Source of the DNA: an uncultured Thermomicrobia bacterium
Lineage (GTDB): Bacteria; Chloroflexota; Chloroflexia; Thermomicrobiales; JALYUS01
Length of the DNA stretch: 64,000 bases
Reading direction: 5' to 3'
Assembly (NCBI GenBank): GCA_937968015.1
Contig: CALBSO010000059.1
Span: 14,075-78,074 of the forward strand
The notes below the pieces were generated by a model. It did not search any database, was not told the origin of the DNA, and worked only from the letters and a program-made list of their open reading frames with translations. The translations under genes were made by a program, and so were the position numbers. Below are positions 1 through 64,000 of this stretch, in pieces (within the stretch, counting starts at the first letter, position 1; each line of letters begins with the position of its first letter).

Positions 1-67
1 TCTCATCCGTCGGCTCGAAGAGCCGCTCTTCCTGCAAGACGCGATTAGTGGTCTCGAACTGGAGCAT
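1..67 (-). CDS. 5' end of an unidentified gene running off the left edge (MLQFETTNRVLQEERLFEPTDE...)
   Basis: ATG at 67..65 with AGGAAGGGG about 10 nt upstream on the minus strand. Open to the window edge. Too short to assign a family. Confidence 0.3.
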   Translation of the reverse strand, partial: MLQFETTNRVLQEERLFEPTDE

Positions 68-130
68 CGCGGTAACACCCCTTCCTGATCAGATTCCCGA
101 CAGCCAATGCGGATTTTATCGTACCACCAA

Positions 131-200
131 CGACGAGCAACGAGTAGCGAGGAATGAGTAACGAGAGGCGCCGATCCCAGCCTCGTTCCTCGTTCCTCGC
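131..200. repeat. Heptad-phased hairpin repeat (left arm NNNYGAG x5, right arm CTCGTTC x2+)
   Basis: 131..165 reads CGACGAG CAACGAG TAGCGAG GAATGAG TAACGAG. 182..199 reads CTCGTTC CTCGTTC CTCG. The arms are imperfectly complementary. It lies in a divergent intergenic region. Confidence 0.7.
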
Positions 201-532
201 GGCTTAAAAAGAAGGGGCCGGGCGGGTGGGGACCGCGCCGGCCTGGGGAAGGGGAAGAAGGTATGTTCGTGGTATCGCAGCATCGGTGCCAGGGAGTCCG
301 CGTCGGGCCACTTTGCCGCAGTTCGCGGACTTTTCAGCCTGCTGCCAGGAACATCGCAAATTCGATGCCACCGTACCTTGCTGTTTGCATGCAAATGATC
401 CGGCCGGGTACGCGCGTCGCGAACCGTGTGATGGCGCGGTATGATGATGCCCGGCAGTCGGCAAGTCATGCTCCATCTCTTTCCCTCTTTGTCTTCTCTA
501 TCCGCGGGGTTCGCGTTTTTTGGGAGGCGGCG

Positions 533-1039
533 ATGTGGAGTACGGTAGTCTACGAGCGGTTGCGGGCGGCGGGGATCACGCTCGTTGCGCATGTGCCGGA
601 CAATATCGTCGCACCAATCATCCGCTGCTTTGAGGCGGACGCGGCGGTGACGACCGTCTCCTGCACGCGGGAAGAGGAGGGCGTCGGCATTATCGCGGGC
701 GGCCTCTTGGGCGGAACGCGCGGCGCCCTCCTGATGCAGACGAGCGGCTTCGGCAATTGCCCGAACGCGCTCGGCTCGCTCGTCGTGCCGTACCAGTTGC
801 CGCTCGTCATGGTGATCGCCGGGCGCGGCACGCTCAACGAGTTCAACCCCGCGCAGCGCGGCATGGGCCGAGGTATCACCCGGATGCTCGATGCACTTGA
901 CATCCAACACCACACCCTCGACCGCCCGGACACGCTGGAACAAACCCTGGACTACGCCCTCACCACCGCCTATCTCACGAGTTCCCCAGTCGCCTTCATC
1001 ATCTCATCGCTGCTATCGGGTGGGAAGAGAGAAGCCTGA
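533..1039 (+). CDS. Sulfopyruvate/phosphonopyruvate decarboxylase alpha-subunit-like protein (TPP enzyme N-terminal PYR domain)
   Basis: Starting at the internal Met (MWSTVVYERL...) gives a 168-aa protein. GGGAGG lies 5 nt upstream. TREEEGVGIIAGG...LLMQTSGFGN resembles ComD-type alpha subunits. The annotated longer ORF start at 263 has no support. Confidence 0.7.
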   Translation: MWSTVVYERLRAAGITLVAHVPDNIVAPIIRCFEADAAVTTVSCTREEEGVGIIAGGLLGGTRGALLMQTSGFGNCPNALGSLVVPYQLPLVMVIAGRGTLNEFNPAQRGMGRGITRMLDALDIQHHTLDRPDTLEQTLDYALTTAYLTSSPVAFIISSLLSGGKREA

Positions 1040-1124
1040 CGCGGTGATATGGAGGACCGATGCTCCCGTTGCATGCGCTATGATAGCGACGGAACAGGCG
1101 GGCAGGAAGGAAGGAGCGTCCGGT

Positions 1125-1331
1125 ATGGAGCGGTTGACCGCGCAGCAGCGCTGGATCATCACGGTGGTGGCATTGATTGTCGCGATCGTCTGCCTCGGGG
1201 AGTTCATGTACTGGGTCGCAATCGTCGAGAACCATCCGTGGTTCAAGCACTCGCTCCTCTACGCGGTGCTGGCGATTGGCGGTCTCGCCGTTGCCGCCTA
1301 TGCCTGGCCCCGAACGGCGCGGACGGAGTAA
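1125..1331 (+). CDS. Small two-helix membrane protein, function unknown
   Basis: MERLTAQQRW followed by two hydrophobic stretches (IITVVALIVAIVCL, LLYAVLAIGGLAVAAYA). AAGGAG lies 8 nt upstream. Confidence 0.5.
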   Translation: MERLTAQQRWIITVVALIVAIVCLGEFMYWVAIVENHPWFKHSLLYAVLAIGGLAVAAYAWPRTARTE

Positions 1332-1398
1332 TCATCCGGCGAACGGACGCCTGTCTGGCGGAAGCGGCACGCCTCATCTTCCGGGAGGAGGATTCGTC

Positions 1399-1896
1399 AT
1401 GAAAACCGATCTGATCCGCACCTTCTATGACTACAACACCTGGGCGAACGAGCGCATCCTGACGGCGTGCGCCGGGTTGAGCGACGCGCAGTTCGTCGCG
1501 GCGGGCAGCGCCAGTTTTTCCTCGATCCGCGACACACTCGTGCATACGATGTGGGCGCAGTGGAACTGGCTCTTGCGCTGGCGCGGTGAACCGAATCCAC
1601 CCCGCTTCGACCCGGCTGAGTACCCCGATGTCGCGGCGGTGCGGACGTGCTGGGCTGAGATAGACCGCGCGACGCATGCCTTCGTCGCGCGGGTGGATGA
1701 GGCGGCGCTCGACGCTGTTTGCCGCTATGTGAACAGCCGCAACGAGCCGATGGCGTACCCCCTCTGGCAACAGATGCTCCATCAGGTCAACCACGGCACG
1801 CAGCATCGCAGCGAGATCGCCGTTATCCTCACCGAATATGACCATTCCCCCGGCTGGATGGACTTCATTGTCTATCTTGACTCGCGAAAGCCTTGA
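1399..1896 (+). CDS. DinB-family (DinB_2-like) metal-dependent four-helix-bundle protein
   Basis: YNTWANERIL...IRDTLVHTMWAQWNW...QMLHQVNHGTQHRSEI carries the DinB His triad pattern. GGGAGGAGG precedes the ATG. Confidence 0.8.
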   Translation: MKTDLIRTFYDYNTWANERILTACAGLSDAQFVAAGSASFSSIRDTLVHTMWAQWNWLLRWRGEPNPPRFDPAEYPDVAAVRTCWAEIDRATHAFVARVDEAALDAVCRYVNSRNEPMAYPLWQQMLHQVNHGTQHRSEIAVILTEYDHSPGWMDFIVYLDSRKP

Positions 1897-1930
1897 GTCC
1901 GCTTGTCGGCCTCCGCGCAACGTGATACAT

Positions 1931-1951
1931 TGTGGTCACAGGGTGGTCACA
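1931..1951 (+). promoter_or_regulatory. Possible antitoxin operator: GTGGTCACA direct repeat spaced 11 nt apart
   Basis: TGTGGTCACA at 1931..1940 and GTGGTCACA at 1943..1951. Each is a near-palindrome (TGTG-NN-CACA). It lies immediately upstream of the antitoxin RBS. Confidence 0.35.
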
Positions 1952-1965
1952 ATGGAGGTGCTGTC

Positions 1966-2226
1966 ATGCGACACGTTGGTGTGCGAGAGTTCCGGGACAA
2001 GGCAACGACATATCTCTCCGGAGACGAGGTGCTCTCTGTAGAAAAGCATGGGAAGCCAATTGGGTTTTATGTTCCTGCTCCGAAGGCAAATCCTGAGGAG
2101 ACGCAGGAAGCCTTAGCGCGATTCAATGCGGCGGTTAAGCGTCTGCTCGATGAAAGTGGAATGACCCAAGAGGAACTTGCTGACTTCTTGGATCTTACGA
2201 AACCGTTCGATGCGTCTCGTCGTTGA
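1966..2226 (+). CDS. Phd/YefM-type type II antitoxin
   Basis: MRHVGVREFRDKATTYLSGDEVLSVEKHGKPIGFYVP is the typical Phd/YefM N-terminus. GGAGG lies 7 nt upstream. Local GC is clearly lower than the surroundings. Confidence 0.7.
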   Translation: MRHVGVREFRDKATTYLSGDEVLSVEKHGKPIGFYVPAPKANPEETQEALARFNAAVKRLLDESGMTQEELADFLDLTKPFDASRR

Positions 2227-2379
2227 CGCGAACGTACTCGTGTCGGAACTCTTGCGCTCACGTATGGCGCGAACGAAGCGGATATCTGGACGAGTGATGC
2301 GGACTTTCTCGGCTGTGGGATAGCGACGTGGACGACCGATACACTGTTGGCACATCTCGCTTACGTGGGGGCGAAGTAG
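2210..2379 (+). pseudogene. Remnant of a PIN-domain toxin (N-terminus and C-terminus only, frameshifted, about 80 codons missing)
   Basis: ATG 2210 overlaps the antitoxin end and reads MRLVVDANVLVSELLR (PIN N-terminal acidic motif), then stops at 2317. Another frame reads ...EADIWTSDADFLGCGIATWTTDTLLAHLAYVGAK* ending at 2379 (PIN C-terminal motif). The 170-nt total is far too short for a PIN domain. Confidence 0.55.
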
Positions 2380-2390
2380 TGACTGAGACA

Positions 2391-2948
2391 ATGAACCGGC
2401 TGGGCCTGACGCGGCGGGTGCTGGCGCATCTAACGGATGAGGCGGTCTTCGCCGGGATCGGCAACGCCGGGTTCGATCTGTTCGCCGCCGGTGATCGCCC
2501 CCAGAACTTCTACATGTTCGGCTCGATGGGGCTCGCGTCATCACTCGGGCTGGGCTACGCGCTCGCGCGGCCTGCCGAGCGCGTCGTCGTGCTGGAGGGC
2601 GAGGGGAGTGTGCTGATGAACCTCGGCTCCCTGGCGACCGTCGCCCGCATGCGGCCACGCGGATACCTGCTGGTCATCATGGATAACGGGACGTACGCGC
2701 TCACCGGCTCGCAGCGGAACGCGGCCGCCGAGATGACCGATATGGCGACGATCGCCCGTGGTGCGGGCATCCCGCATATCGCGACACCGCAGACCGCCGA
2801 GGCGTTCGAGCGGGCGGTCGTGGACGCGCTCGGCAGCGATGGCCCGGCGGTGATCGTCGTCAAGATCGCGGATGGCAACAGCGCGGTGCGGCACGAGTGG
2901 GACCCGGTGCAACTGAAGCATCGCTTCGTGGCGGGGGTGGCGCGATGA
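2391..2948 (+). CDS. Sulfopyruvate/phosphonopyruvate decarboxylase beta-subunit-like protein (TPP-binding PP domain)
   Basis: GSMGLASSLGLGYALA...VVVLEGEGSVLMNLGSLATV...IMDNGTYALTG carries the TPP GDG-x-N-like motif. Start taken at ATG 2391; GTG 2379 is an alternative. The track start 2328 lies inside the PIN remnant. Confidence 0.7.
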   Translation: MNRLGLTRRVLAHLTDEAVFAGIGNAGFDLFAAGDRPQNFYMFGSMGLASSLGLGYALARPAERVVVLEGEGSVLMNLGSLATVARMRPRGYLLVIMDNGTYALTGSQRNAAAEMTDMATIARGAGIPHIATPQTAEAFERAVVDALGSDGPAVIVVKIADGNSAVRHEWDPVQLKHRFVAGVAR

Positions 2949-3094
2949 CAATCATCAACCGGCGCGAGGTCGAGCCGGAGGGGTCGCGCCTATCCCCAGT
3001 GGTAAGGTATGCTTAGCCCCCGCGCGGTTTTTCGCGATCCGTGTGCGACATACACACTGCGGCGATACTGGGTTTGGATAGGAGGAACGCGGCG

Positions 3095-4141
3095 ATGGTA
3101 GTCAAGGTCGGTATCAACGGCTTCGGTCGGATCGGGCGGCAGGTCTTCAAGACAATCTATGGCGGATACGGGCCGGACGATGAGAATCCGGACGGGTTGC
3201 TGCAAGTCGTCGCGGTCAACGATCTGATGGACCTCCATACGATCGCCCACCTCTACAAGTACGATTCCACCTACGGCATCTCCGAGGAAGAGATCGAAGT
3301 CAGCGACCGCGATTTGATCGTGGATGGCAGCCCGGTGCATGTCTTCAGCGAGCGCGATCCCGGCGCGATCCCGTGGCGCGATTACGGCGTAGACATCGTC
3401 ATCGAATCTACCGGCTTCTTCACGGACGCCAACAAGGCGAAGGCGCACATGGACGGCGGCGCGAAGAAGGTCATTATCTCCGCCCCCGCCACCAATGAGG
3501 ACGTCACGCTCGTCCTTGGCGTCAACCAGGAGAAATACGACCCCGCGCAGCACAACGTCATCTCCAATGGTTCCTGCACGACGAACTGCATCGCGCCGAC
3601 CGCGAAGGTGCTGCTCGATACCTTCGGGATCGTCAAAGGCACGATGGTCACCGTCCATTCGTACACGAGCGATCAGATCCTCCTCGATGGCCCGCACAAG
3701 GACCTCCGCCGTGCCCGGAGCGCCGGGCAGAATATTATCCCGACGACGACCGGCGCTGCCCGTGCGCTCTCGCTCGTCATCCCCGAACTGAAGGGCAAAC
3801 TGGATGGCTACGCGCTCCGCGTCCCGACACCAACCGTCTCCATCCTCGACCTGACCGTCGAGACCGAGAAGAACACGAGCGTTGAGGAAGTGAACAATGC
3901 CTTTCAACAGGCGGCGGACAACGAAGAGAGTCCGCTGTTCGGCATTCTTGGCTACAGCGACGAGCCGCTCGTTTCGATGGATTACAAGCAGGATGATCGC
4001 TCCGCCATCCTCGACAGCCTCTCGACGATCGTCGTCGGCGGCAATATGGTGAAGGTCGTCGCATGGTATGACAACGAGTGGGGCTACTCCTGCCGCCTCG
4101 CTGACCTGACGAACATGATCGCGGAAAAGGGCGGCTGGTAG
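3095..4141 (+). CDS. gap: Glyceraldehyde-3-phosphate dehydrogenase, type I
   Basis: [24 protein letters not shown] active-site motif, [14 protein letters not shown] lies upstream of ATG 3095. Confidence 0.95.
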
Positions 4142-4146
4142 ATTTA

Positions 4147-4304
4147 CCTAACCCCCACTGCCCATGCTGCCCATGCTGCCCAGAGGGCGCCCGCGCCCGC
4201 ACCCGCCTTCCCGAAAAGGAAGGGAGAGAACGACAGCATTCCCGTAGGGGCGGTTGGTGAGCCGCCCGGTTTCCCTTCCCTTTAGGGAGGGGGTAGAGGG
4301 TAGG
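4147..4304. repeat. C-rich/G-rich terminal-inverted-repeat element (CCTAACCCCC...GGGTAGAGGGTAGG) filling the gap-pgk spacer
   Basis: Starts 6 nt after the gap stop and ends 5 nt before the pgk ATG. Contains CTGCCCATG x2, the 25-mer CTGCCCAGAGGGCGCCCGCGCCCGC (4176..4200), and internal hairpins (GCCTTCCC-GAAAA-GGAAGGGAG; CCCTTCCCTTTAGGGAGGGGG). Confidence 0.75.
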
Positions 4305-4308
4305 ATGT

Positions 4309-5541
4309 ATGGCGATCACGAAGCAGACGATCCGCGATATTCCGCCCGCCGACCTCACGGGGAGGCGGGCGCTGGTGCGGGTGGATTTCAATGTGCCCCT
4401 CAATGATGGCGTCGTCGGGGACACGACGCGGATCACGGCGGCGATCCCGACGATCTGCTTCCTGCTCGGGGCGGGCGCGGTCGTCGTGCTCATCTCCCAC
4501 CTCGGTCGTCCCAAGGGGAAGGTGGACCCTAAACAGAGTCTGAAACCCATCGCACCCGCGCTCGTGGAGCACCTCGGTATGCCGGTGCGGTTCGTGCCCG
4601 CATGTGTCGGGGAGGAAGCGGAAGCGGCGGTGCGGGCGGCGAAGCCGGGCGATGTGCTCCTGCTGGAGAATCTGCGCTTTCACGCCGAAGAAGAGGCGAA
4701 TGATCCCGATTTCGCCGCGCAACTCGCCAAACTGGGCGATCTCTATGTCAATGACGCCTTCGGCGCCGCGCATCGCGCCCATGCGAGTACGGAAGGCGTC
4801 GCGCATCTCCTGCCCGCCTATGCCGGTCTGCTGATGGAGAAAGAACTGGACGCGCTCGGCGGCCTGCTGGCGGGGGCGAAGCGCCCGTTTATCGTCGTCC
4901 TCGGCGGCGCGAAGATCTCGGACAAAATCGGCGTGATCGAGCATCTGATGGGCAAGGTGGACGGCTTCTGCATTGGCGGAGGGATGGCGAACACCTTCCT
5001 GCTCGCGCAGAACTATACCGTCGGCACATCGCTCGTTGAGCAGGACGCCGTGGCGACCGCACACGACATGCTCGCGCGTACCTCGACGCGCCGCGTCGGC
5101 CTGCACGTCCCGACGGACGCCGTCGTCTCAACGCAGAGCGCGAAGGAACTGCTCGGCGATCATGCGCCGGAGCCGGTGACGCGCACGGTTCGGATTGACG
5201 AAGTCGGCCCGGACGACGCGATCTATGACATCGGCCCGATGACCGCGTCCTACTACCGCAGTGTGGTGAAGGGCGCGCGTACCGTGTTTTGGAACGGCCC
5301 GATGGGCATGTTTGAAGTTCCCGCCTTCGCCCGAGGGACGATTGCCCTCGCCCACGCCGTCGCGGACGCATCGGCGAAGGGGACGGTGAGCGTCGTCGGC
5401 GGTGGGGATTCGGTCGCCGCCATTGAAGAAGCGGGCGTCGCTGACAAGATCACTCACGTCTCGACCGGCGGCGGCGCGTCATTGGAATTCCTCGAAGGCA
5501 AGACGTTGCCCGGCGTCGCAGCACTGAAAGAGAAGCAATGA
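4309..5541 (+). CDS. pgk: Phosphoglycerate kinase
   Basis: RVDFNVPL, SHLGRPKG and the full 410-aa architecture. Confidence 0.95.
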   Translation: MAITKQTIRDIPPADLTGRRALVRVDFNVPLNDGVVGDTTRITAAIPTICFLLGAGAVVVLISHLGRPKGKVDPKQSLKPIAPALVEHLGMPVRFVPACVGEEAEAAVRAAKPGDVLLLENLRFHAEEEANDPDFAAQLAKLGDLYVNDAFGAAHRAHASTEGVAHLLPAYAGLLMEKELDALGGLLAGAKRPFIVVLGGAKISDKIGVIEHLMGKVDGFCIGGGMANTFLLAQNYTVGTSLVEQDAVATAHDMLARTSTRRVGLHVPTDAVVSTQSAKELLGDHAPEPVTRTVRIDEVGPDDAIYDIGPMTASYYRSVVKGARTVFWNGPMGMFEVPAFARGTIALAHAVADASAKGTVSVVGGGDSVAAIEEAGVADKITHVSTGGGASLEFLEGKTLPGVAALKEKQ

Positions 5542-5600
5542 GCAACGAGCAATGAGCAATGAGACAGCGCATACCTACTCGTTGCTCATTGCTCGTTGCT
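5534..5600. repeat. Heptad-phased hairpin (AGCAATG/AGCAACG x4 versus complement), pgk-tpiA spacer
   Basis: Left arm 5534..5563, right arm 5575..5600. About 22 bp pair with a single T/C difference. The left arm contains the pgk stop codon. No T-tract follows. Confidence 0.8.
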
Positions 5601-5622
5601 GAAGTGAACGGAGTGAGCGCTC

Positions 5623-6381
5623 ATGCGGATGCCAATCATCGCGGGGAACTGGAAGATGCATACGACCTACGACGGCGCGATGGACCTCGTCGAGGCGCTG
5701 ATGGACGAACTCGACAATGTCGAAGGCGCGGAGATCGTGCTCTGTCCGCCCTTCCCGTGGCTGCTCGCCGTCGCGGAGTATCTGGAGGAGACGCCGATCC
5801 TGCTCGGAGCGCAGGATTGCTACTGGGCCGACGAGGGTGCGTTCACAGGCGAGGTCTCCGCGCTGATGCTCAAGGACCTCGCGCGGTACTGTATCGTCGG
5901 CCACTCCGAGCGGCGCGCACTCTTCGGTGAGACGGATGAGTGGGTGAACAAGAAGGTCCACGCACTCCTCGGACATGGCATCCGGCCGATTTGCTGCATC
6001 GGCGAGCGGTTGGAGGAGCGCGAGGCGGGCCGGACAGACCTCTTCGTCACGAGTCAGGTACGCGCGGCGTTCGCGGGCGTCTCCACGGAGGATGTCCTCA
6101 ACGTCGTCGTCGCCTACGAACCGATTTGGGCAATCGGCACAGGCCGCGCGGCGACCGCCGAGGAAGCGAATCGGGTCTGTGGCCTGATTCGCGATGAGAT
6201 CAGGACGCTCTACGGCGGCCCGACCGCCGAAGCCCTCCGCATCCAATATGGCGGCAGCGTCTCCGGCCGTAACGCCGCCGAACTGATGGCGCAACCAGAA
6301 ATTGACGGCGCGCTCGTCGGCGGTGCGAGCCTGCGGGCGGACGAGTTCGCGGCGATCGTGCGCGCGGCGGCCGAGGGATAG
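5623..6381 (+). CDS. tpiA: Triosephosphate isomerase
   Basis: IIAGNWKMH, VGHSERR, AYEPIWAIGTG. Confidence 0.95.
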   Translation: MRMPIIAGNWKMHTTYDGAMDLVEALMDELDNVEGAEIVLCPPFPWLLAVAEYLEETPILLGAQDCYWADEGAFTGEVSALMLKDLARYCIVGHSERRALFGETDEWVNKKVHALLGHGIRPICCIGERLEEREAGRTDLFVTSQVRAAFAGVSTEDVLNVVVAYEPIWAIGTGRAATAEEANRVCGLIRDEIRTLYGGPTAEALRIQYGGSVSGRNAAELMAQPEIDGALVGGASLRADEFAAIVRAAAEG

Positions 6382-6441
6382 GCAAGAAAGAGGGAGCGGC
6401 ATGTACCGCTCCCTCTTTCGCTGTGGTGAACTGAGGCGGGG

Positions 6442-7023
6442 TTATCCGTCACCCAACCGGCGGATGAAGTGTGAGCCGGGTGTCGCAGCCGGCGCCGGGG
6501 CGGGCGCTGGTGTGGGGGTCGGAGCCGGAGCGGCGAGGAAGGGCATCACCATCGCCAGCACCTCGTCCGGCGTCCGTCCCTTCGCCACCGCGTCCGGCGC
6601 GGGCGCTAAGCCCTGCAAATCCCGGAAGATCGAGGCGTGCTCCGCCTCTACCGCGTGGATTGTCACCGCTGCCGTCAAGAGGTCCCGGCTCTGGATATAT
6701 CCCGCCGCGCCCAGGTAGGCTGACGCGCCCAGGTCCTCCACCATTGTCACTACCGCGATCAACTGATCCCGGTTCGTGATTGGCCCCGCCGCAGCGAAGT
6801 TGTACGACGTCGGCTGCGTGACCGGTGTGCCGCCCAACTGGCCGATCACCTGCGTCAGCGTATCTACATGCGCCTGCTCCTGCGCCCCGAAGGTCGTCAG
6901 GTACTGCGCCTCGACGCCTGTCAGAAGATTCGCGCCGATCAGCACCTTGTACAGGGCCGCCTCGAACTGCTCCAAGGTCAGCGCGTAATTAAGGACATCA
7001 ATGTCATTGTTGAACGTAACCAT
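6442..7023 (-). CDS. Ferritin-like domain protein (Ferritin_2-type) with an AP-rich C-terminal tail
   Basis: DIDVLNYALTLEQFEAALY...QEQAHVDTL...AVEAEHAS gives ferritin-like diiron-type helices. It is a paralog of the next gene. Confidence 0.6.
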   Translation of the reverse strand: MVTFNNDIDVLNYALTLEQFEAALYKVLIGANLLTGVEAQYLTTFGAQEQAHVDTLTQVIGQLGGTPVTQPTSYNFAAAGPITNRDQLIAVVTMVEDLGASAYLGAAGYIQSRDLLTAAVTIHAVEAEHASIFRDLQGLAPAPDAVAKGRTPDEVLAMVMPFLAAPAPTPTPAPAPAPAATPGSHFIRRLGDG

Positions 7024-7044
7024 TGTCGTCTCGTTCTCCCTTCG

Positions 7045-7665
7045 TTATGCGCCGAGGATCGGCCCGGCAGCAGCGAGCACCATGTCCGGTGTCAGCGCCT
7101 TCTCGAATGCGGTTGGCACGGGCGCCATGCCGTCCTGCCGCCGCAGGATCGCCGTGTGGCGCGCCTCCACCTGCTGGATGCCGCCCGCGACAGTCAGGAT
7201 GCCTTTGTCTTTGATGAACTGCGCCGCGCCACTGTACGCGCCAACGCCCGTCTCTTCCAGCACGCGTAGGAAGTCAATGATCGTGTGCTCATCGGTGTAG
7301 GCGGGGAAGTTGTAGTGCGCCTGCTCGGCCACCGGCGTCTGGCCCGCCTGCTGCAGTGCGCCCGTAATCAGGACGACATGCTGGTGCTCCTGATCGCCGA
7401 ACATCTGCGCGTACTGCTGGTTCTTGCCGGTCAGTTTGCCGCTGGCGATCGCTTGGCGGTAGGCGACATCCTCGAGATGCTCCAGCGTGAGGGCGAAGTT
7501 GAGGATGGCGAAGTCGTCGGGGAGGTTGGCGGCGAGCGCCTGCGCCTCGGAGAAGGCGATGCTGCTGATCGGCATCGCCGCGAGCGCCGCCGCGCCGAGC
7601 GCCCCCTTCAGCAGTGAGCGGCGGGAAAGTTCCCCGTGTACGATGCGTAAAATGCGATCTTCCAC
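7045..7665 (-). CDS. Ferritin-like domain protein with a twin-arginine signal
   Basis: SRRSLLKGALGAAALAA Tat-type signal, then DFAILNFALTLEHLEDVAY...DQEHQHVVL...QVEARHTA. Confidence 0.6.
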   Translation of the reverse strand: MEDRILRIVHGELSRRSLLKGALGAAALAAMPISSIAFSEAQALAANLPDDFAILNFALTLEHLEDVAYRQAIASGKLTGKNQQYAQMFGDQEHQHVVLITGALQQAGQTPVAEQAHYNFPAYTDEHTIIDFLRVLEETGVGAYSGAAQFIKDKGILTVAGGIQQVEARHTAILRRQDGMAPVPTAFEKALTPDMVLAAAGPILGA

Positions 7666-7842
7666 GATCCAGATGCTCCTTCCTCATATTGAGGACTACA
7701 AATCCGATGACGGGCCGGGTATCAACCCGTCGTTTCGACCCTACCCTGAGTACGCAACGCATATGGGATCGGATCAGCCATATGCCGACAACGATCCCTG
7801 TTCCCTAGTCGCCACGCATCGCAATCAAGCGGCATCTATCGG

Positions 7843-7848
7843 TATAAT
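7843..7848 (+). promoter_or_regulatory. Perfect TATAAT hexamer upstream of the ECF sigma gene (candidate -10 box)
   Basis: GGTATAATGG in a locally AT-richer stretch, 30-85 nt upstream of the candidate starts. No convincing -35 box was seen. Confidence 0.3.
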
Positions 7849-7930
7849 GGAGATCCGGGTTCTTTCGCTCGGCTGAATGATTTCGGCAATGATCCGCGCT
7901 CGCGGGGTTTTCCGTACGGTTAGGAAGAGC

Positions 7931-8530
7931 ATGGCGGCGGACGAGAACAGGGATCAGGACGTGGACGCCGCGATTCTTCGTCAGATCGCGGGTCGCGATC
8001 CGCGCGGGGTCGAATTGCTCTATGATCGGTATAGTGGGGTAGCCTTCGCGCTCGCGTACCGTCTGCTCGGCGAGCGCGGCAGCGCGGAGGACGTGGTACA
8101 AGAAGCGTTCCTCAATGTCTGGCGACAAGGCGCGACGTATGACACCCGCCGCGGGACGGTTCGGACCTGGCTGCTGACGATCGTGCATCACCGCGCGATT
8201 GACCAGATGCGCAGTGTGCGGTCGAAAGCGGGCGCGGATACGGTCATTGATGGCGCGATGCCGCTGCCTGCCAAAGAGGATACATGGACGGAAGTGGTGC
8301 GCGGTTTGGAACACGAGCGAGTACGGCAGGCGATGGCAACCTTGCCGCCCGAGCAACGGCAGGTGGTGGATCTGGCGTATTACGGCGGATTCACTCATAC
8401 CGAGATCGCGCAGCGGGTCGGAATCCCCCTCGGGACGGTCAAAGGGCGCATGCGTCTGGCGCTCGACAAGTTACGCGATCTGCTGCATGTACCGGACACC
8501 GTAGATGAGGGAATGGAGCGCGCACGGTGA
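7931..8530 (+). CDS. ECF (group 4) sigma-70 family factor
   Basis: Region 2 (DVVQEAFLNVW) and region 4 (LPPEQRQVVDLAYYGGFTHTEIAQRVGIPLGTVKGRM). Start chosen at ATG 7931 (AGGAAG upstream); 7877 is also possible. Confidence 0.85.
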   Translation: MAADENRDQDVDAAILRQIAGRDPRGVELLYDRYSGVAFALAYRLLGERGSAEDVVQEAFLNVWRQGATYDTRRGTVRTWLLTIVHHRAIDQMRSVRSKAGADTVIDGAMPLPAKEDTWTEVVRGLEHERVRQAMATLPPEQRQVVDLAYYGGFTHTEIAQRVGIPLGTVKGRMRLALDKLRDLLHVPDTVDEGMERAR

Positions 8531-9324
8531 AGGCCCCGGAGAACAACCGTCCATCAGAAACGCCGGAGATGGATGAGACGCATCCATCCAGCCTGCTCGC
8601 GGCGTACGCCCTTCACGCGCTGCATCCGGAGGAGGACGCGGCGGTCGAGGAGTATCTCGCCGCGCACCCGGATGCGGCGGACGACATGGTGATGTTGAAA
8701 GAGGCGGCGGCGATGCTCCCCTATGGCGTTCCTCCCATCACGCCCAGCCCCCAACTCCGCGTCCGACTGATGGCGGATGTCTATCAGGAAGCCCTGGCGG
8801 ATACCGGAGAGCGCCCTCGTGCCGCGCAGCCCGTCGCGCTTGATCGCGTCCGCGCGCGTCGGCAGCGTGGCGTCGTCTGGCCGTTCGCGGCGGTCATTTT
8901 GCTCGTCCTCACGATCGGCTTCGGTGGTTGGGCCGCGACCCTCAACCATGATCTCACCGGCAAGGACCGGGTGATCGCCACGCAGCGCAGCGCGATCGCT
9001 TCGGCGGGCATGACGAAGCCAATCACGGGGACGACGCCGAATATCCCCGCGCGGGGAGAATTGCTCAGGCTTGCCAGCACTCAAGCCGCTGTCCTGACGA
9101 TCAGCGGGCTGCCGTCGCTCGCCACCGGGAAGGTGTACGAGGTCTGGTTCATTGCGGGGAATACTCCGGTCAGCGCGGGCCTCTTCTCCCCAAATGCCGA
9201 CGGCTCGTGGAGCGGCCTCGTGCGTGGAGATGTAACGAACGCGCAGACGATCGCAATCAGCGTCGAACCATTCGGTGGCAGTATCGCCCCGACCGGCGAG
9301 ATCGTCGCGACAGGTTCGCTCTAA
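8527..9324 (+). CDS. Anti-sigma factor, RskA-like (N-terminal sigma-binding helix, one TM helix, C-terminal RskA domain)
   Basis: GTGA overlap with the sigma gene stop. LLAAYALHALHPEE...; TM helix VVWPFAAVILLVLTIGFGGWA; C-terminal YEVWFIAGNTPVSAGLF...ISVEPFGGS. Confidence 0.7.
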   Translation: MKAPENNRPSETPEMDETHPSSLLAAYALHALHPEEDAAVEEYLAAHPDAADDMVMLKEAAAMLPYGVPPITPSPQLRVRLMADVYQEALADTGERPRAAQPVALDRVRARRQRGVVWPFAAVILLVLTIGFGGWAATLNHDLTGKDRVIATQRSAIASAGMTKPITGTTPNIPARGELLRLASTQAAVLTISGLPSLATGKVYEVWFIAGNTPVSAGLFSPNADGSWSGLVRGDVTNAQTIAISVEPFGGSIAPTGEIVATGSL

Positions 9325-9325
9325 T

Positions 9326-9388
9326 CAGTAGCGAGTAACGAGGGTGATTCCCTCAGCACTTGTTACTCGCTACTCGTTACTCGTACTC
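9326..9388. repeat. Heptad-phased hairpin between convergent genes (TAGCGAG TAACGAG / CTCGCTA CTCGTTA CTCG)
   Basis: AGTAGCGAGTAA (9327..9338) pairs with TTACTCGCTACT (9363..9374). The right arm encodes the last residues (ESTSNE*) of the minus-strand PIG-L gene. Confidence 0.75.
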
Positions 9389-10191
9389 TCGTGGACGGGC
9401 GTTTCTTCCAGTTCGCTCGCGCCCTCGGCAACGAGTTCGGCGCCGGCTTCCGCGTCCGGTGGGCGCTGGAGGATGATCTTGCGGTAACTCTCCGCGAAGG
9501 CGACCCCGTGCTTCTTGCCCGTCTCTTCCGTCCAGCGGCGGACGAAGGGCTCGACATCCTTGATATCGAACTGGCTCTTGTGCTCCGCGAGCGCGGCGAT
9601 CTTCACGTCCATCGCCTCGGTGACATCCACGAACGTTGTGCCGCCACCCCATGCCTCGACCCAGACCTCCTTGACCTTGTGCGGCTCCAGCCCCTCGGCG
9701 AGGAGTTCGGGGTAGAAATTGAAGTTGTCCGCCGCCGGGAAGATGCCGTAGAGCGCCGCTTCCGCCGCCGCCCGGTGGTCCGGGTGATTGATGTAGAAGT
9801 CGCCGCCGAAGCGGTTGTCCGGATCGCCGGTAATAATGACATCGGGCTTGTGCTGGCGGATGACGCGAGCGATATCGCGCCGGAGGGCAATTGTCGGCTG
9901 CAGGACGCCATCCTCGTAGCCGAGGTTGACGACGTGCGTGACACCGAGGACGCGCGCGGCGCGCGCCTGCTCCTCCGCGCGCAGAGCAACGAGTCGCTCC
10001 GACGTGATCGAGCGGTCGTCGTTGCCCTTCGAGCCGTCCGTGATGATCACCATCGTGATTTCGCTGCCCTGCCGCGCCCAGGTCGCCAGCGTGCCGCCGC
10101 AGCCGAACTCGGCGTCGTCCGGGTGGGCGAGGATCGTCATTGCGCGGCCCGGCGCGGTGGTGTCAGGTACGGATGCGGGGGTGTCGGCCAT
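9370..10191 (-). CDS. PIG-L/LmbE-family N-acetylglucosaminyl deacetylase (MshB/BshB-like)
   Basis: ILAHPDDAEFGCGG and HPDH motifs. Start at MADTPAS (AAGGAG upstream). The longer track ORF N-terminus is unsupported. Confidence 0.8.
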   Translation of the reverse strand: MADTPASVPDTTAPGRAMTILAHPDDAEFGCGGTLATWARQGSEITMVIITDGSKGNDDRSITSERLVALRAEEQARAARVLGVTHVVNLGYEDGVLQPTIALRRDIARVIRQHKPDVIITGDPDNRFGGDFYINHPDHRAAAEAALYGIFPAADNFNFYPELLAEGLEPHKVKEVWVEAWGGGTTFVDVTEAMDVKIAALAEHKSQFDIKDVEPFVRRWTEETGKKHGVAFAESYRKIILQRPPDAEAGAELVAEGASELEETPVHESTSNE

Positions 10192-10348
10192 GCGGGTCTC
10201 CTTCTCTGCTCTCTCGTGCGTCGCGATCCCATAGCGATCAACAACAGCGCATAGCGTACCACCATTCCGCCGCGTGCTATCATGGGCGGGAGCGCGCAAC
10301 GGAGCGCGCGAAAAGCGTTCGCACGACGAACCGACACGGGAGTGAGAG

Positions 10349-11089
10349 ATGAGCATCACCGCCGCCCCAACCGCCGCCCCCACGACGACAACCGCCGCCA
10401 AGGCGCCGACGCGCCGGCAATTCGTCCGCTTTGCCTTCTATCGCGTTGACCCGGCGTGGCGCCACCTGCCCGAGACCGACCGGGAGCGTGGCTATGCCGA
10501 ATTCCTCGCCCTGATTGACGCAACGACCCCGACGATGCTCGTCCGCTCGTACTCCTGCGTCGGGCTGCGGGCAGACGCGGACTTCCTCTTGTGGCAGGTC
10601 TCGTACGAACTCGATGACTTCCAGACCTTCGCGGCGAAACTGCACGGCACGGGCTTTGGCCGCTATCTGACGACGCCCTATGCCTACCTCTCGATGACGC
10701 GTCGCTCGCAGTACGTGGACCCGAAAGATCGTGAGAGTGAGTCGAATCGCCTGACCATCGAGTCGGGTGGCCGGAAGTACCTCTTTGTCTACCCCTTCGT
10801 CAAGACGCGTCAGTGGTTCGCGCTCTCGCTCGACGAGCGGCAGGAGATGATGCGCGAGCATATCGAGGTGGGTCAGGGGTATCCGTCGGTGAAACTGAAC
10901 ACCACCTATTCCTTCGGCCTCGATGACCAGGAGTGGGTCGTCGCCTTCGAGAGCGATTACCCGCAGGACTTCCTCGATCTCGTTGCCGCCCTACGAGAGA
11001 CGAAAGCGAGCGCCTACACCTTGCGCGATACCCCGATGATGACCTGCCGCGCCCTCGACATCCGCGACATCCTGCCGCAACTGGGGTGA
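10349..11089 (+). CDS. hemQ: Chlorite-dismutase-family coproheme decarboxylase (HemQ/ChdC)
   Basis: FAFYRVDPAWRHL...YLFVYPFVKTRQWFALS...REHIEVG...TYSFGLDDQEWVVAFE is the typical HemQ pattern. Confidence 0.8.
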   Translation: MSITAAPTAAPTTTTAAKAPTRRQFVRFAFYRVDPAWRHLPETDRERGYAEFLALIDATTPTMLVRSYSCVGLRADADFLLWQVSYELDDFQTFAAKLHGTGFGRYLTTPYAYLSMTRRSQYVDPKDRESESNRLTIESGGRKYLFVYPFVKTRQWFALSLDERQEMMREHIEVGQGYPSVKLNTTYSFGLDDQEWVVAFESDYPQDFLDLVAALRETKASAYTLRDTPMMTCRALDIRDILPQLG

Positions 11090-11255
11090 CCTCACCCCCG
11101 GCCCTCTCTCACCTGCCCATACTGCCCAGAGGGCGCCCGCGCCCGCGATGGAGAGGGGGAACAACCTTCGTGATGCTTCGATGATCAGCGGGAGACCACG
11201 GTATTTCGGGCGAGTCACCCCTCTCCATCGCGATGGAGAGGGGCAGGGGGTGAGG
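11090..11255. repeat. C-rich/G-rich terminal-inverted-repeat element (CCTCACCCCC...CAGGGGGTGAGG) filling the hemQ-glpD spacer
   Basis: Starts 1 nt after the hemQ stop and ends 8 nt before the glpD ATG. Carries the same 25-mer as 4176..4200 at 11122..11146, and a perfect 26-nt palindrome CCCCTCTCCATCGCGATGGAGAGGGG at 11218..11243. Confidence 0.8.
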
Positions 11256-11262
11256 TTTCCCC

Positions 11263-12987
11263 ATGCAGCATCTTTCAGCGGAGACACGAGCGGAGCATCT
11301 GCGGCGCATGGCGGCGGGGCGGGTGGATATCTGCGTGATCGGTGGCGGCATCACCGGCGCGGGCGTCGCGCTGGAAGCGGCCTCGCGCGGGGCGTCCGTC
11401 GCGCTGATCGAGCGGAAGGATTTCGCCAGCGGCACGAGCGGTTGGTCCACGAAACTCGTGCATGGCGGCATCCGCTACCTGCCGCAGGGGCAAGTCGCGC
11501 TCGTGCGGGAGGCGCTGCACGAGCGCGCGACGCTCTTGAAGATCGCGCCCCATCTCGTCTGGCCGCTCGCTTTCGTCCTGCCGATCTACGAGACAACGCG
11601 CCGCCCGATTGGCGTGCCCATCTCCCTGCCGCGCGGCATCGGTGTTAGCTTGGCGATGGCAATTGGCCTGACCGCGTACGACGTGCTGGCGGGCAAACAA
11701 AAATCTGCCCAGGGGGTGCCCGCCCGCCACCGCCATATCCCGGCGGACGAGGCGGCGCGCGACGTGCCCGGCCTGAAGACGGACGGCCTGAAGAGCGCCT
11801 TCGTCTACAGCGACGCGGGCACGAACGACACGAAACTCGTCGCGACAATTATCCGCACCGCCGTCGAGCAGGGCGCGTTGGTGGCGAATTACACCGAGGC
11901 GGTGGGGTTTGTGCAGGAACATGGCCGGATCGTGGGCGTCGAGGCGCGGGACACGATCACGGGCGAAATGCAGACCATCGCCGCGCGGCACGTCGTCAAC
12001 GCGACGGGCGTCTGGGCGGAGCGCGTCGAATCGCTCGGCACGCGCGAACCGCAGGTGCAGGTGCTCCCCGCGAAGGGGATTCATCTCGTCGTGGAGGCCG
12101 CGAAGGTCGGTGTGACGAAGAACGCCGTCGTCCTGCCGGAGACGGAAGACGGACGGCTGATCTTCATCGTGCCGTGGCAAGGGCGCGCGGTGATCGGCAC
12201 GACCGACACGCCCGGCGGCGACATCGAACGCCCCCGCGCCGACGCGGACGAGATCGCCTACGTTCTCCGCACGACGAATGGCTCGATCCGCTCGCAACTG
12301 ACCGAGGCGGACATTATCAGCACGTATGCAGGGTATCGCCCGCTCGTCCGGGCGCGGGACGGCGCGAAATCCGCCGCGCTCGCCCGCACGCACGCGGTGC
12401 TTGCCTCCCCAAACGGCCTCGTCACGATCGTCGGCGGCAAACTGACGACCTACCGTCGCATGGCGCAGGACACCCTCAATACACTCGAACTGCACGGCCT
12501 GAACGTCCGCGCCTCCGTGACAGACCACTTGCCACTCGCCGGGGCGGACGGCTACGGCCACTGGAAGCGGACCCTGCCCGCCGAAGCCGCCAGGCGGGGG
12601 CTGGATGCCGATGTGACGGCGCACCTGCTCCAATCCTATGGCTCAGACGCGCCACTGCTCCTCGAAATGATTGACGATGACGCGCTGCTCGCCGCCCGGA
12701 TGGCGCCCGATCTGCCGGTGATCTTTGCCGAAGCGCGCTTCGCCGCGCGCTACGAAATGGCGATGTCGGTGGAGGACGTGCTCGCGCGCCGCACGCGGCT
12801 CTCGCTCATTGACCGCGCGCACGGTTTCGCCGCCGCGCCAGATGTCGCGGCCATCCTCGGCGACGCGCTCGGCTGGGACGCGACAGAGCGGGCCCGGCAG
12901 GTCGAAACCTATCGCGCAACCGTTGAAGACCTCCATATGCCCTTATCCGCGCCGGGACGCGCGACGGCCACCGCGCCAATGTACTAA
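11263..12987 (+). CDS. glpD: FAD-dependent glycerol-3-phosphate dehydrogenase
   Basis: VIGGGITGAGVALEAASRG dinucleotide fold, SGTSGWSTKLVHGGIRYL, 574 aa with the C-terminal GlpD-type domain. Confidence 0.9.
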   Translation: MQHLSAETRAEHLRRMAAGRVDICVIGGGITGAGVALEAASRGASVALIERKDFASGTSGWSTKLVHGGIRYLPQGQVALVREALHERATLLKIAPHLVWPLAFVLPIYETTRRPIGVPISLPRGIGVSLAMAIGLTAYDVLAGKQKSAQGVPARHRHIPADEAARDVPGLKTDGLKSAFVYSDAGTNDTKLVATIIRTAVEQGALVANYTEAVGFVQEHGRIVGVEARDTITGEMQTIAARHVVNATGVWAERVESLGTREPQVQVLPAKGIHLVVEAAKVGVTKNAVVLPETEDGRLIFIVPWQGRAVIGTTDTPGGDIERPRADADEIAYVLRTTNGSIRSQLTEADIISTYAGYRPLVRARDGAKSAALARTHAVLASPNGLVTIVGGKLTTYRRMAQDTLNTLELHGLNVRASVTDHLPLAGADGYGHWKRTLPAEAARRGLDADVTAHLLQSYGSDAPLLLEMIDDDALLAARMAPDLPVIFAEARFAARYEMAMSVEDVLARRTRLSLIDRAHGFAAAPDVAAILGDALGWDATERARQVETYRATVEDLHMPLSAPGRATATAPMY

Positions 12988-13211
12988 TCTGACGCTCAGA
13001 ATCCGCTCTGTATTTCCGCATCCGTATCTATCCCGTCACCGTCGAGGACGGCCAGGTCGTCGCCCTCTCAGGCAACGAATGATGAGTAACCCCTGCCCTT
13101 GACACGCACGTACATCTCATTGAACAATCACGCCGCACACATCGCCCGTTATCTCTTGCCCGATTTCCGACGGACATGCGTGCCTGTATGCGAGGAAGAA
13201 GGAGGAAAATC

Positions 13212-14414
13212 ATGCGCCGGTGGTTTGTGGGGCGGCTCCAACTCGGGGTTGCCATCTTTACGGTCTTGACCCTGTTGCTCACTGCGTGTGGGACGAGCAG
13301 CGCCGACAAGACGGCCACGGCCGGTAGTGGTGTGGCGAAGCCGACGACTGCCGCGACCACAGGTGGCGCCGCGACGACCGCTCCGACGACCGTTGCCGCG
13401 TCAACGACCGCGAACCCGACCGCGCGGCCCGCCGGTACGACGCCCACCGGGAGCGCCGCCGCTGTCGGCACCGCGCCGACCGGTTCCGCACCGGGCGGCA
13501 CACGCGCCGCGAGCAGCGCCGCCGCCCCGACGGCAGCGCCGCCACCGCCGAAGCCCGTCGCGCAGCCCGTGGCGAGTGGCCTCGGCAGCGAGGCGAAGCC
13601 GATCACGATGTACTTCGTTCCCTCCGAGCAGGTGGACAAAGTGCTCGCCAGCGGCAATCAGATCGCCAAGGACCTTGAGACGCTGACAGGTCTGAAGTTC
13701 AAGACCGCCGTCCCGACTTCATACGGCGCGGTGATCGAGTCCATGGGCAGCGGCGACGCCGACATCGCGTGGCTCGCGACGTTCGCCTACTTGATCGCGC
13801 ACCAGAAGTATAACGCGAATGTCGCCCTGACGACGGTCCGCAACGGCCTCGATACCTACAAGGGCGAGATCATTACCCGTGCGGACAGCGGTATCACGGA
13901 CATCAAGGGATGCAATGGCAAGACGATGGCGTGGGTGGATGCCGCGAGCACCTCCGGCTACATCTTCCCCTCCGCGCTCTTCGCGCAGCAGGGAATCAGG
14001 CCGTCCAAGGAAATCTTCGCCGGCGGGCACCCGCAGGCCGTTCTGGCCGTCTATCAGGGTAATGCCGACTGCGCCGCGACTTACTACAGCCCGGATAACC
14101 CGGATGGCACGATTGCGGACGGCCGCGCGACGCAATTGAAGACCTATCCGGACATCGTTACGAAGGTGAAGGCCGTCGGCTTCACGCCGGACATCCCGAA
14201 TGACACCGTCACCTTCCGCGCGGACTTCCCGAAGGAGTTACAGGACCGCGTCGTCAACGCGCTCCTTTACTACGTCTCGCAGCCGAACGGCCAGAAGCAA
14301 CTGAAGGACCTCTACAGTATCACGGGTCTCGTCAAGTCCGATGACAGCCGGTATCAGGTCGTGCGCGACTCCCTCAAAGCGCTCGGCAAGGACCCATCGG
14401 AGTACATTAAGTAG
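13212..14414 (+). CDS. phnD: Phosphonate/phosphite ABC transporter substrate-binding lipoprotein (PhnD family)
   Basis: Lipobox LLLTACG, a long A/T/P-rich linker, then the PhnD-type fold (YFVPSE..., DIAWLATFAYL, STSGYIFP). AAGGAGG precedes ATG 13212. Confidence 0.8.
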   Translation: MRRWFVGRLQLGVAIFTVLTLLLTACGTSSADKTATAGSGVAKPTTAATTGGAATTAPTTVAASTTANPTARPAGTTPTGSAAAVGTAPTGSAPGGTRAASSAAAPTAAPPPPKPVAQPVASGLGSEAKPITMYFVPSEQVDKVLASGNQIAKDLETLTGLKFKTAVPTSYGAVIESMGSGDADIAWLATFAYLIAHQKYNANVALTTVRNGLDTYKGEIITRADSGITDIKGCNGKTMAWVDAASTSGYIFPSALFAQQGIRPSKEIFAGGHPQAVLAVYQGNADCAATYYSPDNPDGTIADGRATQLKTYPDIVTKVKAVGFTPDIPNDTVTFRADFPKELQDRVVNALLYYVSQPNGQKQLKDLYSITGLVKSDDSRYQVVRDSLKALGKDPSEYIK

Positions 14415-14415
14415 A

Positions 14416-14487
14416 AAGGACGAAGGACTGAGGGCGAAGGGCTACGGAGCGAACGGCGCTGCGCAGTCCTCAGTCCTCAGTCCTCAG
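14416..14487. repeat. Heptad-phased hairpin (AGGACGA AGGACTG AGGGCGA... / CAGTCCT x3), phnD-phnC spacer
   Basis: (CAGTCCT)3 at 14464..14484 is the complement of the AGGACTG-type units at 14416..14440. Confidence 0.75.
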
Positions 14488-14491
14488 AAAC

Positions 14492-15250
14492 GTGCTCGAA
14501 ATCCGCAATCTGACGAAAATCTATCCGAATGGCACCCTCGCCCTCGATAATGTCAGCCTCACGGTGAGGGATGGCGAGTTTGTGGTCGTGCTCGGCCTGT
14601 CAGGATCGGGGAAGTCTACGCTCCTGCGCTGCATCAACCGGCTCGTCGAGCCGACAAGCGGGACGATCCTGCTCGACGGCAAGGAAGTTACCGGGGCGAG
14701 CGAGGCGGAAATCCGCCGCATCCGCCGCTCGATCGGCATGATCTTTCAGCAGTTCAACCTCGTGAAGCGCGGCACGGTCCTGATGAATGTCCTCAGCGGG
14801 CGGCTCGGCTACGTCACCACCGTTGGGCCGCTCGTCTACCGCTTCCCGGCGGCGGATATTCAGCGGGCGATGCACAATCTCGAACGGGTTGGCATCGCGG
14901 ACCGCACGCGGCAGCGGGCAGACACGCTCTCCGGTGGCCAGCAGCAGCGCGTCGCCATCGCTCGCGCCTTGATGCAGGAGCCGACGCTGATGCTCGCCGA
15001 CGAACCGGTTGCCAGCCTCGACCCGGCGACCTCGCACTCCGTCTTGCGGTATGTCGAGGAGATCAACCGCGATCAGGGGATTACCGTGCTTTGCTCACTC
15101 CATTTCCTCTCACTCGCCCGGCGCTACGCGACGCGCATCATCGCGCTCAAAGCGGGCAAACTCGTCTTCGATGGCCTGCCGAGCGAGATTGACGACGCCC
15201 GCTTCAAGGCAATCTACGGCGAGGACGCGATTCAGGTGGAGATCGCATGA
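14492..15250 (+). CDS. phnC: Phosphonate ABC transporter ATP-binding protein
   Basis: Walker [10 protein letters not shown], signature [15 protein letters not shown], Walker B LMLADEP. GTG start. Confidence 0.9.
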
Positions 15251-15254
15251 AGAA

Positions 15255-15397
15255 GTGCTGAGTGCTGCGTGCTGAAGCGCACCGGCTCGGAGGAGATATG
15301 GCGACGGAAGAAGAAATCCGGCTGGAAGCGGAACTGAGCATCGGCACGCAATCTGTCGTCGGCTCCTCTCCGCACTCCGTACTCAGCACTCAGCACG
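15255..15397. repeat. Long-range heptad inverted repeat ((GTGCTGA)3-like ... TCAGCAC x2) bracketing the phnE start codon
   Basis: Left arm 15255..15275 starts 5 nt after the phnC stop. Right arm 15378..15397 lies inside the phnE ORF (codes PHSVLSTQH). The GGAGG RBS and ATG 15298 lie in the loop. Confidence 0.65.
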
Positions 15398-16491
15398 TTC
15401 CTCGCCGGCTGGTTGCGTTCCTGCTCGACTGGTTCATTGCGGGGTACGCGATCTACACCGGCCTCTTCGTGGTGGACGCGCTGATTCACGCGCTCTGGCT
15501 TCCCTCGAAGGTCAACGCGAATCCGGCGCTGGATATGATCGCGTACACTTGGCGCCAGTCCGAAGGTGTGACGACGCTTGGCGGCGTGACGCTGCCGAAG
15601 TTCCTCTTCTTCCTGCTCGTCAGCCTGCCGATTCCAATTCTGCTCCAGTTCACGAACGACACGCTCGGCCTGCGGCTGATGGGGTGGGCGCGCCCGCTGC
15701 TGCCCCTCGAAGGGCGACCGTGGTACCGGACGCTCTGGGTCTTCACGGCGGTTGTCATCGGCATCGAGACGTTCATGGCGGGATGGTACATCACCGAGGT
15801 TGATCCGATCTTCTATGTCCAGCGGTTCGCGCGCGGCTGGCGCATCTCGAAGCAACTGCTGACGCCGGACTGGAGCATCTTCTGGATGTCCGTCCAGTTG
15901 ATGCTGGAGAGCATCTTTCTCGCGCTGATCGCCACGGTCTTTTCGATCGTGTTCGCGGTGCCCCTCGCCTTCCTCGGCGCGCGCAACCTGATGCGCGGCT
16001 CGCCGGTCCGCATGGCGATCTACACACTCGTACGCGGTTTCTTCAACATTTTCCGCTCGATCCAGGAACTCGTCTTCGCGATCATTTTCGTCACGGTCGT
16101 CGGGATTGGGCCATTCGCGGGCATGCTCGCGCTCTTCGTCCATTCCGTCGCCTCGCTCGGCAAACTCTACTCGGAGCAGATCGAGAACATTGACCCCGGC
16201 CCGATGGAGGCGATCACCGCGACGGGCGCGACACGGCTGCAAACGGTCCTCTACGCCGTCGCGCCGCAGGTCGTGCCGCCCTTCCTCGCCTTCACAATCT
16301 ACCGGTGGGACATCAACGTCCGCACCTCAATCGTCGTTGGCTTCGTCGGCGGCGGCGGGATCGGGCTCGCCCTCTTCCAGTATCAGCAACTGACGCAGTG
16401 GCACCGCGTCGGCACCGTCGCCTTTCTGACGATCATCGTCGTCTGGGCGCTCGATGCCCTCAGCGCCCGCGTCCGCGAGAAACTGATCTGA
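15298..16491 (+). CDS. phnE: Phosphonate ABC transporter permease with an N-terminal membrane extension
   Basis: The C-terminal 270 aa match the PhnE pattern (EAITATGATRLQ, YRWDINVRTSIVVGFVGGGGIG). Start uncertain: 15298 has GGAGG upstream. Confidence 0.8.
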   Translation: MATEEEIRLEAELSIGTQSVVGSSPHSVLSTQHVPRRLVAFLLDWFIAGYAIYTGLFVVDALIHALWLPSKVNANPALDMIAYTWRQSEGVTTLGGVTLPKFLFFLLVSLPIPILLQFTNDTLGLRLMGWARPLLPLEGRPWYRTLWVFTAVVIGIETFMAGWYITEVDPIFYVQRFARGWRISKQLLTPDWSIFWMSVQLMLESIFLALIATVFSIVFAVPLAFLGARNLMRGSPVRMAIYTLVRGFFNIFRSIQELVFAIIFVTVVGIGPFAGMLALFVHSVASLGKLYSEQIENIDPGPMEAITATGATRLQTVLYAVAPQVVPPFLAFTIYRWDINVRTSIVVGFVGGGGIGLALFQYQQLTQWHRVGTVAFLTIIVVWALDALSARVREKLI

Positions 16492-16569
16492 CCTAAACCC
16501 CCTGCCCCTTCCTTTGCAGAACGCTCGAATCAGGTTCCCCTCCTGTTCGGGAGGGGGTCAGGGGGTAGG
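16492..16569. repeat. Short C-rich/G-rich terminal-inverted-repeat element (CCTAAACCCCCTG...CAGGGGGTAGG)
   Basis: Starts 1 nt after the phnE stop. Nested hairpin TTCCCCTCC-TGTTC-GGGAGGGGG. Ends 23 nt before the next ATG. Confidence 0.75.
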
Positions 16570-16591
16570 CAAATCTGATATTCTCCTCGCC

Positions 16592-17758
16592 ATGAAATTG
16601 CGTCGTCTGTTACTCGGTCTGTTCCTTGCATTGGTCGCGCTGCTGGTCTTCATGGGGCCGGTGGCGGCATGGCCGAGCGCGCCATATCCGCACGCTGTGC
16701 CGTCCGTGTCCGCGCCGACGATCACGGCACGCGCCGCGCTCGTGCAGGAAAATACGAGCGACAAACGGCTCTATCAGAAGGAGCAGGAGACGGCGATTGC
16801 CCCGGCGAGCACGATCAAGTTGCTCACCGCCATCACCGCACTGACGCTCGGGCAGGTGGACGAGAAGATTCAGGCGGAAAAGAATGACCTCGTCGGCGGC
16901 AGCACGATGGGCCTCAAGCCGGGCGACACGCTGACACTCGGTAATCTCCTCAAGGGAATGCTCATTCCCTCCGGGAACGACGCCGCCACCGTCATCGCGC
17001 ACGCCGAGGGCGCGAAACTGCCGGACGCGGCGACGCTCGGCCCCGTCAATGCCTTCGTCGCGCGTATGAATGCCGTGGGCGCGGAGCGGGGGCTGACGGG
17101 AACGACGGCGGTCAATCCGAGCGGTCTCGACGCGCCCGGTATGGTCACTACCGCGCGCGACCTCGCCCGGCTGGCGGATCTCGTGCTCGACGATCCGATT
17201 CTGGCGCCGATTGTCCGCACGCCGGAGGCGACGATCCCTTCGGCGTATGGCGCCTATCCGGTCAAAAACACGAACGAACTGCTTGGGACGCCGGGCGTGA
17301 TCGGCGTCAAGACCGGTACGACGGACGAAGCGGGGCAGAATCTCATCCTCGCCATCGCGGAAAATAACCACCGGCTCATTATCGTCATCCTCGGCAGCAC
17401 GGATCGCTACGCGGATGCCCGCGCCTTGCTCGCGTACGTGCGTTCGGCGTGGTCGTGGGTCGCGCTCGGCGATCCGAAGGGGTTGCCTGGCCTCGCCCGC
17501 GCCCTCGATGCCTGGGGCGTGACGACACGAGAGAGTAAGACGGTGGTATTGGACAGCAAACTTGCCCCATTGGTGCATTACACGCTCATCTTGTCGCCCG
17601 TTGCGTCTGCTTCCAACGCTCTCACAGCCACGGCCACCACGACCGGCACTCCTCCCGCTAGCCCGCCCGGTGCGCGCGGTGTTATCATCTTCTCGCTCGG
17701 GGACGGCGAACTCGCGCGGCTGGACGTCTTCACCACGAGCGTCCCGACGCCTGCCTAA
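16592..17758 (+). CDS. D-alanyl-D-alanine carboxypeptidase (peptidase S11, PBP5-type)
   Basis: Signal/TM segment, then SxxK (ASTIK), SGN (PSGND) and KTG (VKTGTT) motifs. Confidence 0.85.
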   Translation: MKLRRLLLGLFLALVALLVFMGPVAAWPSAPYPHAVPSVSAPTITARAALVQENTSDKRLYQKEQETAIAPASTIKLLTAITALTLGQVDEKIQAEKNDLVGGSTMGLKPGDTLTLGNLLKGMLIPSGNDAATVIAHAEGAKLPDAATLGPVNAFVARMNAVGAERGLTGTTAVNPSGLDAPGMVTTARDLARLADLVLDDPILAPIVRTPEATIPSAYGAYPVKNTNELLGTPGVIGVKTGTTDEAGQNLILAIAENNHRLIIVILGSTDRYADARALLAYVRSAWSWVALGDPKGLPGLARALDAWGVTTRESKTVVLDSKLAPLVHYTLILSPVASASNALTATATTTGTPPASPPGARGVIIFSLGDGELARLDVFTTSVPTPA

Positions 17759-17806
17759 CCCCCCAACCCCCTCCCGTACCTTCGGTGTGGGAAAGGGGAG
17801 TGAGCC
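17754..17806. repeat. Short C-rich/G-rich element (CCTAACCCCCC...AGGGGAGTGAG) containing the carboxypeptidase TAA stop
   Basis: The TAA stop at 17756..17758 is part of the CCTAACC terminus. Confidence 0.55.
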
Positions 17807-17862
17807 TCCGAAAGATCGAAGCGTGATGCGGAACGCCTGGAATCCGCGGAGAGAGGTAACCC

Positions 17863-18741
17863 ATGCCCGATACACCGCGACGCCCAGCCAGCCGCCCGCG
17901 CCGCCCGACTGAAAAATCTTCTTCTCCCCCTTCTCCACAGGGGAAGCCGGGCGCCCTCCGGGCGGATGAGGGATTAGGGCAAGAACGCCTCCAGAAGGTA
18001 CTCGCCGCGCGGGGCATCGCCTCCCGCCGCGCTGCCGAGGAGATTATCAAGGCGGGCCGCGTCAAGGTGAATGGCCGGGTCGTACGCGAGATGGGCGTCA
18101 AGGTGGACCCGGAGCGCGACAACATCCTCGTGGACAATAAGCAACTCGCTCGTCCCCGCATGCGCTACATCATCCTCCACAAGCCGAGCGGCTACATTAC
18201 GACGACGAGTGACGAGCGTGGGCGCTGGACAGTGATGGAACTCGTGGATGTGCAGGAGCGGATCGTTCCCGTCGGGCGGCTGGATCGAGACACTGAGGGT
18301 TTGCTGCTGATGACAAATGATGGCGAGGTGGCGCATCGTGTCATGCATCCGCGCTACGGCATTCAGAAGGAATATCACGCGCTCGTTTCGCCGCTGCCCG
18401 ACCGGGAGGCCGTTCGCGCGCTTGGCGCCGGGGTGGAACTGCGCGACGAATGGGGGCAGAGCGAACGCACCGCCCCCGCGAAGGTGAGCCTCCTGCCCGT
18501 CAAGCACGGTGAGCAATGGATTCGCATCGTCATCAGCGAGGGGCGCAAGCGGCAGGTGCGCCGGATGCTTGAGGCCGTTGGTTGCGAGGTGCAGAAACTC
18601 GTGCGTGTCCGCCTCGGCCCGCTCGTCCTCACCGGCATCCCCAAAGGCGCGTGGCGCGAACTGACACCCGGCGAGCGCCGCGAACTCTTCGTCGCCCTCA
18701 AAATCGCCGATCCGGAGATGCCGACGGAGGAACGGGAATGA
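17863..18741 (+). CDS. rluB: Pseudouridine synthase, RsuA/RluB family (S4 domain plus catalytic domain)
   Basis: ERLQKVLAARGIASRRAAEEIIKAGRVKVNG (S4) and GRLDRDTEGLLLMTNDG (catalytic Asp). ATG 17863 is the only in-frame ATG, GTG or TTG upstream of the S4 domain (GGAGAGAGG upstream). Confidence 0.8.
   Translation: MPDTPRRPASRPRRPTEKSSSPPSPQGKPGALRADEGLGQERLQKVLAARGIASRRAAEEIIKAGRVKVNGRVVREMGVKVDPERDNILVDNKQLARPRMRYIILHKPSGYITTTSDERGRWTVMELVDVQERIVPVGRLDRDTEGLLLMTNDGEVAHRVMHPRYGIQKEYHALVSPLPDREAVRALGAGVELRDEWGQSERTAPAKVSLLPVKHGEQWIRIVISEGRKRQVRRMLEAVGCEVQKLVRVRLGPLVLTGIPKGAWRELTPGERRELFVALKIADPEMPTEERE
17918..17979. repeat. Partial C-rich/G-rich element (…GGGCGCCCTCCGGGCGG…GAGGGATTAGGG) inside the rluB 5' region
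   Basis: Contains a variant of the GGGCGCCCTCTGGGCAG box and a GGGATTAGGG terminus. It is translated as SPPSPQGKPGALRADEGLG if rluB starts at 17863. Confidence 0.5.
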
Positions 18742-18766
18742 GGGAATTAGGGAGCCTCACCCCCCG

Positions 18767-19483
18767 ATGATTCCCCGCGTCATCACGATTGATGGCCCGG
18801 CGGGTGTCGGGAAGACGAGCCTGGCGGAGCGGCTGGCGGAGCGGCTCGGCTATCATGTGTACGACACGGGCGCGCTGTATCGCGCGGCGACGCTGCTCGC
18901 GGCGCGGGCGGGGATGATGACGGTCGGCCCGGCGGATGAGGCGCGGATTGTCCGGCTCATCGAGGCGGCGCGCATCCATGTCGGCCCGCCGCGCGACGCC
19001 GCGAGCGAGCCGGTCGTGACGATTGACGGCGAGGACGTGACGAGCGATCTCCGTTCTCCCGCTGTCAACGGGCTGGTCTCGGCGGTCTCGCAGTTGCCCG
19101 GCGTGCGGGCCGCGCTGCTCGCGGTGCAGCGGCGGGCGGCGGCGGCGGGCGGCGTCATCATGGTGGGGCGTGATATGGGGACGGTTGTCGTGCCGGATGC
19201 CGATCTGAAAATCTACCTCGATGCGGACCCGCGCGTTCGGGCGGAGCGGCGGGCGCGGCAACTCGCCGCGCGGGGCCGGCCCCGGCCAATCGGCGAAATT
19301 GTGCGCGAGGAGGCGGAACGCGACCGGCTGGACAGCAGCCGTACTGTCGCGCCGCTCCGGCCCGCGCCGGACGCGATCATTATCATCAATGACGTACTGA
19401 CACCGGAGGAAGTCGCCGAGCGGGCGCTGCATGAGGTGGAGAAGGCAGCGGCCCGCGCCGGAGCGGGAGGGGAGGCATCATGA
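18767..19483 (+). CDS. cmk: Cytidylate kinase
   Basis: ITIDGPAGVGKTS P-loop, YDTGALYRA, GRDMGTVV. Confidence 0.9.
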   Translation: MIPRVITIDGPAGVGKTSLAERLAERLGYHVYDTGALYRAATLLAARAGMMTVGPADEARIVRLIEAARIHVGPPRDAASEPVVTIDGEDVTSDLRSPAVNGLVSAVSQLPGVRAALLAVQRRAAAAGGVIMVGRDMGTVVVPDADLKIYLDADPRVRAERRARQLAARGRPRPIGEIVREEAERDRLDSSRTVAPLRPAPDAIIIINDVLTPEEVAERALHEVEKAAARAGAGGEAS

Positions 19484-20238
19484 GCGTCACAACCCGGACA
19501 ACGCCGAAAACGCCGCCCGCGCATCGCGACGAACGCGACCGCGTTGATGCCTTCCGGCGCACGCGCCTGTACGGGGCGCTGTTTCGCGGCACGCGCTGGG
19601 CATTCCGCGCGGCGTTCGTGCCGTTGATGCGCCTCGATGTGCGGGGTCTTGAGAATGTGCCGCGTCGGGGCGCGCTGATCATTGCGAGCAATCATCTGCA
19701 TAACTTCGACCCCGAAGTCGTCGGCGCGGTGATCCCCCGGACGGTCTTCATCATGGCGAAGAAGGAACTCTTCACCGTCCCCGTTGTCGGTGGCTTCATC
19801 CGCTTCTTTGGCGCGTTTCCCATTGATCGGGGCGCGGCCGATCGGGTCGCCCTGCGTTACGCCGTGCATCTCGTTGAGGACGGCGAGGCGCTCCTGATGT
19901 TCCCGGAGGGGACACGCTCGCTGACGGCGAAGATCGAGAAGGTGCTGCCTGGCGCGGCGTTCGTCGCCTTGCGGACAGGCGCGCCGATCCTGCCCGTCGC
20001 CGTGACCGGTACCGAGACGCTGCCGTTCGATGCGAAGGCGGCAGCGGCGGGGCGCAGGCGGCAAGGCCGCGCGCGCGTGACGGTGACGTTCGGCGCGCCC
20101 TTCCACCTCGGCCCTGGCGCGGACGGCAAGCGGCCGACAATGGCGGCGGCGGCGGACGAGATGATGCGCCATATCGCCGCGCTCTTGCCACCGGAGTATC
20201 GCGGCATCTATGCCGACACGAGCGAGGGCGGCGCGTGA
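19480..20238 (+). CDS. plsC: 1-acyl-sn-glycerol-3-phosphate acyltransferase
   Basis: NHLHNFD (HX4D) and FPEGTRS motifs. ATGA overlap with cmk. Confidence 0.85.
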   Translation: MSVTTRTTPKTPPAHRDERDRVDAFRRTRLYGALFRGTRWAFRAAFVPLMRLDVRGLENVPRRGALIIASNHLHNFDPEVVGAVIPRTVFIMAKKELFTVPVVGGFIRFFGAFPIDRGAADRVALRYAVHLVEDGEALLMFPEGTRSLTAKIEKVLPGAAFVALRTGAPILPVAVTGTETLPFDAKAAAAGRRRQGRARVTVTFGAPFHLGPGADGKRPTMAAAADEMMRHIAALLPPEYRGIYADTSEGGA

Positions 20239-21932
20239 TGGACGGCACCGGCCGCTCGGCGCGCGAGCATGTCGCGGCGATCCAATCCGCGTTGGAGGAT
20301 GGCGACAACGAGGGCGCCGCCGATCTCGCCGGACAGGGTCTTGCGGTCTTCCCGGATGCCGCCGTCTTCCACTGCCTGCGGGGGATTGCGCTCTTCGCCC
20401 TCGGCGCGAACGGAGAGGCGAAAACGCACCTCGCCGCCGCGCTCGCCGTTGACCCGCTCGACAATGCCCCGCTCCTCGCGCTCGCCGGGCTGGCCGACGC
20501 GGAAGGCGACCCCTACACCGCCGCCGAATATTTCCTGACCGCGTGGGAGCACGATCCGTCGAACCGCGACCTCCGCGCCGAACTGACCGCGCGGCTGGCG
20601 TCGCTCTATGGACCGGAAGGGTACTTGCAGTTCACCCGGCCCGCGCTCGCCGCCCTCTATGTTCGCAATTGCTACCCGGAGCGCGCCGCCCGCGAGTACC
20701 GCGCCATCCTCACCGAGCATCCGAACCGGACGGACCTTCGCCTCGCCGCCGCGCTCGCGCAGTGGCGACTGGGCAACCTGGCGGAGACGATCGAGGAGTG
20801 TACCGCCCTCCTGACCGAGCAGCCGAACGTCGTTTCGGCCCGTTGGGCGTTGGCGGATGCGCTGGCGCGGCGCGGCAACGGCGATTTGGCGAGGGAGCAC
20901 GCGAAACAGGCGGCCTGCTTCGATCCGGATGGCGCGATCGCGCATGTATTGATCGCGGGCAACCCGGATGCGGCGATCGTTGACCCCGACGAACCCCTGC
21001 ACGTGCCGGACGACTGGCGAGATCGCCTGCCGCCCGCCGCTACAGGCGGGACAGATGCAGCGACACCGACCGAACCCGACGCGAGGGAAGCCGAGCCTGA
21101 GCCGTCGCTTCCCGCCGACATTGAAGAACCGGCCGTGAAGTCCGACACGATGCGGCTGGTGGAAGCATTATCCAGCCTCGCGGCGGCGCTCGTGGAAGCG
21201 AAGGCCGCCGAACCCGATACCGATCTGCCGCGCGTGCAGCCGGAAGCGGCTACGGAACCGGAGGAAACAGGATTGACATTGCCCGGTGCGGCGGGCCTCG
21301 CGGAGGCAATCGCCGCGCTCGATATGCCCGTTGACGTGCCTCCCGAACCACCCGTTGAATCGCTGCCGCACCCGCTCGACGTGCCGTATGCCGAACGGGA
21401 AGACGCGGACGCGATCGCGGAAGCGCCAACTGCGATCGCGGACGAGCCGGAGCCGGTCATCGCCGTCGTTGACGAGGACGGCGCGATTATCGCCACGCAG
21501 CAGGGTGGTGAGCCATCGCTGGATGCGGCGGACGTTCTGCCCACCCCCCAACTCTCTCCCGCGGGCGCCCTCTGGGCAGGAGGAAGGGGAGACGGAGGGA
21601 GGGGTCGCGAACCGCGCTCCCAGGAGATCGCGCCGAAAGGGCACCCGGAGTCCTCAGCCCTTGATCTGGTGCGGGCGGGGGATGTCGCACGGGCGGTTGG
21701 CGGGATGCGGGCGGCGCTGGCGGCGGCGGGCACGGATCACGATCAACTGCATGCCCTCTTGCCCGGCCTTCGCGCCCTCGTGGATGCCACGCCCGAACGC
21801 CCCGACTCCCGGCGGCTCCTCGGCGACGCATACGCCCGCCTCGGCCTCTACGCCCAGGCACAAGGCCAGTATCGCCAAGCCCTCCTCGTCCGCATCGCGG
21901 GCAAGGGCGCGGGCCGCGAACGACCCCCTTAA
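20235..21932 (+). CDS. TPR-repeat protein with an acidic P/E-rich linker
   Basis: N-terminal and C-terminal TPR-like helices (e.g. GDAYARLGLYAQAQGQYRQAL). The central low-complexity EP-rich region contains a repeat-element-derived segment. Confidence 0.6.
   Translation: MMDGTGRSAREHVAAIQSALEDGDNEGAADLAGQGLAVFPDAAVFHCLRGIALFALGANGEAKTHLAAALAVDPLDNAPLLALAGLADAEGDPYTAAEYFLTAWEHDPSNRDLRAELTARLASLYGPEGYLQFTRPALAALYVRNCYPERAAREYRAILTEHPNRTDLRLAAALAQWRLGNLAETIEECTALLTEQPNVVSARWALADALARRGNGDLAREHAKQAACFDPDGAIAHVLIAGNPDAAIVDPDEPLHVPDDWRDRLPPAATGGTDAATPTEPDAREAEPEPSLPADIEEPAVKSDTMRLVEALSSLAAALVEAKAAEPDTDLPRVQPEAATEPEETGLTLPGAAGLAEAIAALDMPVDVPPEPPVESLPHPLDVPYAEREDADAIAEAPTAIADEPEPVIAVVDEDGAIIATQQGGEPSLDAADVLPTPQLSPAGALWAGGRGDGGRGREPRSQEIAPKGHPESSALDLVRAGDVARAVGGMRAALAAAGTDHDQLHALLPGLRALVDATPERPDSRRLLGDAYARLGLYAQAQGQYRQALLVRIAGKGAGRERPP
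21538..21606. repeat. C-rich/G-rich element fragment embedded in frame in the TPR ORF
   Basis: CCCACCCCCCAACTCTCTCCCGCGGGCGCCCTCTGGGCAGGAGGAAGGGGA closely parallels 28923..28975 and holds the reverse complement of the shared box at 21560..21579. It is translated as LPTPQLSPAGALWAGGRGDGGRG. Confidence 0.65.
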
Positions 21933-22522
21933 TGGAGGAACGCATGGTCGCGCAACCGCAGGTCATCACCGTGAACGGCGCGGCGACGCGCCCCGCGACC
22001 GCCGATCAGGCGACCGTCCTGTTTCTCGCCGAGGGGACGGGCGCGACGGTCGGGCAGGCCCTCCGCGCGCACGCCGAAGAGGTGCAGCGGGTGGTGCAGG
22101 CGTTAATCGGCTGTGGCGCGCCGCAGGCAGACATCCACGGGAGCGCGCCCCGCATCCTCGAAGAAGACGAGCCTGGTCTGCCCAGCAACGCGCAGCGGGC
22201 GAACACGACCTCGCGGGTGGGCGGCGTGATTCGTGTCGTCCTCTACGACTTTGTCCGGCTCGGACAAATCGTTGATGCCGCGCTCAACGCGGGCGCGGCG
22301 TTCGGCGGCATCACCTTCGGCCTGCGCGACGAAAAGGACGCACGCCAAATCGCCCTCGCCGCAGCCCTCGCGGACGCCCGTGCCACCGGGGAGGCAATCG
22401 CCGTCACCTTCGGCAAATCCCTCAGCGCAGCCCTCGGCGTCGCCGAAGAATCCGTCGCCTTCGATGGCGTCGGCGAATACACCGCCCGCGTGCGCGTGAC
22501 ATTCATGCTCCTGAACGCATGA
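21932..22522 (+). CDS. SIMPL/DUF541-like protein
   Basis: Size and pattern (VITVNG..., ...GITFGLRDEKDARQIALAAALADARATGEAIA) resemble SIMPL-domain proteins. The assignment is weak. Confidence 0.45.
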   Translation: MEERMVAQPQVITVNGAATRPATADQATVLFLAEGTGATVGQALRAHAEEVQRVVQALIGCGAPQADIHGSAPRILEEDEPGLPSNAQRANTTSRVGGVIRVVLYDFVRLGQIVDAALNAGAAFGGITFGLRDEKDARQIALAAALADARATGEAIAVTFGKSLSAALGVAEESVAFDGVGEYTARVRVTFMLLNA

Positions 22523-22540
22523 CGCCGACAATACTCCCTG

Positions 22541-23197
22541 ATGGTCGGAAGGAGAGAGTCAATGCACGCGGACGATGCGAGTAATCTCCACGCCCTTACC
22601 GTTCTCCGAAAGCTTGGGACAGAGCCGTTCCACGCCGCGCGGCAGGTGTTGCCCTTCACGCTTCTCGATTTTTGGCGATGGTGCAGTTCCGATCTTACGA
22701 ATAACGCGATGCGTGGCGTTGTCGCGGAGTACTTGGTTGCGTGCGATTTAGGTTTGGCAGATGGGATACGGGTGGAATGGGATGCATATGATTTGAAGAC
22801 TCAAGAAGGCATCAAAGTCGAGGTGAAGTCTGCGGCATATCTCCAGAGTTGGCATCAAGAGAAACTTTCCGCGATCTCTTTCGGGATTCAGCCAACGATT
22901 GGCTGGAACGCGAGTACGAACGAATACAGTACCGAGCGCAGAAGGCAGGCAGATGTGTATGTGTTCGCATTGTTGCATCATCAAGACAAAACGACGCTCG
23001 ATCCTCTGAATGTTGATCAATGGGAATTCTATCTGCTACCAACGTCGGTCTTGGATGACAAGGTGGCGACGCAGAAGCAGATAGGCTTCGTGACGTTGCT
23101 GCGCCTGACGCCAACGAAGGTCCGGTTTGGCGAAATTGCCACAGCAATCGAACATCTATTTCTGTCGTCAGACAACCATCGTGGCAGTGCGATATGA
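22541..23197 (+). CDS. PD-(D/E)xK nuclease-fold protein of unknown function, on a low-GC islet
   Basis: Candidate catalytic pattern AEYLVA...WDAYDL...GIKVEVKS (D...E-x-K). GC is roughly 50 percent against about two-thirds in the flanks. Start may be ATG 22562. Confidence 0.5.
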   Translation: MVGRRESMHADDASNLHALTVLRKLGTEPFHAARQVLPFTLLDFWRWCSSDLTNNAMRGVVAEYLVACDLGLADGIRVEWDAYDLKTQEGIKVEVKSAAYLQSWHQEKLSAISFGIQPTIGWNASTNEYSTERRRQADVYVFALLHHQDKTTLDPLNVDQWEFYLLPTSVLDDKVATQKQIGFVTLLRLTPTKVRFGEIATAIEHLFLSSDNHRGSAI

Positions 23198-23236
23198 TGC
23201 ACGACGACATTGGATGATTGATTCGAGGAGGAGTAT

Positions 23237-23695
23237 GTGGCGGAGATTGAGCGGACGCTGGTGATCGCGAAGCCGGACGCGGTGCAGCGAGGGTTGGTGG
23301 GGGAGATTATCGGGCGGCTGGAGCGGCGCGGGCTGCAACTAATCGCGTGCAAGATGATTCATGTGAGCCGTGCGCTCGCCGAGGAGCATTACGCGGAGCA
23401 CAAGGGCAAGGGCTTCTTCGAGGGGTTAGTCTCCTTTATCATCTCGTCGCCCGTCGTCGTTGCCGTCTTCGCCGGGCCGGGCGCGATTGCCACCGTCCGC
23501 AAGATGAACGGCGCGACGAACCCCGCGAACGCGGAACCCGGTACGGTGCGTGGCGACCTCGGCTTGGATGTCGGGCGCAACCTCGTCCACGCGTCGGACG
23601 GCGCGGAGAGTGCGGCGCGGGAGATCGGCCTCTGGTTCACACCCGACGAAATTCTCTCGTGGGAGCGCACGAACGAGCGCTGGATTCGCGAATGA
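23237..23695 (+). CDS. ndk: Nucleoside diphosphate kinase
   Basis: ERTLVIAKPDAVQRGLVGEII, NLVHASD active-site His. GTG start with GAGGAGGAG upstream. Confidence 0.95.
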   Translation: MAEIERTLVIAKPDAVQRGLVGEIIGRLERRGLQLIACKMIHVSRALAEEHYAEHKGKGFFEGLVSFIISSPVVVAVFAGPGAIATVRKMNGATNPANAEPGTVRGDLGLDVGRNLVHASDGAESAAREIGLWFTPDEILSWERTNERWIRE

Positions 23696-23702
23696 GCCGG
23701 TG

Positions 23703-23722
23703 GCACAGGCAAAAGCCTGTGC
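23703..23722 (+). terminator. Stem-loop just downstream of ndk (GCACAGGC-AAAA-GCCTGTGC)
   Basis: 8-bp perfect stem starting 8 nt after the ndk stop. No clear U-tract follows. Confidence 0.4.
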
Positions 23723-23958
23723 GTCCATTACCGTCAAATTCTTAGGATTCATCAGCCCGCGCCACCATGTATGAGCATATTCGGATAATCGCGGCCGGGA
23801 ATAATCCGGCCGTTCGCGTGTTAGAACCTGTGCGGGGCGAGAGACCCCGCAGGGATTTATTGAAAACCACACATTGATACGAGACGACTTTCAGTGACAT
23901 AGCATATTCCTTTCCTTCCCTCCTCCTTCCCGGTCCGGTATCACCCGCACCGGACCAC

Positions 23959-23990
23959 AAAGACCGGCGACCGCGAGGTTGCCGGTCTTT
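23959..23990 (+). terminator. Strong stem-loop AAAGACCGGC-N12-GCCGGTCTTT
   Basis: 10-bp perfect stem ending in UUU followed by GCUAUGCUU. It would terminate a transcript arising in the ndk-MFS spacer. Confidence 0.4.
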
Positions 23991-24100
23991 GCTATGCTTG
24001 CGGTCCGTACGAGCCGCGCGGCGCGTGGCGCGTGGCGCGTTGCTTGCATCGTACCGCGTTCAGGGAAATGGCAGAAGCCTGCCACCACCGGAGGAAATGC

Positions 24101-25414
24101 ATGGTGCAGGGCACGGGAACGCCGACAACAACTGATCCTCCCCGACCGGAGGTGTTCGAGCCTGTCGAGCAGCCGCGCCTCAGTCTGGGTGAGATTCGGC
24201 GGATCGCCCAGCGGCCGGGCTTGCGCAATATCTGGCTCGCGCAGATCGTCTCGCAACTCGGCGACGGCATGTTCACGACAGCGATTGCCCTCGCCGTCCT
24301 CAATCGTACGAACTCCGGCACCGCGCTCTCGCTGACGGTGATCGCGCAGTTTTTGCCCTTCCTCTTCCTCGGCATCGTCGCGGGCGCGCTCGTGGACCGC
24401 TGGGAGCGGCGGCTGACGATGGTCGTCTCGGACATCATCCGGGGCGGCGTCGTGCTGCTTATCCCGATCCTCGACTGGCTCGGCGTGCTGCATCCATCGA
24501 GTTATGCCATCGTCGCCTTCCTGCTCACGACCGCCGGGCTGTTTTTCGACCCCGCCAAGAGTGCGATTGTCCCAACGCTCGTCTCCCGCGCGTCGCTTGC
24601 CCGCACGAACGCGCTACTCGAATCCACGCGGCAGGTGTTGTTCGTTGCCGGGCCAGCGGTCGGTGGCGTGCTGATCGCCGTCGTCGGGATTGGCGGTGTC
24701 TTCATCGCGGACGGTGCGACCTTCTTCATTTCCGCGCTCATCCTCTTTGGCGTGCCACGCGCCCGGCCGGAAGAGGCGCCGATCCCGGAGGGGGAGGACG
24801 AGACAGGTGGCGAAGGGTTGGGGACGGCGATCCGTCGCGGTCTCGACTATATCCGTACGAACCGGCTGCTCCGGCTGATCGTCGGCGTCGGCTCGGCACT
24901 CAACTTCTTCCTCTCGCCCCTACCCATTCTCATCCCACTCTTCTTCACGCAGGTGCTTCACACGGGGTCCTCCGCCTTCGGCGCGGCGATCTCGATCATC
25001 TTCATCGGCTTCCTGATCGGCGCGGTGCTCGTCGGCGCGTTTGCGCCGCGTGTCGGCAAGGGGTGGCTGACCGTCTTCGGCGTCCTGCTCGCGGGGGTGG
25101 CGACGGGCCTGTTCGCACTCGGGCCACCCGTCATCGTCGTCCTCGGGCTCGCGCTGCTCGGCGGCGTGGCAATTGGCGCGCTCAATGTCTGCGAATCCAC
25201 CGTCATCCAGGAGAACGCGCCGGACGCGATGCGCGGTCGCGTTTTCGCGGTCTACGAGAGCGTTTCGCAGGGCGGGCGGGCGATCGCGGTCGCCCTCTCC
25301 GGTGTACTGGCGGATTTGATTGGCGTCTCGTGGCTCTTTCTGGCAGTCGGGATGCTCGTGCTCGTCTGCGGCGGCGCGCTCGTTCTCAGTCCGACGATCC
25401 GTGCGGCAAAGTGA
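24101..25414 (+). CDS. MFS transporter (12-TM)
   Basis: GGAGG 6 nt upstream of ATG 24101. Hydrophobic repeat pattern. LVDRWERR loop motif typical of MFS_3/EntS-like exporters. Confidence 0.8.
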   Translation: MVQGTGTPTTTDPPRPEVFEPVEQPRLSLGEIRRIAQRPGLRNIWLAQIVSQLGDGMFTTAIALAVLNRTNSGTALSLTVIAQFLPFLFLGIVAGALVDRWERRLTMVVSDIIRGGVVLLIPILDWLGVLHPSSYAIVAFLLTTAGLFFDPAKSAIVPTLVSRASLARTNALLESTRQVLFVAGPAVGGVLIAVVGIGGVFIADGATFFISALILFGVPRARPEEAPIPEGEDETGGEGLGTAIRRGLDYIRTNRLLRLIVGVGSALNFFLSPLPILIPLFFTQVLHTGSSAFGAAISIIFIGFLIGAVLVGAFAPRVGKGWLTVFGVLLAGVATGLFALGPPVIVVLGLALLGGVAIGALNVCESTVIQENAPDAMRGRVFAVYESVSQGGRAIAVALSGVLADLIGVSWLFLAVGMLVLVCGGALVLSPTIRAAK

Positions 25415-25573
25415 GACTGCAGCCCCGCGGTGGCGGGAGAGGGGAGCGTGGATACGGAAGCCTTGAGGGTGTTGTGCGCGCAGGGCTCCCGATCACGCCT
25501 GACTTGTTACTCCTTTCCGCACGTCCTATGATGACGCTATCGGGCACGTCAGCACGGTGGAAAGGGGAGCGAC

Positions 25574-26368
25574 ATGACAGCGACGGCAACGGAGACGTAC
25601 CAGCATATTCTCATCGCGATGGACGGCTCTGTCGCCACGATCACGATGAACCGCCCGGAGCGGCGGAACGCCCTCTCACTCGCGCATATGGAAGAGTTGA
25701 TGCACTGCCTGAAGGCAATCGGGCAGGAGCGCTCGGTAGCCGCCGTGATCTTGCGTGGCAACGGGCCGGCCTTCTGCGCCGGGCACGATCTCAGCGAGAT
25801 GATTGGGCAGGAGCCAGGCGCGTATCGGCACATCTTCGCCGTCTGCTGCGAACTGATGGGGACGATCCAGGCCATCCCGCAGCCGGTGATCGCCCAGGTG
25901 CATGGCATCGCCACCGCCGCCGGGTGCCAGTTAGTCGCGACGTGCGATCTCGCGATTGCCGCTGAGGAGGCGCGTTTTGCCACACCGGGCGTCAAGATCG
26001 GCCTCTTCTGCTCGACGCCAATGGTCGCGCTCAGTCGGGCGGTCGGACGGAAGAAGGCGATGGAGATGTTGCTGACGGGCGATCTCATCCCCGCGCACGA
26101 AGCGCTGGCCGCCGGGCTGGTGAACAACGTCGTGCCCGCCGCCGCACTGGAAAGCGCAACGCACACCCTCGCCGAAAAGATCGCCGCCAGCAGCCACCTG
26201 GTCATCGGCATTGGCAAGCAGGCGTTCTATCGCCAACTGGAGATGCCGCAGCACCAGGCATACGACTACGCGATGGAGGTGATGGCCTTCAACGCGACCT
26301 TCGCCGACGCGCAGGAGGGCATGTGCGCCTTCCTCGAAAAGCGGCATCCCGAATGGCGGAATACATAG
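25574..26368 (+). CDS. Enoyl-CoA hydratase/isomerase (crotonase) family protein
   Basis: ITMNRPERRNAL, GNGPAFCAGHDL, HGIATAAGCQL. Confidence 0.85.
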   Translation: MTATATETYQHILIAMDGSVATITMNRPERRNALSLAHMEELMHCLKAIGQERSVAAVILRGNGPAFCAGHDLSEMIGQEPGAYRHIFAVCCELMGTIQAIPQPVIAQVHGIATAAGCQLVATCDLAIAAEEARFATPGVKIGLFCSTPMVALSRAVGRKKAMEMLLTGDLIPAHEALAAGLVNNVVPAAALESATHTLAEKIAASSHLVIGIGKQAFYRQLEMPQHQAYDYAMEVMAFNATFADAQEGMCAFLEKRHPEWRNT

Positions 26369-26404
26369 CGGGATGGATCGAGAGATCAGATACGAGGAGG
26401 GCAG

Positions 26405-26875
26405 ATGAAAGTCTATCTCGCGTCGCCCCTCGGCTTCGCGGCGTCCACCAAACCGTACATGGAGAAACTGGAAAAGGCGCTCGCCGGGACTGGCATTGAC
26501 GTCATCAATCCGTGGAAGAGCGACTTCGTCGCGGCGTTCCGGCGCGCGAACGCGGTGACTGACTATGCGGAACGCGTCGCGGCACTGGGGCGAGTGAATA
26601 CCGAGGTCGCGCGGAAGAATGAGCAGTCTATCCGGGCATCCGACATGGTACTCGCCGTCCTCGATGGCGTGGACGTGGATTCCGGCACGGCGAGCGAGAT
26701 GGGTTTCGCCTTCGCGCTCGGCAAGCGCATCCATGGCCTCCGCACCGACACGCGCCTGATCGGCGACAACGAGGGCAGCGTCATCAACCTGCAGGTGCAG
26801 TACTGGATCGAGACGAGCGGCGGGAAATTGGTGCGGACGCTCGCGGAGGCCATGGCCCTTTTCAGGGACGAGTAA
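26405..26875 (+). CDS. Nucleoside 2-deoxyribosyltransferase-family protein
   Basis: MKVYLASPLGF..., DSGTASEMGFAFALGK is the typical NDT/Rcl pattern. Confidence 0.7.
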   Translation: MKVYLASPLGFAASTKPYMEKLEKALAGTGIDVINPWKSDFVAAFRRANAVTDYAERVAALGRVNTEVARKNEQSIRASDMVLAVLDGVDVDSGTASEMGFAFALGKRIHGLRTDTRLIGDNEGSVINLQVQYWIETSGGKLVRTLAEAMALFRDE

Positions 26876-26902
26876 ACGAACGGGGAGCGAAACCACTCAT
26901 TA

Positions 26903-27820
26903 CTATCTGCGTCGCAACCGCGGATCGAGGGCGTCGCGCAGGCCGTCCCCCATCAGATTGAAGGCGAGGACGGTAACGAAGATCGCCATGCCGGGGAAGA
27001 GCGTCAGCCACCACGCGCCGTTCAAGAGTTCCGTCTGCCCCTGTTGCAGCATGTTGCCCCAACTGGGCGTCGGGATCTGCACGCCGAGGCCGAGGTAGGA
27101 GAGCGCCGCTTCCAGGAGGATCGCATAGGAGAGCCAGAGCGTTGCCTCGACGATGATGACGGCGAGTGTGTTCGGGAAGAGATGCCGCCGGATGATCTGC
27201 GATGGCGTCGCGCCGATTGCCCGTGCCGCCGTGACGAACTCCTGATTCCGCAGCGAGAGGAACTGGCCGCGCACGAGCCGCGCCGCGCCCGGCCACGAGG
27301 TGAGGCCGATGACGATCACCGTCGTCTGCAAACTCGCCTTGAAGAGCGCGGCGGCGGAGATCAGCAGCAGAATCTGCGGGATGGATAAGAGAATATCGGT
27401 GAAGCGCATGATCAGCGCATCCACCCAGCCGCCGAAAAAGCCGGCGATCGCACCGAGCGCCGTGCCGACGCTCATGATAATCAGCACGGCGGTAAACCCG
27501 ACGCTGAGCGAAACCCGCGCCCCGACGATCAGACGCGCATAGACATCCCGCGTGTTCCGGTCCGTCCCGAGCCAGTGCTCGGCGCTGGGCGGCTTGGAGC
27601 GAAAGCCCGCATTCTGGATATTCGCGTCATAGCGCGAGATCAGCGGCGCGGCGACGGCGATCGCGTACATCAGCGCGATGACGATCAGCCCCGCTACCGC
27701 CAGTTTGTTCTCGCGGAAGCGGCGCAAGACGACGCTCCGGCGTGGTTGCACCGTCGCGAGTCCGCGTTCCTCGGCATTGAGTGCGAACGGCTGCCGTGAG
27801 ACATCGGTGGTCTGTGACAT
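26903..27820 (-). CDS. Peptide/nickel-type ABC transporter permease (DppC/OppC family)
   Basis: N-terminal OppC-type region plus the EAA-loop region (EFVTAARAIGATPSQII). Confidence 0.85.
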   Translation of the reverse strand: MSQTTDVSRQPFALNAEERGLATVQPRRSVVLRRFRENKLAVAGLIVIALMYAIAVAAPLISRYDANIQNAGFRSKPPSAEHWLGTDRNTRDVYARLIVGARVSLSVGFTAVLIIMSVGTALGAIAGFFGGWVDALIMRFTDILLSIPQILLLISAAALFKASLQTTVIVIGLTSWPGAARLVRGQFLSLRNQEFVTAARAIGATPSQIIRRHLFPNTLAVIIVEATLWLSYAILLEAALSYLGLGVQIPTPSWGNMLQQGQTELLNGAWWLTLFPGMAIFVTVLAFNLMGDGLRDALDPRLRRR

Positions 27821-27833
27821 CGCTGCTCCTCAG

Positions 27834-27938
27834 AACGAAGTAACGAGTAACGAGTAACGAGTCGAAAGTAAAAAGTCCAAAGTAACAAGTAACAAGGTGG
27901 CGCTACGTCGCTTCTTTCTTCTTGTTCCTCGTTACGCG
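27834..27938. repeat. Nine phased heptads (AACGAAG TAACGAG x3 TCGAAAG TAAAAAG TCCAAAG TAACAAG x2) plus a partial complementary arm
   Basis: 27834..27896 is a strict 7-nt register ending in AG. 27909..27938 (CTTCTTTCTTCTTGTTCCTCGTTACGCG) is partly complementary. It occupies the whole dppB-dppC-like spacer. Confidence 0.8.
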
Positions 27939-28919
27939 TCAACCGCCCGCCGCGCCCTGTCCTGAGAGCGAGACGCGCGGATCAACCAACACGTAGACGA
28001 AATCAATCAGGATATTGACGAAGATCACGAACGCCCCCGCGACCATCGTCACGCCGAGGATAACCGGGTAATCGCGCCGGGTGATCGCATCGTACGCGAG
28101 CAAGCCCAATCCCGGCCACGCGAAAATCTGCTCGATGATCACCGCGCCGCCGAGGACACGCGAGATTTGCAACCCGGAAACCGTCACCATCGGAATCAGG
28201 GCATTGCGTAGCCCGTGCCGATAGAGGACGGCGCGATTGGATAATCCCTTCGCTCGCGCGCTCGTCATGTAATCCTGCCGCATCACTTCGAGCATCGCCG
28301 AGCGCATGAAGCGTGCGAAATAGGCAATGGACGGCAGCGCAAGGACGATCACCGGCATGACGAAGAACTTGATCCGCCCTGGGAAGGGCGCTTGCGCCTG
28401 CCCGGTGCTGATCGTCGGCAGCCAGTGCAGCTGGACGCTGAGGTAGAGTTGCAAGAGGAGCGCGAGCCAGAAATTCGGGATGGCGAGGCCGATGAATGAG
28501 CCGACCGTCGTCGAATTGTCGAGCCAACTGTACTGCCGTGTGGCGGAGAGGATACCGAGGGGAATGGCGATCAGCAGGGCAAGCGCGAGTGAGATGCCCT
28601 GCAAGACGACCGTCGCGCCGATCCGGCTACCGATCAGTTCGAGGACGGGTTTGCTGTTGAAGGTATAGGCCGTGCCGAGATCGCCGCGCACGAGCCGACC
28701 GAGATACCGGGCATACTGCACGGGCAGGGGCTGATCGAGGCCGAGGTTGTGGCGCGCCTGCTCGATGAAGGATGGGTCGGCATTGCCTTCCGCAATGAAG
28801 GCGCGAACCGGATCGCCGGGTGCGAGATGGATGAGCGCGAACATGACGATCGAGAGCCCGATCAAGAGTGGGATGACAATCAGCACCCGGCGAATCATGT
28901 ACTGCCCGATATTGCCCAT
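27939..28919 (-). CDS. Peptide/nickel-type ABC transporter permease (DppB/OppB family)
   Basis: MIRRVLIVIPLLIGLSIVMF..., EAA loop DYMTSARAKGLSNRAVLYRHGLRNA. Confidence 0.85.
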   Translation of the reverse strand: MGNIGQYMIRRVLIVIPLLIGLSIVMFALIHLAPGDPVRAFIAEGNADPSFIEQARHNLGLDQPLPVQYARYLGRLVRGDLGTAYTFNSKPVLELIGSRIGATVVLQGISLALALLIAIPLGILSATRQYSWLDNSTTVGSFIGLAIPNFWLALLLQLYLSVQLHWLPTISTGQAQAPFPGRIKFFVMPVIVLALPSIAYFARFMRSAMLEVMRQDYMTSARAKGLSNRAVLYRHGLRNALIPMVTVSGLQISRVLGGAVIIEQIFAWPGLGLLAYDAITRRDYPVILGVTMVAGAFVIFVNILIDFVYVLVDPRVSLSGQGAAGG

Positions 28920-28922
28920 CTA

Positions 28923-29068
28923 CCTAATCCCCCGGCCCCTTCCCGCGGGTGCCCTTTGGCAGGAGGAAGGGGGAGTGCGCCTCGACAAGAATCGCGATGG
29001 ATCGCAAGACACCACGCTCCGAATGATTCAAACCCCCTCCCGATATGGGAGGGGGCAGGGGTGGGTAG
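28923..29068. repeat. C-rich/G-rich terminal-inverted-repeat element (CCTAATCCCCCGG...GGCAGGGGTGGGTAG) between the binding-protein and permease genes
   Basis: Spans almost the entire spacer between the stop at 29075 and the start at 28919. Holds a variant box CGCGGGTGCCCTTTGGCAG and the hairpin CCCCCTCCCGATATGGGAGGGGG. Confidence 0.75.
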
Positions 29069-29074
29069 TCCGCC

Positions 29075-30913
29075 TTACCCCTTGAGGTAGATGTTCTCCA
29101 GAGTGTAGAAGACACCCTCTTCAAGAATGCTGTCGGTATACCCCGCGAACTTCGACTTGATCACATGGAGGAAGGGGCGATACCAAGCGGAATACGTCGG
29201 GAGATCGTCGTTCAGAATCTGTTGCACCTGCTTATAGAGCACCTTTTGTTGCTCTATATCCAGTGTCTGGATCGCCTGTTTGAGAATCGTATCCAGTTGC
29301 GGATTGCTGTAATTGCTGTAGTTCTCGGACTGCCCCGTCCCGAACTGCAAATACAACTCGCCCGGATCAACAGTGACCCCGGTGAAGACAACCCCGTCTA
29401 CCTGGAAGTCCTTCTTGGTCACGCGGTCCACGAGCGTTGCGTACTCAATCGCCTGCGCGTTGATTTTCCAGCCGATCTTCGCCAGTTGCGCCTGTGTGTA
29501 GGTGAGGAAATCCTCCCGCAGGACGTTCCCCTTATTGACGATGAACTCGATTCCATCCGGCGGCGTACCCGCTTGCTTGATGAGCGCCTGCGCCTTATTC
29601 AGATCGTATGGGATCGGCTGGAGCGTCTTATCAAAGGCATAGTTGCCGGGCGCGATGGGACCCACGCCGGGCTTGCCGAGGCCGTAGAGTGAGTCCTTGG
29701 CGAACTGCGTCATGTCCAGCGCGTAGGCAACTGCTTGCCGCACCTCTTTCTTCGCCAGATAGGGGTTCTTGGCATTGAAGTACCAGCCGTCCGGCGAGGA
29801 GAAGGGAGGGATGAGGACGCTCAAATCCTTGTTCGCCTTCAGTTTGTCCGCACCGGCCGGGCTGGGATAGATCGAGCCGTCAATGTCACCGGAGAGTAGG
29901 GAATTGACGAGGCTCTGCGCGTCCGGGATGGTGCGGTGCGTGAACTTGTCGAGATACGGGAGGCCCTTCTGATAGTAGTTCGGGTTGCGCTGCGCCACGA
30001 AGTCCCCACCGACGTTCCAGGAGACGAAGACGAACGGTCCCGCGCCGACCGGCTTCTGGAAGAACGGTTCCTTCGAGGCCTTCGAGAGGTCTTTGCCCTC
30101 CAGCAACTTCTTCGGGACGGGGCTGACGTAACGCATGTTCAGCAGGAACGAGGCGTCCGGTGTGGCAAGGGTGACGACGAGATTCTTCGCGTCCACCACC
30201 TTGATTCCCGCGACATCGGGCGCGGAGCCGGCCGTGTACTCTTTCGCGCCTTGAATCGAGGCAAGCTTCGATGCCTTCGGGCTGGCGGTCGCTTTGGCGA
30301 GGATGCCCTTCATCGTGAAGGCGACATCGTCTGCCGTCACATCGCTGCCGTCCGAGAACTTGGCGTCCTGCAAGGTGAAGGTGAAGGTGTTTCCGGCGAT
30401 CTTCCACGACTTCGCGAGCGCGGGCACGGGGGCGAAGGTCTCCGGATTGAGGTCCACGAGCACATCAAAGAGCATCCTCACGCGCCAGATACTCTCAGAG
30501 TCGTTGGAGGCGAAGGGGTTGATCGTGCTCGCCTCACCGAGGGTGCCGATCAGGATGCTGCCGCCCGGTTTGCCCTGTCCGGTGGCCGCACTCGCCGCAG
30601 TCGTCGGCGCGGCGGCTGATCCGGTCGTACTCGCGGCAGTCGCGACGGCGGGCGCAGTCGCCGCGGTCGTGCCGGTCGTCGCGGCAGCGGGCTTCGTCGC
30701 GGCGGCACTACCGGCTGCAGTGGTTGGCGCGCCACCGGCGGCGGCCGTCGGTGCGGTCGTTGGGGCAGTCGTCGGTTTGGCCGCCGGGGTATTGGTCGCC
30801 GTGCTGCCACCGCAGGCGGCGAGGATGGCGGCAGTCGCGCTGGCTGTGACACCACCGAGGAAGCCGCGCCGGGAAAGGGCCCGTCGTTTCATCTCATCCA
30901 CCAGGTCTGCCAA
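29075..30913 (-). CDS. ABC transporter substrate-binding lipoprotein, family 5 (peptide/nickel type), copy 1
   Basis: SRRGFLGG twin-arginine motif and LAACGG lipobox, an A/T-rich linker, then the SBP_bac_5 fold. TTG 30913 or ATG 30892 is the start. Confidence 0.85.
   Translation of the reverse strand: MADLVDEMKRRALSRRGFLGGVTASATAAILAACGGSTATNTPAAKPTTAPTTAPTAAAGGAPTTAAGSAAATKPAAATTGTTAATAPAVATAASTTGSAAAPTTAASAATGQGKPGGSILIGTLGEASTINPFASNDSESIWRVRMLFDVLVDLNPETFAPVPALAKSWKIAGNTFTFTLQDAKFSDGSDVTADDVAFTMKGILAKATASPKASKLASIQGAKEYTAGSAPDVAGIKVVDAKNLVVTLATPDASFLLNMRYVSPVPKKLLEGKDLSKASKEPFFQKPVGAGPFVFVSWNVGGDFVAQRNPNYYQKGLPYLDKFTHRTIPDAQSLVNSLLSGDIDGSIYPSPAGADKLKANKDLSVLIPPFSSPDGWYFNAKNPYLAKKEVRQAVAYALDMTQFAKDSLYGLGKPGVGPIAPGNYAFDKTLQPIPYDLNKAQALIKQAGTPPDGIEFIVNKGNVLREDFLTYTQAQLAKIGWKINAQAIEYATLVDRVTKKDFQVDGVVFTGVTVDPGELYLQFGTGQSENYSNYSNPQLDTILKQAIQTLDIEQQKVLYKQVQQILNDDLPTYSAWYRPFLHVIKSKFAGYTDSILEEGVFYTLENIYLKG
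29666..30234. repeat. 569-nt tract identical to 31745..32313 (copy A)
   Basis: Manual alignment at an offset of 2079 nt shows no mismatch across the tract. The flanks diverge immediately (CACGCC versus AATGCC on one side, GCCGTG versus GCCGCG on the other). Confidence 0.85.
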
Positions 30914-31109
30914 TGCTTTCTCCCTTCATCACTCGTGCCAGCACGCGTCCGTGTCCACCGGTCGCATCGTGCGGCCTCCCACGATGCCGCTTGCACAACA
31001 TTCGCCCGCTCGCACTCTTGTTCTCTGGACGCGTGACGCGGTCGCAGTCCTGTGCTGGCTTCATCGCGCCCCGGTTGTAGCACCGGCGGTATCGTCTGTC
31101 AATCAAGGG

Positions 31110-31151
31110 GAAGTTCGGAGTTTGGAGGAAGCGCTTCGAACTCCGAACTTC
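31110..31151 (-). terminator. Perfect 13-bp hairpin GAAGTTCGGAGTT-N16-AACTCCGAACTTC just after the stop of binding-protein copy 2
   Basis: Begins 3 nt downstream of the stop at 31154..31156 on the minus strand. It could act as a terminator or mRNA-stabilising hairpin between the paralogs. Confidence 0.5.
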
Positions 31152-31153
31152 TT

Positions 31154-32974
31154 TTACCCGTTGATGTACATTCTCTCCATCTCGTAGAAGAGGCCGCCCG
31201 TGTCCGCGCTGTCCGTGTAACCGGCGAACTTCTTCTTGATGACATGGAGGAAGGGGCGATACCAGGCGAAGTGGAAGGGCACGTCCTCCATGATAATCGC
31301 CTGAATCTGCTTGTAGAGCGGCACTTGCTTTTGCGGGTCGAGTTCCTGTTTCGCCTGCTTCAGCAGCGGGTCCAGTTGCGGGTTGCTGTAGTTCCCGTAG
31401 TTGCGCGCCGATCCGGTCGTGAACTGGTCGTACAGTTCGCCCGGATCAACCAGGATACCCACCGAGTTCACGCCCTCGACATCGAAGTCCTTTTTCAGCA
31501 CCCGGTCAATCAGTGTCGCGAACTCGATCGCTTCCGGCTTGATCTTCCAACCGATCTTGTCGAGTTGCGCCTGTGTATACGTGAGGAAATCCTCGCGCAG
31601 CACGTTTCCCTTGTTCGTGGTGAAGGAGATGTCCGTTGGGGGCGGGCCTGCCTGTTTGAAGAGCGCCTTGGCCTTGTCGAGATCGTACGGGTAGGGCTTC
31701 AGGTCTTTGTCGAAGGCGAAGTTGCCGGGCGCGATGGGGCCAATGCCGGGCTTGCCGAGGCCGTAGAGTGAGTCCTTGGCGAACTGCGTCATGTCCAGCG
31801 CGTAGGCAACTGCTTGCCGCACCTCTTTCTTCGCCAGATAGGGGTTCTTGGCATTGAAGTACCAGCCGTCCGGCGAGGAGAAGGGAGGGATGAGGACGCT
31901 CAAATCCTTGTTCGCCTTCAGTTTGTCCGCACCGGCCGGGCTGGGATAGATCGAGCCGTCAATGTCACCGGAGAGTAGGGAATTGACGAGGCTCTGCGCG
32001 TCCGGGATGGTGCGGTGCGTGAACTTGTCGAGATACGGGAGGCCCTTCTGATAGTAGTTCGGGTTGCGCTGCGCCACGAAGTCCCCACCGACGTTCCAGG
32101 AGACGAAGACGAACGGTCCCGCGCCGACCGGCTTCTGGAAGAACGGTTCCTTCGAGGCCTTCGAGAGGTCTTTGCCCTCCAGCAACTTCTTCGGGACGGG
32201 GCTGACGTAACGCATGTTCAGCAGGAACGAGGCGTCCGGTGTGGCAAGGGTGACGACGAGATTCTTCGCGTCCACCACCTTGATTCCCGCGACATCGGGC
32301 GCGGAGCCGGCCGCGTACTCCTTCGCGCCCTGGATCGAAATTAATCTCGTTTGCTGTGGGCTGGCGGTCGCTTTGGCGAGGATGCCCTTCATCGTGAAGG
32401 CGACATCGTCCGCCGTCAGATCGCTTCCATCGCTGAACTTTGCGCCGTCTTGCAAGGTGAAGGTGAAGGTCAGGCCGTCAATCTTCCAGGATTTGGCGAG
32501 GCCCGCCTTTGGCTCGAAGGTGTCCGGCTTGAGGCGCACCAACTGGTCGAAGAGCATCTTAATACGCCATGACCCCTCGGAGTCGCTGTTGATGAACGGG
32601 TTGATCGAACTCGCCTCACCGAGGGTGCCGATCAGGATGCTGCCGCCCGGCTTGCCCTGTCCGGTGGCCGCCACACTCGCCGCGGTCGTCGGCGCGGCGG
32701 CTGATCCCGACGTGGTCGCAGAGGTGGCGACGGCGGGCGCGGCCGTCGCGCCGGTCACGCTACTCGCGGGCTTCGTCGCGGCAGCGGGAGCGGTGGTCGG
32801 AGCGCCGCCCGCTGCCGCTGTTGGTGCGGTCGTGGCGGGCTTCGGTGTGTCGGTCGCCGTGCTGCCACCGCAGGCGGCGAGGATGGCGGCAGCCGCGCCG
32901 GCTGTGACACCACCGAGGAAGCCGCGCCGCGAGTAGCCTGGTCGTTTACTCATCGGTTTGCGTTGGTCTTCCAT
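31154..32974 (-). CDS. ABC transporter substrate-binding lipoprotein, family 5, copy 2
   Basis: Same architecture as copy 1 (SRRGFLGG, LAACGG). GAGGAG precedes ATG 32974. Confidence 0.85.
   Translation of the reverse strand: MEDQRKPMSKRPGYSRRGFLGGVTAGAAAAILAACGGSTATDTPKPATTAPTAAAGGAPTTAPAAATKPASSVTGATAAPAVATSATTSGSAAAPTTAASVAATGQGKPGGSILIGTLGEASSINPFINSDSEGSWRIKMLFDQLVRLKPDTFEPKAGLAKSWKIDGLTFTFTLQDGAKFSDGSDLTADDVAFTMKGILAKATASPQQTRLISIQGAKEYAAGSAPDVAGIKVVDAKNLVVTLATPDASFLLNMRYVSPVPKKLLEGKDLSKASKEPFFQKPVGAGPFVFVSWNVGGDFVAQRNPNYYQKGLPYLDKFTHRTIPDAQSLVNSLLSGDIDGSIYPSPAGADKLKANKDLSVLIPPFSSPDGWYFNAKNPYLAKKEVRQAVAYALDMTQFAKDSLYGLGKPGIGPIAPGNFAFDKDLKPYPYDLDKAKALFKQAGPPPTDISFTTNKGNVLREDFLTYTQAQLDKIGWKIKPEAIEFATLIDRVLKKDFDVEGVNSVGILVDPGELYDQFTTGSARNYGNYSNPQLDPLLKQAKQELDPQKQVPLYKQIQAIIMEDVPFHFAWYRPFLHVIKKKFAGYTDSADTGGLFYEMERMYING
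31745..32313. repeat. 569-nt tract identical to 29666..30234 (copy B)
   Basis: See copy A. Confidence 0.85.
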
Positions 32975-33199
32975 GCCTGTCTCCTCTCATCACGTCAGGT
33001 GCATAACGGATCAGTTGTTCGTGGGTCCCATCCGCAGACGGACGGATGCGCTGTTGGCGCGTGCCACCTTGCGTCTGGAGAGACAAACAAGGTAGTGTCT
33101 ATGCGGTTTTTGCCTCACATGACTTGTATCATCCGGCGGGATGTGCTGTCAATCAGGGTGCAGACAGCGGGATGCAGGTTCCGCGAACGGCCAACTCGT

Positions 33200-33940
33200 T
33201 CACGCTGTCAGCGTCGTGATGCAGCCCGCGATGGCGGCGAGCGCGAAGGCGAGATAAAGGAAAAACCGATCCGGCAAACGCCCGCCGAGCGTGGTGCCGA
33301 GCGCGTTACCGAGGAGTGCGCCGGGTATCCAGATGAGGGCGGTCGGGATCAGCGCGCGCGGTACGAAGACGCCCCGCGCAGCGAGCAGGAGAAGCCCAAT
33401 CGTGTTGGAGAAGGCGAAGTATACGGCGAGATCGGCCTGGAAGCTGCGGGGGCTGGAACGGTCCCGCGCGAGGAGGATGGCGGGCGGGACGCCATTGAGC
33501 GAGGTCGTCGCGCCGAGCACACCGCCGAGCCACCCCGCGATGATTGGCGCACCCGGAATGCGCGGCGGTGGCGGGCGGTTCATCGCGCGGATCTGGAGAA
33601 GCGTCGCGACGATGATCGTGACCCCGGCGAACCGTTTGAGGAACGTCACATCCACCCAACCGAGCAGCACCGTCCCGCAATAGAGGCCGGGGATGCTGCC
33701 GAGAACGAGCCACGCGGGCCGGCGTAGCGAGACGTGTTCCCGCAGGCGCACCGCCGTCACTGCGCGTGTGACGAGGACGGTCGCGAGGTTGATGACCACG
33801 ACCCAGCGCAGGGGCAGCCCAAGAAGCAGAAGCGTCGGTGTGGAGAGGAGCGACGCGCCAAACCCGGTGACGCCGCCGAGGATCGCCGTCAGGAACATCG
33901 TCAGGCCACCGAGCAGATAGATCGCCAGGCTGATACTCAA
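33200..33940 (-). CDS. TauE/SafE-family (DUF81) anion exporter
   Basis: Seven to eight TM helices. ILGGVTGFGASLL and GGVLGATTSLNGVP motifs repeat in the two halves. Confidence 0.8.
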   Translation of the reverse strand: MSISLAIYLLGGLTMFLTAILGGVTGFGASLLSTPTLLLLGLPLRWVVVINLATVLVTRAVTAVRLREHVSLRRPAWLVLGSIPGLYCGTVLLGWVDVTFLKRFAGVTIIVATLLQIRAMNRPPPPRIPGAPIIAGWLGGVLGATTSLNGVPPAILLARDRSSPRSFQADLAVYFAFSNTIGLLLLAARGVFVPRALIPTALIWIPGALLGNALGTTLGGRLPDRFFLYLAFALAAIAGCITTLTA

Positions 33941-34038
33941 AGCCTCTCCTTCACACGCGCCATATTCCCAAAATCGCCGGTTCGCCTGGGCAGCCCGCCG
34001 AAAGATGAAACCAAACGAGTCGCGTTCGCCTCATCCCT

Positions 34039-34956
34039 TTAGGCACGCGCGGCCCAGCCGGGGGCGTCGGGAATATCCTGGATGCGGACGCCATGCGGAT
34101 CGAGCAGCATTGTGAAGGCGTGCCCTTGCGGCACGATCAGCGTGCGGGTTGGTAAGGTCGTCACGTCCGGCTCCGTGCCACTGAAGAGGTCAACGAGCGC
34201 CCACGGGCGAACATATCCCGCAAGCGTGGGGAGCGACGGGGAATTCGGTGCGATAAAGAGTGTCGGGCCGATCAGCCGCGCGAAGCCGGGGAGGGTCGCG
34301 TCCGGCGCGCCTAGGGCGATGAGGAGGCTTGCCCCGCCGTTCGAGAGGCGCAGATAGCCGCCGGGAGCTGCGCCGGTTTCCGGATCGGCGGGTGTCTGCG
34401 GCGCACGCGTGCCGTGGCTCGGTTTCGGCGCTTTGGCGGGCAATTTCAACGGGATGCCGTCCGGCGCTTCGGGGGTGATCAAGTCGAGCGTCGCGCCCCG
34501 GGCGAGGGGAATTGTCGCGTGTCCCCATAATCGCTCAGGGACGTGTCCGCGGTCGAGCGCGGCAAGTTGCCACGGATCGTAGCGGGCGGGCGGCTTCGTG
34601 CCGGGGCCACCGAGTTCAATCACTCTGCCAACTGCCGTTCGCCGCACGAGTTCCGTCGCGCCCGGCAGATGGTCGCGGAACGGTGGGGGTAGCACCAGCA
34701 TATCCACGCGCCGGTCCCACGGCCATGTGCGCTCGCTGAATGCCCGTAGGGCCGCATCCGTCCCGCCACCACCGACGATGATCCGCCGCCCGTCATCATC
34801 TTCGATCAGGTAGGTGATCGCGTCGCCCACCGGCAGGACGGTGATGCGCGCCGGGCCGCTCGGGCGACTGACGCCGATACCGAAGGAGAGTGCGACCGCG
34901 AGCGCCGCGACAAAGACGAGCGCGTTCTGTGCCCATTGCGACCGCACCCACCGCAT
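34039..34956 (-). CDS. Membrane-anchored protein with a degenerate ComEC-type metallo-beta-lactamase-like fold
   Basis: N-terminal TM helix, then ITVLPVGDAITYLIEDDDGRRIIVGGGG...DMLVLPPPFRDHLPG. The layout is ComEC C-domain-like, but the HxHxDH metal motif is replaced (PFRDH). Start at MRWVRSQW. Confidence 0.4.
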   Translation of the reverse strand: MRWVRSQWAQNALVFVAALAVALSFGIGVSRPSGPARITVLPVGDAITYLIEDDDGRRIIVGGGGTDAALRAFSERTWPWDRRVDMLVLPPPFRDHLPGATELVRRTAVGRVIELGGPGTKPPARYDPWQLAALDRGHVPERLWGHATIPLARGATLDLITPEAPDGIPLKLPAKAPKPSHGTRAPQTPADPETGAAPGGYLRLSNGGASLLIALGAPDATLPGFARLIGPTLFIAPNSPSLPTLAGYVRPWALVDLFSGTEPDVTTLPTRTLIVPQGHAFTMLLDPHGVRIQDIPDAPGWAARA

Positions 34957-34992
34957 CCCGCCCCACCCTTCCGGCAGATTGACAAACCAAAC

Positions 34993-35135
34993 GAACCGCA
35001 AAGGTACAAAGGACGCAGAGGACACAAAGACGCAAAGAAGAAGGAGGATGAAAAGAGTGTTTACCTATCTATCATAAAAGACTGTAGCGGTTCTCGTATA
35101 CCCATTCTTGTTTCTCTTCGCGCTCTTTGCGGTTC
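34993..35135. repeat. 11-bp perfect inverted repeat (GAACCGCAAAG...CTTTGCGGTTC) flanking CAAAG-rich repeats and an AT-rich core
   Basis: Left arm 34993..35003 is followed by GTACAAAG GACGCAGAG GACACAAAG ACGCAAAG. Right arm is 35125..35135. The core 35041..35105 is far below window GC. Confidence 0.6.
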
Positions 35136-35172
35136 AGTCGCTCTCCTCCCGCTGCCATCGCGGGCGAATGTC

Positions 35173-35469
35173 CTATCCCAGTAGCCGGATCAGGAGGAAG
35201 GTTCCCACCCCCGTGCCGATGACGAGCGGCATCCGGCCCGCCGTGCGCCAGGCGACGAGCGCCGCAACGAAGCCCGCTGCCAGTTCCGGCCCGACCGTGA
35301 TCTGCCCGTGTGGCCGCAGCAGGCCGGGCACGGCGAGGGCGGCGAAAAGCGTGATGGGAACATATGCCAGCCCGCGCGCCAACCAAGGCGGGAACCGCCA
35401 TCGCGTTACCAGCATCGTGGCCCGGAGCGCGTAACTGACCGCGCTCATGCCGAGAATCGTCAGCCACAT
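35173..35469 (-). CDS. azlD: Branched-chain amino acid transport protein AzlD
   Basis: 98-aa hydrophobic protein MWLTILGMSAVSYALRA.... Its start overlaps the azlC stop by 10 nt. Confidence 0.75.
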   Translation of the reverse strand: MWLTILGMSAVSYALRATMLVTRWRFPPWLARGLAYVPITLFAALAVPGLLRPHGQITVGPELAAGFVAALVAWRTAGRMPLVIGTGVGTFLLIRLLG

Positions 35470-36239
35470 GCGCGGCGTTCCTCCCACGTTTGCCATGTCG
35501 CGCCGATGATGCTCCCACCAATGCCCGCCACGATGAGATACCACGTCCCCGGTAGGAACGACACACCGAGCAGTGCGAAGATGCCGCCGCAGAGGGCCAC
35601 GCCGACCGCGCGATAGTTTTTCAGGAGGGGGACAAGCAGGCCGAGAAAGGTGAGGGGAATCACGAGGTCTACACCCCATCGCGCAGGCGAGGGGATCGTT
35701 GCTCCGACGATCACGCCGACGATTGCCGATCCCACCCAGGGCGGCGCCATGCCGAGGTTCGCGCCGAGTACGTAGCTCGGCGTCGCGTCGCCCCGGAGCA
35801 GACGCGCCGTCGCGACGGCGAACGATTCATCCGTGAGATGAAAGGCATAGAGCAGACGCCACCAGAGCGGCCGCGCGGCGACATGCGGCGCGACGGAGGC
35901 GCCGATCAGGAGGGAGCGCGCGTTGGTGATCGCGGTACCGACGATGACGGAGAGCGAGCCCGCGCCGCCCGCGATCAGATTGACCGCCGTGAACTGCGCC
36001 GCCCCCGCATGGACGAGCAACGACATGCCGACGATCTCCGGCCCGGAGAGGCCCGCCGCCCGCGCCGTCACCGCGTACACGAGGCCGAAAAGCGCCGTGC
36101 CCGGCCAGAATGGCAATGTCGCGATTGCGCCCGCCCACCATTCCCGGCGCAGTCGCACATCTGTCTCGCCGACGACCGTTGCACCGAGGGTTTGCCCGTC
36201 CACTCTACCGCCTTCTTTCCAGCCCTTCGTCGCGGTCAA
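35460..36239 (-). CDS. azlC: AzlC-family branched-chain amino acid permease
   Basis: GLVYAVTARAAGLS...MSLLVHAGAAQF is the AzlC pattern. Start uncertain (TTG 36239 or GTG 36203). Confidence 0.8.
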   Translation of the reverse strand: MTATKGWKEGGRVDGQTLGATVVGETDVRLRREWWAGAIATLPFWPGTALFGLVYAVTARAAGLSGPEIVGMSLLVHAGAAQFTAVNLIAGGAGSLSVIVGTAITNARSLLIGASVAPHVAARPLWWRLLYAFHLTDESFAVATARLLRGDATPSYVLGANLGMAPPWVGSAIVGVIVGATIPSPARWGVDLVIPLTFLGLLVPLLKNYRAVGVALCGGIFALLGVSFLPGTWYLIVAGIGGSIIGATWQTWEERRACG

Positions 36240-36334
36240 CGGTCAAATTGATAACCGTCGAACGAGAGATTGAGGGTTAGATTGTATGCGCGTATTCGTC
36301 ACTCGTCAAGGCATGATTGCCGGTTGAGGTTCGA

Positions 36335-36493
36335 TTATGAGAGCGACAATGTCCCTTCCAGGACAGGGACGGCGCTGCCGCTGATCTCACCATCCGTTAG
36401 CCCGCGCGCATCGAGTACGACCGCCAGCGGATTGCCACCAAACAGCCGATCCGTGAACACATCTACCTGCACAAACGCATATTCTCGTGCCAT
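36335..36493 (-). pseudogene. PhzF-family isomerase remnant: 52-codon mini-ORF fusing the N-terminal 36 residues to the C-terminal 16
   Basis: AAGGAG precedes the [39 protein letters not shown] is the PhzF/YddE N-terminal motif. It joins directly to [16 protein letters not shown], which matches the family C-terminus (compare YddE ...ISGTAVILFHAEWAIEL). About 230 residues are missing. Confidence 0.6.
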
Positions 36494-36521
36494 GACCACT
36501 CCTTTGAAACGTGAAATAGTC

Positions 36522-38030
36522 TCACACGACCGGGCGAGGGCCGGTGGAGGCGGCGTCGCGGGCGGGGGCAGCGTCGCGGCGGGCGAGGCGGCGGATCGCC
36601 ACCGTCAGCCGTCGGATGCCTTCCGTGATCTCCTCGGGCGGCACGCCGGTGAAGTTGAGGCGGATGGCGTCCCGCTCGCCGCCATTCGGGGAGAACGACT
36701 CGCCAGTGACGAAGGAGAGGCCCTCCCGCGCCGCTTCCGTTGCCAGCGTGCGCGCCCGCATGCCGCCTGGCAGGTGGCACCAGATGAAGTAGCCACCCTC
36801 CGGCTCCGACCACATCATGCCGGCCGGGGCCATTCGGTCGAGGGCAGCGAGCATTGCGTCTCGCCGCTCCCGATAGGCGGGGCGGAGGTCCGCGACATGT
36901 TCCGCGAGCCAGCCGCGTGCGAGGAACGTCTGGAGGACATGCTGCATCGCGCTATTCGGGTGGACATCCACACTCTGCCGGGCGAGGGTGACGGCCTCCG
37001 CGACGGGCGGCGGCGCGGCCAGCCAGCCGAGCCGCAGGCCGGGCAGGAAGACCTTGCTCATCGTGCTCAAGTAGATGACGAGACCGCGCCGATCGAGGGC
37101 GGCGAGGCGCGGCGGCGGGTCATCACCATAGGCGAGCTCGCCGTACGGGTCATCCTCGACGATCGGCACGCCGTACCGCGCTGCCAGCGTGAGGAGCGCA
37201 TGTCGCCGCGCGAGCGGCATCGTCACGCCCGTTGGGTTCTGGAAAGTCGGCAGCGTGTAGATGATCTTGGGCCGGTGGCGTGCCAGCACCTGTTCGAGCA
37301 GGTCCATCCGCATGCCGTCATGATCGAGCGCGACAGGCAGCAAGCGTGCCCCCGCGCCGCGAAAGACCTGCAGCGCGCCGAGGTAGGTGGGCGACTCGAC
37401 AACGACCGCATCGCCCGGTTCGAGCAGTACGCGGGCGATGAGATCAAGCCCCTGCTGCGAGCCATGCAACACGACGACCTGCTCCACCGACGTGCGGATA
37501 CCACCGCGCGCCATCCAGGCGACGAGCGCCTCCCGCAGCGGCAGCGACCCCTGCACCAGACCATAGACGAAGAGGTCCGGCCCGTAGGCATCGAGCGCCT
37601 CGTTCATCGCGCGGCGGAAACGGTCAACAGGGAAGAACTCCGGCGCGGGGGCGCCGGTGCCGAAGGCAATGGTGCCAGGTTGGCGCATCGCGGCGAGCAT
37701 ATCGCGCATCACCGGCTCGCGCAGTCGCTCGGTCGTTGCGCTGAACAACGTCTGCCAGGCGAGCGGTTGCGGCGGATTGGCCCCGTCCATCACCGCGTTG
37801 CTCACCCATGTGCCCCGCCCGACGCGCGCCTCGACCATCCCCGTTGCGACGAGGTCGCGGTACGCCGTGACCACCGTCGTGCGGTTGACCCTCAGCCGGG
37901 CGGCGAGTTTCCGTTCCGGCGGCAGGAGCGTGCCGACGGGCAGACTCCCATCCTCAATTCGCGCGATCACCTGCGCGACGATCTGGCGGTAGAGCGGCGT
38001 CGTGTTCTCCCGGTCGAGGTAGATGTCCAT
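36522..38030 (-). CDS. MocR-type regulator (GntR winged-helix domain fused to a class I aminotransferase-like PLP domain)
   Basis: [49 protein letters not shown] (GntR HTH), then [17 protein letters not shown] (PLP Lys). GGAGGAGG upstream of ATG 38030. Confidence 0.85.
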
Positions 38031-38128
38031 CCATGCCTCCTCCCACTCGCATGCAGCATAGCGGGCGAGAAGGCGATGTGAAACGGCCAATGGTCGTGAA
38101 ATGGAGCGGTCCAATAGCAGCGATCACG

Positions 38129-40087
38129 TTACGGGGTCGAAATGATGACCGGATCGCTCATGACCATTGTGCTGGCGACACCGGATGCGCTCACCGTCTG
38201 AATGCCGTAGCGGCGCGTTTCAGCAGGCGGAGCGGAGTCTATCCACTGCGCTGCGCGGAGCGGCATCGGCGAAAGCAGTGTGTCCGGCTTGCCATCCCGA
38301 ATGAGAAAGACCTGATAGGAGAAAAAGGATGCCTCTCGGCTCGGTTCCCAGCGGAGGATGAGATTTCCTTCCTCTACCGTCGCTGTTACCCAGCGGGGCG
38401 CGGCGGGAGTCTCCGGCAGAAATGGGGTGATCCAGTAGAGCAGCGTCGTGAATGGCGTGATCGCAAATCGGTCGCTGATTGTGCCATCTCCGAGCGAAAT
38501 GCCTTGTTGGATGGGTGCAAAAAGCGCCAGTTCCTGCGCCTGCCGGATCGTCCGGGTCGTCGGCGCATCGGGGGCGGGGAGGGAGAGCCGTGCGCCCGCC
38601 GCCGTGTATGCATTCCCGTGCATCGCATCAATCTGGAAGCGTGCGACATTCACGCGCTGCCACGGGATGTCGGTGATCGTGTAATCCACGATGTGCGGCT
38701 GCACGTTTGCCATGTCCGTCGGATAGAGAGAGAAGAGCGCGCTTATCTGTTGCTCCCCAACAGCCAACAAATGGAAAAGATCAGTGTGTGGATAACAGCG
38801 ATCCGCCCCACGGACGACAGCGCCGCGCGCATCTCCCATCAGACGCAGGAGTTCGTAGAAGTGGTAGGCCGGCAGTTTGAGGAGGTCGCTCGTCGCGGTC
38901 GGAGAGGCGCGTGTCATCACCGAGCGGCGGCCATCGAATGGGGTCTGTACGAGTTGCAGGTTCGCGTTGTCCGACGCGGCACGGAAACGGAAACCGATGT
39001 CGCGATACTTCACGCTCAACCCATCGTACGCGACGAAAAGGCTCGCGAGCCACGCCGGGAAACGCTCGGTCATGCGCGGCTCGTAGGGGATGTCGAAGCC
39101 AACCTTCATATCCGCCTCATTGTTATAGATTGGCAGATTCCGGCACCGCTCCGGCACAATCGCCAGCGCCATGCGGGCCGTCTCCTCGGCAGCAGTAACG
39201 AGATCGCCGAGGGCGGGTTCAGTGCTCCCTTGCGCGGGATTCACCCATGCCCCTTTCTCGTGGAAGGAGAGGAAATCGCATTGAATCCCTGGCTCGTTGT
39301 GGAGAAATTGGAGGAAGCGGCGCATCAGGGGCGCGCCCGCCGCGTTGTCCGTGGTGGGCAACCAGGCGAGGGCCGGGCCACCGAGCCGGATCGGGTAGCC
39401 GGTGGCGCGCACGGCGTCCGCAGTGGCGCGGTAGAGAGCGAGGTACTGATCGAATGTGCCCTGCCAGAAGACGGGGATGTTCGGCTCATTCCAGACCTCG
39501 AACCACCACGTCCGCATCGCGTCCAACCCGAAGCGCGGATCGGCGACGAGCGCGTCGAGGAAATCGTGGACGAGCGCCTGCCATCCCTCGAACGACGCGG
39601 GCGGCAGCGTCGGCGATGATGAGACCGACGCCGGGAAGAAACTCAACTGCACGAACGGAATCAGCCCCCGCACGGTCAACGCCTCCAGACCGGCGAATGC
39701 TGAGGCGAATGAGTGACGAGCAGGAACGAGATCCCCGTTACTCGATACTCGATACTCGTTACTCGGCGTCGCCTTCTCCTTCGTACCGCTGTTGAGGGAA
39801 CCAAAGAAGCGTACCGCCGTGAACGCGCCCGGCGAGGCGGCGAAATTGTCGAGGAGCGGTGCGAACGAGGCGTCGGCAAGCCAGTCCACGTCGAAGATGC
39901 CGACCATACCGAAATCGCCCGTACGCACCGGCGGATCATTGGCGGGCTTCGCGGTGGCGACGAGTGCGATGTCCACACCTTCCCCTGCCGATTGCCGACT
40001 GCTGGCTGCCGATTTCATCCCGCAGGCAGCAAGGAGCGCGCCAGCCGCAGTGGAGGCGGCGCGGATGAGAAGATCGCGCCGGTTCAG
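38129..40087 (-). CDS. Clan GH-A glycoside hydrolase (GH39-like) exported as a Tat lipoprotein; proposed CTG start
   Basis: WWFEVWNEPN acid/base motif. The in-frame upstream sequence encodes (M)NRRDLLIRAASTAAGALLAACG. The only start candidate there is CTG 40087..40085, 5 nt after GGGAGGG. The first ATG (40018) would delete the signal peptide. Confidence 0.65.
   Translation of the reverse strand: MNRRDLLIRAASTAAGALLAACGMKSAASSRQSAGEGVDIALVATAKPANDPPVRTGDFGMVGIFDVDWLADASFAPLLDNFAASPGAFTAVRFFGSLNSGTKEKATPSNEYRVSSNGDLVPARHSFASAFAGLEALTVRGLIPFVQLSFFPASVSSSPTLPPASFEGWQALVHDFLDALVADPRFGLDAMRTWWFEVWNEPNIPVFWQGTFDQYLALYRATADAVRATGYPIRLGGPALAWLPTTDNAAGAPLMRRFLQFLHNEPGIQCDFLSFHEKGAWVNPAQGSTEPALGDLVTAAEETARMALAIVPERCRNLPIYNNEADMKVGFDIPYEPRMTERFPAWLASLFVAYDGLSVKYRDIGFRFRAASDNANLQLVQTPFDGRRSVMTRASPTATSDLLKLPAYHFYELLRLMGDARGAVVRGADRCYPHTDLFHLLAVGEQQISALFSLYPTDMANVQPHIVDYTITDIPWQRVNVARFQIDAMHGNAYTAAGARLSLPAPDAPTTRTIRQAQELALFAPIQQGISLGDGTISDRFAITPFTTLLYWITPFLPETPAAPRWVTATVEEGNLILRWEPSREASFFSYQVFLIRDGKPDTLLSPMPLRAAQWIDSAPPAETRRYGIQTVSASGVASTMVMSDPVIISTP
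39705..39766. repeat. Heptad-phased hairpin lying in frame inside the GH39-like ORF
   Basis: Right arm GTTACTC GATACTC GATACTC GTTACTC (39737..39764). GAGTGACGAG (39711..39720) pairs with CTCGTTACTC (39755..39764). It is translated as PSNEYRVSSNGDLVPARHSF. Confidence 0.7.
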
Positions 40088-40548
40088 GGATGCCCTCCCG
40101 AATCGCGCCGCCTACTGGTTACGGTTCGTTGTCCGCTGACATGGAGGAAGCCAGAAAGCCGCTCGAAGGTCGTCGGCGGGCGAATACGGAGGTCAATCGC
40201 CAGCCAGAGCGCCTTGATATGCCGGAAACAGAGCAGCGGCAGGAGTGTGCCGAGGAACAATCCGAGCGCGAGGACGACGAGCACCGGGAGGCCGGAATAG
40301 GCGAGCGGCGTGACGAGGAGGACGGCGAGACCACCGGTCGTCATGAAGTTGAGCGTCACGGCATTCGTCCAATACCCCGGTTCCCGCTCGAACGGGAAGC
40401 CACAGGCTGGGCACGATTGCCACATCGTCATCCCCTCAAACAACCGCCCCTCCCCGCAGACAGGGCAGCGCAGGCGCAACGCCCTACGGAAGTATCGAGT
40501 GTTGAGTGCGGAGTGCTGAGGTTCGTCAAGTGGCTCGTCGCTGTTCAT
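40084..40548 (-). CDS. DUF983-like zinc-ribbon membrane protein
   Basis: RCPVCGEGRLFEG...CPACGFPFEREPGYW followed by two TM helices. The stop overlaps the CTG of the downstream glycosidase (CTGA). An alternative TTG start lies just before RLRCP. Confidence 0.6.
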   Translation of the reverse strand: MNSDEPLDEPQHSALNTRYFRRALRLRCPVCGEGRLFEGMTMWQSCPACGFPFEREPGYWTNAVTLNFMTTGGLAVLLVTPLAYSGLPVLVVLALGLFLGTLLPLLCFRHIKALWLAIDLRIRPPTTFERLSGFLHVSGQRTVTSRRRDSGGHP

Positions 40549-40589
40549 GACATATTTATCCTACTTCGTTCTCAGCACTCAGTCCTACG
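40493..40589. repeat. Heptad inverted repeat bracketing the DUF983 start codon (TATCGAG TGTTGAG TGCGGAG TGCTGAG ... TTCTCAG CACTCAG TCCTACG)
   Basis: GAGTGCTGAG (CDS side) is complementary to CTCAGCACTC (5' side). ATG 40548 sits in the loop of about 48 nt. The upstream arm also supplies the last codons and stop of the PIN fragment. Confidence 0.65.
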
Positions 40590-40790
40590 GTTGCATCCGT
40601 CCCAACGTCGCGGCGAGGGTGAGAGCAATTGCCCCTGTGTCGGACCGAAAAAGATGCCTTCATACACTTCGGCAAATGTGAGGATGCTCATCGCCGTGCC
40701 ATCAGCGAGAAGATGGCGGAAAGGCGCTATCGCGTCGGGGCGCCCTCTGAGAAAGTCTGCAACCCGATCGCTGTCAACGAGGTACATCAT
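40572..40790 (-). pseudogene. Truncated PIN-domain (VapC-like) toxin, N-terminal half only
   Basis: MMYLVDSDRVADFLRGRPDAI...LTFAEVYEGI parallels the intact VapC at 62492..62890 (MMSYLLDADWII...ITVAEVYEGA), then terminates in hairpin-arm sequence. An upstream frame ends ...HRLIEDMYATRDVQRPPPHR* with an ATGA overlap, resembling the C-terminus of the antitoxin at 62887..63162. Confidence 0.45.
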
Positions 40791-40955
40791 CGGTGAGGGG
40801 GTGGACGCTGCACGTCTCGAGTCGCGTACATATCCTCGATCAGCCGGTGATGGCGATGCTTTCGCGTGGCTTTGCCATAGATACAACCCTCGTACGACCG
40901 CGCACGTCATGATTGCCGTCAGTCCATGAGAGTATAGCATCTGGTGGGGAGTGGT

Positions 40956-42074
40956 TCAGTCAGCAGCGGGGTTGATCTCTTTGGGCAAATTGGGGGTGAG
41001 GTAGGGGCAGGAAGAGGCCACGAGCAGGCGGAGCGCGTCGTCCGCGTTGCCCGTGATAACCGCCGCTGCCGCGAAGGTATGGCCGCCGCCACCGATTGTC
41101 TTGGCGATCCGGTCCACGGGCACATCGCCGGAGGCGCGCAGGATGACGCGGGTGCGCTCGTCGGGGAACTCCAGCAGCGCCGCACCGATTGCCGCCCCCT
41201 CGACGGTCGCGGCATGATCCGCGAAGCCGGGGGCATCCTCGACAGCGAGGCCGTATCGTTTGAACTGGTCGCGCGTCACGGTGATCACGGCCAGGTGGCC
41301 GTCGCAGGTCAGTTGGATACCCATGAGCGCTTCCCCGAGCAGGCGAATCTTGGCGATGGATGTGCTCTCGTACATCTCCGCGTAGTGCCGCCGTTCGTCC
41401 GCGCCGTGCTCGGCGAGTTCCGCGACGATGCGATGCGCCTCGGCATTCGTGTTCGGAAAGCGGAAGGAGGCGGTATCCGTGACGATGCCGAGATACAGCC
41501 ATCCGGCTTCCTCCGGCGTCACGCTATGTGTGAGGAGCAAAATCAGTTGGTAGGCGAGCACCGCCGCCGCCGTCGCGTGCGGATCAATCACCGGGATGTC
41601 CACATCAATCCCCGTGTGGGGGTGATGATCGAGGCAAATCACCCTGCATTGCTTCGCCGCCCGCCGTGCCGCGATTGTCGCGCCCGGCGCGCCGATGCGA
41701 TCCCAGCCCGAACTCGTATCGAGCACGACGACGACATCCGCCGTCGGCAGTGAATCGTTCGCTCCATAGACCCTCGCGCGTGCCGTGCGGTCCATGTATC
41801 TGTATCGTTCCGGGACCGTGCAACCGAGGGCGATCTCTGCCGGGATGCCGATTCGCTCCAATGCGGAGGCGAGGGCGAGCGCCGAGCCGAGGCCATCGGG
41901 GTCCGCGCCGAGATGCGTCGTGATAAGGACGGAGGTCGCTTCGCGCAGGCATGCCGCCGCGCGCCGCAAAGCGGCACGGCGCGTTAGCCCGATTGGTGTC
42001 GTGGCCCGGGCGGTCACGCGGCCCTTCCCGCGTGGCAGCAAACCGTGATCGTCGTGGTCATAGCGAGCATTCAT
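40956..42074 (-). CDS. nrnA: DHH/DHHA1 phosphoesterase (NrnA-like oligoribonuclease/pAp phosphatase)
   Basis: HLGADPDGLGS, DHHPH and GGGGH motifs in the canonical order. Confidence 0.75.
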   Translation of the reverse strand: MNARYDHDDHGLLPRGKGRVTARATTPIGLTRRAALRRAAACLREATSVLITTHLGADPDGLGSALALASALERIGIPAEIALGCTVPERYRYMDRTARARVYGANDSLPTADVVVVLDTSSGWDRIGAPGATIAARRAAKQCRVICLDHHPHTGIDVDIPVIDPHATAAAVLAYQLILLLTHSVTPEEAGWLYLGIVTDTASFRFPNTNAEAHRIVAELAEHGADERRHYAEMYESTSIAKIRLLGEALMGIQLTCDGHLAVITVTRDQFKRYGLAVEDAPGFADHAATVEGAAIGAALLEFPDERTRVILRASGDVPVDRIAKTIGGGGHTFAAAAVITGNADDALRLLVASSCPYLTPNLPKEINPAAD

Positions 42075-42168
42075 GCCCTTCGCTACGCAACTGGCGTGCC
42101 AGAAACACCGCGGACAACGAAAAAGGACTGTGGCCTAAGTATACCATGCCGCCAATCGCCGAGCAGAC

Positions 42169-42236
42169 TCAAGGAACAAGTCGAAAGGAACAAGGGCTCC
42201 GCGACGATTTCTTGTTCCTTGTCACTTTTGACTTTC
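42169..42236. repeat. Heptad-phased hairpin (CAAGGAA CAAGTCG AAAGGAA CAAGG / CTTGTTC CTTGTCA CTTTTGA CTTT)
   Basis: AAGGAACAAG pairs with CTTGTTCCTT. The right arm encodes the last residues and stop (GESQK*) of the MFS gene. Confidence 0.7.
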
Positions 42237-43526
42237 GCCGTGGGGAGTGTCCGCTTTCGGGATCGGGCCGGCGGCGATGTAGCCGACGGCGAGGGTGAGG
42301 ATCGCGGCGGCGAAGAGGAAGGTCGCGGGCGCGCCGTAGCCTGCGGCGATCAATCCACCGGCGAGGCCACCGAGGGGAACGTTGCACCAGGCGATCATCC
42401 GGATAGCGGCGGAGGCGCGGCCGAGCAGATGATCGGGGATCACCGCCTGTCGCAACGAGATCGAGGGGATGTTAAGGAGCGTCACCGCCGCCCCCCAGAG
42501 GACGCCGATGCCGGTCATCAGCGGCAGATTGCCCGTCAGTGCGAAGGCGAGTGGGAAGAGAGGCTGGAGGATCGTCGCGACAAGAATCTGCCGCCCGAGC
42601 GGCAACTTTCGCGCGATCTTACCGACGATGAGCGAGGCGAGGAACTGGCCGACCGCCGTGCTGGCAAGGAAGATACCGGTCTCGGCGGCGCTGAAGTGCA
42701 ACTCGACCCGGGCGCGATAGATGAGGACGGCGAGGACGGCGCTCGTCGCGAGGTTGCCGACGGCAGTAGCGACGGAGAGCGCGCGAATCAGCGGCTGGCC
42801 CCAGACGAAGTGAATACCCTCGCCCATCCGCTGCCAGAAGGTGCCTTCCTCACGTCGTACCGTAGGCGCGCTGAATGGCCGCTTGATCGTCGCGAGCGAG
42901 ATGACGGAAACGACATACGAGACGGTGTCAATCACCATCGTGCCCGCCGCCGTGAAGAGCGCGACGAGTGCGCCCGCCAGCGGCTGGCCGGAGAGTTCCG
43001 CGGCGCTGCGCGTCAACTCCAATTTGCCGTTCGCGTCCGCCAGTTGCCGTTTCTCGACGAGATTGGGCAGGCAGGCGGTGTAGCCGACATCGAAGAAGAT
43101 CGTGAAGAGGCGCATCAACGCGGCGACGACGAATAACTGCACGAGTGTCAGGTAGCCCATGAAATAGGCGACCGGGATGCTGACGACGAGCAGACCACGC
43201 GCCGCGTCGCAGACGAGCATGATCCCGCGGCGGTTCCAGCGGTCCGCGATCACCCCGGCGGGCAAGGCGAAGATGAGGTACGGGAGGAAACTGACCGCGC
43301 TCAGCGCGCCGACGGTCACCGCCGAGCGGTTGATGTCGAGCACCAGCCAGGGGAGGGCGAATTGCGTGATCTGCGTGCCGAAAACGCTCAGGCTTTGCCC
43401 GCCCCAGAGTGTGAGGAAATCACGATTCCGCAGCAGCGAATCGGCGATCGGCGTCTGCTCCGGCGCGGCGCTCGTTGCCGGTTCTCCCCTTTCTCCTTGC
43501 ACGATTGCCGGCGCCTCTGCCCCCAT
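42222..43526 (-). CDS. MFS transporter (EntS/MFS_3-like)
   Basis: Twelve hydrophobic segments. GVIADRWNRRGIM loop motif. Confidence 0.8.
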   Translation of the reverse strand: MGAEAPAIVQGERGEPATSAAPEQTPIADSLLRNRDFLTLWGGQSLSVFGTQITQFALPWLVLDINRSAVTVGALSAVSFLPYLIFALPAGVIADRWNRRGIMLVCDAARGLLVVSIPVAYFMGYLTLVQLFVVAALMRLFTIFFDVGYTACLPNLVEKRQLADANGKLELTRSAAELSGQPLAGALVALFTAAGTMVIDTVSYVVSVISLATIKRPFSAPTVRREEGTFWQRMGEGIHFVWGQPLIRALSVATAVGNLATSAVLAVLIYRARVELHFSAAETGIFLASTAVGQFLASLIVGKIARKLPLGRQILVATILQPLFPLAFALTGNLPLMTGIGVLWGAAVTLLNIPSISLRQAVIPDHLLGRASAAIRMIAWCNVPLGGLAGGLIAAGYGAPATFLFAAAILTLAVGYIAAGPIPKADTPHGESQK

Positions 43527-43673
43527 GCGCTACTCCCTTCGCGTCTCCCCATCACGCTTGATGTTGTAGCCTCTCTCACTGGAAAAAAGGAGTGATTCAT
43601 TGTCGGTCGATCTGACGGTTTCTTCATTCTCGCACATCACTCGGCGGCAGCGCAAAAGTGTACGGGAAGCCGG

Positions 43674-43731
43674 ATCGAGTAACGAATAATGAGAAGGACT
43701 GAATTCCTCCCCTCGTTTCTCGTCACTTCTC
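43674..43731. repeat. Heptad-phased hairpin at the 3' end of fpg (pairs best as minus-strand RNA, with G:U wobbles)
   Basis: GAGTAACGAATAATGAGAAGGA versus TCCTCCCCTCGTTTCTCGTCACTTC. The mismatches are A/G and T/C classes that become G:U pairs in the fpg-sense transcript. Confidence 0.6.
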
Positions 43732-44565
43732 CCGACTTGGTTGACATGTCGGGCACCAATGCGTGCTGCGACCGGCGAGGCGCATCTGGACAATAATGTC
43801 CGTGCCGCAGGTGAGGCAGGGCTGGCCGTGGCGGTGATAGACGCGGAGATGCAGCAAATTGCCACCGGGATTGCCGAAGGCATCGCGGAACCCCTCGGCG
43901 TCGAAGGTCGTGCCATTGTGCGCGACGCCGCTGGCGATCACCTCCTTGATGGCGGCCGTCAAACGGCCAATCTCCGCGTCGGTAAGCGTGCCGACGGGCG
44001 TTTGCGGATGGATACCGGCACGGTGGAGGGATTCGTCTGCGTAGATATTGCCGAGGCCGGCGATCCGCGTTTGATCGAGCAGCGCGGCCTTCGTCGCCAG
44101 TTTCGGGGATGTGCCAAGCGCGGTGCGGACCGCTGCCGCGTCGAGCGCGTCATCGAGCGGTTCGTGGCCGAGATTGGCGAGGCAGGCTGCCAGCCCTGCC
44201 GGATCGAGCACTTCGGCGGTGCCGAAGCGGCGCATGTCGCCGAAGCGCAGTTCCGTCCCGTTATCGAGGCGCAATGCGACGCGGTGAAAACGGGTAGGTG
44301 GATCGTCGGCCTGGGCGATGGTCAGCGCGCCCGTCATACGCAGGTGAACGACGAGCGCGAGGTCATCATCGAGGTCGAAGATGAGGAACTTGGCGCGCCG
44401 CCGCACGGCGCGGATCGCGCGCCCGATGAGCGCGGCCTGCCACGCGGCCTGCCACGCGCGCCATGTGGGTTCCGTTTCGGGCGCGATGACGGCAACAATC
44501 CGGCGGCCGGGCAGCGCACGCTCCAGCCCCCGCCGGACGGTTTCTACTTCGGGGAGTTCAGGCAC
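43723..44565 (-). CDS. mutM: Formamidopyrimidine-DNA glycosylase
   Basis: MPELPEVE N-terminus, H2TH region, C-terminal zinc finger CLTCG...HWCPTCQ. Confidence 0.9.
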   Translation of the reverse strand: MPELPEVETVRRGLERALPGRRIVAVIAPETEPTWRAWQAAWQAALIGRAIRAVRRRAKFLIFDLDDDLALVVHLRMTGALTIAQADDPPTRFHRVALRLDNGTELRFGDMRRFGTAEVLDPAGLAACLANLGHEPLDDALDAAAVRTALGTSPKLATKAALLDQTRIAGLGNIYADESLHRAGIHPQTPVGTLTDAEIGRLTAAIKEVIASGVAHNGTTFDAEGFRDAFGNPGGNLLHLRVYHRHGQPCLTCGTDIIVQMRLAGRSTHWCPTCQPSREK

Positions 44566-44639
44566 AATCCAGCGCTACCTCCTGTCTATACGAAAGTATA
44601 CCGCTGTTTCGCGGCTGTCGAGTACGGTACAATCCAGCC

Positions 44640-45587
44640 ATGAACGCCGATCCATCCACGCCGCCGTCCACGCCCGATCTGACGCATCTCCCAACGATTC
44701 AGCAGACGCTCCTCGACTGGTACGCCCGCGAAGGGCGGGACTTGCCGTGGCGGCGGACGCGCGACCCGTACGCGATCCTCGTCTCCGAACTGATGTTGCA
44801 GCAGACGCAGGTGGATCGCGTCGTCCCGAAATGGGAGGAGTGGCTGGCACGGTTTCCGACCCTCGCATCGCTGGCGGATGCACCGACGAGCGACGTGATC
44901 AAGGCGTGGGCGGGGTTGGGGTACAACCGGCGTGCGATCAATCTCCAGCGGCTCGCACAAGCGGTCGTTGCGGTACATGGCGGGCGTGTCCCGGAGGATG
45001 TCGCGGAATTGAAGGCGCTCCCCGGCATTGGGCCATACACGGCGGGTGCGGTCGCCGCCTTCGCGCATAACCGCCCGGTGGCGATGGTGGATGTCAATAT
45101 CCGCCGCCTTTTGCACCGCCTCTTTGTTGGTGCGGAGGCGCCGGACTACCGCCTCTCCGAGGCTGCCATCTGGACGCTGGCGCGCGCCGCCGTGCCGCCA
45201 GGCCGGAGCGCGGACTGGCATCAGGCGCTGATGGATCTCGGTGCGACGATCTGCCGCTCTCGCCCGCTCTGTGACCGCTGCCCGGTGCGCGCGTGGTGCC
45301 GCGCCGCGCCGGAGTGGGCACTCCTGCCGCCCGATGTGCCGCGCCCGACGCGGTCGCAGGGCAAGTGGGAAGGCTCCAATCGCCAGTATCGCGGCCGCAT
45401 CCTCCGCACCCTCGGCGCACTCCCACACGGCGACACCCTCTCGCTGCCACTCCTCGGCGCGCGGGTGCGCGAGGGATACACCGAATCTGACGCGGCATGG
45501 CTTCTTGGCCTCGTCCGCGCGCTCGTCAATGATGGTCTCGTTCTCCTTTCCGGTGACGAGGGCGCGTATGCCGTCCGGCTCCCCTGA
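44640..45587 (+). CDS. HhH-GPD DNA glycosylase, MutY-like (adenine glycosylase family) with a [4Fe-4S] loop
   Basis: DPYAILVSELMLQQTQV, LPGIGPYTAGAV, CRSRPLCDRCPVRAWC. The C-terminal 95 aa do not show the usual MutY NUDIX-like pattern. Confidence 0.75.
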   Translation: MNADPSTPPSTPDLTHLPTIQQTLLDWYAREGRDLPWRRTRDPYAILVSELMLQQTQVDRVVPKWEEWLARFPTLASLADAPTSDVIKAWAGLGYNRRAINLQRLAQAVVAVHGGRVPEDVAELKALPGIGPYTAGAVAAFAHNRPVAMVDVNIRRLLHRLFVGAEAPDYRLSEAAIWTLARAAVPPGRSADWHQALMDLGATICRSRPLCDRCPVRAWCRAAPEWALLPPDVPRPTRSQGKWEGSNRQYRGRILRTLGALPHGDTLSLPLLGARVREGYTESDAAWLLGLVRALVNDGLVLLSGDEGAYAVRLP

Positions 45588-45705
45588 TGGAGTGGTGCAG
45601 GCTTCAGCCTATGCCACTCCGCGTTGATGTCACACGGCGTGTTCTCCCGGTGTTACCATACGATGTGAAGGCAGGTCCGGGGGCGTCTTGGGAGCAGCGG
45701 GGAAC

Positions 45706-46947
45706 ATGAGCACACAGACGACAATTGCGCGGTATGGGCGGTGGCTCGTCGCGCTCGGTTTTGTTCTGCGGATAACCATGTCCGGCCCGGTCGCGTTGCC
45801 GGTAGCAGCGGCGGATCTGCCGTTCGCAGGGGATGACACGTTCCAGCTCGGCCCAACGATCGTCGGCGACCCGACGACCGTTTCGATCGCGGTGGACCGT
45901 GCCTATGGCCCGCTCGCGGATGATGCCGGTCATCTGCACGCGGACCTGATCGGCAAAAGTGTCGTGGCTGATACCGCCCTTGAGGTCGCGCCAGCAGACG
46001 GAGCGCCACCGGCTTTTTCCGTCGCGATCAACGGCTTCGCGGTGCAGAGTGGATGGCAGCCGGTCGGATCGGATAGCCGCGTCTACCGCCTGACACTCCC
46101 GACGGCGCAAGTTCTCTTCCCGCAGCCCGGCGATGCGGACACTGCGCTTATCCCGCGCATCAACATACTGACGCTCACCGGCGCGTCGGCATCGCTGGAT
46201 TGGTTGCGGCTGATCGTGCCCGGTACGCCGCCCGTACTCTTGATGGCGGGCGCCGACTTGTCGTGCGGCACGCCCGGCCCGACCGATACGACCGAGACCT
46301 GGGACGACTGGGGCCGCTGGCTGACGACGGACGGCATCCCCTACCGCGCTCCCGCTCGCGATGGGCGGCTGACCGTCACGGAACAACTCCCGGCGCTCGA
46401 CAATGGTTACGCCTTCCTCCGGCGCGCGTACGGCCCGGATCGCCCCGGTCTCTCGCCGCGCGTCACGCTCGTCGGCTACAGCATGGGCGGGCTGGTGGCG
46501 CGGCTCTGGGCGTTCCAGCACCCCGGCGTGGTGACGCACGTCGTCGAGATTGCCAGCCCGGACGCCGGAACGGATGCCGCGGCGAACTTCTTCGCCATCT
46601 TTCTCTCCCGCTGCGCGAGCGGCGCGCTGCATGATCTGTCGCCCTTCTTCGTCGCTGACTTTAACAACCGCGTGGACCTCTCCCACTATTGGGATCCGGA
46701 CCCCGCCGCGACGCACATCACCACGATGACCGCCGTGCCGCCAAATGGGGAGGAGACGGATGGCGTCGTGCCAGCGGCGAGTGCCGATGCTCTGCCCTAC
46801 GCGACGCATCTGACGTGGGTGGCGGATGTCGTCGCGCGCTCGATTTCGCTCCATCTCGCACTTCCTCATGCCGAGAAGGTTTATACGGACCTGCGCGATG
46901 CGTCAGGGTTCGCATCGCCGTTGCCGGATGCGCGGACGGGGCAATAG
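45706..46947 (+). CDS. Secreted alpha/beta hydrolase (PGAP1/lipase class 2-like)
   Basis: Signal-like N-terminus. GYSMGGLVAR nucleophile elbow followed by VVEIASPDAG. Confidence 0.6.
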   Translation: MSTQTTIARYGRWLVALGFVLRITMSGPVALPVAAADLPFAGDDTFQLGPTIVGDPTTVSIAVDRAYGPLADDAGHLHADLIGKSVVADTALEVAPADGAPPAFSVAINGFAVQSGWQPVGSDSRVYRLTLPTAQVLFPQPGDADTALIPRINILTLTGASASLDWLRLIVPGTPPVLLMAGADLSCGTPGPTDTTETWDDWGRWLTTDGIPYRAPARDGRLTVTEQLPALDNGYAFLRRAYGPDRPGLSPRVTLVGYSMGGLVARLWAFQHPGVVTHVVEIASPDAGTDAAANFFAIFLSRCASGALHDLSPFFVADFNNRVDLSHYWDPDPAATHITTMTAVPPNGEETDGVVPAASADALPYATHLTWVADVVARSISLHLALPHAEKVYTDLRDASGFASPLPDARTGQ

Positions 46948-47168
46948 GCGGTATCTCCGGCGAGAGAAACCGCACCGGATGCTCACACGGCAATGCGTCG
47001 TCACCGTTCGGAGCCGAGCAATCAACATTTTGTGTATCCGTTCATCGCCTCCACACAATATGCACACTTTCTGCTATCATGCGTCTGATATGCTCAATCG
47101 GCGTGGCACGCGGGTGACGGGAAACGTCGTGTGCCGCTTGCCGTCGCGAACGGAAGAGGATAGCGACG

Positions 47169-48275
47169 ATGTCCACCTGGCCTGACCGCACGGTTGCACC
47201 GGACGACGCCCCGACGCTGCTGTTCACGATCCATGACGTCCCCTTTGTCGTCCGCTCGAACGACGCGGCGGTGATCGCGCACGTCGGGCGATTGGTGCAG
47301 CGCTACCGGGCGGCGGAGCCGCAGGCGGCAACGGGGCCGCGGCAGGAACTGAACGCCATTCAGGGCGTTTCCACCATGGATACGGGCCGTCTGACCGATG
47401 TGCCGCGACGTTCCGGCACGCGGAAACCGGCGCGGGTGGCGACCGCCGATCTGGGCGACAGCCGCGTGATCCTTCGACGCGAGACGGGCGTCGTGACGAC
47501 GATCCGGCCCGATGGGTGGACGATCACCGGCGACCTCCGGGCGCATCCGGGCGAGGTGACGCGTGCGCTGGATGCGATGCTCTCACTCGCGCTCGTCGAG
47601 CGGGGCTACCTGACGCTCAAGGGGTCCGCTCTGACGCGGGATGGGCGAGGCGTCGCGCTCGTCGGTGGGCCGGACACCGCCCGCCGCGCACTGGCAGTAA
47701 CGCTCCTCGGACGAGGTTTCCGGTGGGTGACGGAGGATGCATTGCTCGTGCGCGTCGCCGCTGGGCACGTCGAGATGCGGGGCTTGCCCGGTCTCCTGCG
47801 CCTCGGCCCCGCCGCGATGCTCGCGCATCCGGCCCTCCGTGCCATGCTCTCAGACGACGAGCGCGCGCGGTACGCGGGGCAGACGTGGCGCGACCTGCGG
47901 GAGATCGAGGCGCGCTACGTCGTGGAGGCGGCGGACGCTTTCGGCGTGGATGGGACTGCGGCGGGCGGTGTGCTGGAGATGATCGTCGCGCTCCGCTGGA
48001 AGGGCAGCGAGACGGATGGCCCACCCGCCGTCACCCCCCTTGCCCGCTCCGAGGCGTATGAGGCGCTGGCGGACGCGACCCGCTCCTACGGGCTGTACGA
48101 TGTATGCGGCTCACTCCCGCCGAACTTCCACCGCCTCCAGCGCATCGCGGAGACCGTCACGATGCACGCCGTCACCGGGCCGGTGGAGTTGCAAACCGTC
48201 GCGGATGCCCTGGTCGCTGACGAAGCGGAGATTGCCGCGCACAACATCGCCGCGACCGCCAATGGGACACACTGA
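47169..48275 (+). CDS. HprK-C-terminal-domain-like protein with a degenerate P-loop (possible pseudokinase)
   Basis: LKGSALTRDGRGVALVGGPDTARRALAVTLLGRGFRWVTEDALLV aligns by eye with the HprK pattern lHG..v...G.GvLl.G.SG.GKS..AleL..RG..LvaDD, but GxSGxGKS is replaced by GGPDTARR. Confidence 0.4.
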   Translation: MSTWPDRTVAPDDAPTLLFTIHDVPFVVRSNDAAVIAHVGRLVQRYRAAEPQAATGPRQELNAIQGVSTMDTGRLTDVPRRSGTRKPARVATADLGDSRVILRRETGVVTTIRPDGWTITGDLRAHPGEVTRALDAMLSLALVERGYLTLKGSALTRDGRGVALVGGPDTARRALAVTLLGRGFRWVTEDALLVRVAAGHVEMRGLPGLLRLGPAAMLAHPALRAMLSDDERARYAGQTWRDLREIEARYVVEAADAFGVDGTAAGGVLEMIVALRWKGSETDGPPAVTPLARSEAYEALADATRSYGLYDVCGSLPPNFHRLQRIAETVTMHAVTGPVELQTVADALVADEAEIAAHNIAATANGTH

Positions 48276-48278
48276 ACG

Positions 48279-49247
48279 GTGGCGTACCGTGCCGCCGTGC
48301 TTGATGTCGGGACGAACACCGTCCGCCTGCTCGTCGCTGATTGCACGGACGGCGGCCTGACGCCGGTGCTCGACCGGACGCATATGTCCCGTCTCGGCCT
48401 CGGCGCGAGTGCGGACGGCACGCTGGCAGCGGAAAGCGTCGCCCGCACCGCTGAGGGGGCGATCTCGCTCGTCCGCGAGGCACGCGCGGCGGGCACGACG
48501 ACGATCCTGATGGTCGGCACCGCCGCCGTACGGGACGCGCCGAACCGGGATGCGCTCCTCGAACGGATTGAGCGAGAGACGGGCATCGCCTGCCGTGTCA
48601 TTGATGGCGAGACCGAGGCGTCCCTGACCTTCCTCGGTGCGACCGCTGGCTATCCGCTCGACGGTACACTGGCGGTCGGCGACATCGGCGGCGGCAGCAC
48701 GGAGCGGATCATCGCGGTGGACGGCACGATTCGCGAGCGGTTTTCTGTGCCGATCGGCTCCGGCCGTCTGACAGAGCGGACAATCACGCATGACCCGCCG
48801 ACGGACGCCGATCTCGCCGCCGCGACGCGCGCCGCTGACGATGCCCTCCGCACGCTGCGACCGGTCCGGGCGGCCGCACTCCTGCTCGCGGGGGGCACCG
48901 CCTCCGCGCTCGGCACATTGCAAGGCACGGTGACCCTCGACGATGCAGCCCTCGATGCCGCGCTCGCGATGCTCCAATCCATGCCTGCCGCCGCGCTCGC
49001 TCCGAAGGTTGATTTGGAAGTGGCCCGCGTCAGCCTGATGGCGGCGGGTGCGATCATCGTCCGCGCGCTTGCCCACACCTGCGGCCTCACCGCCGCGACG
49101 GTCGCCCGTGGCGGCATCCGTGAGGGCACATTGCTCGCCGCAATGCGGGGAGAGTACGGCTTCTCTCTCCGAGGGGGGAAAAACGATTTGCCACGAAAGC
49201 AGAGAGAACAGGGTAACGGGAGAGATGAAGTGCATGGGTGTGATTGA
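48279..49247 (+). CDS. Ppx/GppA-family phosphatase, short form (actin-like ATPase domains only, no HD domain)
   Basis: AAVLDVGTNTVRLLVA, MVGTAAVRDAPN, DGETEASLTFLGA, DIGGGSTE. GTG start 4 nt after the upstream stop. Confidence 0.85.
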   Translation: MAYRAAVLDVGTNTVRLLVADCTDGGLTPVLDRTHMSRLGLGASADGTLAAESVARTAEGAISLVREARAAGTTTILMVGTAAVRDAPNRDALLERIERETGIACRVIDGETEASLTFLGATAGYPLDGTLAVGDIGGGSTERIIAVDGTIRERFSVPIGSGRLTERTITHDPPTDADLAAATRAADDALRTLRPVRAAALLLAGGTASALGTLQGTVTLDDAALDAALAMLQSMPAAALAPKVDLEVARVSLMAAGAIIVRALAHTCGLTAATVARGGIREGTLLAAMRGEYGFSLRGGKNDLPRKQREQGNGRDEVHGCD

Positions 49248-49738
49248 GTGATAAGGGGCAAGAGAAGGTGAGCAAGAAGGAGAGACAGTTCGGCCCGGAG
49301 ACTGCCTTTCGCGATGCCGCCGCGCGAGCGCTAACCGAACGGCTCGATGCGCTGATGGCACACGAAGCGGGCACGCGGACGGGGACCGATCCGGAGGAAT
49401 TGCACGATATGCGTGTCGCCTCGCGGCGGTTGCGGGCGGCGGTGGAAGCGTTCAGCGTCTGCTACCAGGGCAAGGAGTTCGCGCGGGTCGCGAAGCAAAC
49501 GAAGGAATTGACCGACGCGCTCGGTGGTGTGCGGGACAGCGATGTGCTGCTCGCGCGGATGGAAGCGTACGCCGCGACCGTGCCGCCGGACGAACGGCCC
49601 GCCATCGCCGGGTTCATCGGCCGCATCGAGGCGGACCGAGAAACGCGCCGCGCGACGATGCTGCGCGCCCTCGATGACCTGGCGGCAACCCACTACGCGA
49701 AGCGGTTTCGTGCCGTCGCCGCGCATCCCACCAATTAG
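49244..49738 (+). CDS. CHAD-domain protein, first half-bundle
   Basis: ELHDMRVASRRLRAAVEAF...LGGVRDSDV is the CHAD signature. TTGA overlap with the ppx stop. GTG 49268 is an alternative start. Confidence 0.75.
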   Translation: MSDKGQEKVSKKERQFGPETAFRDAAARALTERLDALMAHEAGTRTGTDPEELHDMRVASRRLRAAVEAFSVCYQGKEFARVAKQTKELTDALGGVRDSDVLLARMEAYAATVPPDERPAIAGFIGRIEADRETRRATMLRALDDLAATHYAKRFRAVAAHPTN

Positions 49739-49747
49739 GAGCACCGA

Positions 49748-50335
49748 ATGGCCCGCGCACGCACCATCCATGGCCTGAAACCGAAGGGAACCGTCCGCGC
49801 CAATGCGCGGAAGATCGTCGCCGCCCGCACCGACGAATTTTTTGCGTTCGCGCCCTTCCTTGCCGATTCGACGAACATCACGGAGTTGCACGACATGCGG
49901 ATCGCTGCCAAGCGCCTCCGCTACGCCCTCGAACTCTTCGCCGACGCGCTCGGCCCGGAGACCGCCGCCTGCATCGAGCGTATCAAGGAGTTTCAGGAGG
50001 TCGTCGGCGACATCCATGACCACGATGTACATGCGGACATCCTGCGCGCCCATCTGGAAACTCTCGCCGCCGCTCGCGCGCACACGCTCGCCGACCGCGC
50101 GATGCGGACGGACGAAGCGATCGAACCATTCAAGAAGCAGAGCCGCGCCTTCGTCACCGACGATGCCTGGGTCGCGGAGCAGGCCGCGATCGCCGCCGCC
50201 ATCGTCCGCACGATGCGCGAGCGACGGCAGCGGCACACCGACCTCGTCGCCGAGTGGGAGCGGTGGAACGCGGCGGGTTTGCGCGAGCAGTTGGATGCCC
50301 TCTCCCCCGGCCCTTCCGCGAAACGCGATTTTTAA
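49748..50335 (+). CDS. CHAD-domain protein, second half-bundle
   Basis: ELHDMRIAAKRLRYALELF...VVGDIHDHDV. Same reading frame as the previous ORF, separated only by TAG plus 3 codons. The AGGAG formed by the TAG lies 6 nt upstream of the ATG. Confidence 0.75.
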   Translation: MARARTIHGLKPKGTVRANARKIVAARTDEFFAFAPFLADSTNITELHDMRIAAKRLRYALELFADALGPETAACIERIKEFQEVVGDIHDHDVHADILRAHLETLAAARAHTLADRAMRTDEAIEPFKKQSRAFVTDDAWVAEQAAIAAAIVRTMRERRQRHTDLVAEWERWNAAGLREQLDALSPGPSAKRDF

Positions 50336-50429
50336 ACCGCGCGGCTTCACTCATTGCTCATCGCTGACAGCGGCATCAATCTTGCAAACGCCTTCCGGTT
50401 GATCGGGCGCGCGTGAGCGGGAGTAGGGT

Positions 50430-51920
50430 ATGGCGCGTCTCGGGTGGGGAGGGACGGAACGCGTGATTCCTGTACTGCCGACGCATATCGCGGGACTGGA
50501 TGAAATCCTTGGTGGGGGTATCCCGCATCGCTCGACGATCATTCTCCTCGGTAGGTCGGGGGCGGGCAAGACGATTCTCACCGAACAGATCGCGATTCAG
50601 CAGGCGAAAGCGGGCAAACGCGTTCTCGTTCTTACCGCGCTCTCGGAATCGCACGAGCAACTGCTGACCTCACTTCGCCAGTTCTCGTTTTTTGACGAGG
50701 CACTCGTTGGCGACCGCATGCGCTACCTCAGCATTCAGACCCTCCTGCGGGACGGATTGGCGGCGACGGCGGATTCCATCCTCGAGATCGTCCGTGCGGA
50801 GGATGTCTCGCTCGTCATCCTCGATGGCTTCCGGGGCGTCGCGGGCTTCGCCAATTCGGAGAGTGAAGTGCGGCTCTTCCTCTACGAAGTGCGCACCCGG
50901 CTCGCGCTCATGGAAGTAACGACCCTCGTGACACTCGAAGCCATGCCCGGCCAGGAGAGCGATTCAAGCGCGCTGACCGTCGCGGACGGCATTATCAAAC
51001 TGCACAACTCCCTCTGGGGCGTGCGGCATCGCCGCCAGATCGAGATTCAGAAACTCCGGGCGATGAACCATCTCGATGGCTTGCACACGATGACGATTAC
51101 CGGCGATGGGATTATCTGTTACCCGCGCCATGAAGCCGTCTACCGAACCGTGAACTATACCGTCAGCCGTGAGCGTGCCGCGCTTGGCCTGCCCGAACTC
51201 GATGCAATGCTCCGTGGCGGGTTGAACCGGGGCACGGTGACGTTCTTCGCGGGCAGTCCCGGCGTGGGGAAGACGCTGACCGCGCTCCACTATGTAATGG
51301 AGGGCGTGGCGGCGGGCGAGCCGGGGCTTTTTATCTGTTTCAATGAGAGCGAGGAGCAACTCTCTCTCAAGGCGGAGAATTTCGGTCTCGATCTGCGTGG
51401 CGCTGTCGCGCGCGGGGATGTGTCGCTGCTCTGTCTTGCGCCAGTCGAACTTGAAGTGGACATGCTCGCGGCGATGCTGCGAAACCGCGTCGAACGCCTC
51501 GGTATCCGGCGGCTGGTCATTGATTCGATTGCCTCTGTCGAAGGAGCGATTCTCGAACCGAACCGCGCGCCCGGATTCTTCGCCTCGCTCGTGAACTATC
51601 TGCGCGAGCGGAACGTCACCACGATCATGACGCAAGAGAGCAATGTCTCCGGTGACGGTCTGGGTGTGTCGCTCGGAGCGATTCTTGCGGACAACCTGAT
51701 CCTGCTCCGCTCAATCGAGTACCGGGACCACCTGTACCGCGTTATCTCCGTCCTGAAGATGCGGCAAAGTGGCTTCGATCATGGCCTGCGCGAATTTCGC
51801 ATTGAGGACGGGACGATCCGGGTCGTGCCCGTGGAAGAGAGTGGCATCGTGGTGATGGACGGCCTCACCGCGCGGGAGCAGCGTACGATGCGTAGGACTC
51901 AGCCTGATGGGGACGCGTAA
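50430..51920 (+). CDS. KaiC-like double RecA-domain ATPase
   Basis: Two KaiC/RadA-type domains, each with GLDEILGGG- or LDAMLRGG-type loops and a Walker A (GRSGAGKT; GSPGVGKT). 496 aa. Confidence 0.8.
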   Translation: MARLGWGGTERVIPVLPTHIAGLDEILGGGIPHRSTIILLGRSGAGKTILTEQIAIQQAKAGKRVLVLTALSESHEQLLTSLRQFSFFDEALVGDRMRYLSIQTLLRDGLAATADSILEIVRAEDVSLVILDGFRGVAGFANSESEVRLFLYEVRTRLALMEVTTLVTLEAMPGQESDSSALTVADGIIKLHNSLWGVRHRRQIEIQKLRAMNHLDGLHTMTITGDGIICYPRHEAVYRTVNYTVSRERAALGLPELDAMLRGGLNRGTVTFFAGSPGVGKTLTALHYVMEGVAAGEPGLFICFNESEEQLSLKAENFGLDLRGAVARGDVSLLCLAPVELEVDMLAAMLRNRVERLGIRRLVIDSIASVEGAILEPNRAPGFFASLVNYLRERNVTTIMTQESNVSGDGLGVSLGAILADNLILLRSIEYRDHLYRVISVLKMRQSGFDHGLREFRIEDGTIRVVPVEESGIVVMDGLTAREQRTMRRTQPDGDA

Positions 51921-52305
51921 GGTGGCGACGATCCTCATCGTGGACGACGAAGAACCCGTCGTGGACCTACTGACCGATATGCTGGAGGATGACGGCCACA
52001 CGGTCATTGCCGCCTTTAATGGGCGCGTCGCGTTGGAGATCGTCGCGCGGCAGCAACCCGATCTCGTGATCAGCGATGTGATGATGCCGTTCGTGGACGG
52101 CATTCAGTTGTGCAAGCGGCTCCGCGAGGAGCATGATCCGCGTAGCCTGCCCATCATTCTGATGAGCGCCGCCCTCCCGCCCGACCTCTCGACGTGCGGC
52201 GCGAACGCCTTCCTCGGCAAACCCTTCGATATTGACCGCTTCGACGACCTGATCGCGTCGTATGTGTATGGCCGCGGGCCATATCGAAATGGCGCGTTGA
52301 AATAA
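51907..52305 (+). CDS. Stand-alone CheY-like receiver domain protein
   Basis: ILIVDDEE, DLVISDVMMP (phospho-acceptor Asp), GKPF. Overlaps the KaiC-like gene by 14 nt (or GTG 51922, 1 nt after its stop). Confidence 0.85.
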   Translation: MGTRKVATILIVDDEEPVVDLLTDMLEDDGHTVIAAFNGRVALEIVARQQPDLVISDVMMPFVDGIQLCKRLREEHDPRSLPIILMSAALPPDLSTCGANAFLGKPFDIDRFDDLIASYVYGRGPYRNGALK

Positions 52306-53531
52306 TGGACCTGCGTCTCTACAACACGGCATCGCGAGCGATCGAACCGTTCGCGCCCCTCGGCGAGGCGGTCGGCCTCTATGTTTGCGGCGTCACGCCG
52401 TACGACACGACGCACATGGGGCACGCCTTTACATACGTCGTCTTCGACACGCTGACGCGGGTGCTGCGGCGCGCGGGCTGGCCCGTCACCTATGTCCAGA
52501 ATGTCACCGATATTGACGACGACATCCTCAAACGCGCCCGTGAGACGGGCAAGCAGTGGGACGAACTGGGGCGGGAGCAGACGGCGCAATACGAGGCCGA
52601 TACCCGCGCCCTGAACATCGAGCCGCCGACACATTTCCTTCGCGCCACGGACGAGATTGACCAGATGATCCCGCTGATTGCGACGCTGATCGAGAAGGGG
52701 CACGCCTATGTCGCGGACGGCAATGTCTACTTCTCCGTCGCCAGCGACCCCGACTACGGCAGCCTCAGCCGTTACAGCCGCGTAGAGATGCGCGAAATCG
52801 CGGCGGAGCGCGGCGGCAATCCGGACGATCCGCGCAAGCGCGATCCGCTCGATTTCCTCCTCTGGCGGGCGGAGCAGCCGGGCGAACCGGCATGGGACTC
52901 GCCCTGGGGAGGCGGACGCCCCGGCTGGCACATCGAGTGCTCCGCGATGGCGATGCACTTCCTCGGCCCGACGGTAGATATTCACGGAGGCGGCGCGGAC
53001 CTCATCTTCCCGCATCACGAAAGCGAGATCGCCCAGTCCGAATGCGCGACGGACGTACACCCGTTCGTGCGCGTCTGGATGCACACCGCGATGGTGCGCT
53101 ACGAAGGCGAGAAGATGTCCAAGTCGCTCGGCAACATGGTCTTCGTCCGTGACGCGCTGAAGCAATACGACCCGGATGCCATCCGCCTCTCCCTCCTCAA
53201 TCACCACTATCGCGCGTCGTGGGAGTATGAGGACGGTGATCCGGCCATCTTCCTGCCACTCGTCCAGCGGGCAACGGGCGCGCTCGTGCTGCCCCCCGAC
53301 GGGCATGCACCGCTCGATACCGCGCGCTTCCTCGCCACTTTCGACCGTGCGCTGGAGAACGACCTCGATACCCCCGCCGCGATTGCCGCCTTCCAGTCGC
53401 TCGTCACGGCGATGACGGACGTGGGCCGCGCCTCCGATCAATCCCGCGCCGCGCTCCGAGCGATGGCCGAGACGCTTGGGTTGCGGCTGGGATTGACCTC
53501 ACCCCTCTATCGCTCCATTGACATATCGTGA
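52305..53531 (+). CDS. CysRS-fold cysteine ligase lacking an anticodon-binding domain, MshC-like
   Basis: CGVTPYDTTHMGHA (HIGH region), KMSKS, and the insertion AAERGGNPDDPRKRDPLDFLLWRAEQPGEPAW, which matches the MshC-type ERGGDPDRPGK...LLWR segment rather than canonical CysRS. 408 aa. TAATG overlap with the receiver gene. Confidence 0.7.
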   Translation: MDLRLYNTASRAIEPFAPLGEAVGLYVCGVTPYDTTHMGHAFTYVVFDTLTRVLRRAGWPVTYVQNVTDIDDDILKRARETGKQWDELGREQTAQYEADTRALNIEPPTHFLRATDEIDQMIPLIATLIEKGHAYVADGNVYFSVASDPDYGSLSRYSRVEMREIAAERGGNPDDPRKRDPLDFLLWRAEQPGEPAWDSPWGGGRPGWHIECSAMAMHFLGPTVDIHGGGADLIFPHHESEIAQSECATDVHPFVRVWMHTAMVRYEGEKMSKSLGNMVFVRDALKQYDPDAIRLSLLNHHYRASWEYEDGDPAIFLPLVQRATGALVLPPDGHAPLDTARFLATFDRALENDLDTPAAIAAFQSLVTAMTDVGRASDQSRAALRAMAETLGLRLGLTSPLYRSIDIS

Positions 53532-53670
53532 TCGCTCTGGCATCCTCATCATGACAAGAGAAGACGATGCGGCGTTGATTGAGACGAGTAGGCGCGGGGC
53601 GGGTTTCAGCGAGCGGCCACCCGGTGCGAGGTCGTACCCCGACCGAACCGAAAGACACCTCCCAAGCCGC

Positions 53671-53709
53671 GGACGAGTAACGAGGGGTTGCACGATCACT
53701 CGTTACTCC
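53671..53709. repeat. Heptad-type hairpin (GGACGAG TAACGAG G ... CACTCGT TACTCC) inside the T-box leader
   Basis: GAGTAACGAG pairs with CTCGTTACTC. It sits where Stem II/III of a T-box leader would be. Confidence 0.6.
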
Positions 53710-53805
53710 CACGGTCGCCCCCGTTACCGGGCCGGAATGCGTCCACGCGCACTCCAAAAGGCGGTCGCCGCAAGGTGACGGCAAATTTCGGTGGCACCAC
53801 GAGAA

Positions 53806-53843
53806 CGCGCCTCGTCCGATTCGGACGGGGCGCGCTGCGTTTT
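53806..53843 (+). terminator. Intrinsic terminator of the T-box leader
   Basis: 12-bp stem CGCGCCTCGTCC / GGACGGGGCGCG (one G:U), loop GATTC, then CTGCGTTTT. The 5' arm can alternatively pair with the T-box core (ACGAG/CTCGT). Confidence 0.6.
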
Positions 53844-53862
53844 GGTGCGCGTGGAGGTGGAC

Positions 53863-55158
53863 ATGATGGAACGCGTATTGGCGGGCGAACTCGCCCAATG
53901 TATCGGGCAGCGGGTGCGGGTCGCGGGGTGGCTCCATCAGGTGCGGGCCCTCGGTGGCGTGACGTTCGTGCTCGTGCGCGATCGGACGGGGATCGTTCAG
54001 ACCGTCTTCGACCGCAACCCGGCGGAATTGACCGGGTTGCTGGCAGAGAGCGTGGTCGCGGTGACCGGCACGGTCGTCGCGGAACCGCGCGCCGCGCTCG
54101 GCGTCGAACTGCATGATGCACAGATTGCGGTCATCACACCCGTTACCGGGGTGCTGCCATTTGAACTGAATAAGAAGGTGCTCAATCCGACGCTGGACAC
54201 CCTGCTCGATCATGCCCCAGTTGGGTTGCGCCACCCGACGAAGCAGGCGACCTTCCGGCTCGTCGCGGCGATGGGGCAGGCGCTCCGTGCGGCATTCATC
54301 GCGCGCGGCTGCACGGAAATCCACACGCCGAAACTCGTCGCGGGCGCGATCGAAGGAGGCGCGAATCTCTTTCCTGTCCAGTATTTCGACCGGCAGGCGT
54401 ACCTCGCGCAAAGCCCGCAACTCTACAAGCAGATCATGGTCGGGGTCTTCGAGCGCGTCTTCGAGATTGCGCCCGTCTTCCGCGCCGAGCCGCACGCGAC
54501 AACCCGTCATCTGAACGAGTACGTCAGCGTGGACGTGGAGATCGGCTTCATCGAAGACCACCGGACAGTGATGGCATTCCTGCAATCGTCGCTTGCAGAG
54601 GCGTTCATGTCACTCGCGGAGACGCATGCGGCGGACGTTGCACTGCTCGATGTCACGATGCCAGTAATTGGGGAAATCCCCTCCATCCATTTCCGCGACG
54701 CGCTGCAACTGATCTACGAGCGGCACGGCGAGGACGCGCGCCACGAGCCGGACCTCGCGCCGCAACACGAGCGGTGGCTGTGCGAGTGGGCGATGGAGGA
54801 ATACGGCAGCCCGCTCCTCTTCGTCACGCACTACCCGACGGTCAAGCGCCCCTTCTACACGATGCCCGACCCGGCGGAACCGGCATACACGCACGGCTTC
54901 GATCTCCTCTTTCGCGGGCTGGAGGTGACGACGGGTGGGCAGCGCATCCACCGGCCGGAGCAATTACTCGCCAGTATGGCGCGATTCGGCGTGTCGCCGG
55001 AGCCATTCGGGGGCTATCTTGAGGCATTCCGCTTCGGCATGCCACCACATGGTGGGTTCGCCATCGGGCTCGAACGGCTCGTCATGCAACTGATCGGCGC
55101 GCGCAATGTCCGCGAGACGACGCTCTTTCCGCGCGACATTCACCGATTGATGCCCTGA
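53863..55158 (+). CDS. aspS: Aspartyl-tRNA synthetase, archaeal/eukaryal-type (class IIb, about 430 aa)
   Basis: OB-fold N-terminus (VRVAGWLHQVRALGGVTFVLVRDRTG), motif 2 FRAE, motif 3 GFAIGLERL, QSPQLYKQ. GGAGGTGG upstream of ATG 53863. Confidence 0.9.
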   Translation: MMERVLAGELAQCIGQRVRVAGWLHQVRALGGVTFVLVRDRTGIVQTVFDRNPAELTGLLAESVVAVTGTVVAEPRAALGVELHDAQIAVITPVTGVLPFELNKKVLNPTLDTLLDHAPVGLRHPTKQATFRLVAAMGQALRAAFIARGCTEIHTPKLVAGAIEGGANLFPVQYFDRQAYLAQSPQLYKQIMVGVFERVFEIAPVFRAEPHATTRHLNEYVSVDVEIGFIEDHRTVMAFLQSSLAEAFMSLAETHAADVALLDVTMPVIGEIPSIHFRDALQLIYERHGEDARHEPDLAPQHERWLCEWAMEEYGSPLLFVTHYPTVKRPFYTMPDPAEPAYTHGFDLLFRGLEVTTGGQRIHRPEQLLASMARFGVSPEPFGGYLEAFRFGMPPHGGFAIGLERLVMQLIGARNVRETTLFPRDIHRLMP

Positions 55159-55197
55159 TGAATGTCGCGCTGCGGTGTAATGCCGGTCCTGACTGGC

Positions 55198-55899
55198 TTA
55201 TTCGCGCTGGATATGCAGGCCGCGATGGGTGCCGGGTTCGTGGGCTTCATGTGGCTCGTCCGGCTGTGGAACGGGCGCGGGTGGCGTTGGTGGAGTGCGA
55301 ATCTCCTTATGAACGATCCGTCCATCCGCATCAAGTGTGTAGAGATACGGCGTTGCGGTGGGGATTTCGAGGGAGACGATCCGCGCGGGCGTCAGCCCCT
55401 CGATCTCCTTGACGATCGCGCGCAGGCTGTTTCCATGCGCGACGACCAGCACATTTTCTCCCGCCGTGACGCGGGGCAGGATGTGGTCGCGGAAGAAGGG
55501 GAAGGCGCGGGCATCGGTATCGGCGAGGCTTTCGCCGCCCGGTGGCCGGATATCCCAGGAACGACGCCATGCATGGATCCGCTCCGCGCCGAAGCGTGCC
55601 GCCGCCTCATCCTTATTCATCCCCGTCAGGTCGCCGTAGTCGCGTTCATTGAGCGCGGCGTCCTTCGTGATCGGAACGTCAGCGCGATCGAGCACACTGA
55701 GGATGATCGCGAGCGTTTCCTGTGCCCGCTGGAGCATCGAAGTGAAGGCGCAATCTACCGGAATATCGTGCAGAAGGTGGCCCGCACGCGTCGCCTCTCG
55801 CTGCCCCGCGCCAGTGAGCGACACATCTGTCCAGCCCGTGAAGCGATTTTCGAGATTCCACTGCGATTGCCCGTGTCGAACGAGCGCGAGATAGGCCAT
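55198..55899 (-). CDS. gpmA: 2,3-bisphosphoglycerate-dependent phosphoglycerate mutase
   Basis: LALVRHGQSQWNLENRFTGW (RHG catalytic His), VVAHGNSLR. GGAGG precedes ATG 55899. Confidence 0.9.
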   Translation of the reverse strand: MAYLALVRHGQSQWNLENRFTGWTDVSLTGAGQREATRAGHLLHDIPVDCAFTSMLQRAQETLAIILSVLDRADVPITKDAALNERDYGDLTGMNKDEAAARFGAERIHAWRRSWDIRPPGGESLADTDARAFPFFRDHILPRVTAGENVLVVAHGNSLRAIVKEIEGLTPARIVSLEIPTATPYLYTLDADGRIVHKEIRTPPTPPAPVPQPDEPHEAHEPGTHRGLHIQRE

Positions 55900-56005
55900 C
55901 GGACCTCCGAGCAATGAGCAATGAGTAACGTGCCCCCCGCATTGACGCCGATTGCTCCCGCACATACGCTACCACCGTCACGATCGCACGGGAAACAGAT
56001 GGGAC

Positions 56006-57427
56006 ATGCAGATGCAGGCACCGGACGAGATTGCAGCACGGATGCGGCGGGTCGAGGGCGCCATTATCCCGCTCGGCACGCGCCCGTCCGAAAACGCGAC
56101 CGGCGTGTCCCTCACCGAGCGTATGGCGGTCTATTCCGTGCCCGGTATGAGCATTGCACTGATCCATAACGGTGAAGTGGCGTTCGCCCGTGGGTATGGC
56201 ACCCGTGATGCAGGCACTCGCACCGCGGACCTGGTGACGCCGGAAACGCTCTTTCAGGCCGCCTCGATCAGTAAGCCGGTGACGGTCGTCGGCGCGCTGC
56301 GCCTCGTCGAGCAGGGTATCCTCGATCTCGATGCAGATGTCAACGATTACCTCACTGCATGGAAAGTCCCACCGGGCGGCGCATGGCAGCCTCGTCTGAC
56401 CCTCCGACAACTCGCCAGTCACAGCGCGGGGCTGACGGTACACGGCTTCCCCGGCTACCCGCGCGACGCGGCCCAGCCGACATTGGTACAGGTGCTCGAT
56501 GGCCTGCCGCCCACAAACACACCGCCAATCCGCGTGGATACGGTGCCCGGCACGCAGTTTCGCTACTCGGGTGGTGGCACGAGCATCATGCAGCAACTCC
56601 TGATGGATGTGACGGGCACGCCGTTTCCCGATCTCATGCGCGCACTCGTCCTCGATCCGCTCGGCATGACGGCGAGCGGCTACCTCCAACCATTGCCGGA
56701 ATCCCGTTGGCATGAGGCCGCAACGGGGCATCGGACGGGTGGCGGTCCTGTCGCGGGGCGATGGCATGTCTACCCGGAGATGGCGGCAGCCGGCCTTTGG
56801 ACGACACCGTCCGATCTCGCGCGTCTCGCAATTGCCATCCAGCGCGCCTTCGCGGGTGAACCGGATCGCATCCTGTCTCATACAATGGCGCGTGAAGTCC
56901 TCACGCCGCAGATCGCGCGCGAAACCGGCGGGCATCTCGGCTTGGGATTCATGCTCAGCGGCTCGGAGGAGCGGCGACGATTCGGACACAGCGGTGGCAA
57001 TGAGGGATTCCGCTGCCTGCTGACAGCCTATCGCGAGGGCGGCTTCGGCGCGGTCGTGATGACGAACTCCGATGAGGGGATGCCGCTCATCGAGGAGATC
57101 TTCAATGCCATCGCGCGCGAATTCGATTGGCCGGGGTATCTTCCCGTGCGGCCTCCGCCCATTGCCGTTGCGCCCACTACACTCGACCGATACACGGGCA
57201 TCTATGCACTCCGCCCCGGCTTCTTGCTCGCCGTGACGCGCGATGGGGGCGGTTTGTCAGTTCAACCGACCGGACAATCGCCACTCATCTTCGCGCCCGA
57301 ATCGGAAACAACCTTCTTTAGCGATGTTGTTGATACGAAACTGACATTCGTCACGACCGATGCGGGTGCGGTAACGGGCGTCCGCTTCCAGCAGAATGGG
57401 CAAGAGATACTGGGCAGTAGATCATAG
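56006..57427 (+). CDS. Serine hydrolase, beta-lactamase class C / esterase family
   Basis: SxxK (ASISK), YSGGG, HSGGNEGF. Start uncertain (56006 or 55952). Confidence 0.75.
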   Translation: MQMQAPDEIAARMRRVEGAIIPLGTRPSENATGVSLTERMAVYSVPGMSIALIHNGEVAFARGYGTRDAGTRTADLVTPETLFQAASISKPVTVVGALRLVEQGILDLDADVNDYLTAWKVPPGGAWQPRLTLRQLASHSAGLTVHGFPGYPRDAAQPTLVQVLDGLPPTNTPPIRVDTVPGTQFRYSGGGTSIMQQLLMDVTGTPFPDLMRALVLDPLGMTASGYLQPLPESRWHEAATGHRTGGGPVAGRWHVYPEMAAAGLWTTPSDLARLAIAIQRAFAGEPDRILSHTMAREVLTPQIARETGGHLGLGFMLSGSEERRRFGHSGGNEGFRCLLTAYREGGFGAVVMTNSDEGMPLIEEIFNAIAREFDWPGYLPVRPPPIAVAPTTLDRYTGIYALRPGFLLAVTRDGGGLSVQPTGQSPLIFAPESETTFFSDVVDTKLTFVTTDAGAVTGVRFQQNGQEILGSRS

Positions 57428-57456
57428 GGACGCCCCTTGGGGAGAAGGCAGCAACC

Positions 57457-58614
57457 GTGACAGACAGAAACACCTACGCATCACTCCGCGCCCGGGTGCG
57501 GGAGTTCTGCAAAGATTTCCCGGACGACTACTGGCGCGAACTGGACCGCACGCGCTCCTACCCGGAAGCCTTCACGCGGGCGATGACCGAGACCGGGCTG
57601 CTCGGCGCGCTGATCCCAACGGAGTACGGCGGCCTCGGCATGTGCCTCGCCGAGGCGTCCGTGATCCTCGAAGAGGTGAACTACTCCGGTGGCAATGCGG
57701 GGCCCGCGCACGCGCAGATGTACGTGATGGGCACGCTGCTGCGGTACGGCTCGGAGGCACAGAAGCGCGCATACCTGCCGAAGATCGCGCGCGGCGAATT
57801 GCGGCTGCAAGCCTTCGGTGTGACCGAGCCGGACGCGGGTTCCGACACGACGAGCCTGACGACGACCGCCGTGCGGGATGGCGACCGCTACATCGTCAAT
57901 GGGCGGAAAATCTACATCTCCCGCGTCCAGCACTCCGATTTGATGCTGCTCCTCGCCCGCACGACGCCGCTCGATCGGGTGCAGCGGAAATCGCACGGCC
58001 TCTCTGTCTTCCTCATTGACCTGCACGATGCGCTGGCGAACGGCCTGACGGTCGCGCCGATCCCAATCATGATGAACAACGAGACGAACAAACTGACCTT
58101 CGACAATGTGCCGATCCCGGCGAGTAGCCTGATCGGCGAGGAGGGGCGCGGCTTCCGTTACATCCTCGACGGCATGAATGCCGAGCGCATCCTGATCGCC
58201 GCCGAGTGTATCGGCGATGGCCACTGGTTCGTCGAGCGTGCGACGCGACGGGCGCAGGAGCGCGCAGTCTTCGGCCGCCAGATCGGGCAAAACCAGGGCG
58301 TCCAGTTCCCGATCGCGCGAGCGCACGTCAATGTCGAGGCGGCGGACCTGATGCGCTTCCGAGCGGCGGAGAAATTCGATCGGGGCGAGCCGTGTGGCGC
58401 GGAGGCGAATATGGCGAAACTGCTGGCAGCGGACGCCTCGTGGGAGGCGGCGAACGTCGCCTTGCAAACCTACGGCGGCTACGGCTTCGCCGCCGAATAC
58501 GATATCGAGCGCAAATTCCGCGAGACGCGGCTCTACCAGGTCGCGCCGCTCTCCACAAATCTCATCCTCTCGTACGTCGCCGAGCATGTGCTCGGCTTAC
58601 CGAGGTCATACTGA
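57457..58614 (+). CDS. Acyl-CoA dehydrogenase
   Basis: FGVTEPDAGSD, YISRV, QFPIA, the catalytic region ...GGYGFAAEYDIERKFRETRLYQVAP. GTG start. Confidence 0.85.
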   Translation: MTDRNTYASLRARVREFCKDFPDDYWRELDRTRSYPEAFTRAMTETGLLGALIPTEYGGLGMCLAEASVILEEVNYSGGNAGPAHAQMYVMGTLLRYGSEAQKRAYLPKIARGELRLQAFGVTEPDAGSDTTSLTTTAVRDGDRYIVNGRKIYISRVQHSDLMLLLARTTPLDRVQRKSHGLSVFLIDLHDALANGLTVAPIPIMMNNETNKLTFDNVPIPASSLIGEEGRGFRYILDGMNAERILIAAECIGDGHWFVERATRRAQERAVFGRQIGQNQGVQFPIARAHVNVEAADLMRFRAAEKFDRGEPCGAEANMAKLLAADASWEAANVALQTYGGYGFAAEYDIERKFRETRLYQVAPLSTNLILSYVAEHVLGLPRSY

Positions 58615-59792
58615 TGCTGCCGCTGGAAGGGATCACCGTCGTCGCCTTGGAGCAGGCCGTCGCGGTGCCGTTCGCGACACGGCAACTGGCCGATCTCGGC
58701 GCGCGGGTGATCAAGATCGAGCGCGTCGGCGGGGGCGATTTCGCCCGGCAGTACGAGTCTGCCGTCCGGGGGATGAGCGCGCACTTCGTCTGGCTCAATC
58801 GCTCGAAGGAATCGCTCGCCCTCGACATGAAGCAGCCCGCAGCGCAGCGGATCGTCCACCAACTGCTCGAAACGGCGGACGTCTTCATCCAGAACTTCGC
58901 CCCCGGCGCGGCAGAACGGCTCGGCTTCGGCGCGGCATCACTGCACGAGCGCTATCCCCGCCTGATTATCTGCGACCTCTCCGGCTACGGCTCGTCCGGC
59001 CCATATCGCGACAAGAAGGCGTACGATCTGCTCGTCCAATGCGAAACGGGCGTCGTCTCCGTCACCGGCACGCCGGAGGCGCCATCGAAAGCGGGGATCG
59101 CCGTCGCGGACCTCGCGGGTGGCATGTATGCATACTCCGGCATCCTCACCGCCCTGATCCAGCGCGGGCGGACGGGCGAGGGGACGACGCTCGAAATCTC
59201 GCTCTTCGACGGACTGGCGGAGTGGATGGGCTACCCGGCATACTTCACCAAATATGGCGGTGCGCCGCCCACCCGCACCGGTGCGAGCCACGCGACGATC
59301 GCGCCGTACGGCCCCTTCACGATAGGCGATGGCGGCACCATCTTTCTCGGCATCCAGAACGAGCGCGAATGGGCGAAGTTCTGCGCCGACGTGCTCCAAC
59401 AGCCCGAAATCGCCACCGATCCGCGTTTCGCCACCGGCCCTGCCCGTGTCGCGCACCGGGCGGAATTGCATGACGTTATCAAGAGCGTCTTCGGCACACT
59501 GACGAGCGCGCACGTCGTGGCGCGACTTGAGGCGGCGGGGATCGCCAACGCGCGGCTGAATTCCGTCCAGGAATTCCTCGACCATCCGCAACTCGCATCG
59601 CGGGATCGCTGGCAGGAGGTGGCCTCTCCCGTCGGCACGCTCCACATGCTCAAGCCGCCCGTTATCATGGCAGATGTCGAACCGCGTATGGACCCAATCC
59701 CGTTCGTCGGGGAGCATACCGAGGCAATTCTGCGCGCGCTCGGCTATGATGAAACGCGCATCGCGCAGTTGCGTGCGGAACACGTCATTTAG
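58614..59792 (+). CDS. Family III CoA-transferase (CaiB/BaiF type)
   Basis: MLPLEGITVVALEQAVAVPFATRQLADLGARVIKIER, AYDLLVQCETG. Its ATG shares one nucleotide with the upstream TGA. Confidence 0.85.
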   Translation: MLPLEGITVVALEQAVAVPFATRQLADLGARVIKIERVGGGDFARQYESAVRGMSAHFVWLNRSKESLALDMKQPAAQRIVHQLLETADVFIQNFAPGAAERLGFGAASLHERYPRLIICDLSGYGSSGPYRDKKAYDLLVQCETGVVSVTGTPEAPSKAGIAVADLAGGMYAYSGILTALIQRGRTGEGTTLEISLFDGLAEWMGYPAYFTKYGGAPPTRTGASHATIAPYGPFTIGDGGTIFLGIQNEREWAKFCADVLQQPEIATDPRFATGPARVAHRAELHDVIKSVFGTLTSAHVVARLEAAGIANARLNSVQEFLDHPQLASRDRWQEVASPVGTLHMLKPPVIMADVEPRMDPIPFVGEHTEAILRALGYDETRIAQLRAEHVI

Positions 59793-59812
59793 CGGAGATT
59801 CGGAGGGTTGCA

Positions 59813-60103
59813 ATGGCGGCATATGTGATCGCACAAGTGGATATCAACGATCCCGAGCGGTACGTCGAGTACCGTAAGATGGTCCCGGCTTCAGTGGAGA
59901 CGTACGGCGGCAAATTTATCGCGCGGGGCGGCACGGCGGAAGTCCTTGAGGGCGAGAAGCAATTGCCACAGCGGTTGGTGATTATCGAGTTTGAGAGCAT
60001 GGAGCGGGCAAAAGCATGGTGGGCGTCCGAGGAATATCGCGAGGCAAAGGCATTGCGGCAGGCGACTTCCAACGGCACGTTGTTTCTGATAGATGGGACG
60101 TAG
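59813..60103 (+). CDS. DUF1330-domain protein
   Basis: 96 aa. MAAYVIAQVDINDPERYVEY...VIIEFESMERAKAWWASEEY is the typical DUF1330 pattern. Confidence 0.75.
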   Translation: MAAYVIAQVDINDPERYVEYRKMVPASVETYGGKFIARGGTAEVLEGEKQLPQRLVIIEFESMERAKAWWASEEYREAKALRQATSNGTLFLIDGT

Positions 60104-60129
60104 GGCGTAAAAGGGGGTGAGGTCGTCCG

Positions 60130-60645
60130 GTGGTAGGCAAAGAGGGTTGGCGTGGCCGGTTCTTCGAGGATTTCGCGGTCGGCGATCTCTATCAGCATCC
60201 GCTGGGGCGGACGGTGACGACGACCGATAATATCTGGTTCACGCTGCTCACGCAGAACACCGCGCCGATCCACTTCGACCACCATTACGCGGCGCAGACA
60301 GAGTTCGGTAAGCCGCTCGTGGACTCGACGTTCACGCTCGCGCTCGTCACCGGCCAGAGCGTGACGGACATTTCGCAAAATGTGATGGCGAATCTTGGCT
60401 GGGATGAGGTGCGGCTTCCCAACCCGGTCTTCGAGGGGGACACGATCTACTCTCAATCCGAGGTGCTTTCTGTGCGGGAATCGCAATCCCGCCCGAACGT
60501 CGGCATCGTGACCGTGAAGACCACCGGCTACAATCAGGATGGCACCGTCGTCATCATCTTCAACCGGACAGTGATGGTCTACAAACGCGGTATGGCCCCC
60601 GTCATCCCCCGCCTCGGCCCGCGCAACGAGGGGAACGACGATTGA
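60130..60645 (+). CDS. MaoC-like (R)-specific enoyl-CoA hydratase (itaconyl-/mesaconyl-CoA hydratase-like)
   Basis: Hot-dog fold pattern DNIWFTLLTQNTAPIHFD...FTLALVTG...GDTIYSQSEVL...GIVTVKTTGYNQDG. Confidence 0.8.
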   Translation: MVGKEGWRGRFFEDFAVGDLYQHPLGRTVTTTDNIWFTLLTQNTAPIHFDHHYAAQTEFGKPLVDSTFTLALVTGQSVTDISQNVMANLGWDEVRLPNPVFEGDTIYSQSEVLSVRESQSRPNVGIVTVKTTGYNQDGTVVIIFNRTVMVYKRGMAPVIPRLGPRNEGNDD

Positions 60646-60745
60646 ACCACATGCTGCCCAGAGGGCGCCCGACAGAGAAACACGGAGAGAAAAGAAGAGG
60701 TTACTCTTCTCCTCTTTCCTTCGGGCTCTTCGTGCCTCTGTGGTT
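60646..60745. repeat. Intergenic element with AACCACA...TGTGGTT termini carrying the shared CTGCCCAGAGGGCGCCCG box
   Basis: Box at 60654..60671 is identical to the first 18 nt of the 25-mer at 4176 and 11122. Central purine/pyrimidine hairpin GGAGAGAAAAGAAGAGG-TTAC-TCTTCTCCTCTTTCC. It starts 1 nt after the MaoC stop. Confidence 0.65.
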
Positions 60746-60762
60746 AGAAGGAGTTTCTCCCT

Positions 60763-61695
60763 GTGGCTGATGTTTCTGTCCGGCTGGAACGGTCGGTGCT
60801 GCTCGTGCCGGCGTCGAACCCGCGGATGATCGAGAAGGCGGTCGCATCTGCCGCCGATGCCGTCTGCATTGACCTGGAGGACGCGGTCGCGCCGAGCGAG
60901 AAGGAGGCGAGCCGCGCTCATGTCATCCATGCCTTGCACACCCTCAATTTTGGCCACAGCCTGCGGATGTATCGCATCAACGCGCTCGACACACCCTATG
61001 CCTATCGGGACCTGATCGAGATCGTCGAGGCGGCGGGAGACCGTCTCGACCTCGTCGTTGTGCCGAAGGTGGAGCGGGCGGAAGATGTCTACGTGATCGA
61101 GACGCTGCTCCGGCAGATCGCGATGGCGAAGGGCTTCCACAATCAGATCGGCATCGAAGTACAGATCGAGACGGCGCTCGGCTGCGTGAACGCGAATGCC
61201 ATCGCCGCCTGCTCGGCGCAAGTCGAGGCAATTCTCTACGGTCCAGGCGATTACGCCGCCTCTCTCCAGATGCCGATGGACTCCATCGGCGCGCTCGATG
61301 CGAGCGACGATCTCTATCCGGGCCACCGCTGGCACGCGATCATGCAGGCGGTCGTCGTGGCGGCGCGGGCGTACGGGAAACGGTGCATAGACGGGCCATA
61401 TGCGCCCTTCCGCGACGCGGAGGGCTTCGAGAAAGTCTGCGAGATCGCCCGCGTGATGGGTTTCGACGGCAAATGGGCCATCCATCCAAGCCAGATCGAG
61501 ACCCTGAACCGTGTCTTCTCGCTACCGGAGTCGCAAGTGACGTGGGCGCGACGCGTGCTTGATGCGTATGAGGAAGCGATGCGCGCGGGCAAGGGCGCGA
61601 TCACCGTGGACGGCACGATGGTGGACGCCGCCTCCCTCCGCGTCGCCCGCGCCATCGTGCAGAAGAGTATGTTGGCAGCGGCCCGCAACGGATGA
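60763..61695 (+). CDS. HpcH/HpaI-CitE family acyl-CoA lyase (malyl-/beta-methylmalyl-/citramalyl-CoA lyase-like)
   Basis: RSVLLVPASNPRMIEKA...DAVCIDLEDAVAP...VVVPKVE...GPGDYAAS...DGKWAIHPSQI...VDGTMVDAAS. Confidence 0.85.
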   Translation: MADVSVRLERSVLLVPASNPRMIEKAVASAADAVCIDLEDAVAPSEKEASRAHVIHALHTLNFGHSLRMYRINALDTPYAYRDLIEIVEAAGDRLDLVVVPKVERAEDVYVIETLLRQIAMAKGFHNQIGIEVQIETALGCVNANAIAACSAQVEAILYGPGDYAASLQMPMDSIGALDASDDLYPGHRWHAIMQAVVVAARAYGKRCIDGPYAPFRDAEGFEKVCEIARVMGFDGKWAIHPSQIETLNRVFSLPESQVTWARRVLDAYEEAMRAGKGAITVDGTMVDAASLRVARAIVQKSMLAAARNG

Positions 61696-61708
61696 CAGTG
61701 GACGCCGC

Positions 61709-62482
61709 TCACCCAATCGCATAGCGGATAAAGGCGAGCATGTCCGTCATGTTGTCGGGGCGTTTGTCGTGCCGCCAGACGAGGGCTTTGGCGATCAATG
61801 CGGGCCACGGTGGGGGCAGGATCGCTTGTGCCCAGGTCGCCGCTGCCGGCTTGGAAACGACTTCGCCGTGTGCCAGCGTGTAGAGCGCGCGGCACATCGT
61901 CAGGATCGCGAAGGCCTGGTACTCGCGCGTGCGCAGCCACTCCGGCTCCGGCCCGGCCAGGGTCGGGCGCCAGTAATCGTCGAGCGCCTGCCGCGCCGCC
62001 GCCGATAGGTCATCCGACGATACGGGATCAATCAGTGTCTGCGGTGGTGATCCGTACACGACCACGCCGTGCTCCCGGACGATATATCGCTCGATGACCC
62101 AATGACAGCCATGCTCGCGGATGCTGAACGGCCAGTCTGCGCCGATGGTCGGGTGCCGGTTGTTCGCAGGGTCGTAGCGACGCAGGGCAGCACGCGGGAT
62201 ATAGGAGCCTTCCAGTTTGCCCGCCCACTTCAGCCCGCTCGCGGCAATTCGCGCGTGCATCGCGCCCAACGCGTGGAGCATTTCATCGGGCAGTTCGCGC
62301 TCAGTGACGACAAGGAAATCAATGTCGCTGCTGCCCGGTTCGAAATCGCCGAGTGAGAGCGACCCGTACAGGTATATCCCAGCCAGTTCCGGCCCCAGTA
62401 TTCCACGTACTTCCTCAAGCAGGAGACGGAGAACGGCGTTGACAACGGAGTATGGGGTCGGATCCGTGCCGGGAGTAACCAT
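61709..62482 (-). CDS. Nucleotidyltransferase plus DUF4111 protein (ANT(3'')/AadA-like aminoglycoside adenylyltransferase family)
   Basis: LYGSLSLGDFEPGSSDIDFLVV (GS...D.D NTase motif) and an AadA-like C-terminal helical domain. Confidence 0.7.
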   Translation of the reverse strand: MVTPGTDPTPYSVVNAVLRLLLEEVRGILGPELAGIYLYGSLSLGDFEPGSSDIDFLVVTERELPDEMLHALGAMHARIAASGLKWAGKLEGSYIPRAALRRYDPANNRHPTIGADWPFSIREHGCHWVIERYIVREHGVVVYGSPPQTLIDPVSSDDLSAAARQALDDYWRPTLAGPEPEWLRTREYQAFAILTMCRALYTLAHGEVVSKPAAATWAQAILPPPWPALIAKALVWRHDKRPDNMTDMLAFIRYAIG

Positions 62483-62491
62483 GGGTTGGGC

Positions 62492-62890
62492 CTATATCGG
62501 TTGATAGAGTTTGAGATCGGGAATCCGCTCGAAGTGCCGCATATTGAACGTCAGCACGGTCAGATCGTGATAGAGAGCGGTCGCGGCGATCATCACATCA
62601 AACTCTGAAATCATTTCGCCATAGCGGCGGAGAAACGCGCGGAGTTCGCCGAAGTGTGTGGCGATTCCGTCATTGAGATCAAGGAAACGAAACGGGCTAA
62701 GAAAATGGCGAAAGAGCGCGATTCGAGCGTCCGGATTCACCAAGTTATATGCGCCCTCGTAGACTTCAGCAACGGTTATCCAACTGACCGAGATGCGACG
62801 CGGCGCGATCCGCCGTAGTGTTTGTGCCGCAACCGGCTGGCCTCTGGTCGCTTGGATGATCCAATCCGCATCAAGCAGATAGGACATCAA
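62492..62890 (-). CDS. vapC: PIN-domain toxin VapC
   Basis: MMSYLLDADWII (Asp 1), ITVAEVYEG, DVMIAATAL, LTFNMRHFERI. ATGA overlap with the upstream antitoxin. Low local GC. Confidence 0.8.
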   Translation of the reverse strand: MMSYLLDADWIIQATRGQPVAAQTLRRIAPRRISVSWITVAEVYEGAYNLVNPDARIALFRHFLSPFRFLDLNDGIATHFGELRAFLRRYGEMISEFDVMIAATALYHDLTVLTFNMRHFERIPDLKLYQPI

Positions 62891-63162
62891 GGACGATCCA
62901 CGGGCCGCGAACCTTCTTCCCGTGCGCGGTAGATCGCCGTAAGCATTCGCTCCGCTTCTTCTTCGGACAGCGTTCCAATTGTTGCATCGAGTACACGTTG
63001 ATATTCTTCCTCACTCATCTCCGGCCAATGCTCCTCTTCACGGCTCAAGAGATAGCGCACGCCGTTCTTTTCGAGAATGAGCGGCGATCCGCTCGCTTCA
63101 TCCAGCAGGTGACCAAGTTCGCTATCCGGTTCAACATTGATCGTCTTTGGTTCGCGGAGCAT
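62887..63162 (-). CDS. Antitoxin partner of VapC (family not assigned)
   Basis: 91-aa acidic protein, translationally coupled (4-nt overlap) to vapC. Confidence 0.6.
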   Translation of the reverse strand: MLREPKTINVEPDSELGHLLDEASGSPLILEKNGVRYLLSREEEHWPEMSEEEYQRVLDATIGTLSEEEAERMLTAIYRAREEGSRPVDRP

Positions 63163-63370
63163 ACCGTTTCCGTCCTTTCACTCTTGCATACGATTATAGC
63201 AGGCCACGCCAACCTCGCTATTTCGTGTGCCGAATGATAGGGTGTTGGACAATCACCTGTGAGGAACGGATACTGGGCCGTGTCGTGGCACGGTGGATGC
63301 GCCAGGGGTTCGGTACGGCGTCGGGTGATGCCGGGCGCATGTCGTCGCGCGAACCACATGAGGAGGAGCT

Positions 63371-64000
63371 ATGGGCCAGGTCGTGCTCGGGCTTGTCTTC
63401 CACAATCATCAGCCAATCGGCAACTTCGGCTGGGTCAATGAGGAACATTACGAGAAGGCGTACCTGCCGATGGTCGCCGCGCTCGAACGGTATCCGGGCG
63501 TGCGCGTCGGCCTCCATTACACTGGCTCGCTCCTCGATTGGGTGCGTCAGACGCACCCCGATCTGCTCGATCGCATCCGTGCCCTGGCCGAGCGGGGGCA
63601 AATCGAGGTGGTCGGCGGCGGCTTTTACGAGCCGGTGCTTGCCGTCTTGCCGGAGGTAGATCGGGTTGGGCAGGTGCGCGCCCTTGCCGACGCAGTCCAG
63701 CGGACCTTCGGCACGACGCCAACCGGCATGTGGCTGGCGGAGCGCGTCTGGGAACCGGGGCTGCCGCATTCGCTCGTGGAGGCCGGGATGCAGTGGACCA
63801 TCGTGGACGACACGCACCTGCTCGCCTCCGGTGTCGGCCCGGACGATCTCTACGGCTACTACCTGACCGAGGATGACGGGCGGCCAATTGGCGTCTTCCC
63901 CTCGCTCTATACGCTCCGCTATACCGTGCCATGGCGGCCCGTCGAGGAGACTATTGCTTTCCTGCGCGGATTGGCGGAGAACGCTCCCGAGGGCCGCCCG
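63371..64000 (+). CDS. GH57-family alpha-glucan-active enzyme (amylase / 4-alpha-glucanotransferase / branching type), 5' part, runs off the right edge
   Basis: AGGAGG 4 nt upstream of the ATG. My own translation gives VFHNHQPIGNF, HYTGSLLDW, GGGFYEPVL, MWLAERVWEP (nucleophile Glu region), with no stop before the window end. It is absent from the supplied ORF track, presumably because it is open-ended. Confidence 0.85.
   Translation, partial: MGQVVLGLVFHNHQPIGNFGWVNEEHYEKAYLPMVAALERYPGVRVGLHYTGSLLDWVRQTHPDLLDRIRALAERGQIEVVGGGFYEPVLAVLPEVDRVGQVRALADAVQRTFGTTPTGMWLAERVWEPGLPHSLVEAGMQWTIVDDTHLLASGVGPDDLYGYYLTEDDGRPIGVFPSLYTLRYTVPWRPVEETIAFLRGLAENAPEGRP

Follow-up and report, generated by a model that had tools for sequence, protein, structure and literature searches.

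The 64,000-nt stretch analysed here (the window), from an uncultured Thermomicrobia bacterium, carries acs, pgk-tpiA, phn, dpp, fpg and cysS genes among others, with short repeats dispersed between and within them (Table 1). Each locus pairs two heptanucleotide simple-sequence repeats in inverted ("convergent") orientation: a G-rich array is followed by a non-conserved loop, usually 12-20 nt and sometimes 30-110 nt long, and then by a complementary C-rich array. The preliminary description had listed 11 foldbacks and two half-sites; all are present at the coordinates given, and the order (heptamer)n, loop, (complementary heptamer)n was borne out at every listed foldback. Foldback G (31110-31151) is an additional locus, absent from that list.

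Table 1. Heptamer foldbacks and solo arrays in the window
Element	Position	Strand	Units and fold	Context
Foldback A	131..200		5' arm NNNCGAG/NAATGAG 131-165, 16-nt loop, 3' arm (CCTCGTT)n 182-200	divergent spacer, acs start (67, -) and gene at 533 (+)
Foldback B	5534..5600		(CAAYGAG)4, 14-nt loop, (CTCRTTG)3; MFE -40.6, z -9.3	first unit contains pgk stop TGA (5539-5541); tpiA start 5623
Foldback C	9326..9388		TAGCGAG/TAACGAG units	convergent: stop of anti-sigma (RskA_C domain) gene 9324, PIG-L stop 9370-9372 (-); arm contains final 6 codons plus stop of PIG-L
Foldback D	14416..14487		5' arm AGGACTG-type, 3' arm (CAGTCCT)3	occupies whole phnD-phnC spacer
Foldback E	about 15254..15397		(GTGCTGA)3 15254-15275, 93-nt loop, (CTCAGCA)-type 15369-15396	loop contains called SD and ATG of phnE (15298); 3' arm in called N-terminal codons
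Foldback F	about 27834..27939		+ strand: TAACGAG x3, AAGTAAC-type units, loop, CTTGTTCCTCGTTACGCG	dppB-dppC spacer (genes on -); adjoins dppB stop 27939-27941
Foldback G	31110..31151		GAAGTTCGGAGTTTGGAG / CTTCGAACTCCGAACTTC, 6-nt spacer, GGAGTTY units	immediately past SBP_bac_5 gene stop (31154, -)
Element H	39705..39766		decayed foldback; sense-strand GAGTAAC/GAGTATC units	in frame within GH39 gene (38129-39976/40018, -)
Foldback I	40493..40589		sense strand: G-rich arm upstream, loop with called SD and start codon, C-rich arm	surrounds DUF983 start (40548, -); C-rich arm, in called N-terminal codons, encodes PQHSALNTRY
Foldback J	42169..42236		AAGGAAC/AAGTCGA units	MFS_3 stop (42222-42224, -) within arm; promoter-like sequence of DHH gene beyond arm
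Foldback K	43674..43731		NNACGAG-type units	fpg stop (43723-43725, -) within arm; conserved promoter-like leader of MFS_3 beyond arm
Foldback L	53671..53709		two TAACGAG-type units in each arm	140 nt past cysS stop; 154 nt ahead of tRNA-synt_2 (Asn/Asp-type) synthetase gene
Solo array, G-rich	39982..40012	-	AGTCGGC class (sense)	5' end of GH39
Solo array, C-rich	50349..50370	+	ACTCATTGCTCATCGCT	CHAD stop (50335) to start of KaiC-like gene (50430)
Solo array	55909..55930	+	(GAGCAAT)2 GAGTAAC; C-rich form on - strand	divergent spacer; on - strand just upstream of GGAGG and ATG of His_Phos_1 gene (start 55899)

The elements lie far above chance expectation in the window. Tandem tracts of period 7 occur 11 times, where a dinucleotide shuffle gives 0.1 on average, whereas the other periods from 4 to 12 stay close to background; at the listed loci TRF returns period-7 arrays with 86-100% matches. 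Heptad arrays with a nearby reverse complement were found 5 times by one detector (0.05 expected in shuffles) and 6 times by a second (0.4 expected). Most of the longest inverted repeats of the window are heptamer foldback loci, and among the 39 spacers that measure 40 nt or more, 13 hold a heptamer element, so that about one intergenic gap in three is occupied. All 12 foldback loci, including every one listed before, can fold back (MFE z-scores -1.2 to -9.3), 10 of them reaching z <= -2.7 for one strand or both; H and I fold most weakly.

What defines this dispersed family is the 7-nt period and the foldback, not one sequence, as had been proposed: no consensus and no loop similarity were found across the elements compared, nor did any element have an Rfam match. 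The GAG (or CTC) said to recur every 7 nt does recur, the trinucleotide being better given as SAG (GAG/CAG), often SAGT; the G-rich arrays share a core, SAG(T)NNN, common to many non-G4 classes. At least 10 unit classes occur within one Chloroflexota clade. As most of them lack G-tracts (GAGTAAC, GAGTGCT, GAGGACT, GAGTTCG, CAGTAGT), G4 formation cannot be the common denominator. Most arrays occur paired, and all 31 elements from the clade (31 of 31) have their G-rich arm on the 5' side and their C-rich arm on the 3' side, a polarity that also prevails in other phyla (38 vs 6). A few unit classes are shared by unrelated loci and by several phyla, and the YAAYGAG arrays of the window are also found in Symploca, Nostoc, Calothrix and others.

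Most elements sit, as first described, at gene ends and between convergent genes: 10 of 12 begin -18 to +5 nt from the upstream stop codon, and several fit precisely into the interval that separates a stop codon from a conserved promoter-like sequence. The description does not extend to 39705-39766, inside the GH39 gene, or to 131-200 and 55909-55930, in divergent spacers. At 15255-15397 and 40493-40589 the loop holds a start codon and the 3' arm falls in called N-terminal codons. Several arms do supply the last codons and the stop of real genes (PIG-L, MFS, fpg), and the C-terminal peptides given for them (ESTSNE, GESQK and SREK, each before a stop) are correct when read from the sequence. 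The accompanying argument that their role is structural and not coding was too strong, since several arms encode protein termini and element H is translated in frame, where the unit that would yield an in-frame TAA reads TAT, in keeping with stop-codon avoidance. It stands where 24 distant homologues share a conserved segment of 84 nt. Its length ranges between 69 and 114 nt across relatives, and in three of them (L223, L224, L245) it is still a near-perfect foldback, which shows that such elements persist even where they serve as no terminator. At the site of the adjacent array (39982-40012), relatives encode SRQSAVG. Palindromic elements in frame within protein-coding genes, and translated, were reportedly described in Rickettsia by Ogata et al. 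in 2000, and are said to be 100-150 bp copies of a consensus element; unlike these, the in-ORF element here is a heptamer foldback whose unit class varies among species.

The comparison with relatives drew on MAG contigs totalling about 200 kb, in which some orthologous sequences are not independent of one another. Their orthologous spacers carry a heptad foldback at the same place with different heptamers: this holds for pgk-tpiA, for fpg-MFS and MFS-DHH in about 15 relatives (76-92% amino acid identity) and for the GH39 site, where the unit class differs by species. One relative, L203, has an empty site at fpg-MFS, the filled sites being flanked by CCG on both sides. Between contigs about 97% identical, the only multi-unit arm indels measure 14 nt (L204/L205) and 7 nt (L206/L207), which supports the slippage-driven growth suggested earlier. 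Between L212 and L214 the entire element is reversed: its 83 nt match at 96% identity when one copy is turned round, and the flanks are 95% identical. In L204 one arm is altered and the other is not.

On balance we lean towards the view that these are hypermutable palindromic microsatellites with interacting arms, driven by slippage and self-maintaining at the level of DNA. Replication slippage adds or removes whole 7-nt units, a step shown by the observed 7- and 14-nt indels; its preference for 7 nt would be borrowed from the polymerase-slippage proposal in the literature. The two arms interact physically as DNA, as is shown by the pair of 95%-identical genomes in which a whole element has been inverted, and template switching or gene conversion between them would keep the arms complementary while units drift or are replaced. 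In this way an element would keep its place and its foldback from species to species, though not its heptamer class. Elements would survive wherever 7-nt indels are harmless: directly past stops, where the G-rich arm often provides the stop codon, in the short spacers of operons, in the gaps of convergent gene pairs, in certain leaders and, translated, in a single protein loop that is permissive. Transcribed elements would have to form stems of 16-30 bp, and a REP-like effect on mRNA (3'-exonuclease barrier, partial termination or RNase III site) would be a likely by-product or co-option. Some observations sit uneasily with this reading. The stop-to-promoter position is that expected of a selected terminator or stabiliser; purely neutral slippage predicts neither recurring unit classes nor a 31:0 arm polarity; and L204 shows a single-arm change, conversion from arm to arm being a step that we infer.

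One could instead envision that RNA stem-loops are selected, as terminators lacking a U-tract, attenuators or REP-like stabilisers of mRNA 3' ends that set relative expression in operons and insulate convergent genes, heptads merely reflecting how mutation lengthens the stems. REP sequences reportedly stabilise upstream mRNA (Newbury et al., in 1987). The elements do lie right past stops, in operons behind genes for substrate-binding proteins (phnD, SBP_bac_5), between convergent genes, and just upstream of conserved promoter-like motifs; position and pairing are kept across species despite full sequence turnover; canonical terminators are not enriched (first 20 kb), so that another feature may do their job; and a pyrimidine-rich 3' arm might give a weak RNA:DNA hybrid, a possible reason for the polarity. 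We nevertheless regard this as possible rather than probable. Sense and antisense folds are equally stable among the elements compared (sense favored over antisense 18 vs 15, p=0.86), and no G.U bias is seen on the sense strand (G.U 23 vs A.C 16), so the RNA-level role once suggested finds no evidence of selection here. A GC-containing stem directly past a stop codon recalls Rho-independent terminators, but the loops of at least 12-20 nt and the absence of U-tracts, already remarked on and confirmed here, are poorly suited to intrinsic termination. Stems of 16-30 bp made of tandem units are also foreign to such terminators, as are the locations in divergent spacers, around starts and, with strong foldbacks, in frame within an ORF. 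The fpg-MFS element, moreover, is missing from one relative.

That the arrays are binding sites, with one unit per 7 nt contacted at SAG(T) by a cold-shock-domain, S1-like or other single-stranded RNA or DNA binder, seems improbable. Such binders were suggested for TAACTGA repeats, with roughly one CSD per heptamer (MacGregor 2015, PMC4679880), and the SAG(T)NNN core, the recurrence of the same classes across loci and phyla and the strict strand polarity relative to genes would fit. Outside the core, however, units are highly diverse and whole classes swap at one site, pairing of the arms would conceal single-stranded sites, and no candidate protein was found among the genes of the window.

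REP, BIME and REPIN sequences are likewise extragenic hairpin-forming repeats of operon spacers and convergent gene ends, and REPIN doublets, too, carry a fixed 5' tag on both strands. Within one genome, however, REPs follow a shared consensus of 20-40 bp, bear a GTAG or CGTC tag and come with a RAYT gene; here neither a consensus nor a RAYT gene was seen, and the present elements contain no palindrome free of tandem units. Least credible is mobility, whether as non-autonomous MITE- or REP/REPIN-like elements served by a transposase (e.g., RAYT) or as small insertions targeting gene ends: the empty L203 site with its CCG flanks, the unit classes common to many loci and an in-ORF occurrence that resembles that of the Rickettsia elements would suit it, but no two elements share a loop or a whole sequence, the only terminal inverted repeats are the arrays, the CCG flank represents a single event, in sequence that is conserved, and is equally compatible with deletion, and no Y1-transposase or other transposase Pfam match was found for the genes called in those parts of the contig that were inspected, which upholds the earlier separation from REP/BIME and MITE families.

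The claim of a new element class is not supported, because convergent inverted heptamer pairs just past ORFs were already on record from both Xanthomonas and Nostoc (Rehm et al. 2015, PMC4692102). There, GGGAATC or GGGGA(C/T)T heptamers form genome-wide tandems of 2 to more than 20 units, about 90% of them intergenic, with 70-75 cases per genome as inverted pairs of stem-loop or cruciform potential; they are seldom found between divergent genes, are transcribed, and have no settled function, and related species carry them in the same spacers with differing length and sequence (PMC4692102). Our elements are alike in being mostly paired and in varying between species at shared spacers, and differ in having at least 10 classes, most without G-tracts, in place of one dominant G-tract unit read as G-quadruplex-forming. 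Heptamers are an over-represented long repeat unit in bacteria (Mrazek 2007, as cited in PMC4692102), mostly intergenic and with polymerase slippage as their proposed origin (Mrazek et al. 2007); these and the cyanobacterial STRR heptamers (Mazel et al. 1990) are, as cited, direct arrays, whereas the paired, complementary and polar form dominates here. The TAACTGA repeats of marine Beggiatoaceae, Cyanobacteria and Bacteroidetes (PMC4679880) are also intergenic heptamers with stops in all frames when repeated; their overlap with the ends of ORFs may reach 18 nt, and their distribution over phyla is patchy. They are, however, direct arrays immediately upstream of starts, in the "forward" (stop-containing) orientation, and a single inverted pair is included among them. 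In the present elements the G-rich arm, which contains the stops, lies past ORFs, the C-rich arm lies ahead of starts, and most arrays are paired.

The kind of element is therefore known, and here it is carried by a Chloroflexota clade in which numerous non-G4 classes of unit occur; the present analysis extends it with an element that is coding and in frame, a loop inversion and the turnover of classes at orthologous sites. An uncultured Chloroflexota genome harbors an unstable, poorly understood type of repeat that had earlier been seen in Xanthomonas and cyanobacteria.

The foldbacks built of tandem 7-nt units that the preliminary description reported are present where it placed them: at each locus a run of units is followed by a loop and by the reverse-complement units. 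They exceed chance, and they can fold. The window holds 11 period-7 tracts against 0.1 in dinucleotide shuffles, and every locus folds, with z ≤ -2.7 on at least one strand in 10 of the 12. A tandem-tract scan over periods 4 to 12 placed all periods other than 7 at background, and Tandem Repeats Finder returned period-7 arrays (86-100% matches) at nearly every listed locus. When a heptad tract was required to have its own reverse complement within 170 nt, 5 loci were found against 0.05 in shuffles; a second paired-array detector gave 6 against 0.4, and a less strict heptad cut-off (35 against 21) gained mostly noise. The longest inverted repeats of the window are mostly these same loci, and their list supplied one that had been overlooked, foldback G. 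Foldbacks H and I are the weakest folders of the 12. Assembly artefact can be ruled out, since the window's sequence is found unchanged in a JGI contig and within an ENA metagenome contig of 80 kb, and the architecture recurs in numerous MAGs and, in the literature, in finished genomes. The closest genomes, with 90% identity in Pgk, belong to uncultured Chloroflexota and bear the label Thermomicrobiales or Chloroflexia.

On a gene map made of called genes and Pfam hits, elements occupy 13 of the 39 spacers in the window that measure 40 nt or more (co-directional, 10 of 31; convergent, 1 of 2; divergent, 2 of 6), and 13 of 14 elements lie between genes or extend over a gene end, foldback H being the main exception. 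The G-rich 5' arm begins -18 to +5 nt from the upstream stop codon in 10 of 12 foldbacks, and four genes (pgk, PIG-L, MFS_3 and fpg) have their stop codon within an arm. Foldbacks A, E and I and the solo array at 55909-55930 are further exceptions to the usual placement. The pgk-tpiA and phnD-phnC spacers (81 and 77 nt) contain hardly more than the element and a ribosome-binding site.

Features of the window and of related contigs (contig number before the colon; the other positions refer to the window)
Position	Feature	Observation
131-200	Foldback A	Divergent spacer; GATC in the loop at 166-181 (GCCGATCCCA)
4206-4311	gap-pgk spacer	20-nt inverted repeat CCTTCCCGAAAAGGAAGGGA / TCCCTTCCCTTTAGGGAGGG; G-rich stretch of weak period 7 (GGGGGTAGAGGGTAGG) reaching into the pgk start
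5534-5600	Foldback B	pgk-tpiA spacer
11082-11263	Nested long-range inverted repeats	One of 23 nt (87%) and one of 15 nt (100%), spanning the 218-nt spacer 5' of a glpD-like DAO gene; may be a structured leader (no Rfam match)
15254-15396	Foldback E	phnE start; called SD and start within the loop, C-rich arm within called codons
23958-23991	Ordinary hairpin	15 bp, GCGA loop; ndk-MFS_3 spacer (23958-24040)
24015-24040	Heptamer array	GC-rich (CGCGTGG)3-4 without complementary partner; same spacer
31110-31151	Foldback G	
39705-39766	Foldback H	Inside GH39
40493-40589	Foldback I	DUF983 start; called SD and start within the loop, C-rich arm within called codons
42087-42101 (- strand)	Sigma-54-type -24/-12 match	Perfect TGGCAC-N5-TTGC, sole exact match in the window; relatives conserve TTTCTGGCA[CT]G.CAGTTGCGTA; 13 nt 5' of the called ATG of a DHH-family gene, a spacing that would imply a leaderless gene or a mis-called start
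42138-42146 (- strand)	Extended -10-like TGGTATACT	Just past foldback J and kept in L209, L210, L212 and L214, so that J has the MFS_3 stop on one side and a likely promoter on the other
42169-42236	Foldback J	MFS_3 stop
43527-43657 (- strand)	MFS_3 leader	About 130 nt from foldback K to the MFS_3 start, highly conserved across relatives (CACTTTTGCGC..GTGCGAGAATGAAGAAACCGTCAGA..CTCCTTTTT..GGCTACAAC...); promoter-like (TTGCGC / GAGAAT), possible structured 5' UTR; no Rfam match
43674-43731	Foldback K	fpg stop
55909-55930	Solo array	Divergent spacer
61709-63162 (- strand)	Gene cluster	Nucleotidyltransferase (NTP_transf_2/AadA_C), PIN-domain gene and 91-aa gene overlapping by one base; looks like toxin-antitoxin-type modules
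L203:130-180	fpg end, element absent	Frame continues for 13 other codons
L217:4770-4860	fpg end, TAACGAG foldback	Frame crosses the whole foldback before a stop
L211:6283-6350	Unpaired arrays	G-rich array (GCAGTAG class), 4 nt, C-rich array of another class (CTTAGTC); polarity kept, no pairing
L212:1571-1653	Element after MFS_3	Loop contains a second heptad array (CAGTGNG class)
L214:6296-6378	Element after MFS_3, reversed relative to L212	Loop contains a second heptad array (CAGTGNG class)

This kind of element is already known from the literature on heptamer repeats. In Xanthomonas, about 75% of GGGAATC arrays form convergent inverted pairs, located on average 28 nt 3' of the 5' ORF and rarely between divergent genes; species differ at the same spacers, and the repeats are transcribed (Rehm et al. 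2015, PMC4692102). The heptamer was described as an over-represented long SSR unit, and polymerase slippage was proposed, in work cited in PMC4692102 and PMC4679880 (Mrazek 2007). TAACTGA repeats are mostly direct and upstream of starts (MacGregor 2015, PMC4679880), and a preprint on Nostoc attributes regulatory effects to heptamer repeats near promoters. The window elements have the properties of inverted pairs of heptanucleotide SSRs: head-to-tail iteration of 7-nt units above the level of shuffled sequence, nearby convergent arrays of complementary units, a mainly intergenic position near the stop of the 5' ORF with few copies between divergent ORFs, and variation in unit number and sequence at the same spacer among related genomes. 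They fall outside the narrow Xanthomonas/Nostoc GGGNATC family, which is defined by a G-tract unit able to form a G-quadruplex and by a preference for four units; the window units are GAGTAAC, GAGCAAT, GAGTGCT, GAGGACT, GAGTTCG and others, and most classes lack a run of three or more Gs per unit. The novelty lies in the phylum, in the many non-G4 classes that one genome contains, in the turnover of units at orthologous sites, in the copy translated in frame, in the flipped element and in a polarity now put into numbers.

Turnover is evident when the same sites are followed through relatives. One of these, L120, carries a foldback in the same place in the pgk-tpiA spacer, starting from the stop codon, but its units are of the GTAGTCA type rather than CAATGAG as in the window; the flanking genes are 86-88% identical in nucleotides. 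Among 16 MFS_3 loci (76-92% amino acid identity), nearly all have one heptad foldback directly after fpg and a second directly after MFS_3, the unit classes including GTTCGGA, GTGCTGA, GTAGTCA, CAGTAGA, GCAGGCA, TAACGAG and GGACTGA; L211 has two non-complementary arrays instead of a foldback. Judged from the reading frames, the C-terminus of Fpg is variable and repeat-encoded, because the frame runs through the foldback in L217 and ends otherwise in L203, which is devoid of the element. The unit vocabulary of the clade is built on a common core, SAG and often SAGT, with 3-4 variable bases behind it. Arrays number 81 per 195 kb in the clade, a sample of about 200 kb consisting of MAG or metagenome contigs throughout and including orthologous, non-independent sites, versus 35 per 520 kb at distant pgk loci.

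The GH39 gene offers the case of an element within an ORF. The protein is conserved on either side of foldback H (tblastn). In 24 distant homologues (37-64% amino acid identity) the stretch that separates the conserved flanks measures about 84 nt (range 78-114; exactly 84 nt in 17) and in most of them encodes ..SGGxVWPxPxAPMDFS... In the window's clade its place is taken by 69-114 nt of heptad sequence, in frame in all: the window and L245 have TAACGAG units; L223, L224 and L241 a GTTCGRA foldback that is close to perfect; L205 and L222 a GTCGGCA array; and L221 a collapsed remnant. These classes roughly track relatedness and are therefore inherited and replaced now and then. Both the window and L245 have TAT where a unit would otherwise put TAA in frame, and TAA is retained in the out-of-frame units, a pattern that shows the reading frame to be under purifying selection. 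The GH39 matches that rank next behind the Chloroflexota homologues are in Acetobacteraceae (Belnapia, Craurococcus, Acidisphaera; 45-51% amino acid identity, L231-L244), which suggests horizontal transfer of the gene.

The growth by slippage that the preliminary description had put forward can be seen in progress: contigs about 97% identical differ inside 5' arms by 14 nt (L204/L205) and by 7 nt (L206/L207), and just four other indels separate such contigs in about 10 kb. Between L212 and L214 the element after MFS_3 is reversed, 83 nt being 96% identical in opposite orientation within flanks that are 95% identical, with the loop flipped between the arms. We lean somewhat towards the view that the elements are palindromic microsatellites, driven by slippage, with arms that interact at the DNA level. 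In this scheme arrays change length by slippage and whole elements invert, as the contig comparisons show; arm-to-arm conversion would keep the arms complementary, and an effect on mRNA, through REP-like protection or partial termination, would be likely. A perfectly palindromic loop centre, the signature of template switching, was not found in the clade loops (12-20 nt), with the exception of foldback G. GATC occurs in 7 of 31 clade foldback loops, some of them orthologous.

The main rival holds that the hairpin is selected as RNA, as a gene-end signal. The elements closely abut stops and lie just 5' of conserved promoter-like motifs, as such a signal should; but their loops are large, copies occur in divergent spacers and within an ORF, and the site is empty in L203. 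The lasting of a strong foldback inside GH39, in particular, is hard to explain by a selected terminator. Nor is there a strand signal: among 35 elements of known transcription direction, sense RNA had no stability advantage over antisense (18 versus 15, p=0.86), and the difference between G.U and A.C mismatches on the sense strand (23 versus 16) was not significant. We judge this explanation rather unlikely. Rho-independent terminators, with a short GC-rich stem, a loop of 3-8 nt and a U-tract, are a different thing, as the loops here are mostly 12-20 nt or more and no T-run follows; in positions 1-20000, canonical hairpin-plus-U terminators were not enriched (12 hits, 11.4 expected), and none of the 12 overlapped an element. 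The window gave no Rfam 15 match at gathering score and no tRNA or tmRNA. That the elements are protein-binding arrays seems to us very unlikely, and that they are mobile elements even less likely. The 20-40 bp palindrome consensus of REP/REPIN is lacking, since neither unit class nor unit order is constant among the arms and the loops are unrelated; no RAYT (Y1 transposase) Pfam hit was obtained among the called genes of the window and 4.4 kb upstream. MITEs are rejected for want of near-identical copies, and a possible CCG flank duplication, seen at one site only, is not diagnostic.

The arms obey a polarity. The 5' arm has more G than C in 31 of 31 clade foldbacks (mean skew +0.45), and adjacent array pairs in the clade run from purine-rich to pyrimidine-rich in 15-19 cases and in the opposite order in 0; in other phyla the count is 38 to 6 (p about 1e-6, for a set stated as 38 loci). 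Since a palindrome is identical on either strand, only one of two possible kinds is in use. The G-rich arm lies 3' of stops and the C-rich arm 5' of starts, and the G-rich repeats of Xanthomonas and Nostoc have the same placement relative to genes (PMC4692102). Stop codons in all frames were rejected as a general cause, a stop triplet being present in about half of the unit classes and missing from the Xanthomonas unit, as was SD-like content of the G-rich arm, found in some classes only.

Exact (GAGYAAY)3 arrays occur, among the matches listed, in well over 100 genomes, including those of Cyanobacteria, Chloroflexota, Acidobacteriota (Blastocatellia, Pyrinomonadaceae), Bacteroidota, Gemmatimonadota and Chlorobiaceae; many of the arrays in these matches have a complementary array close by, and foldbacks with other units adjoin them too. 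One could imagine that palindromic heptamer microsatellites form a single phylum-spanning class (Chloroflexota, Cyanobacteria, Acidobacteriota, Bacteroidota, Gemmatimonadota, Xanthomonas) with an SAG(T)NNN unit grammar and a near-invariant polarity from G-rich to C-rich. They would be made or kept by a dedicated process, a nucleic-acid-binding protein working in heptamer register or a template-switch pathway of a polymerase, that renews both arms together, even overwriting coding sequence, and in these lineages they would take the place of canonical terminators as a general gene-end signal of bacteria. Taken as a whole, this proposal strikes us as decidedly unlikely.

Heptamer repeats are the commonest long bacterial microsatellite and a large part of intergenic DNA in some phyla. 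G-quadruplex formation, the explanation given for the Xanthomonas case, is not their common denominator, and the rule of arm polarity provides a sharp handle for testing. Genome annotation calls for caution, as the elements make protein ends variable, give rise to insertions and can cause starts and stops to be called wrongly. The window and its relatives amount to a clean natural experiment, in which the same sites are kept across species and the foldback sequence is wholly replaced, and which shows directly the slippage of units, inversion from arm to arm and one copy within a gene.
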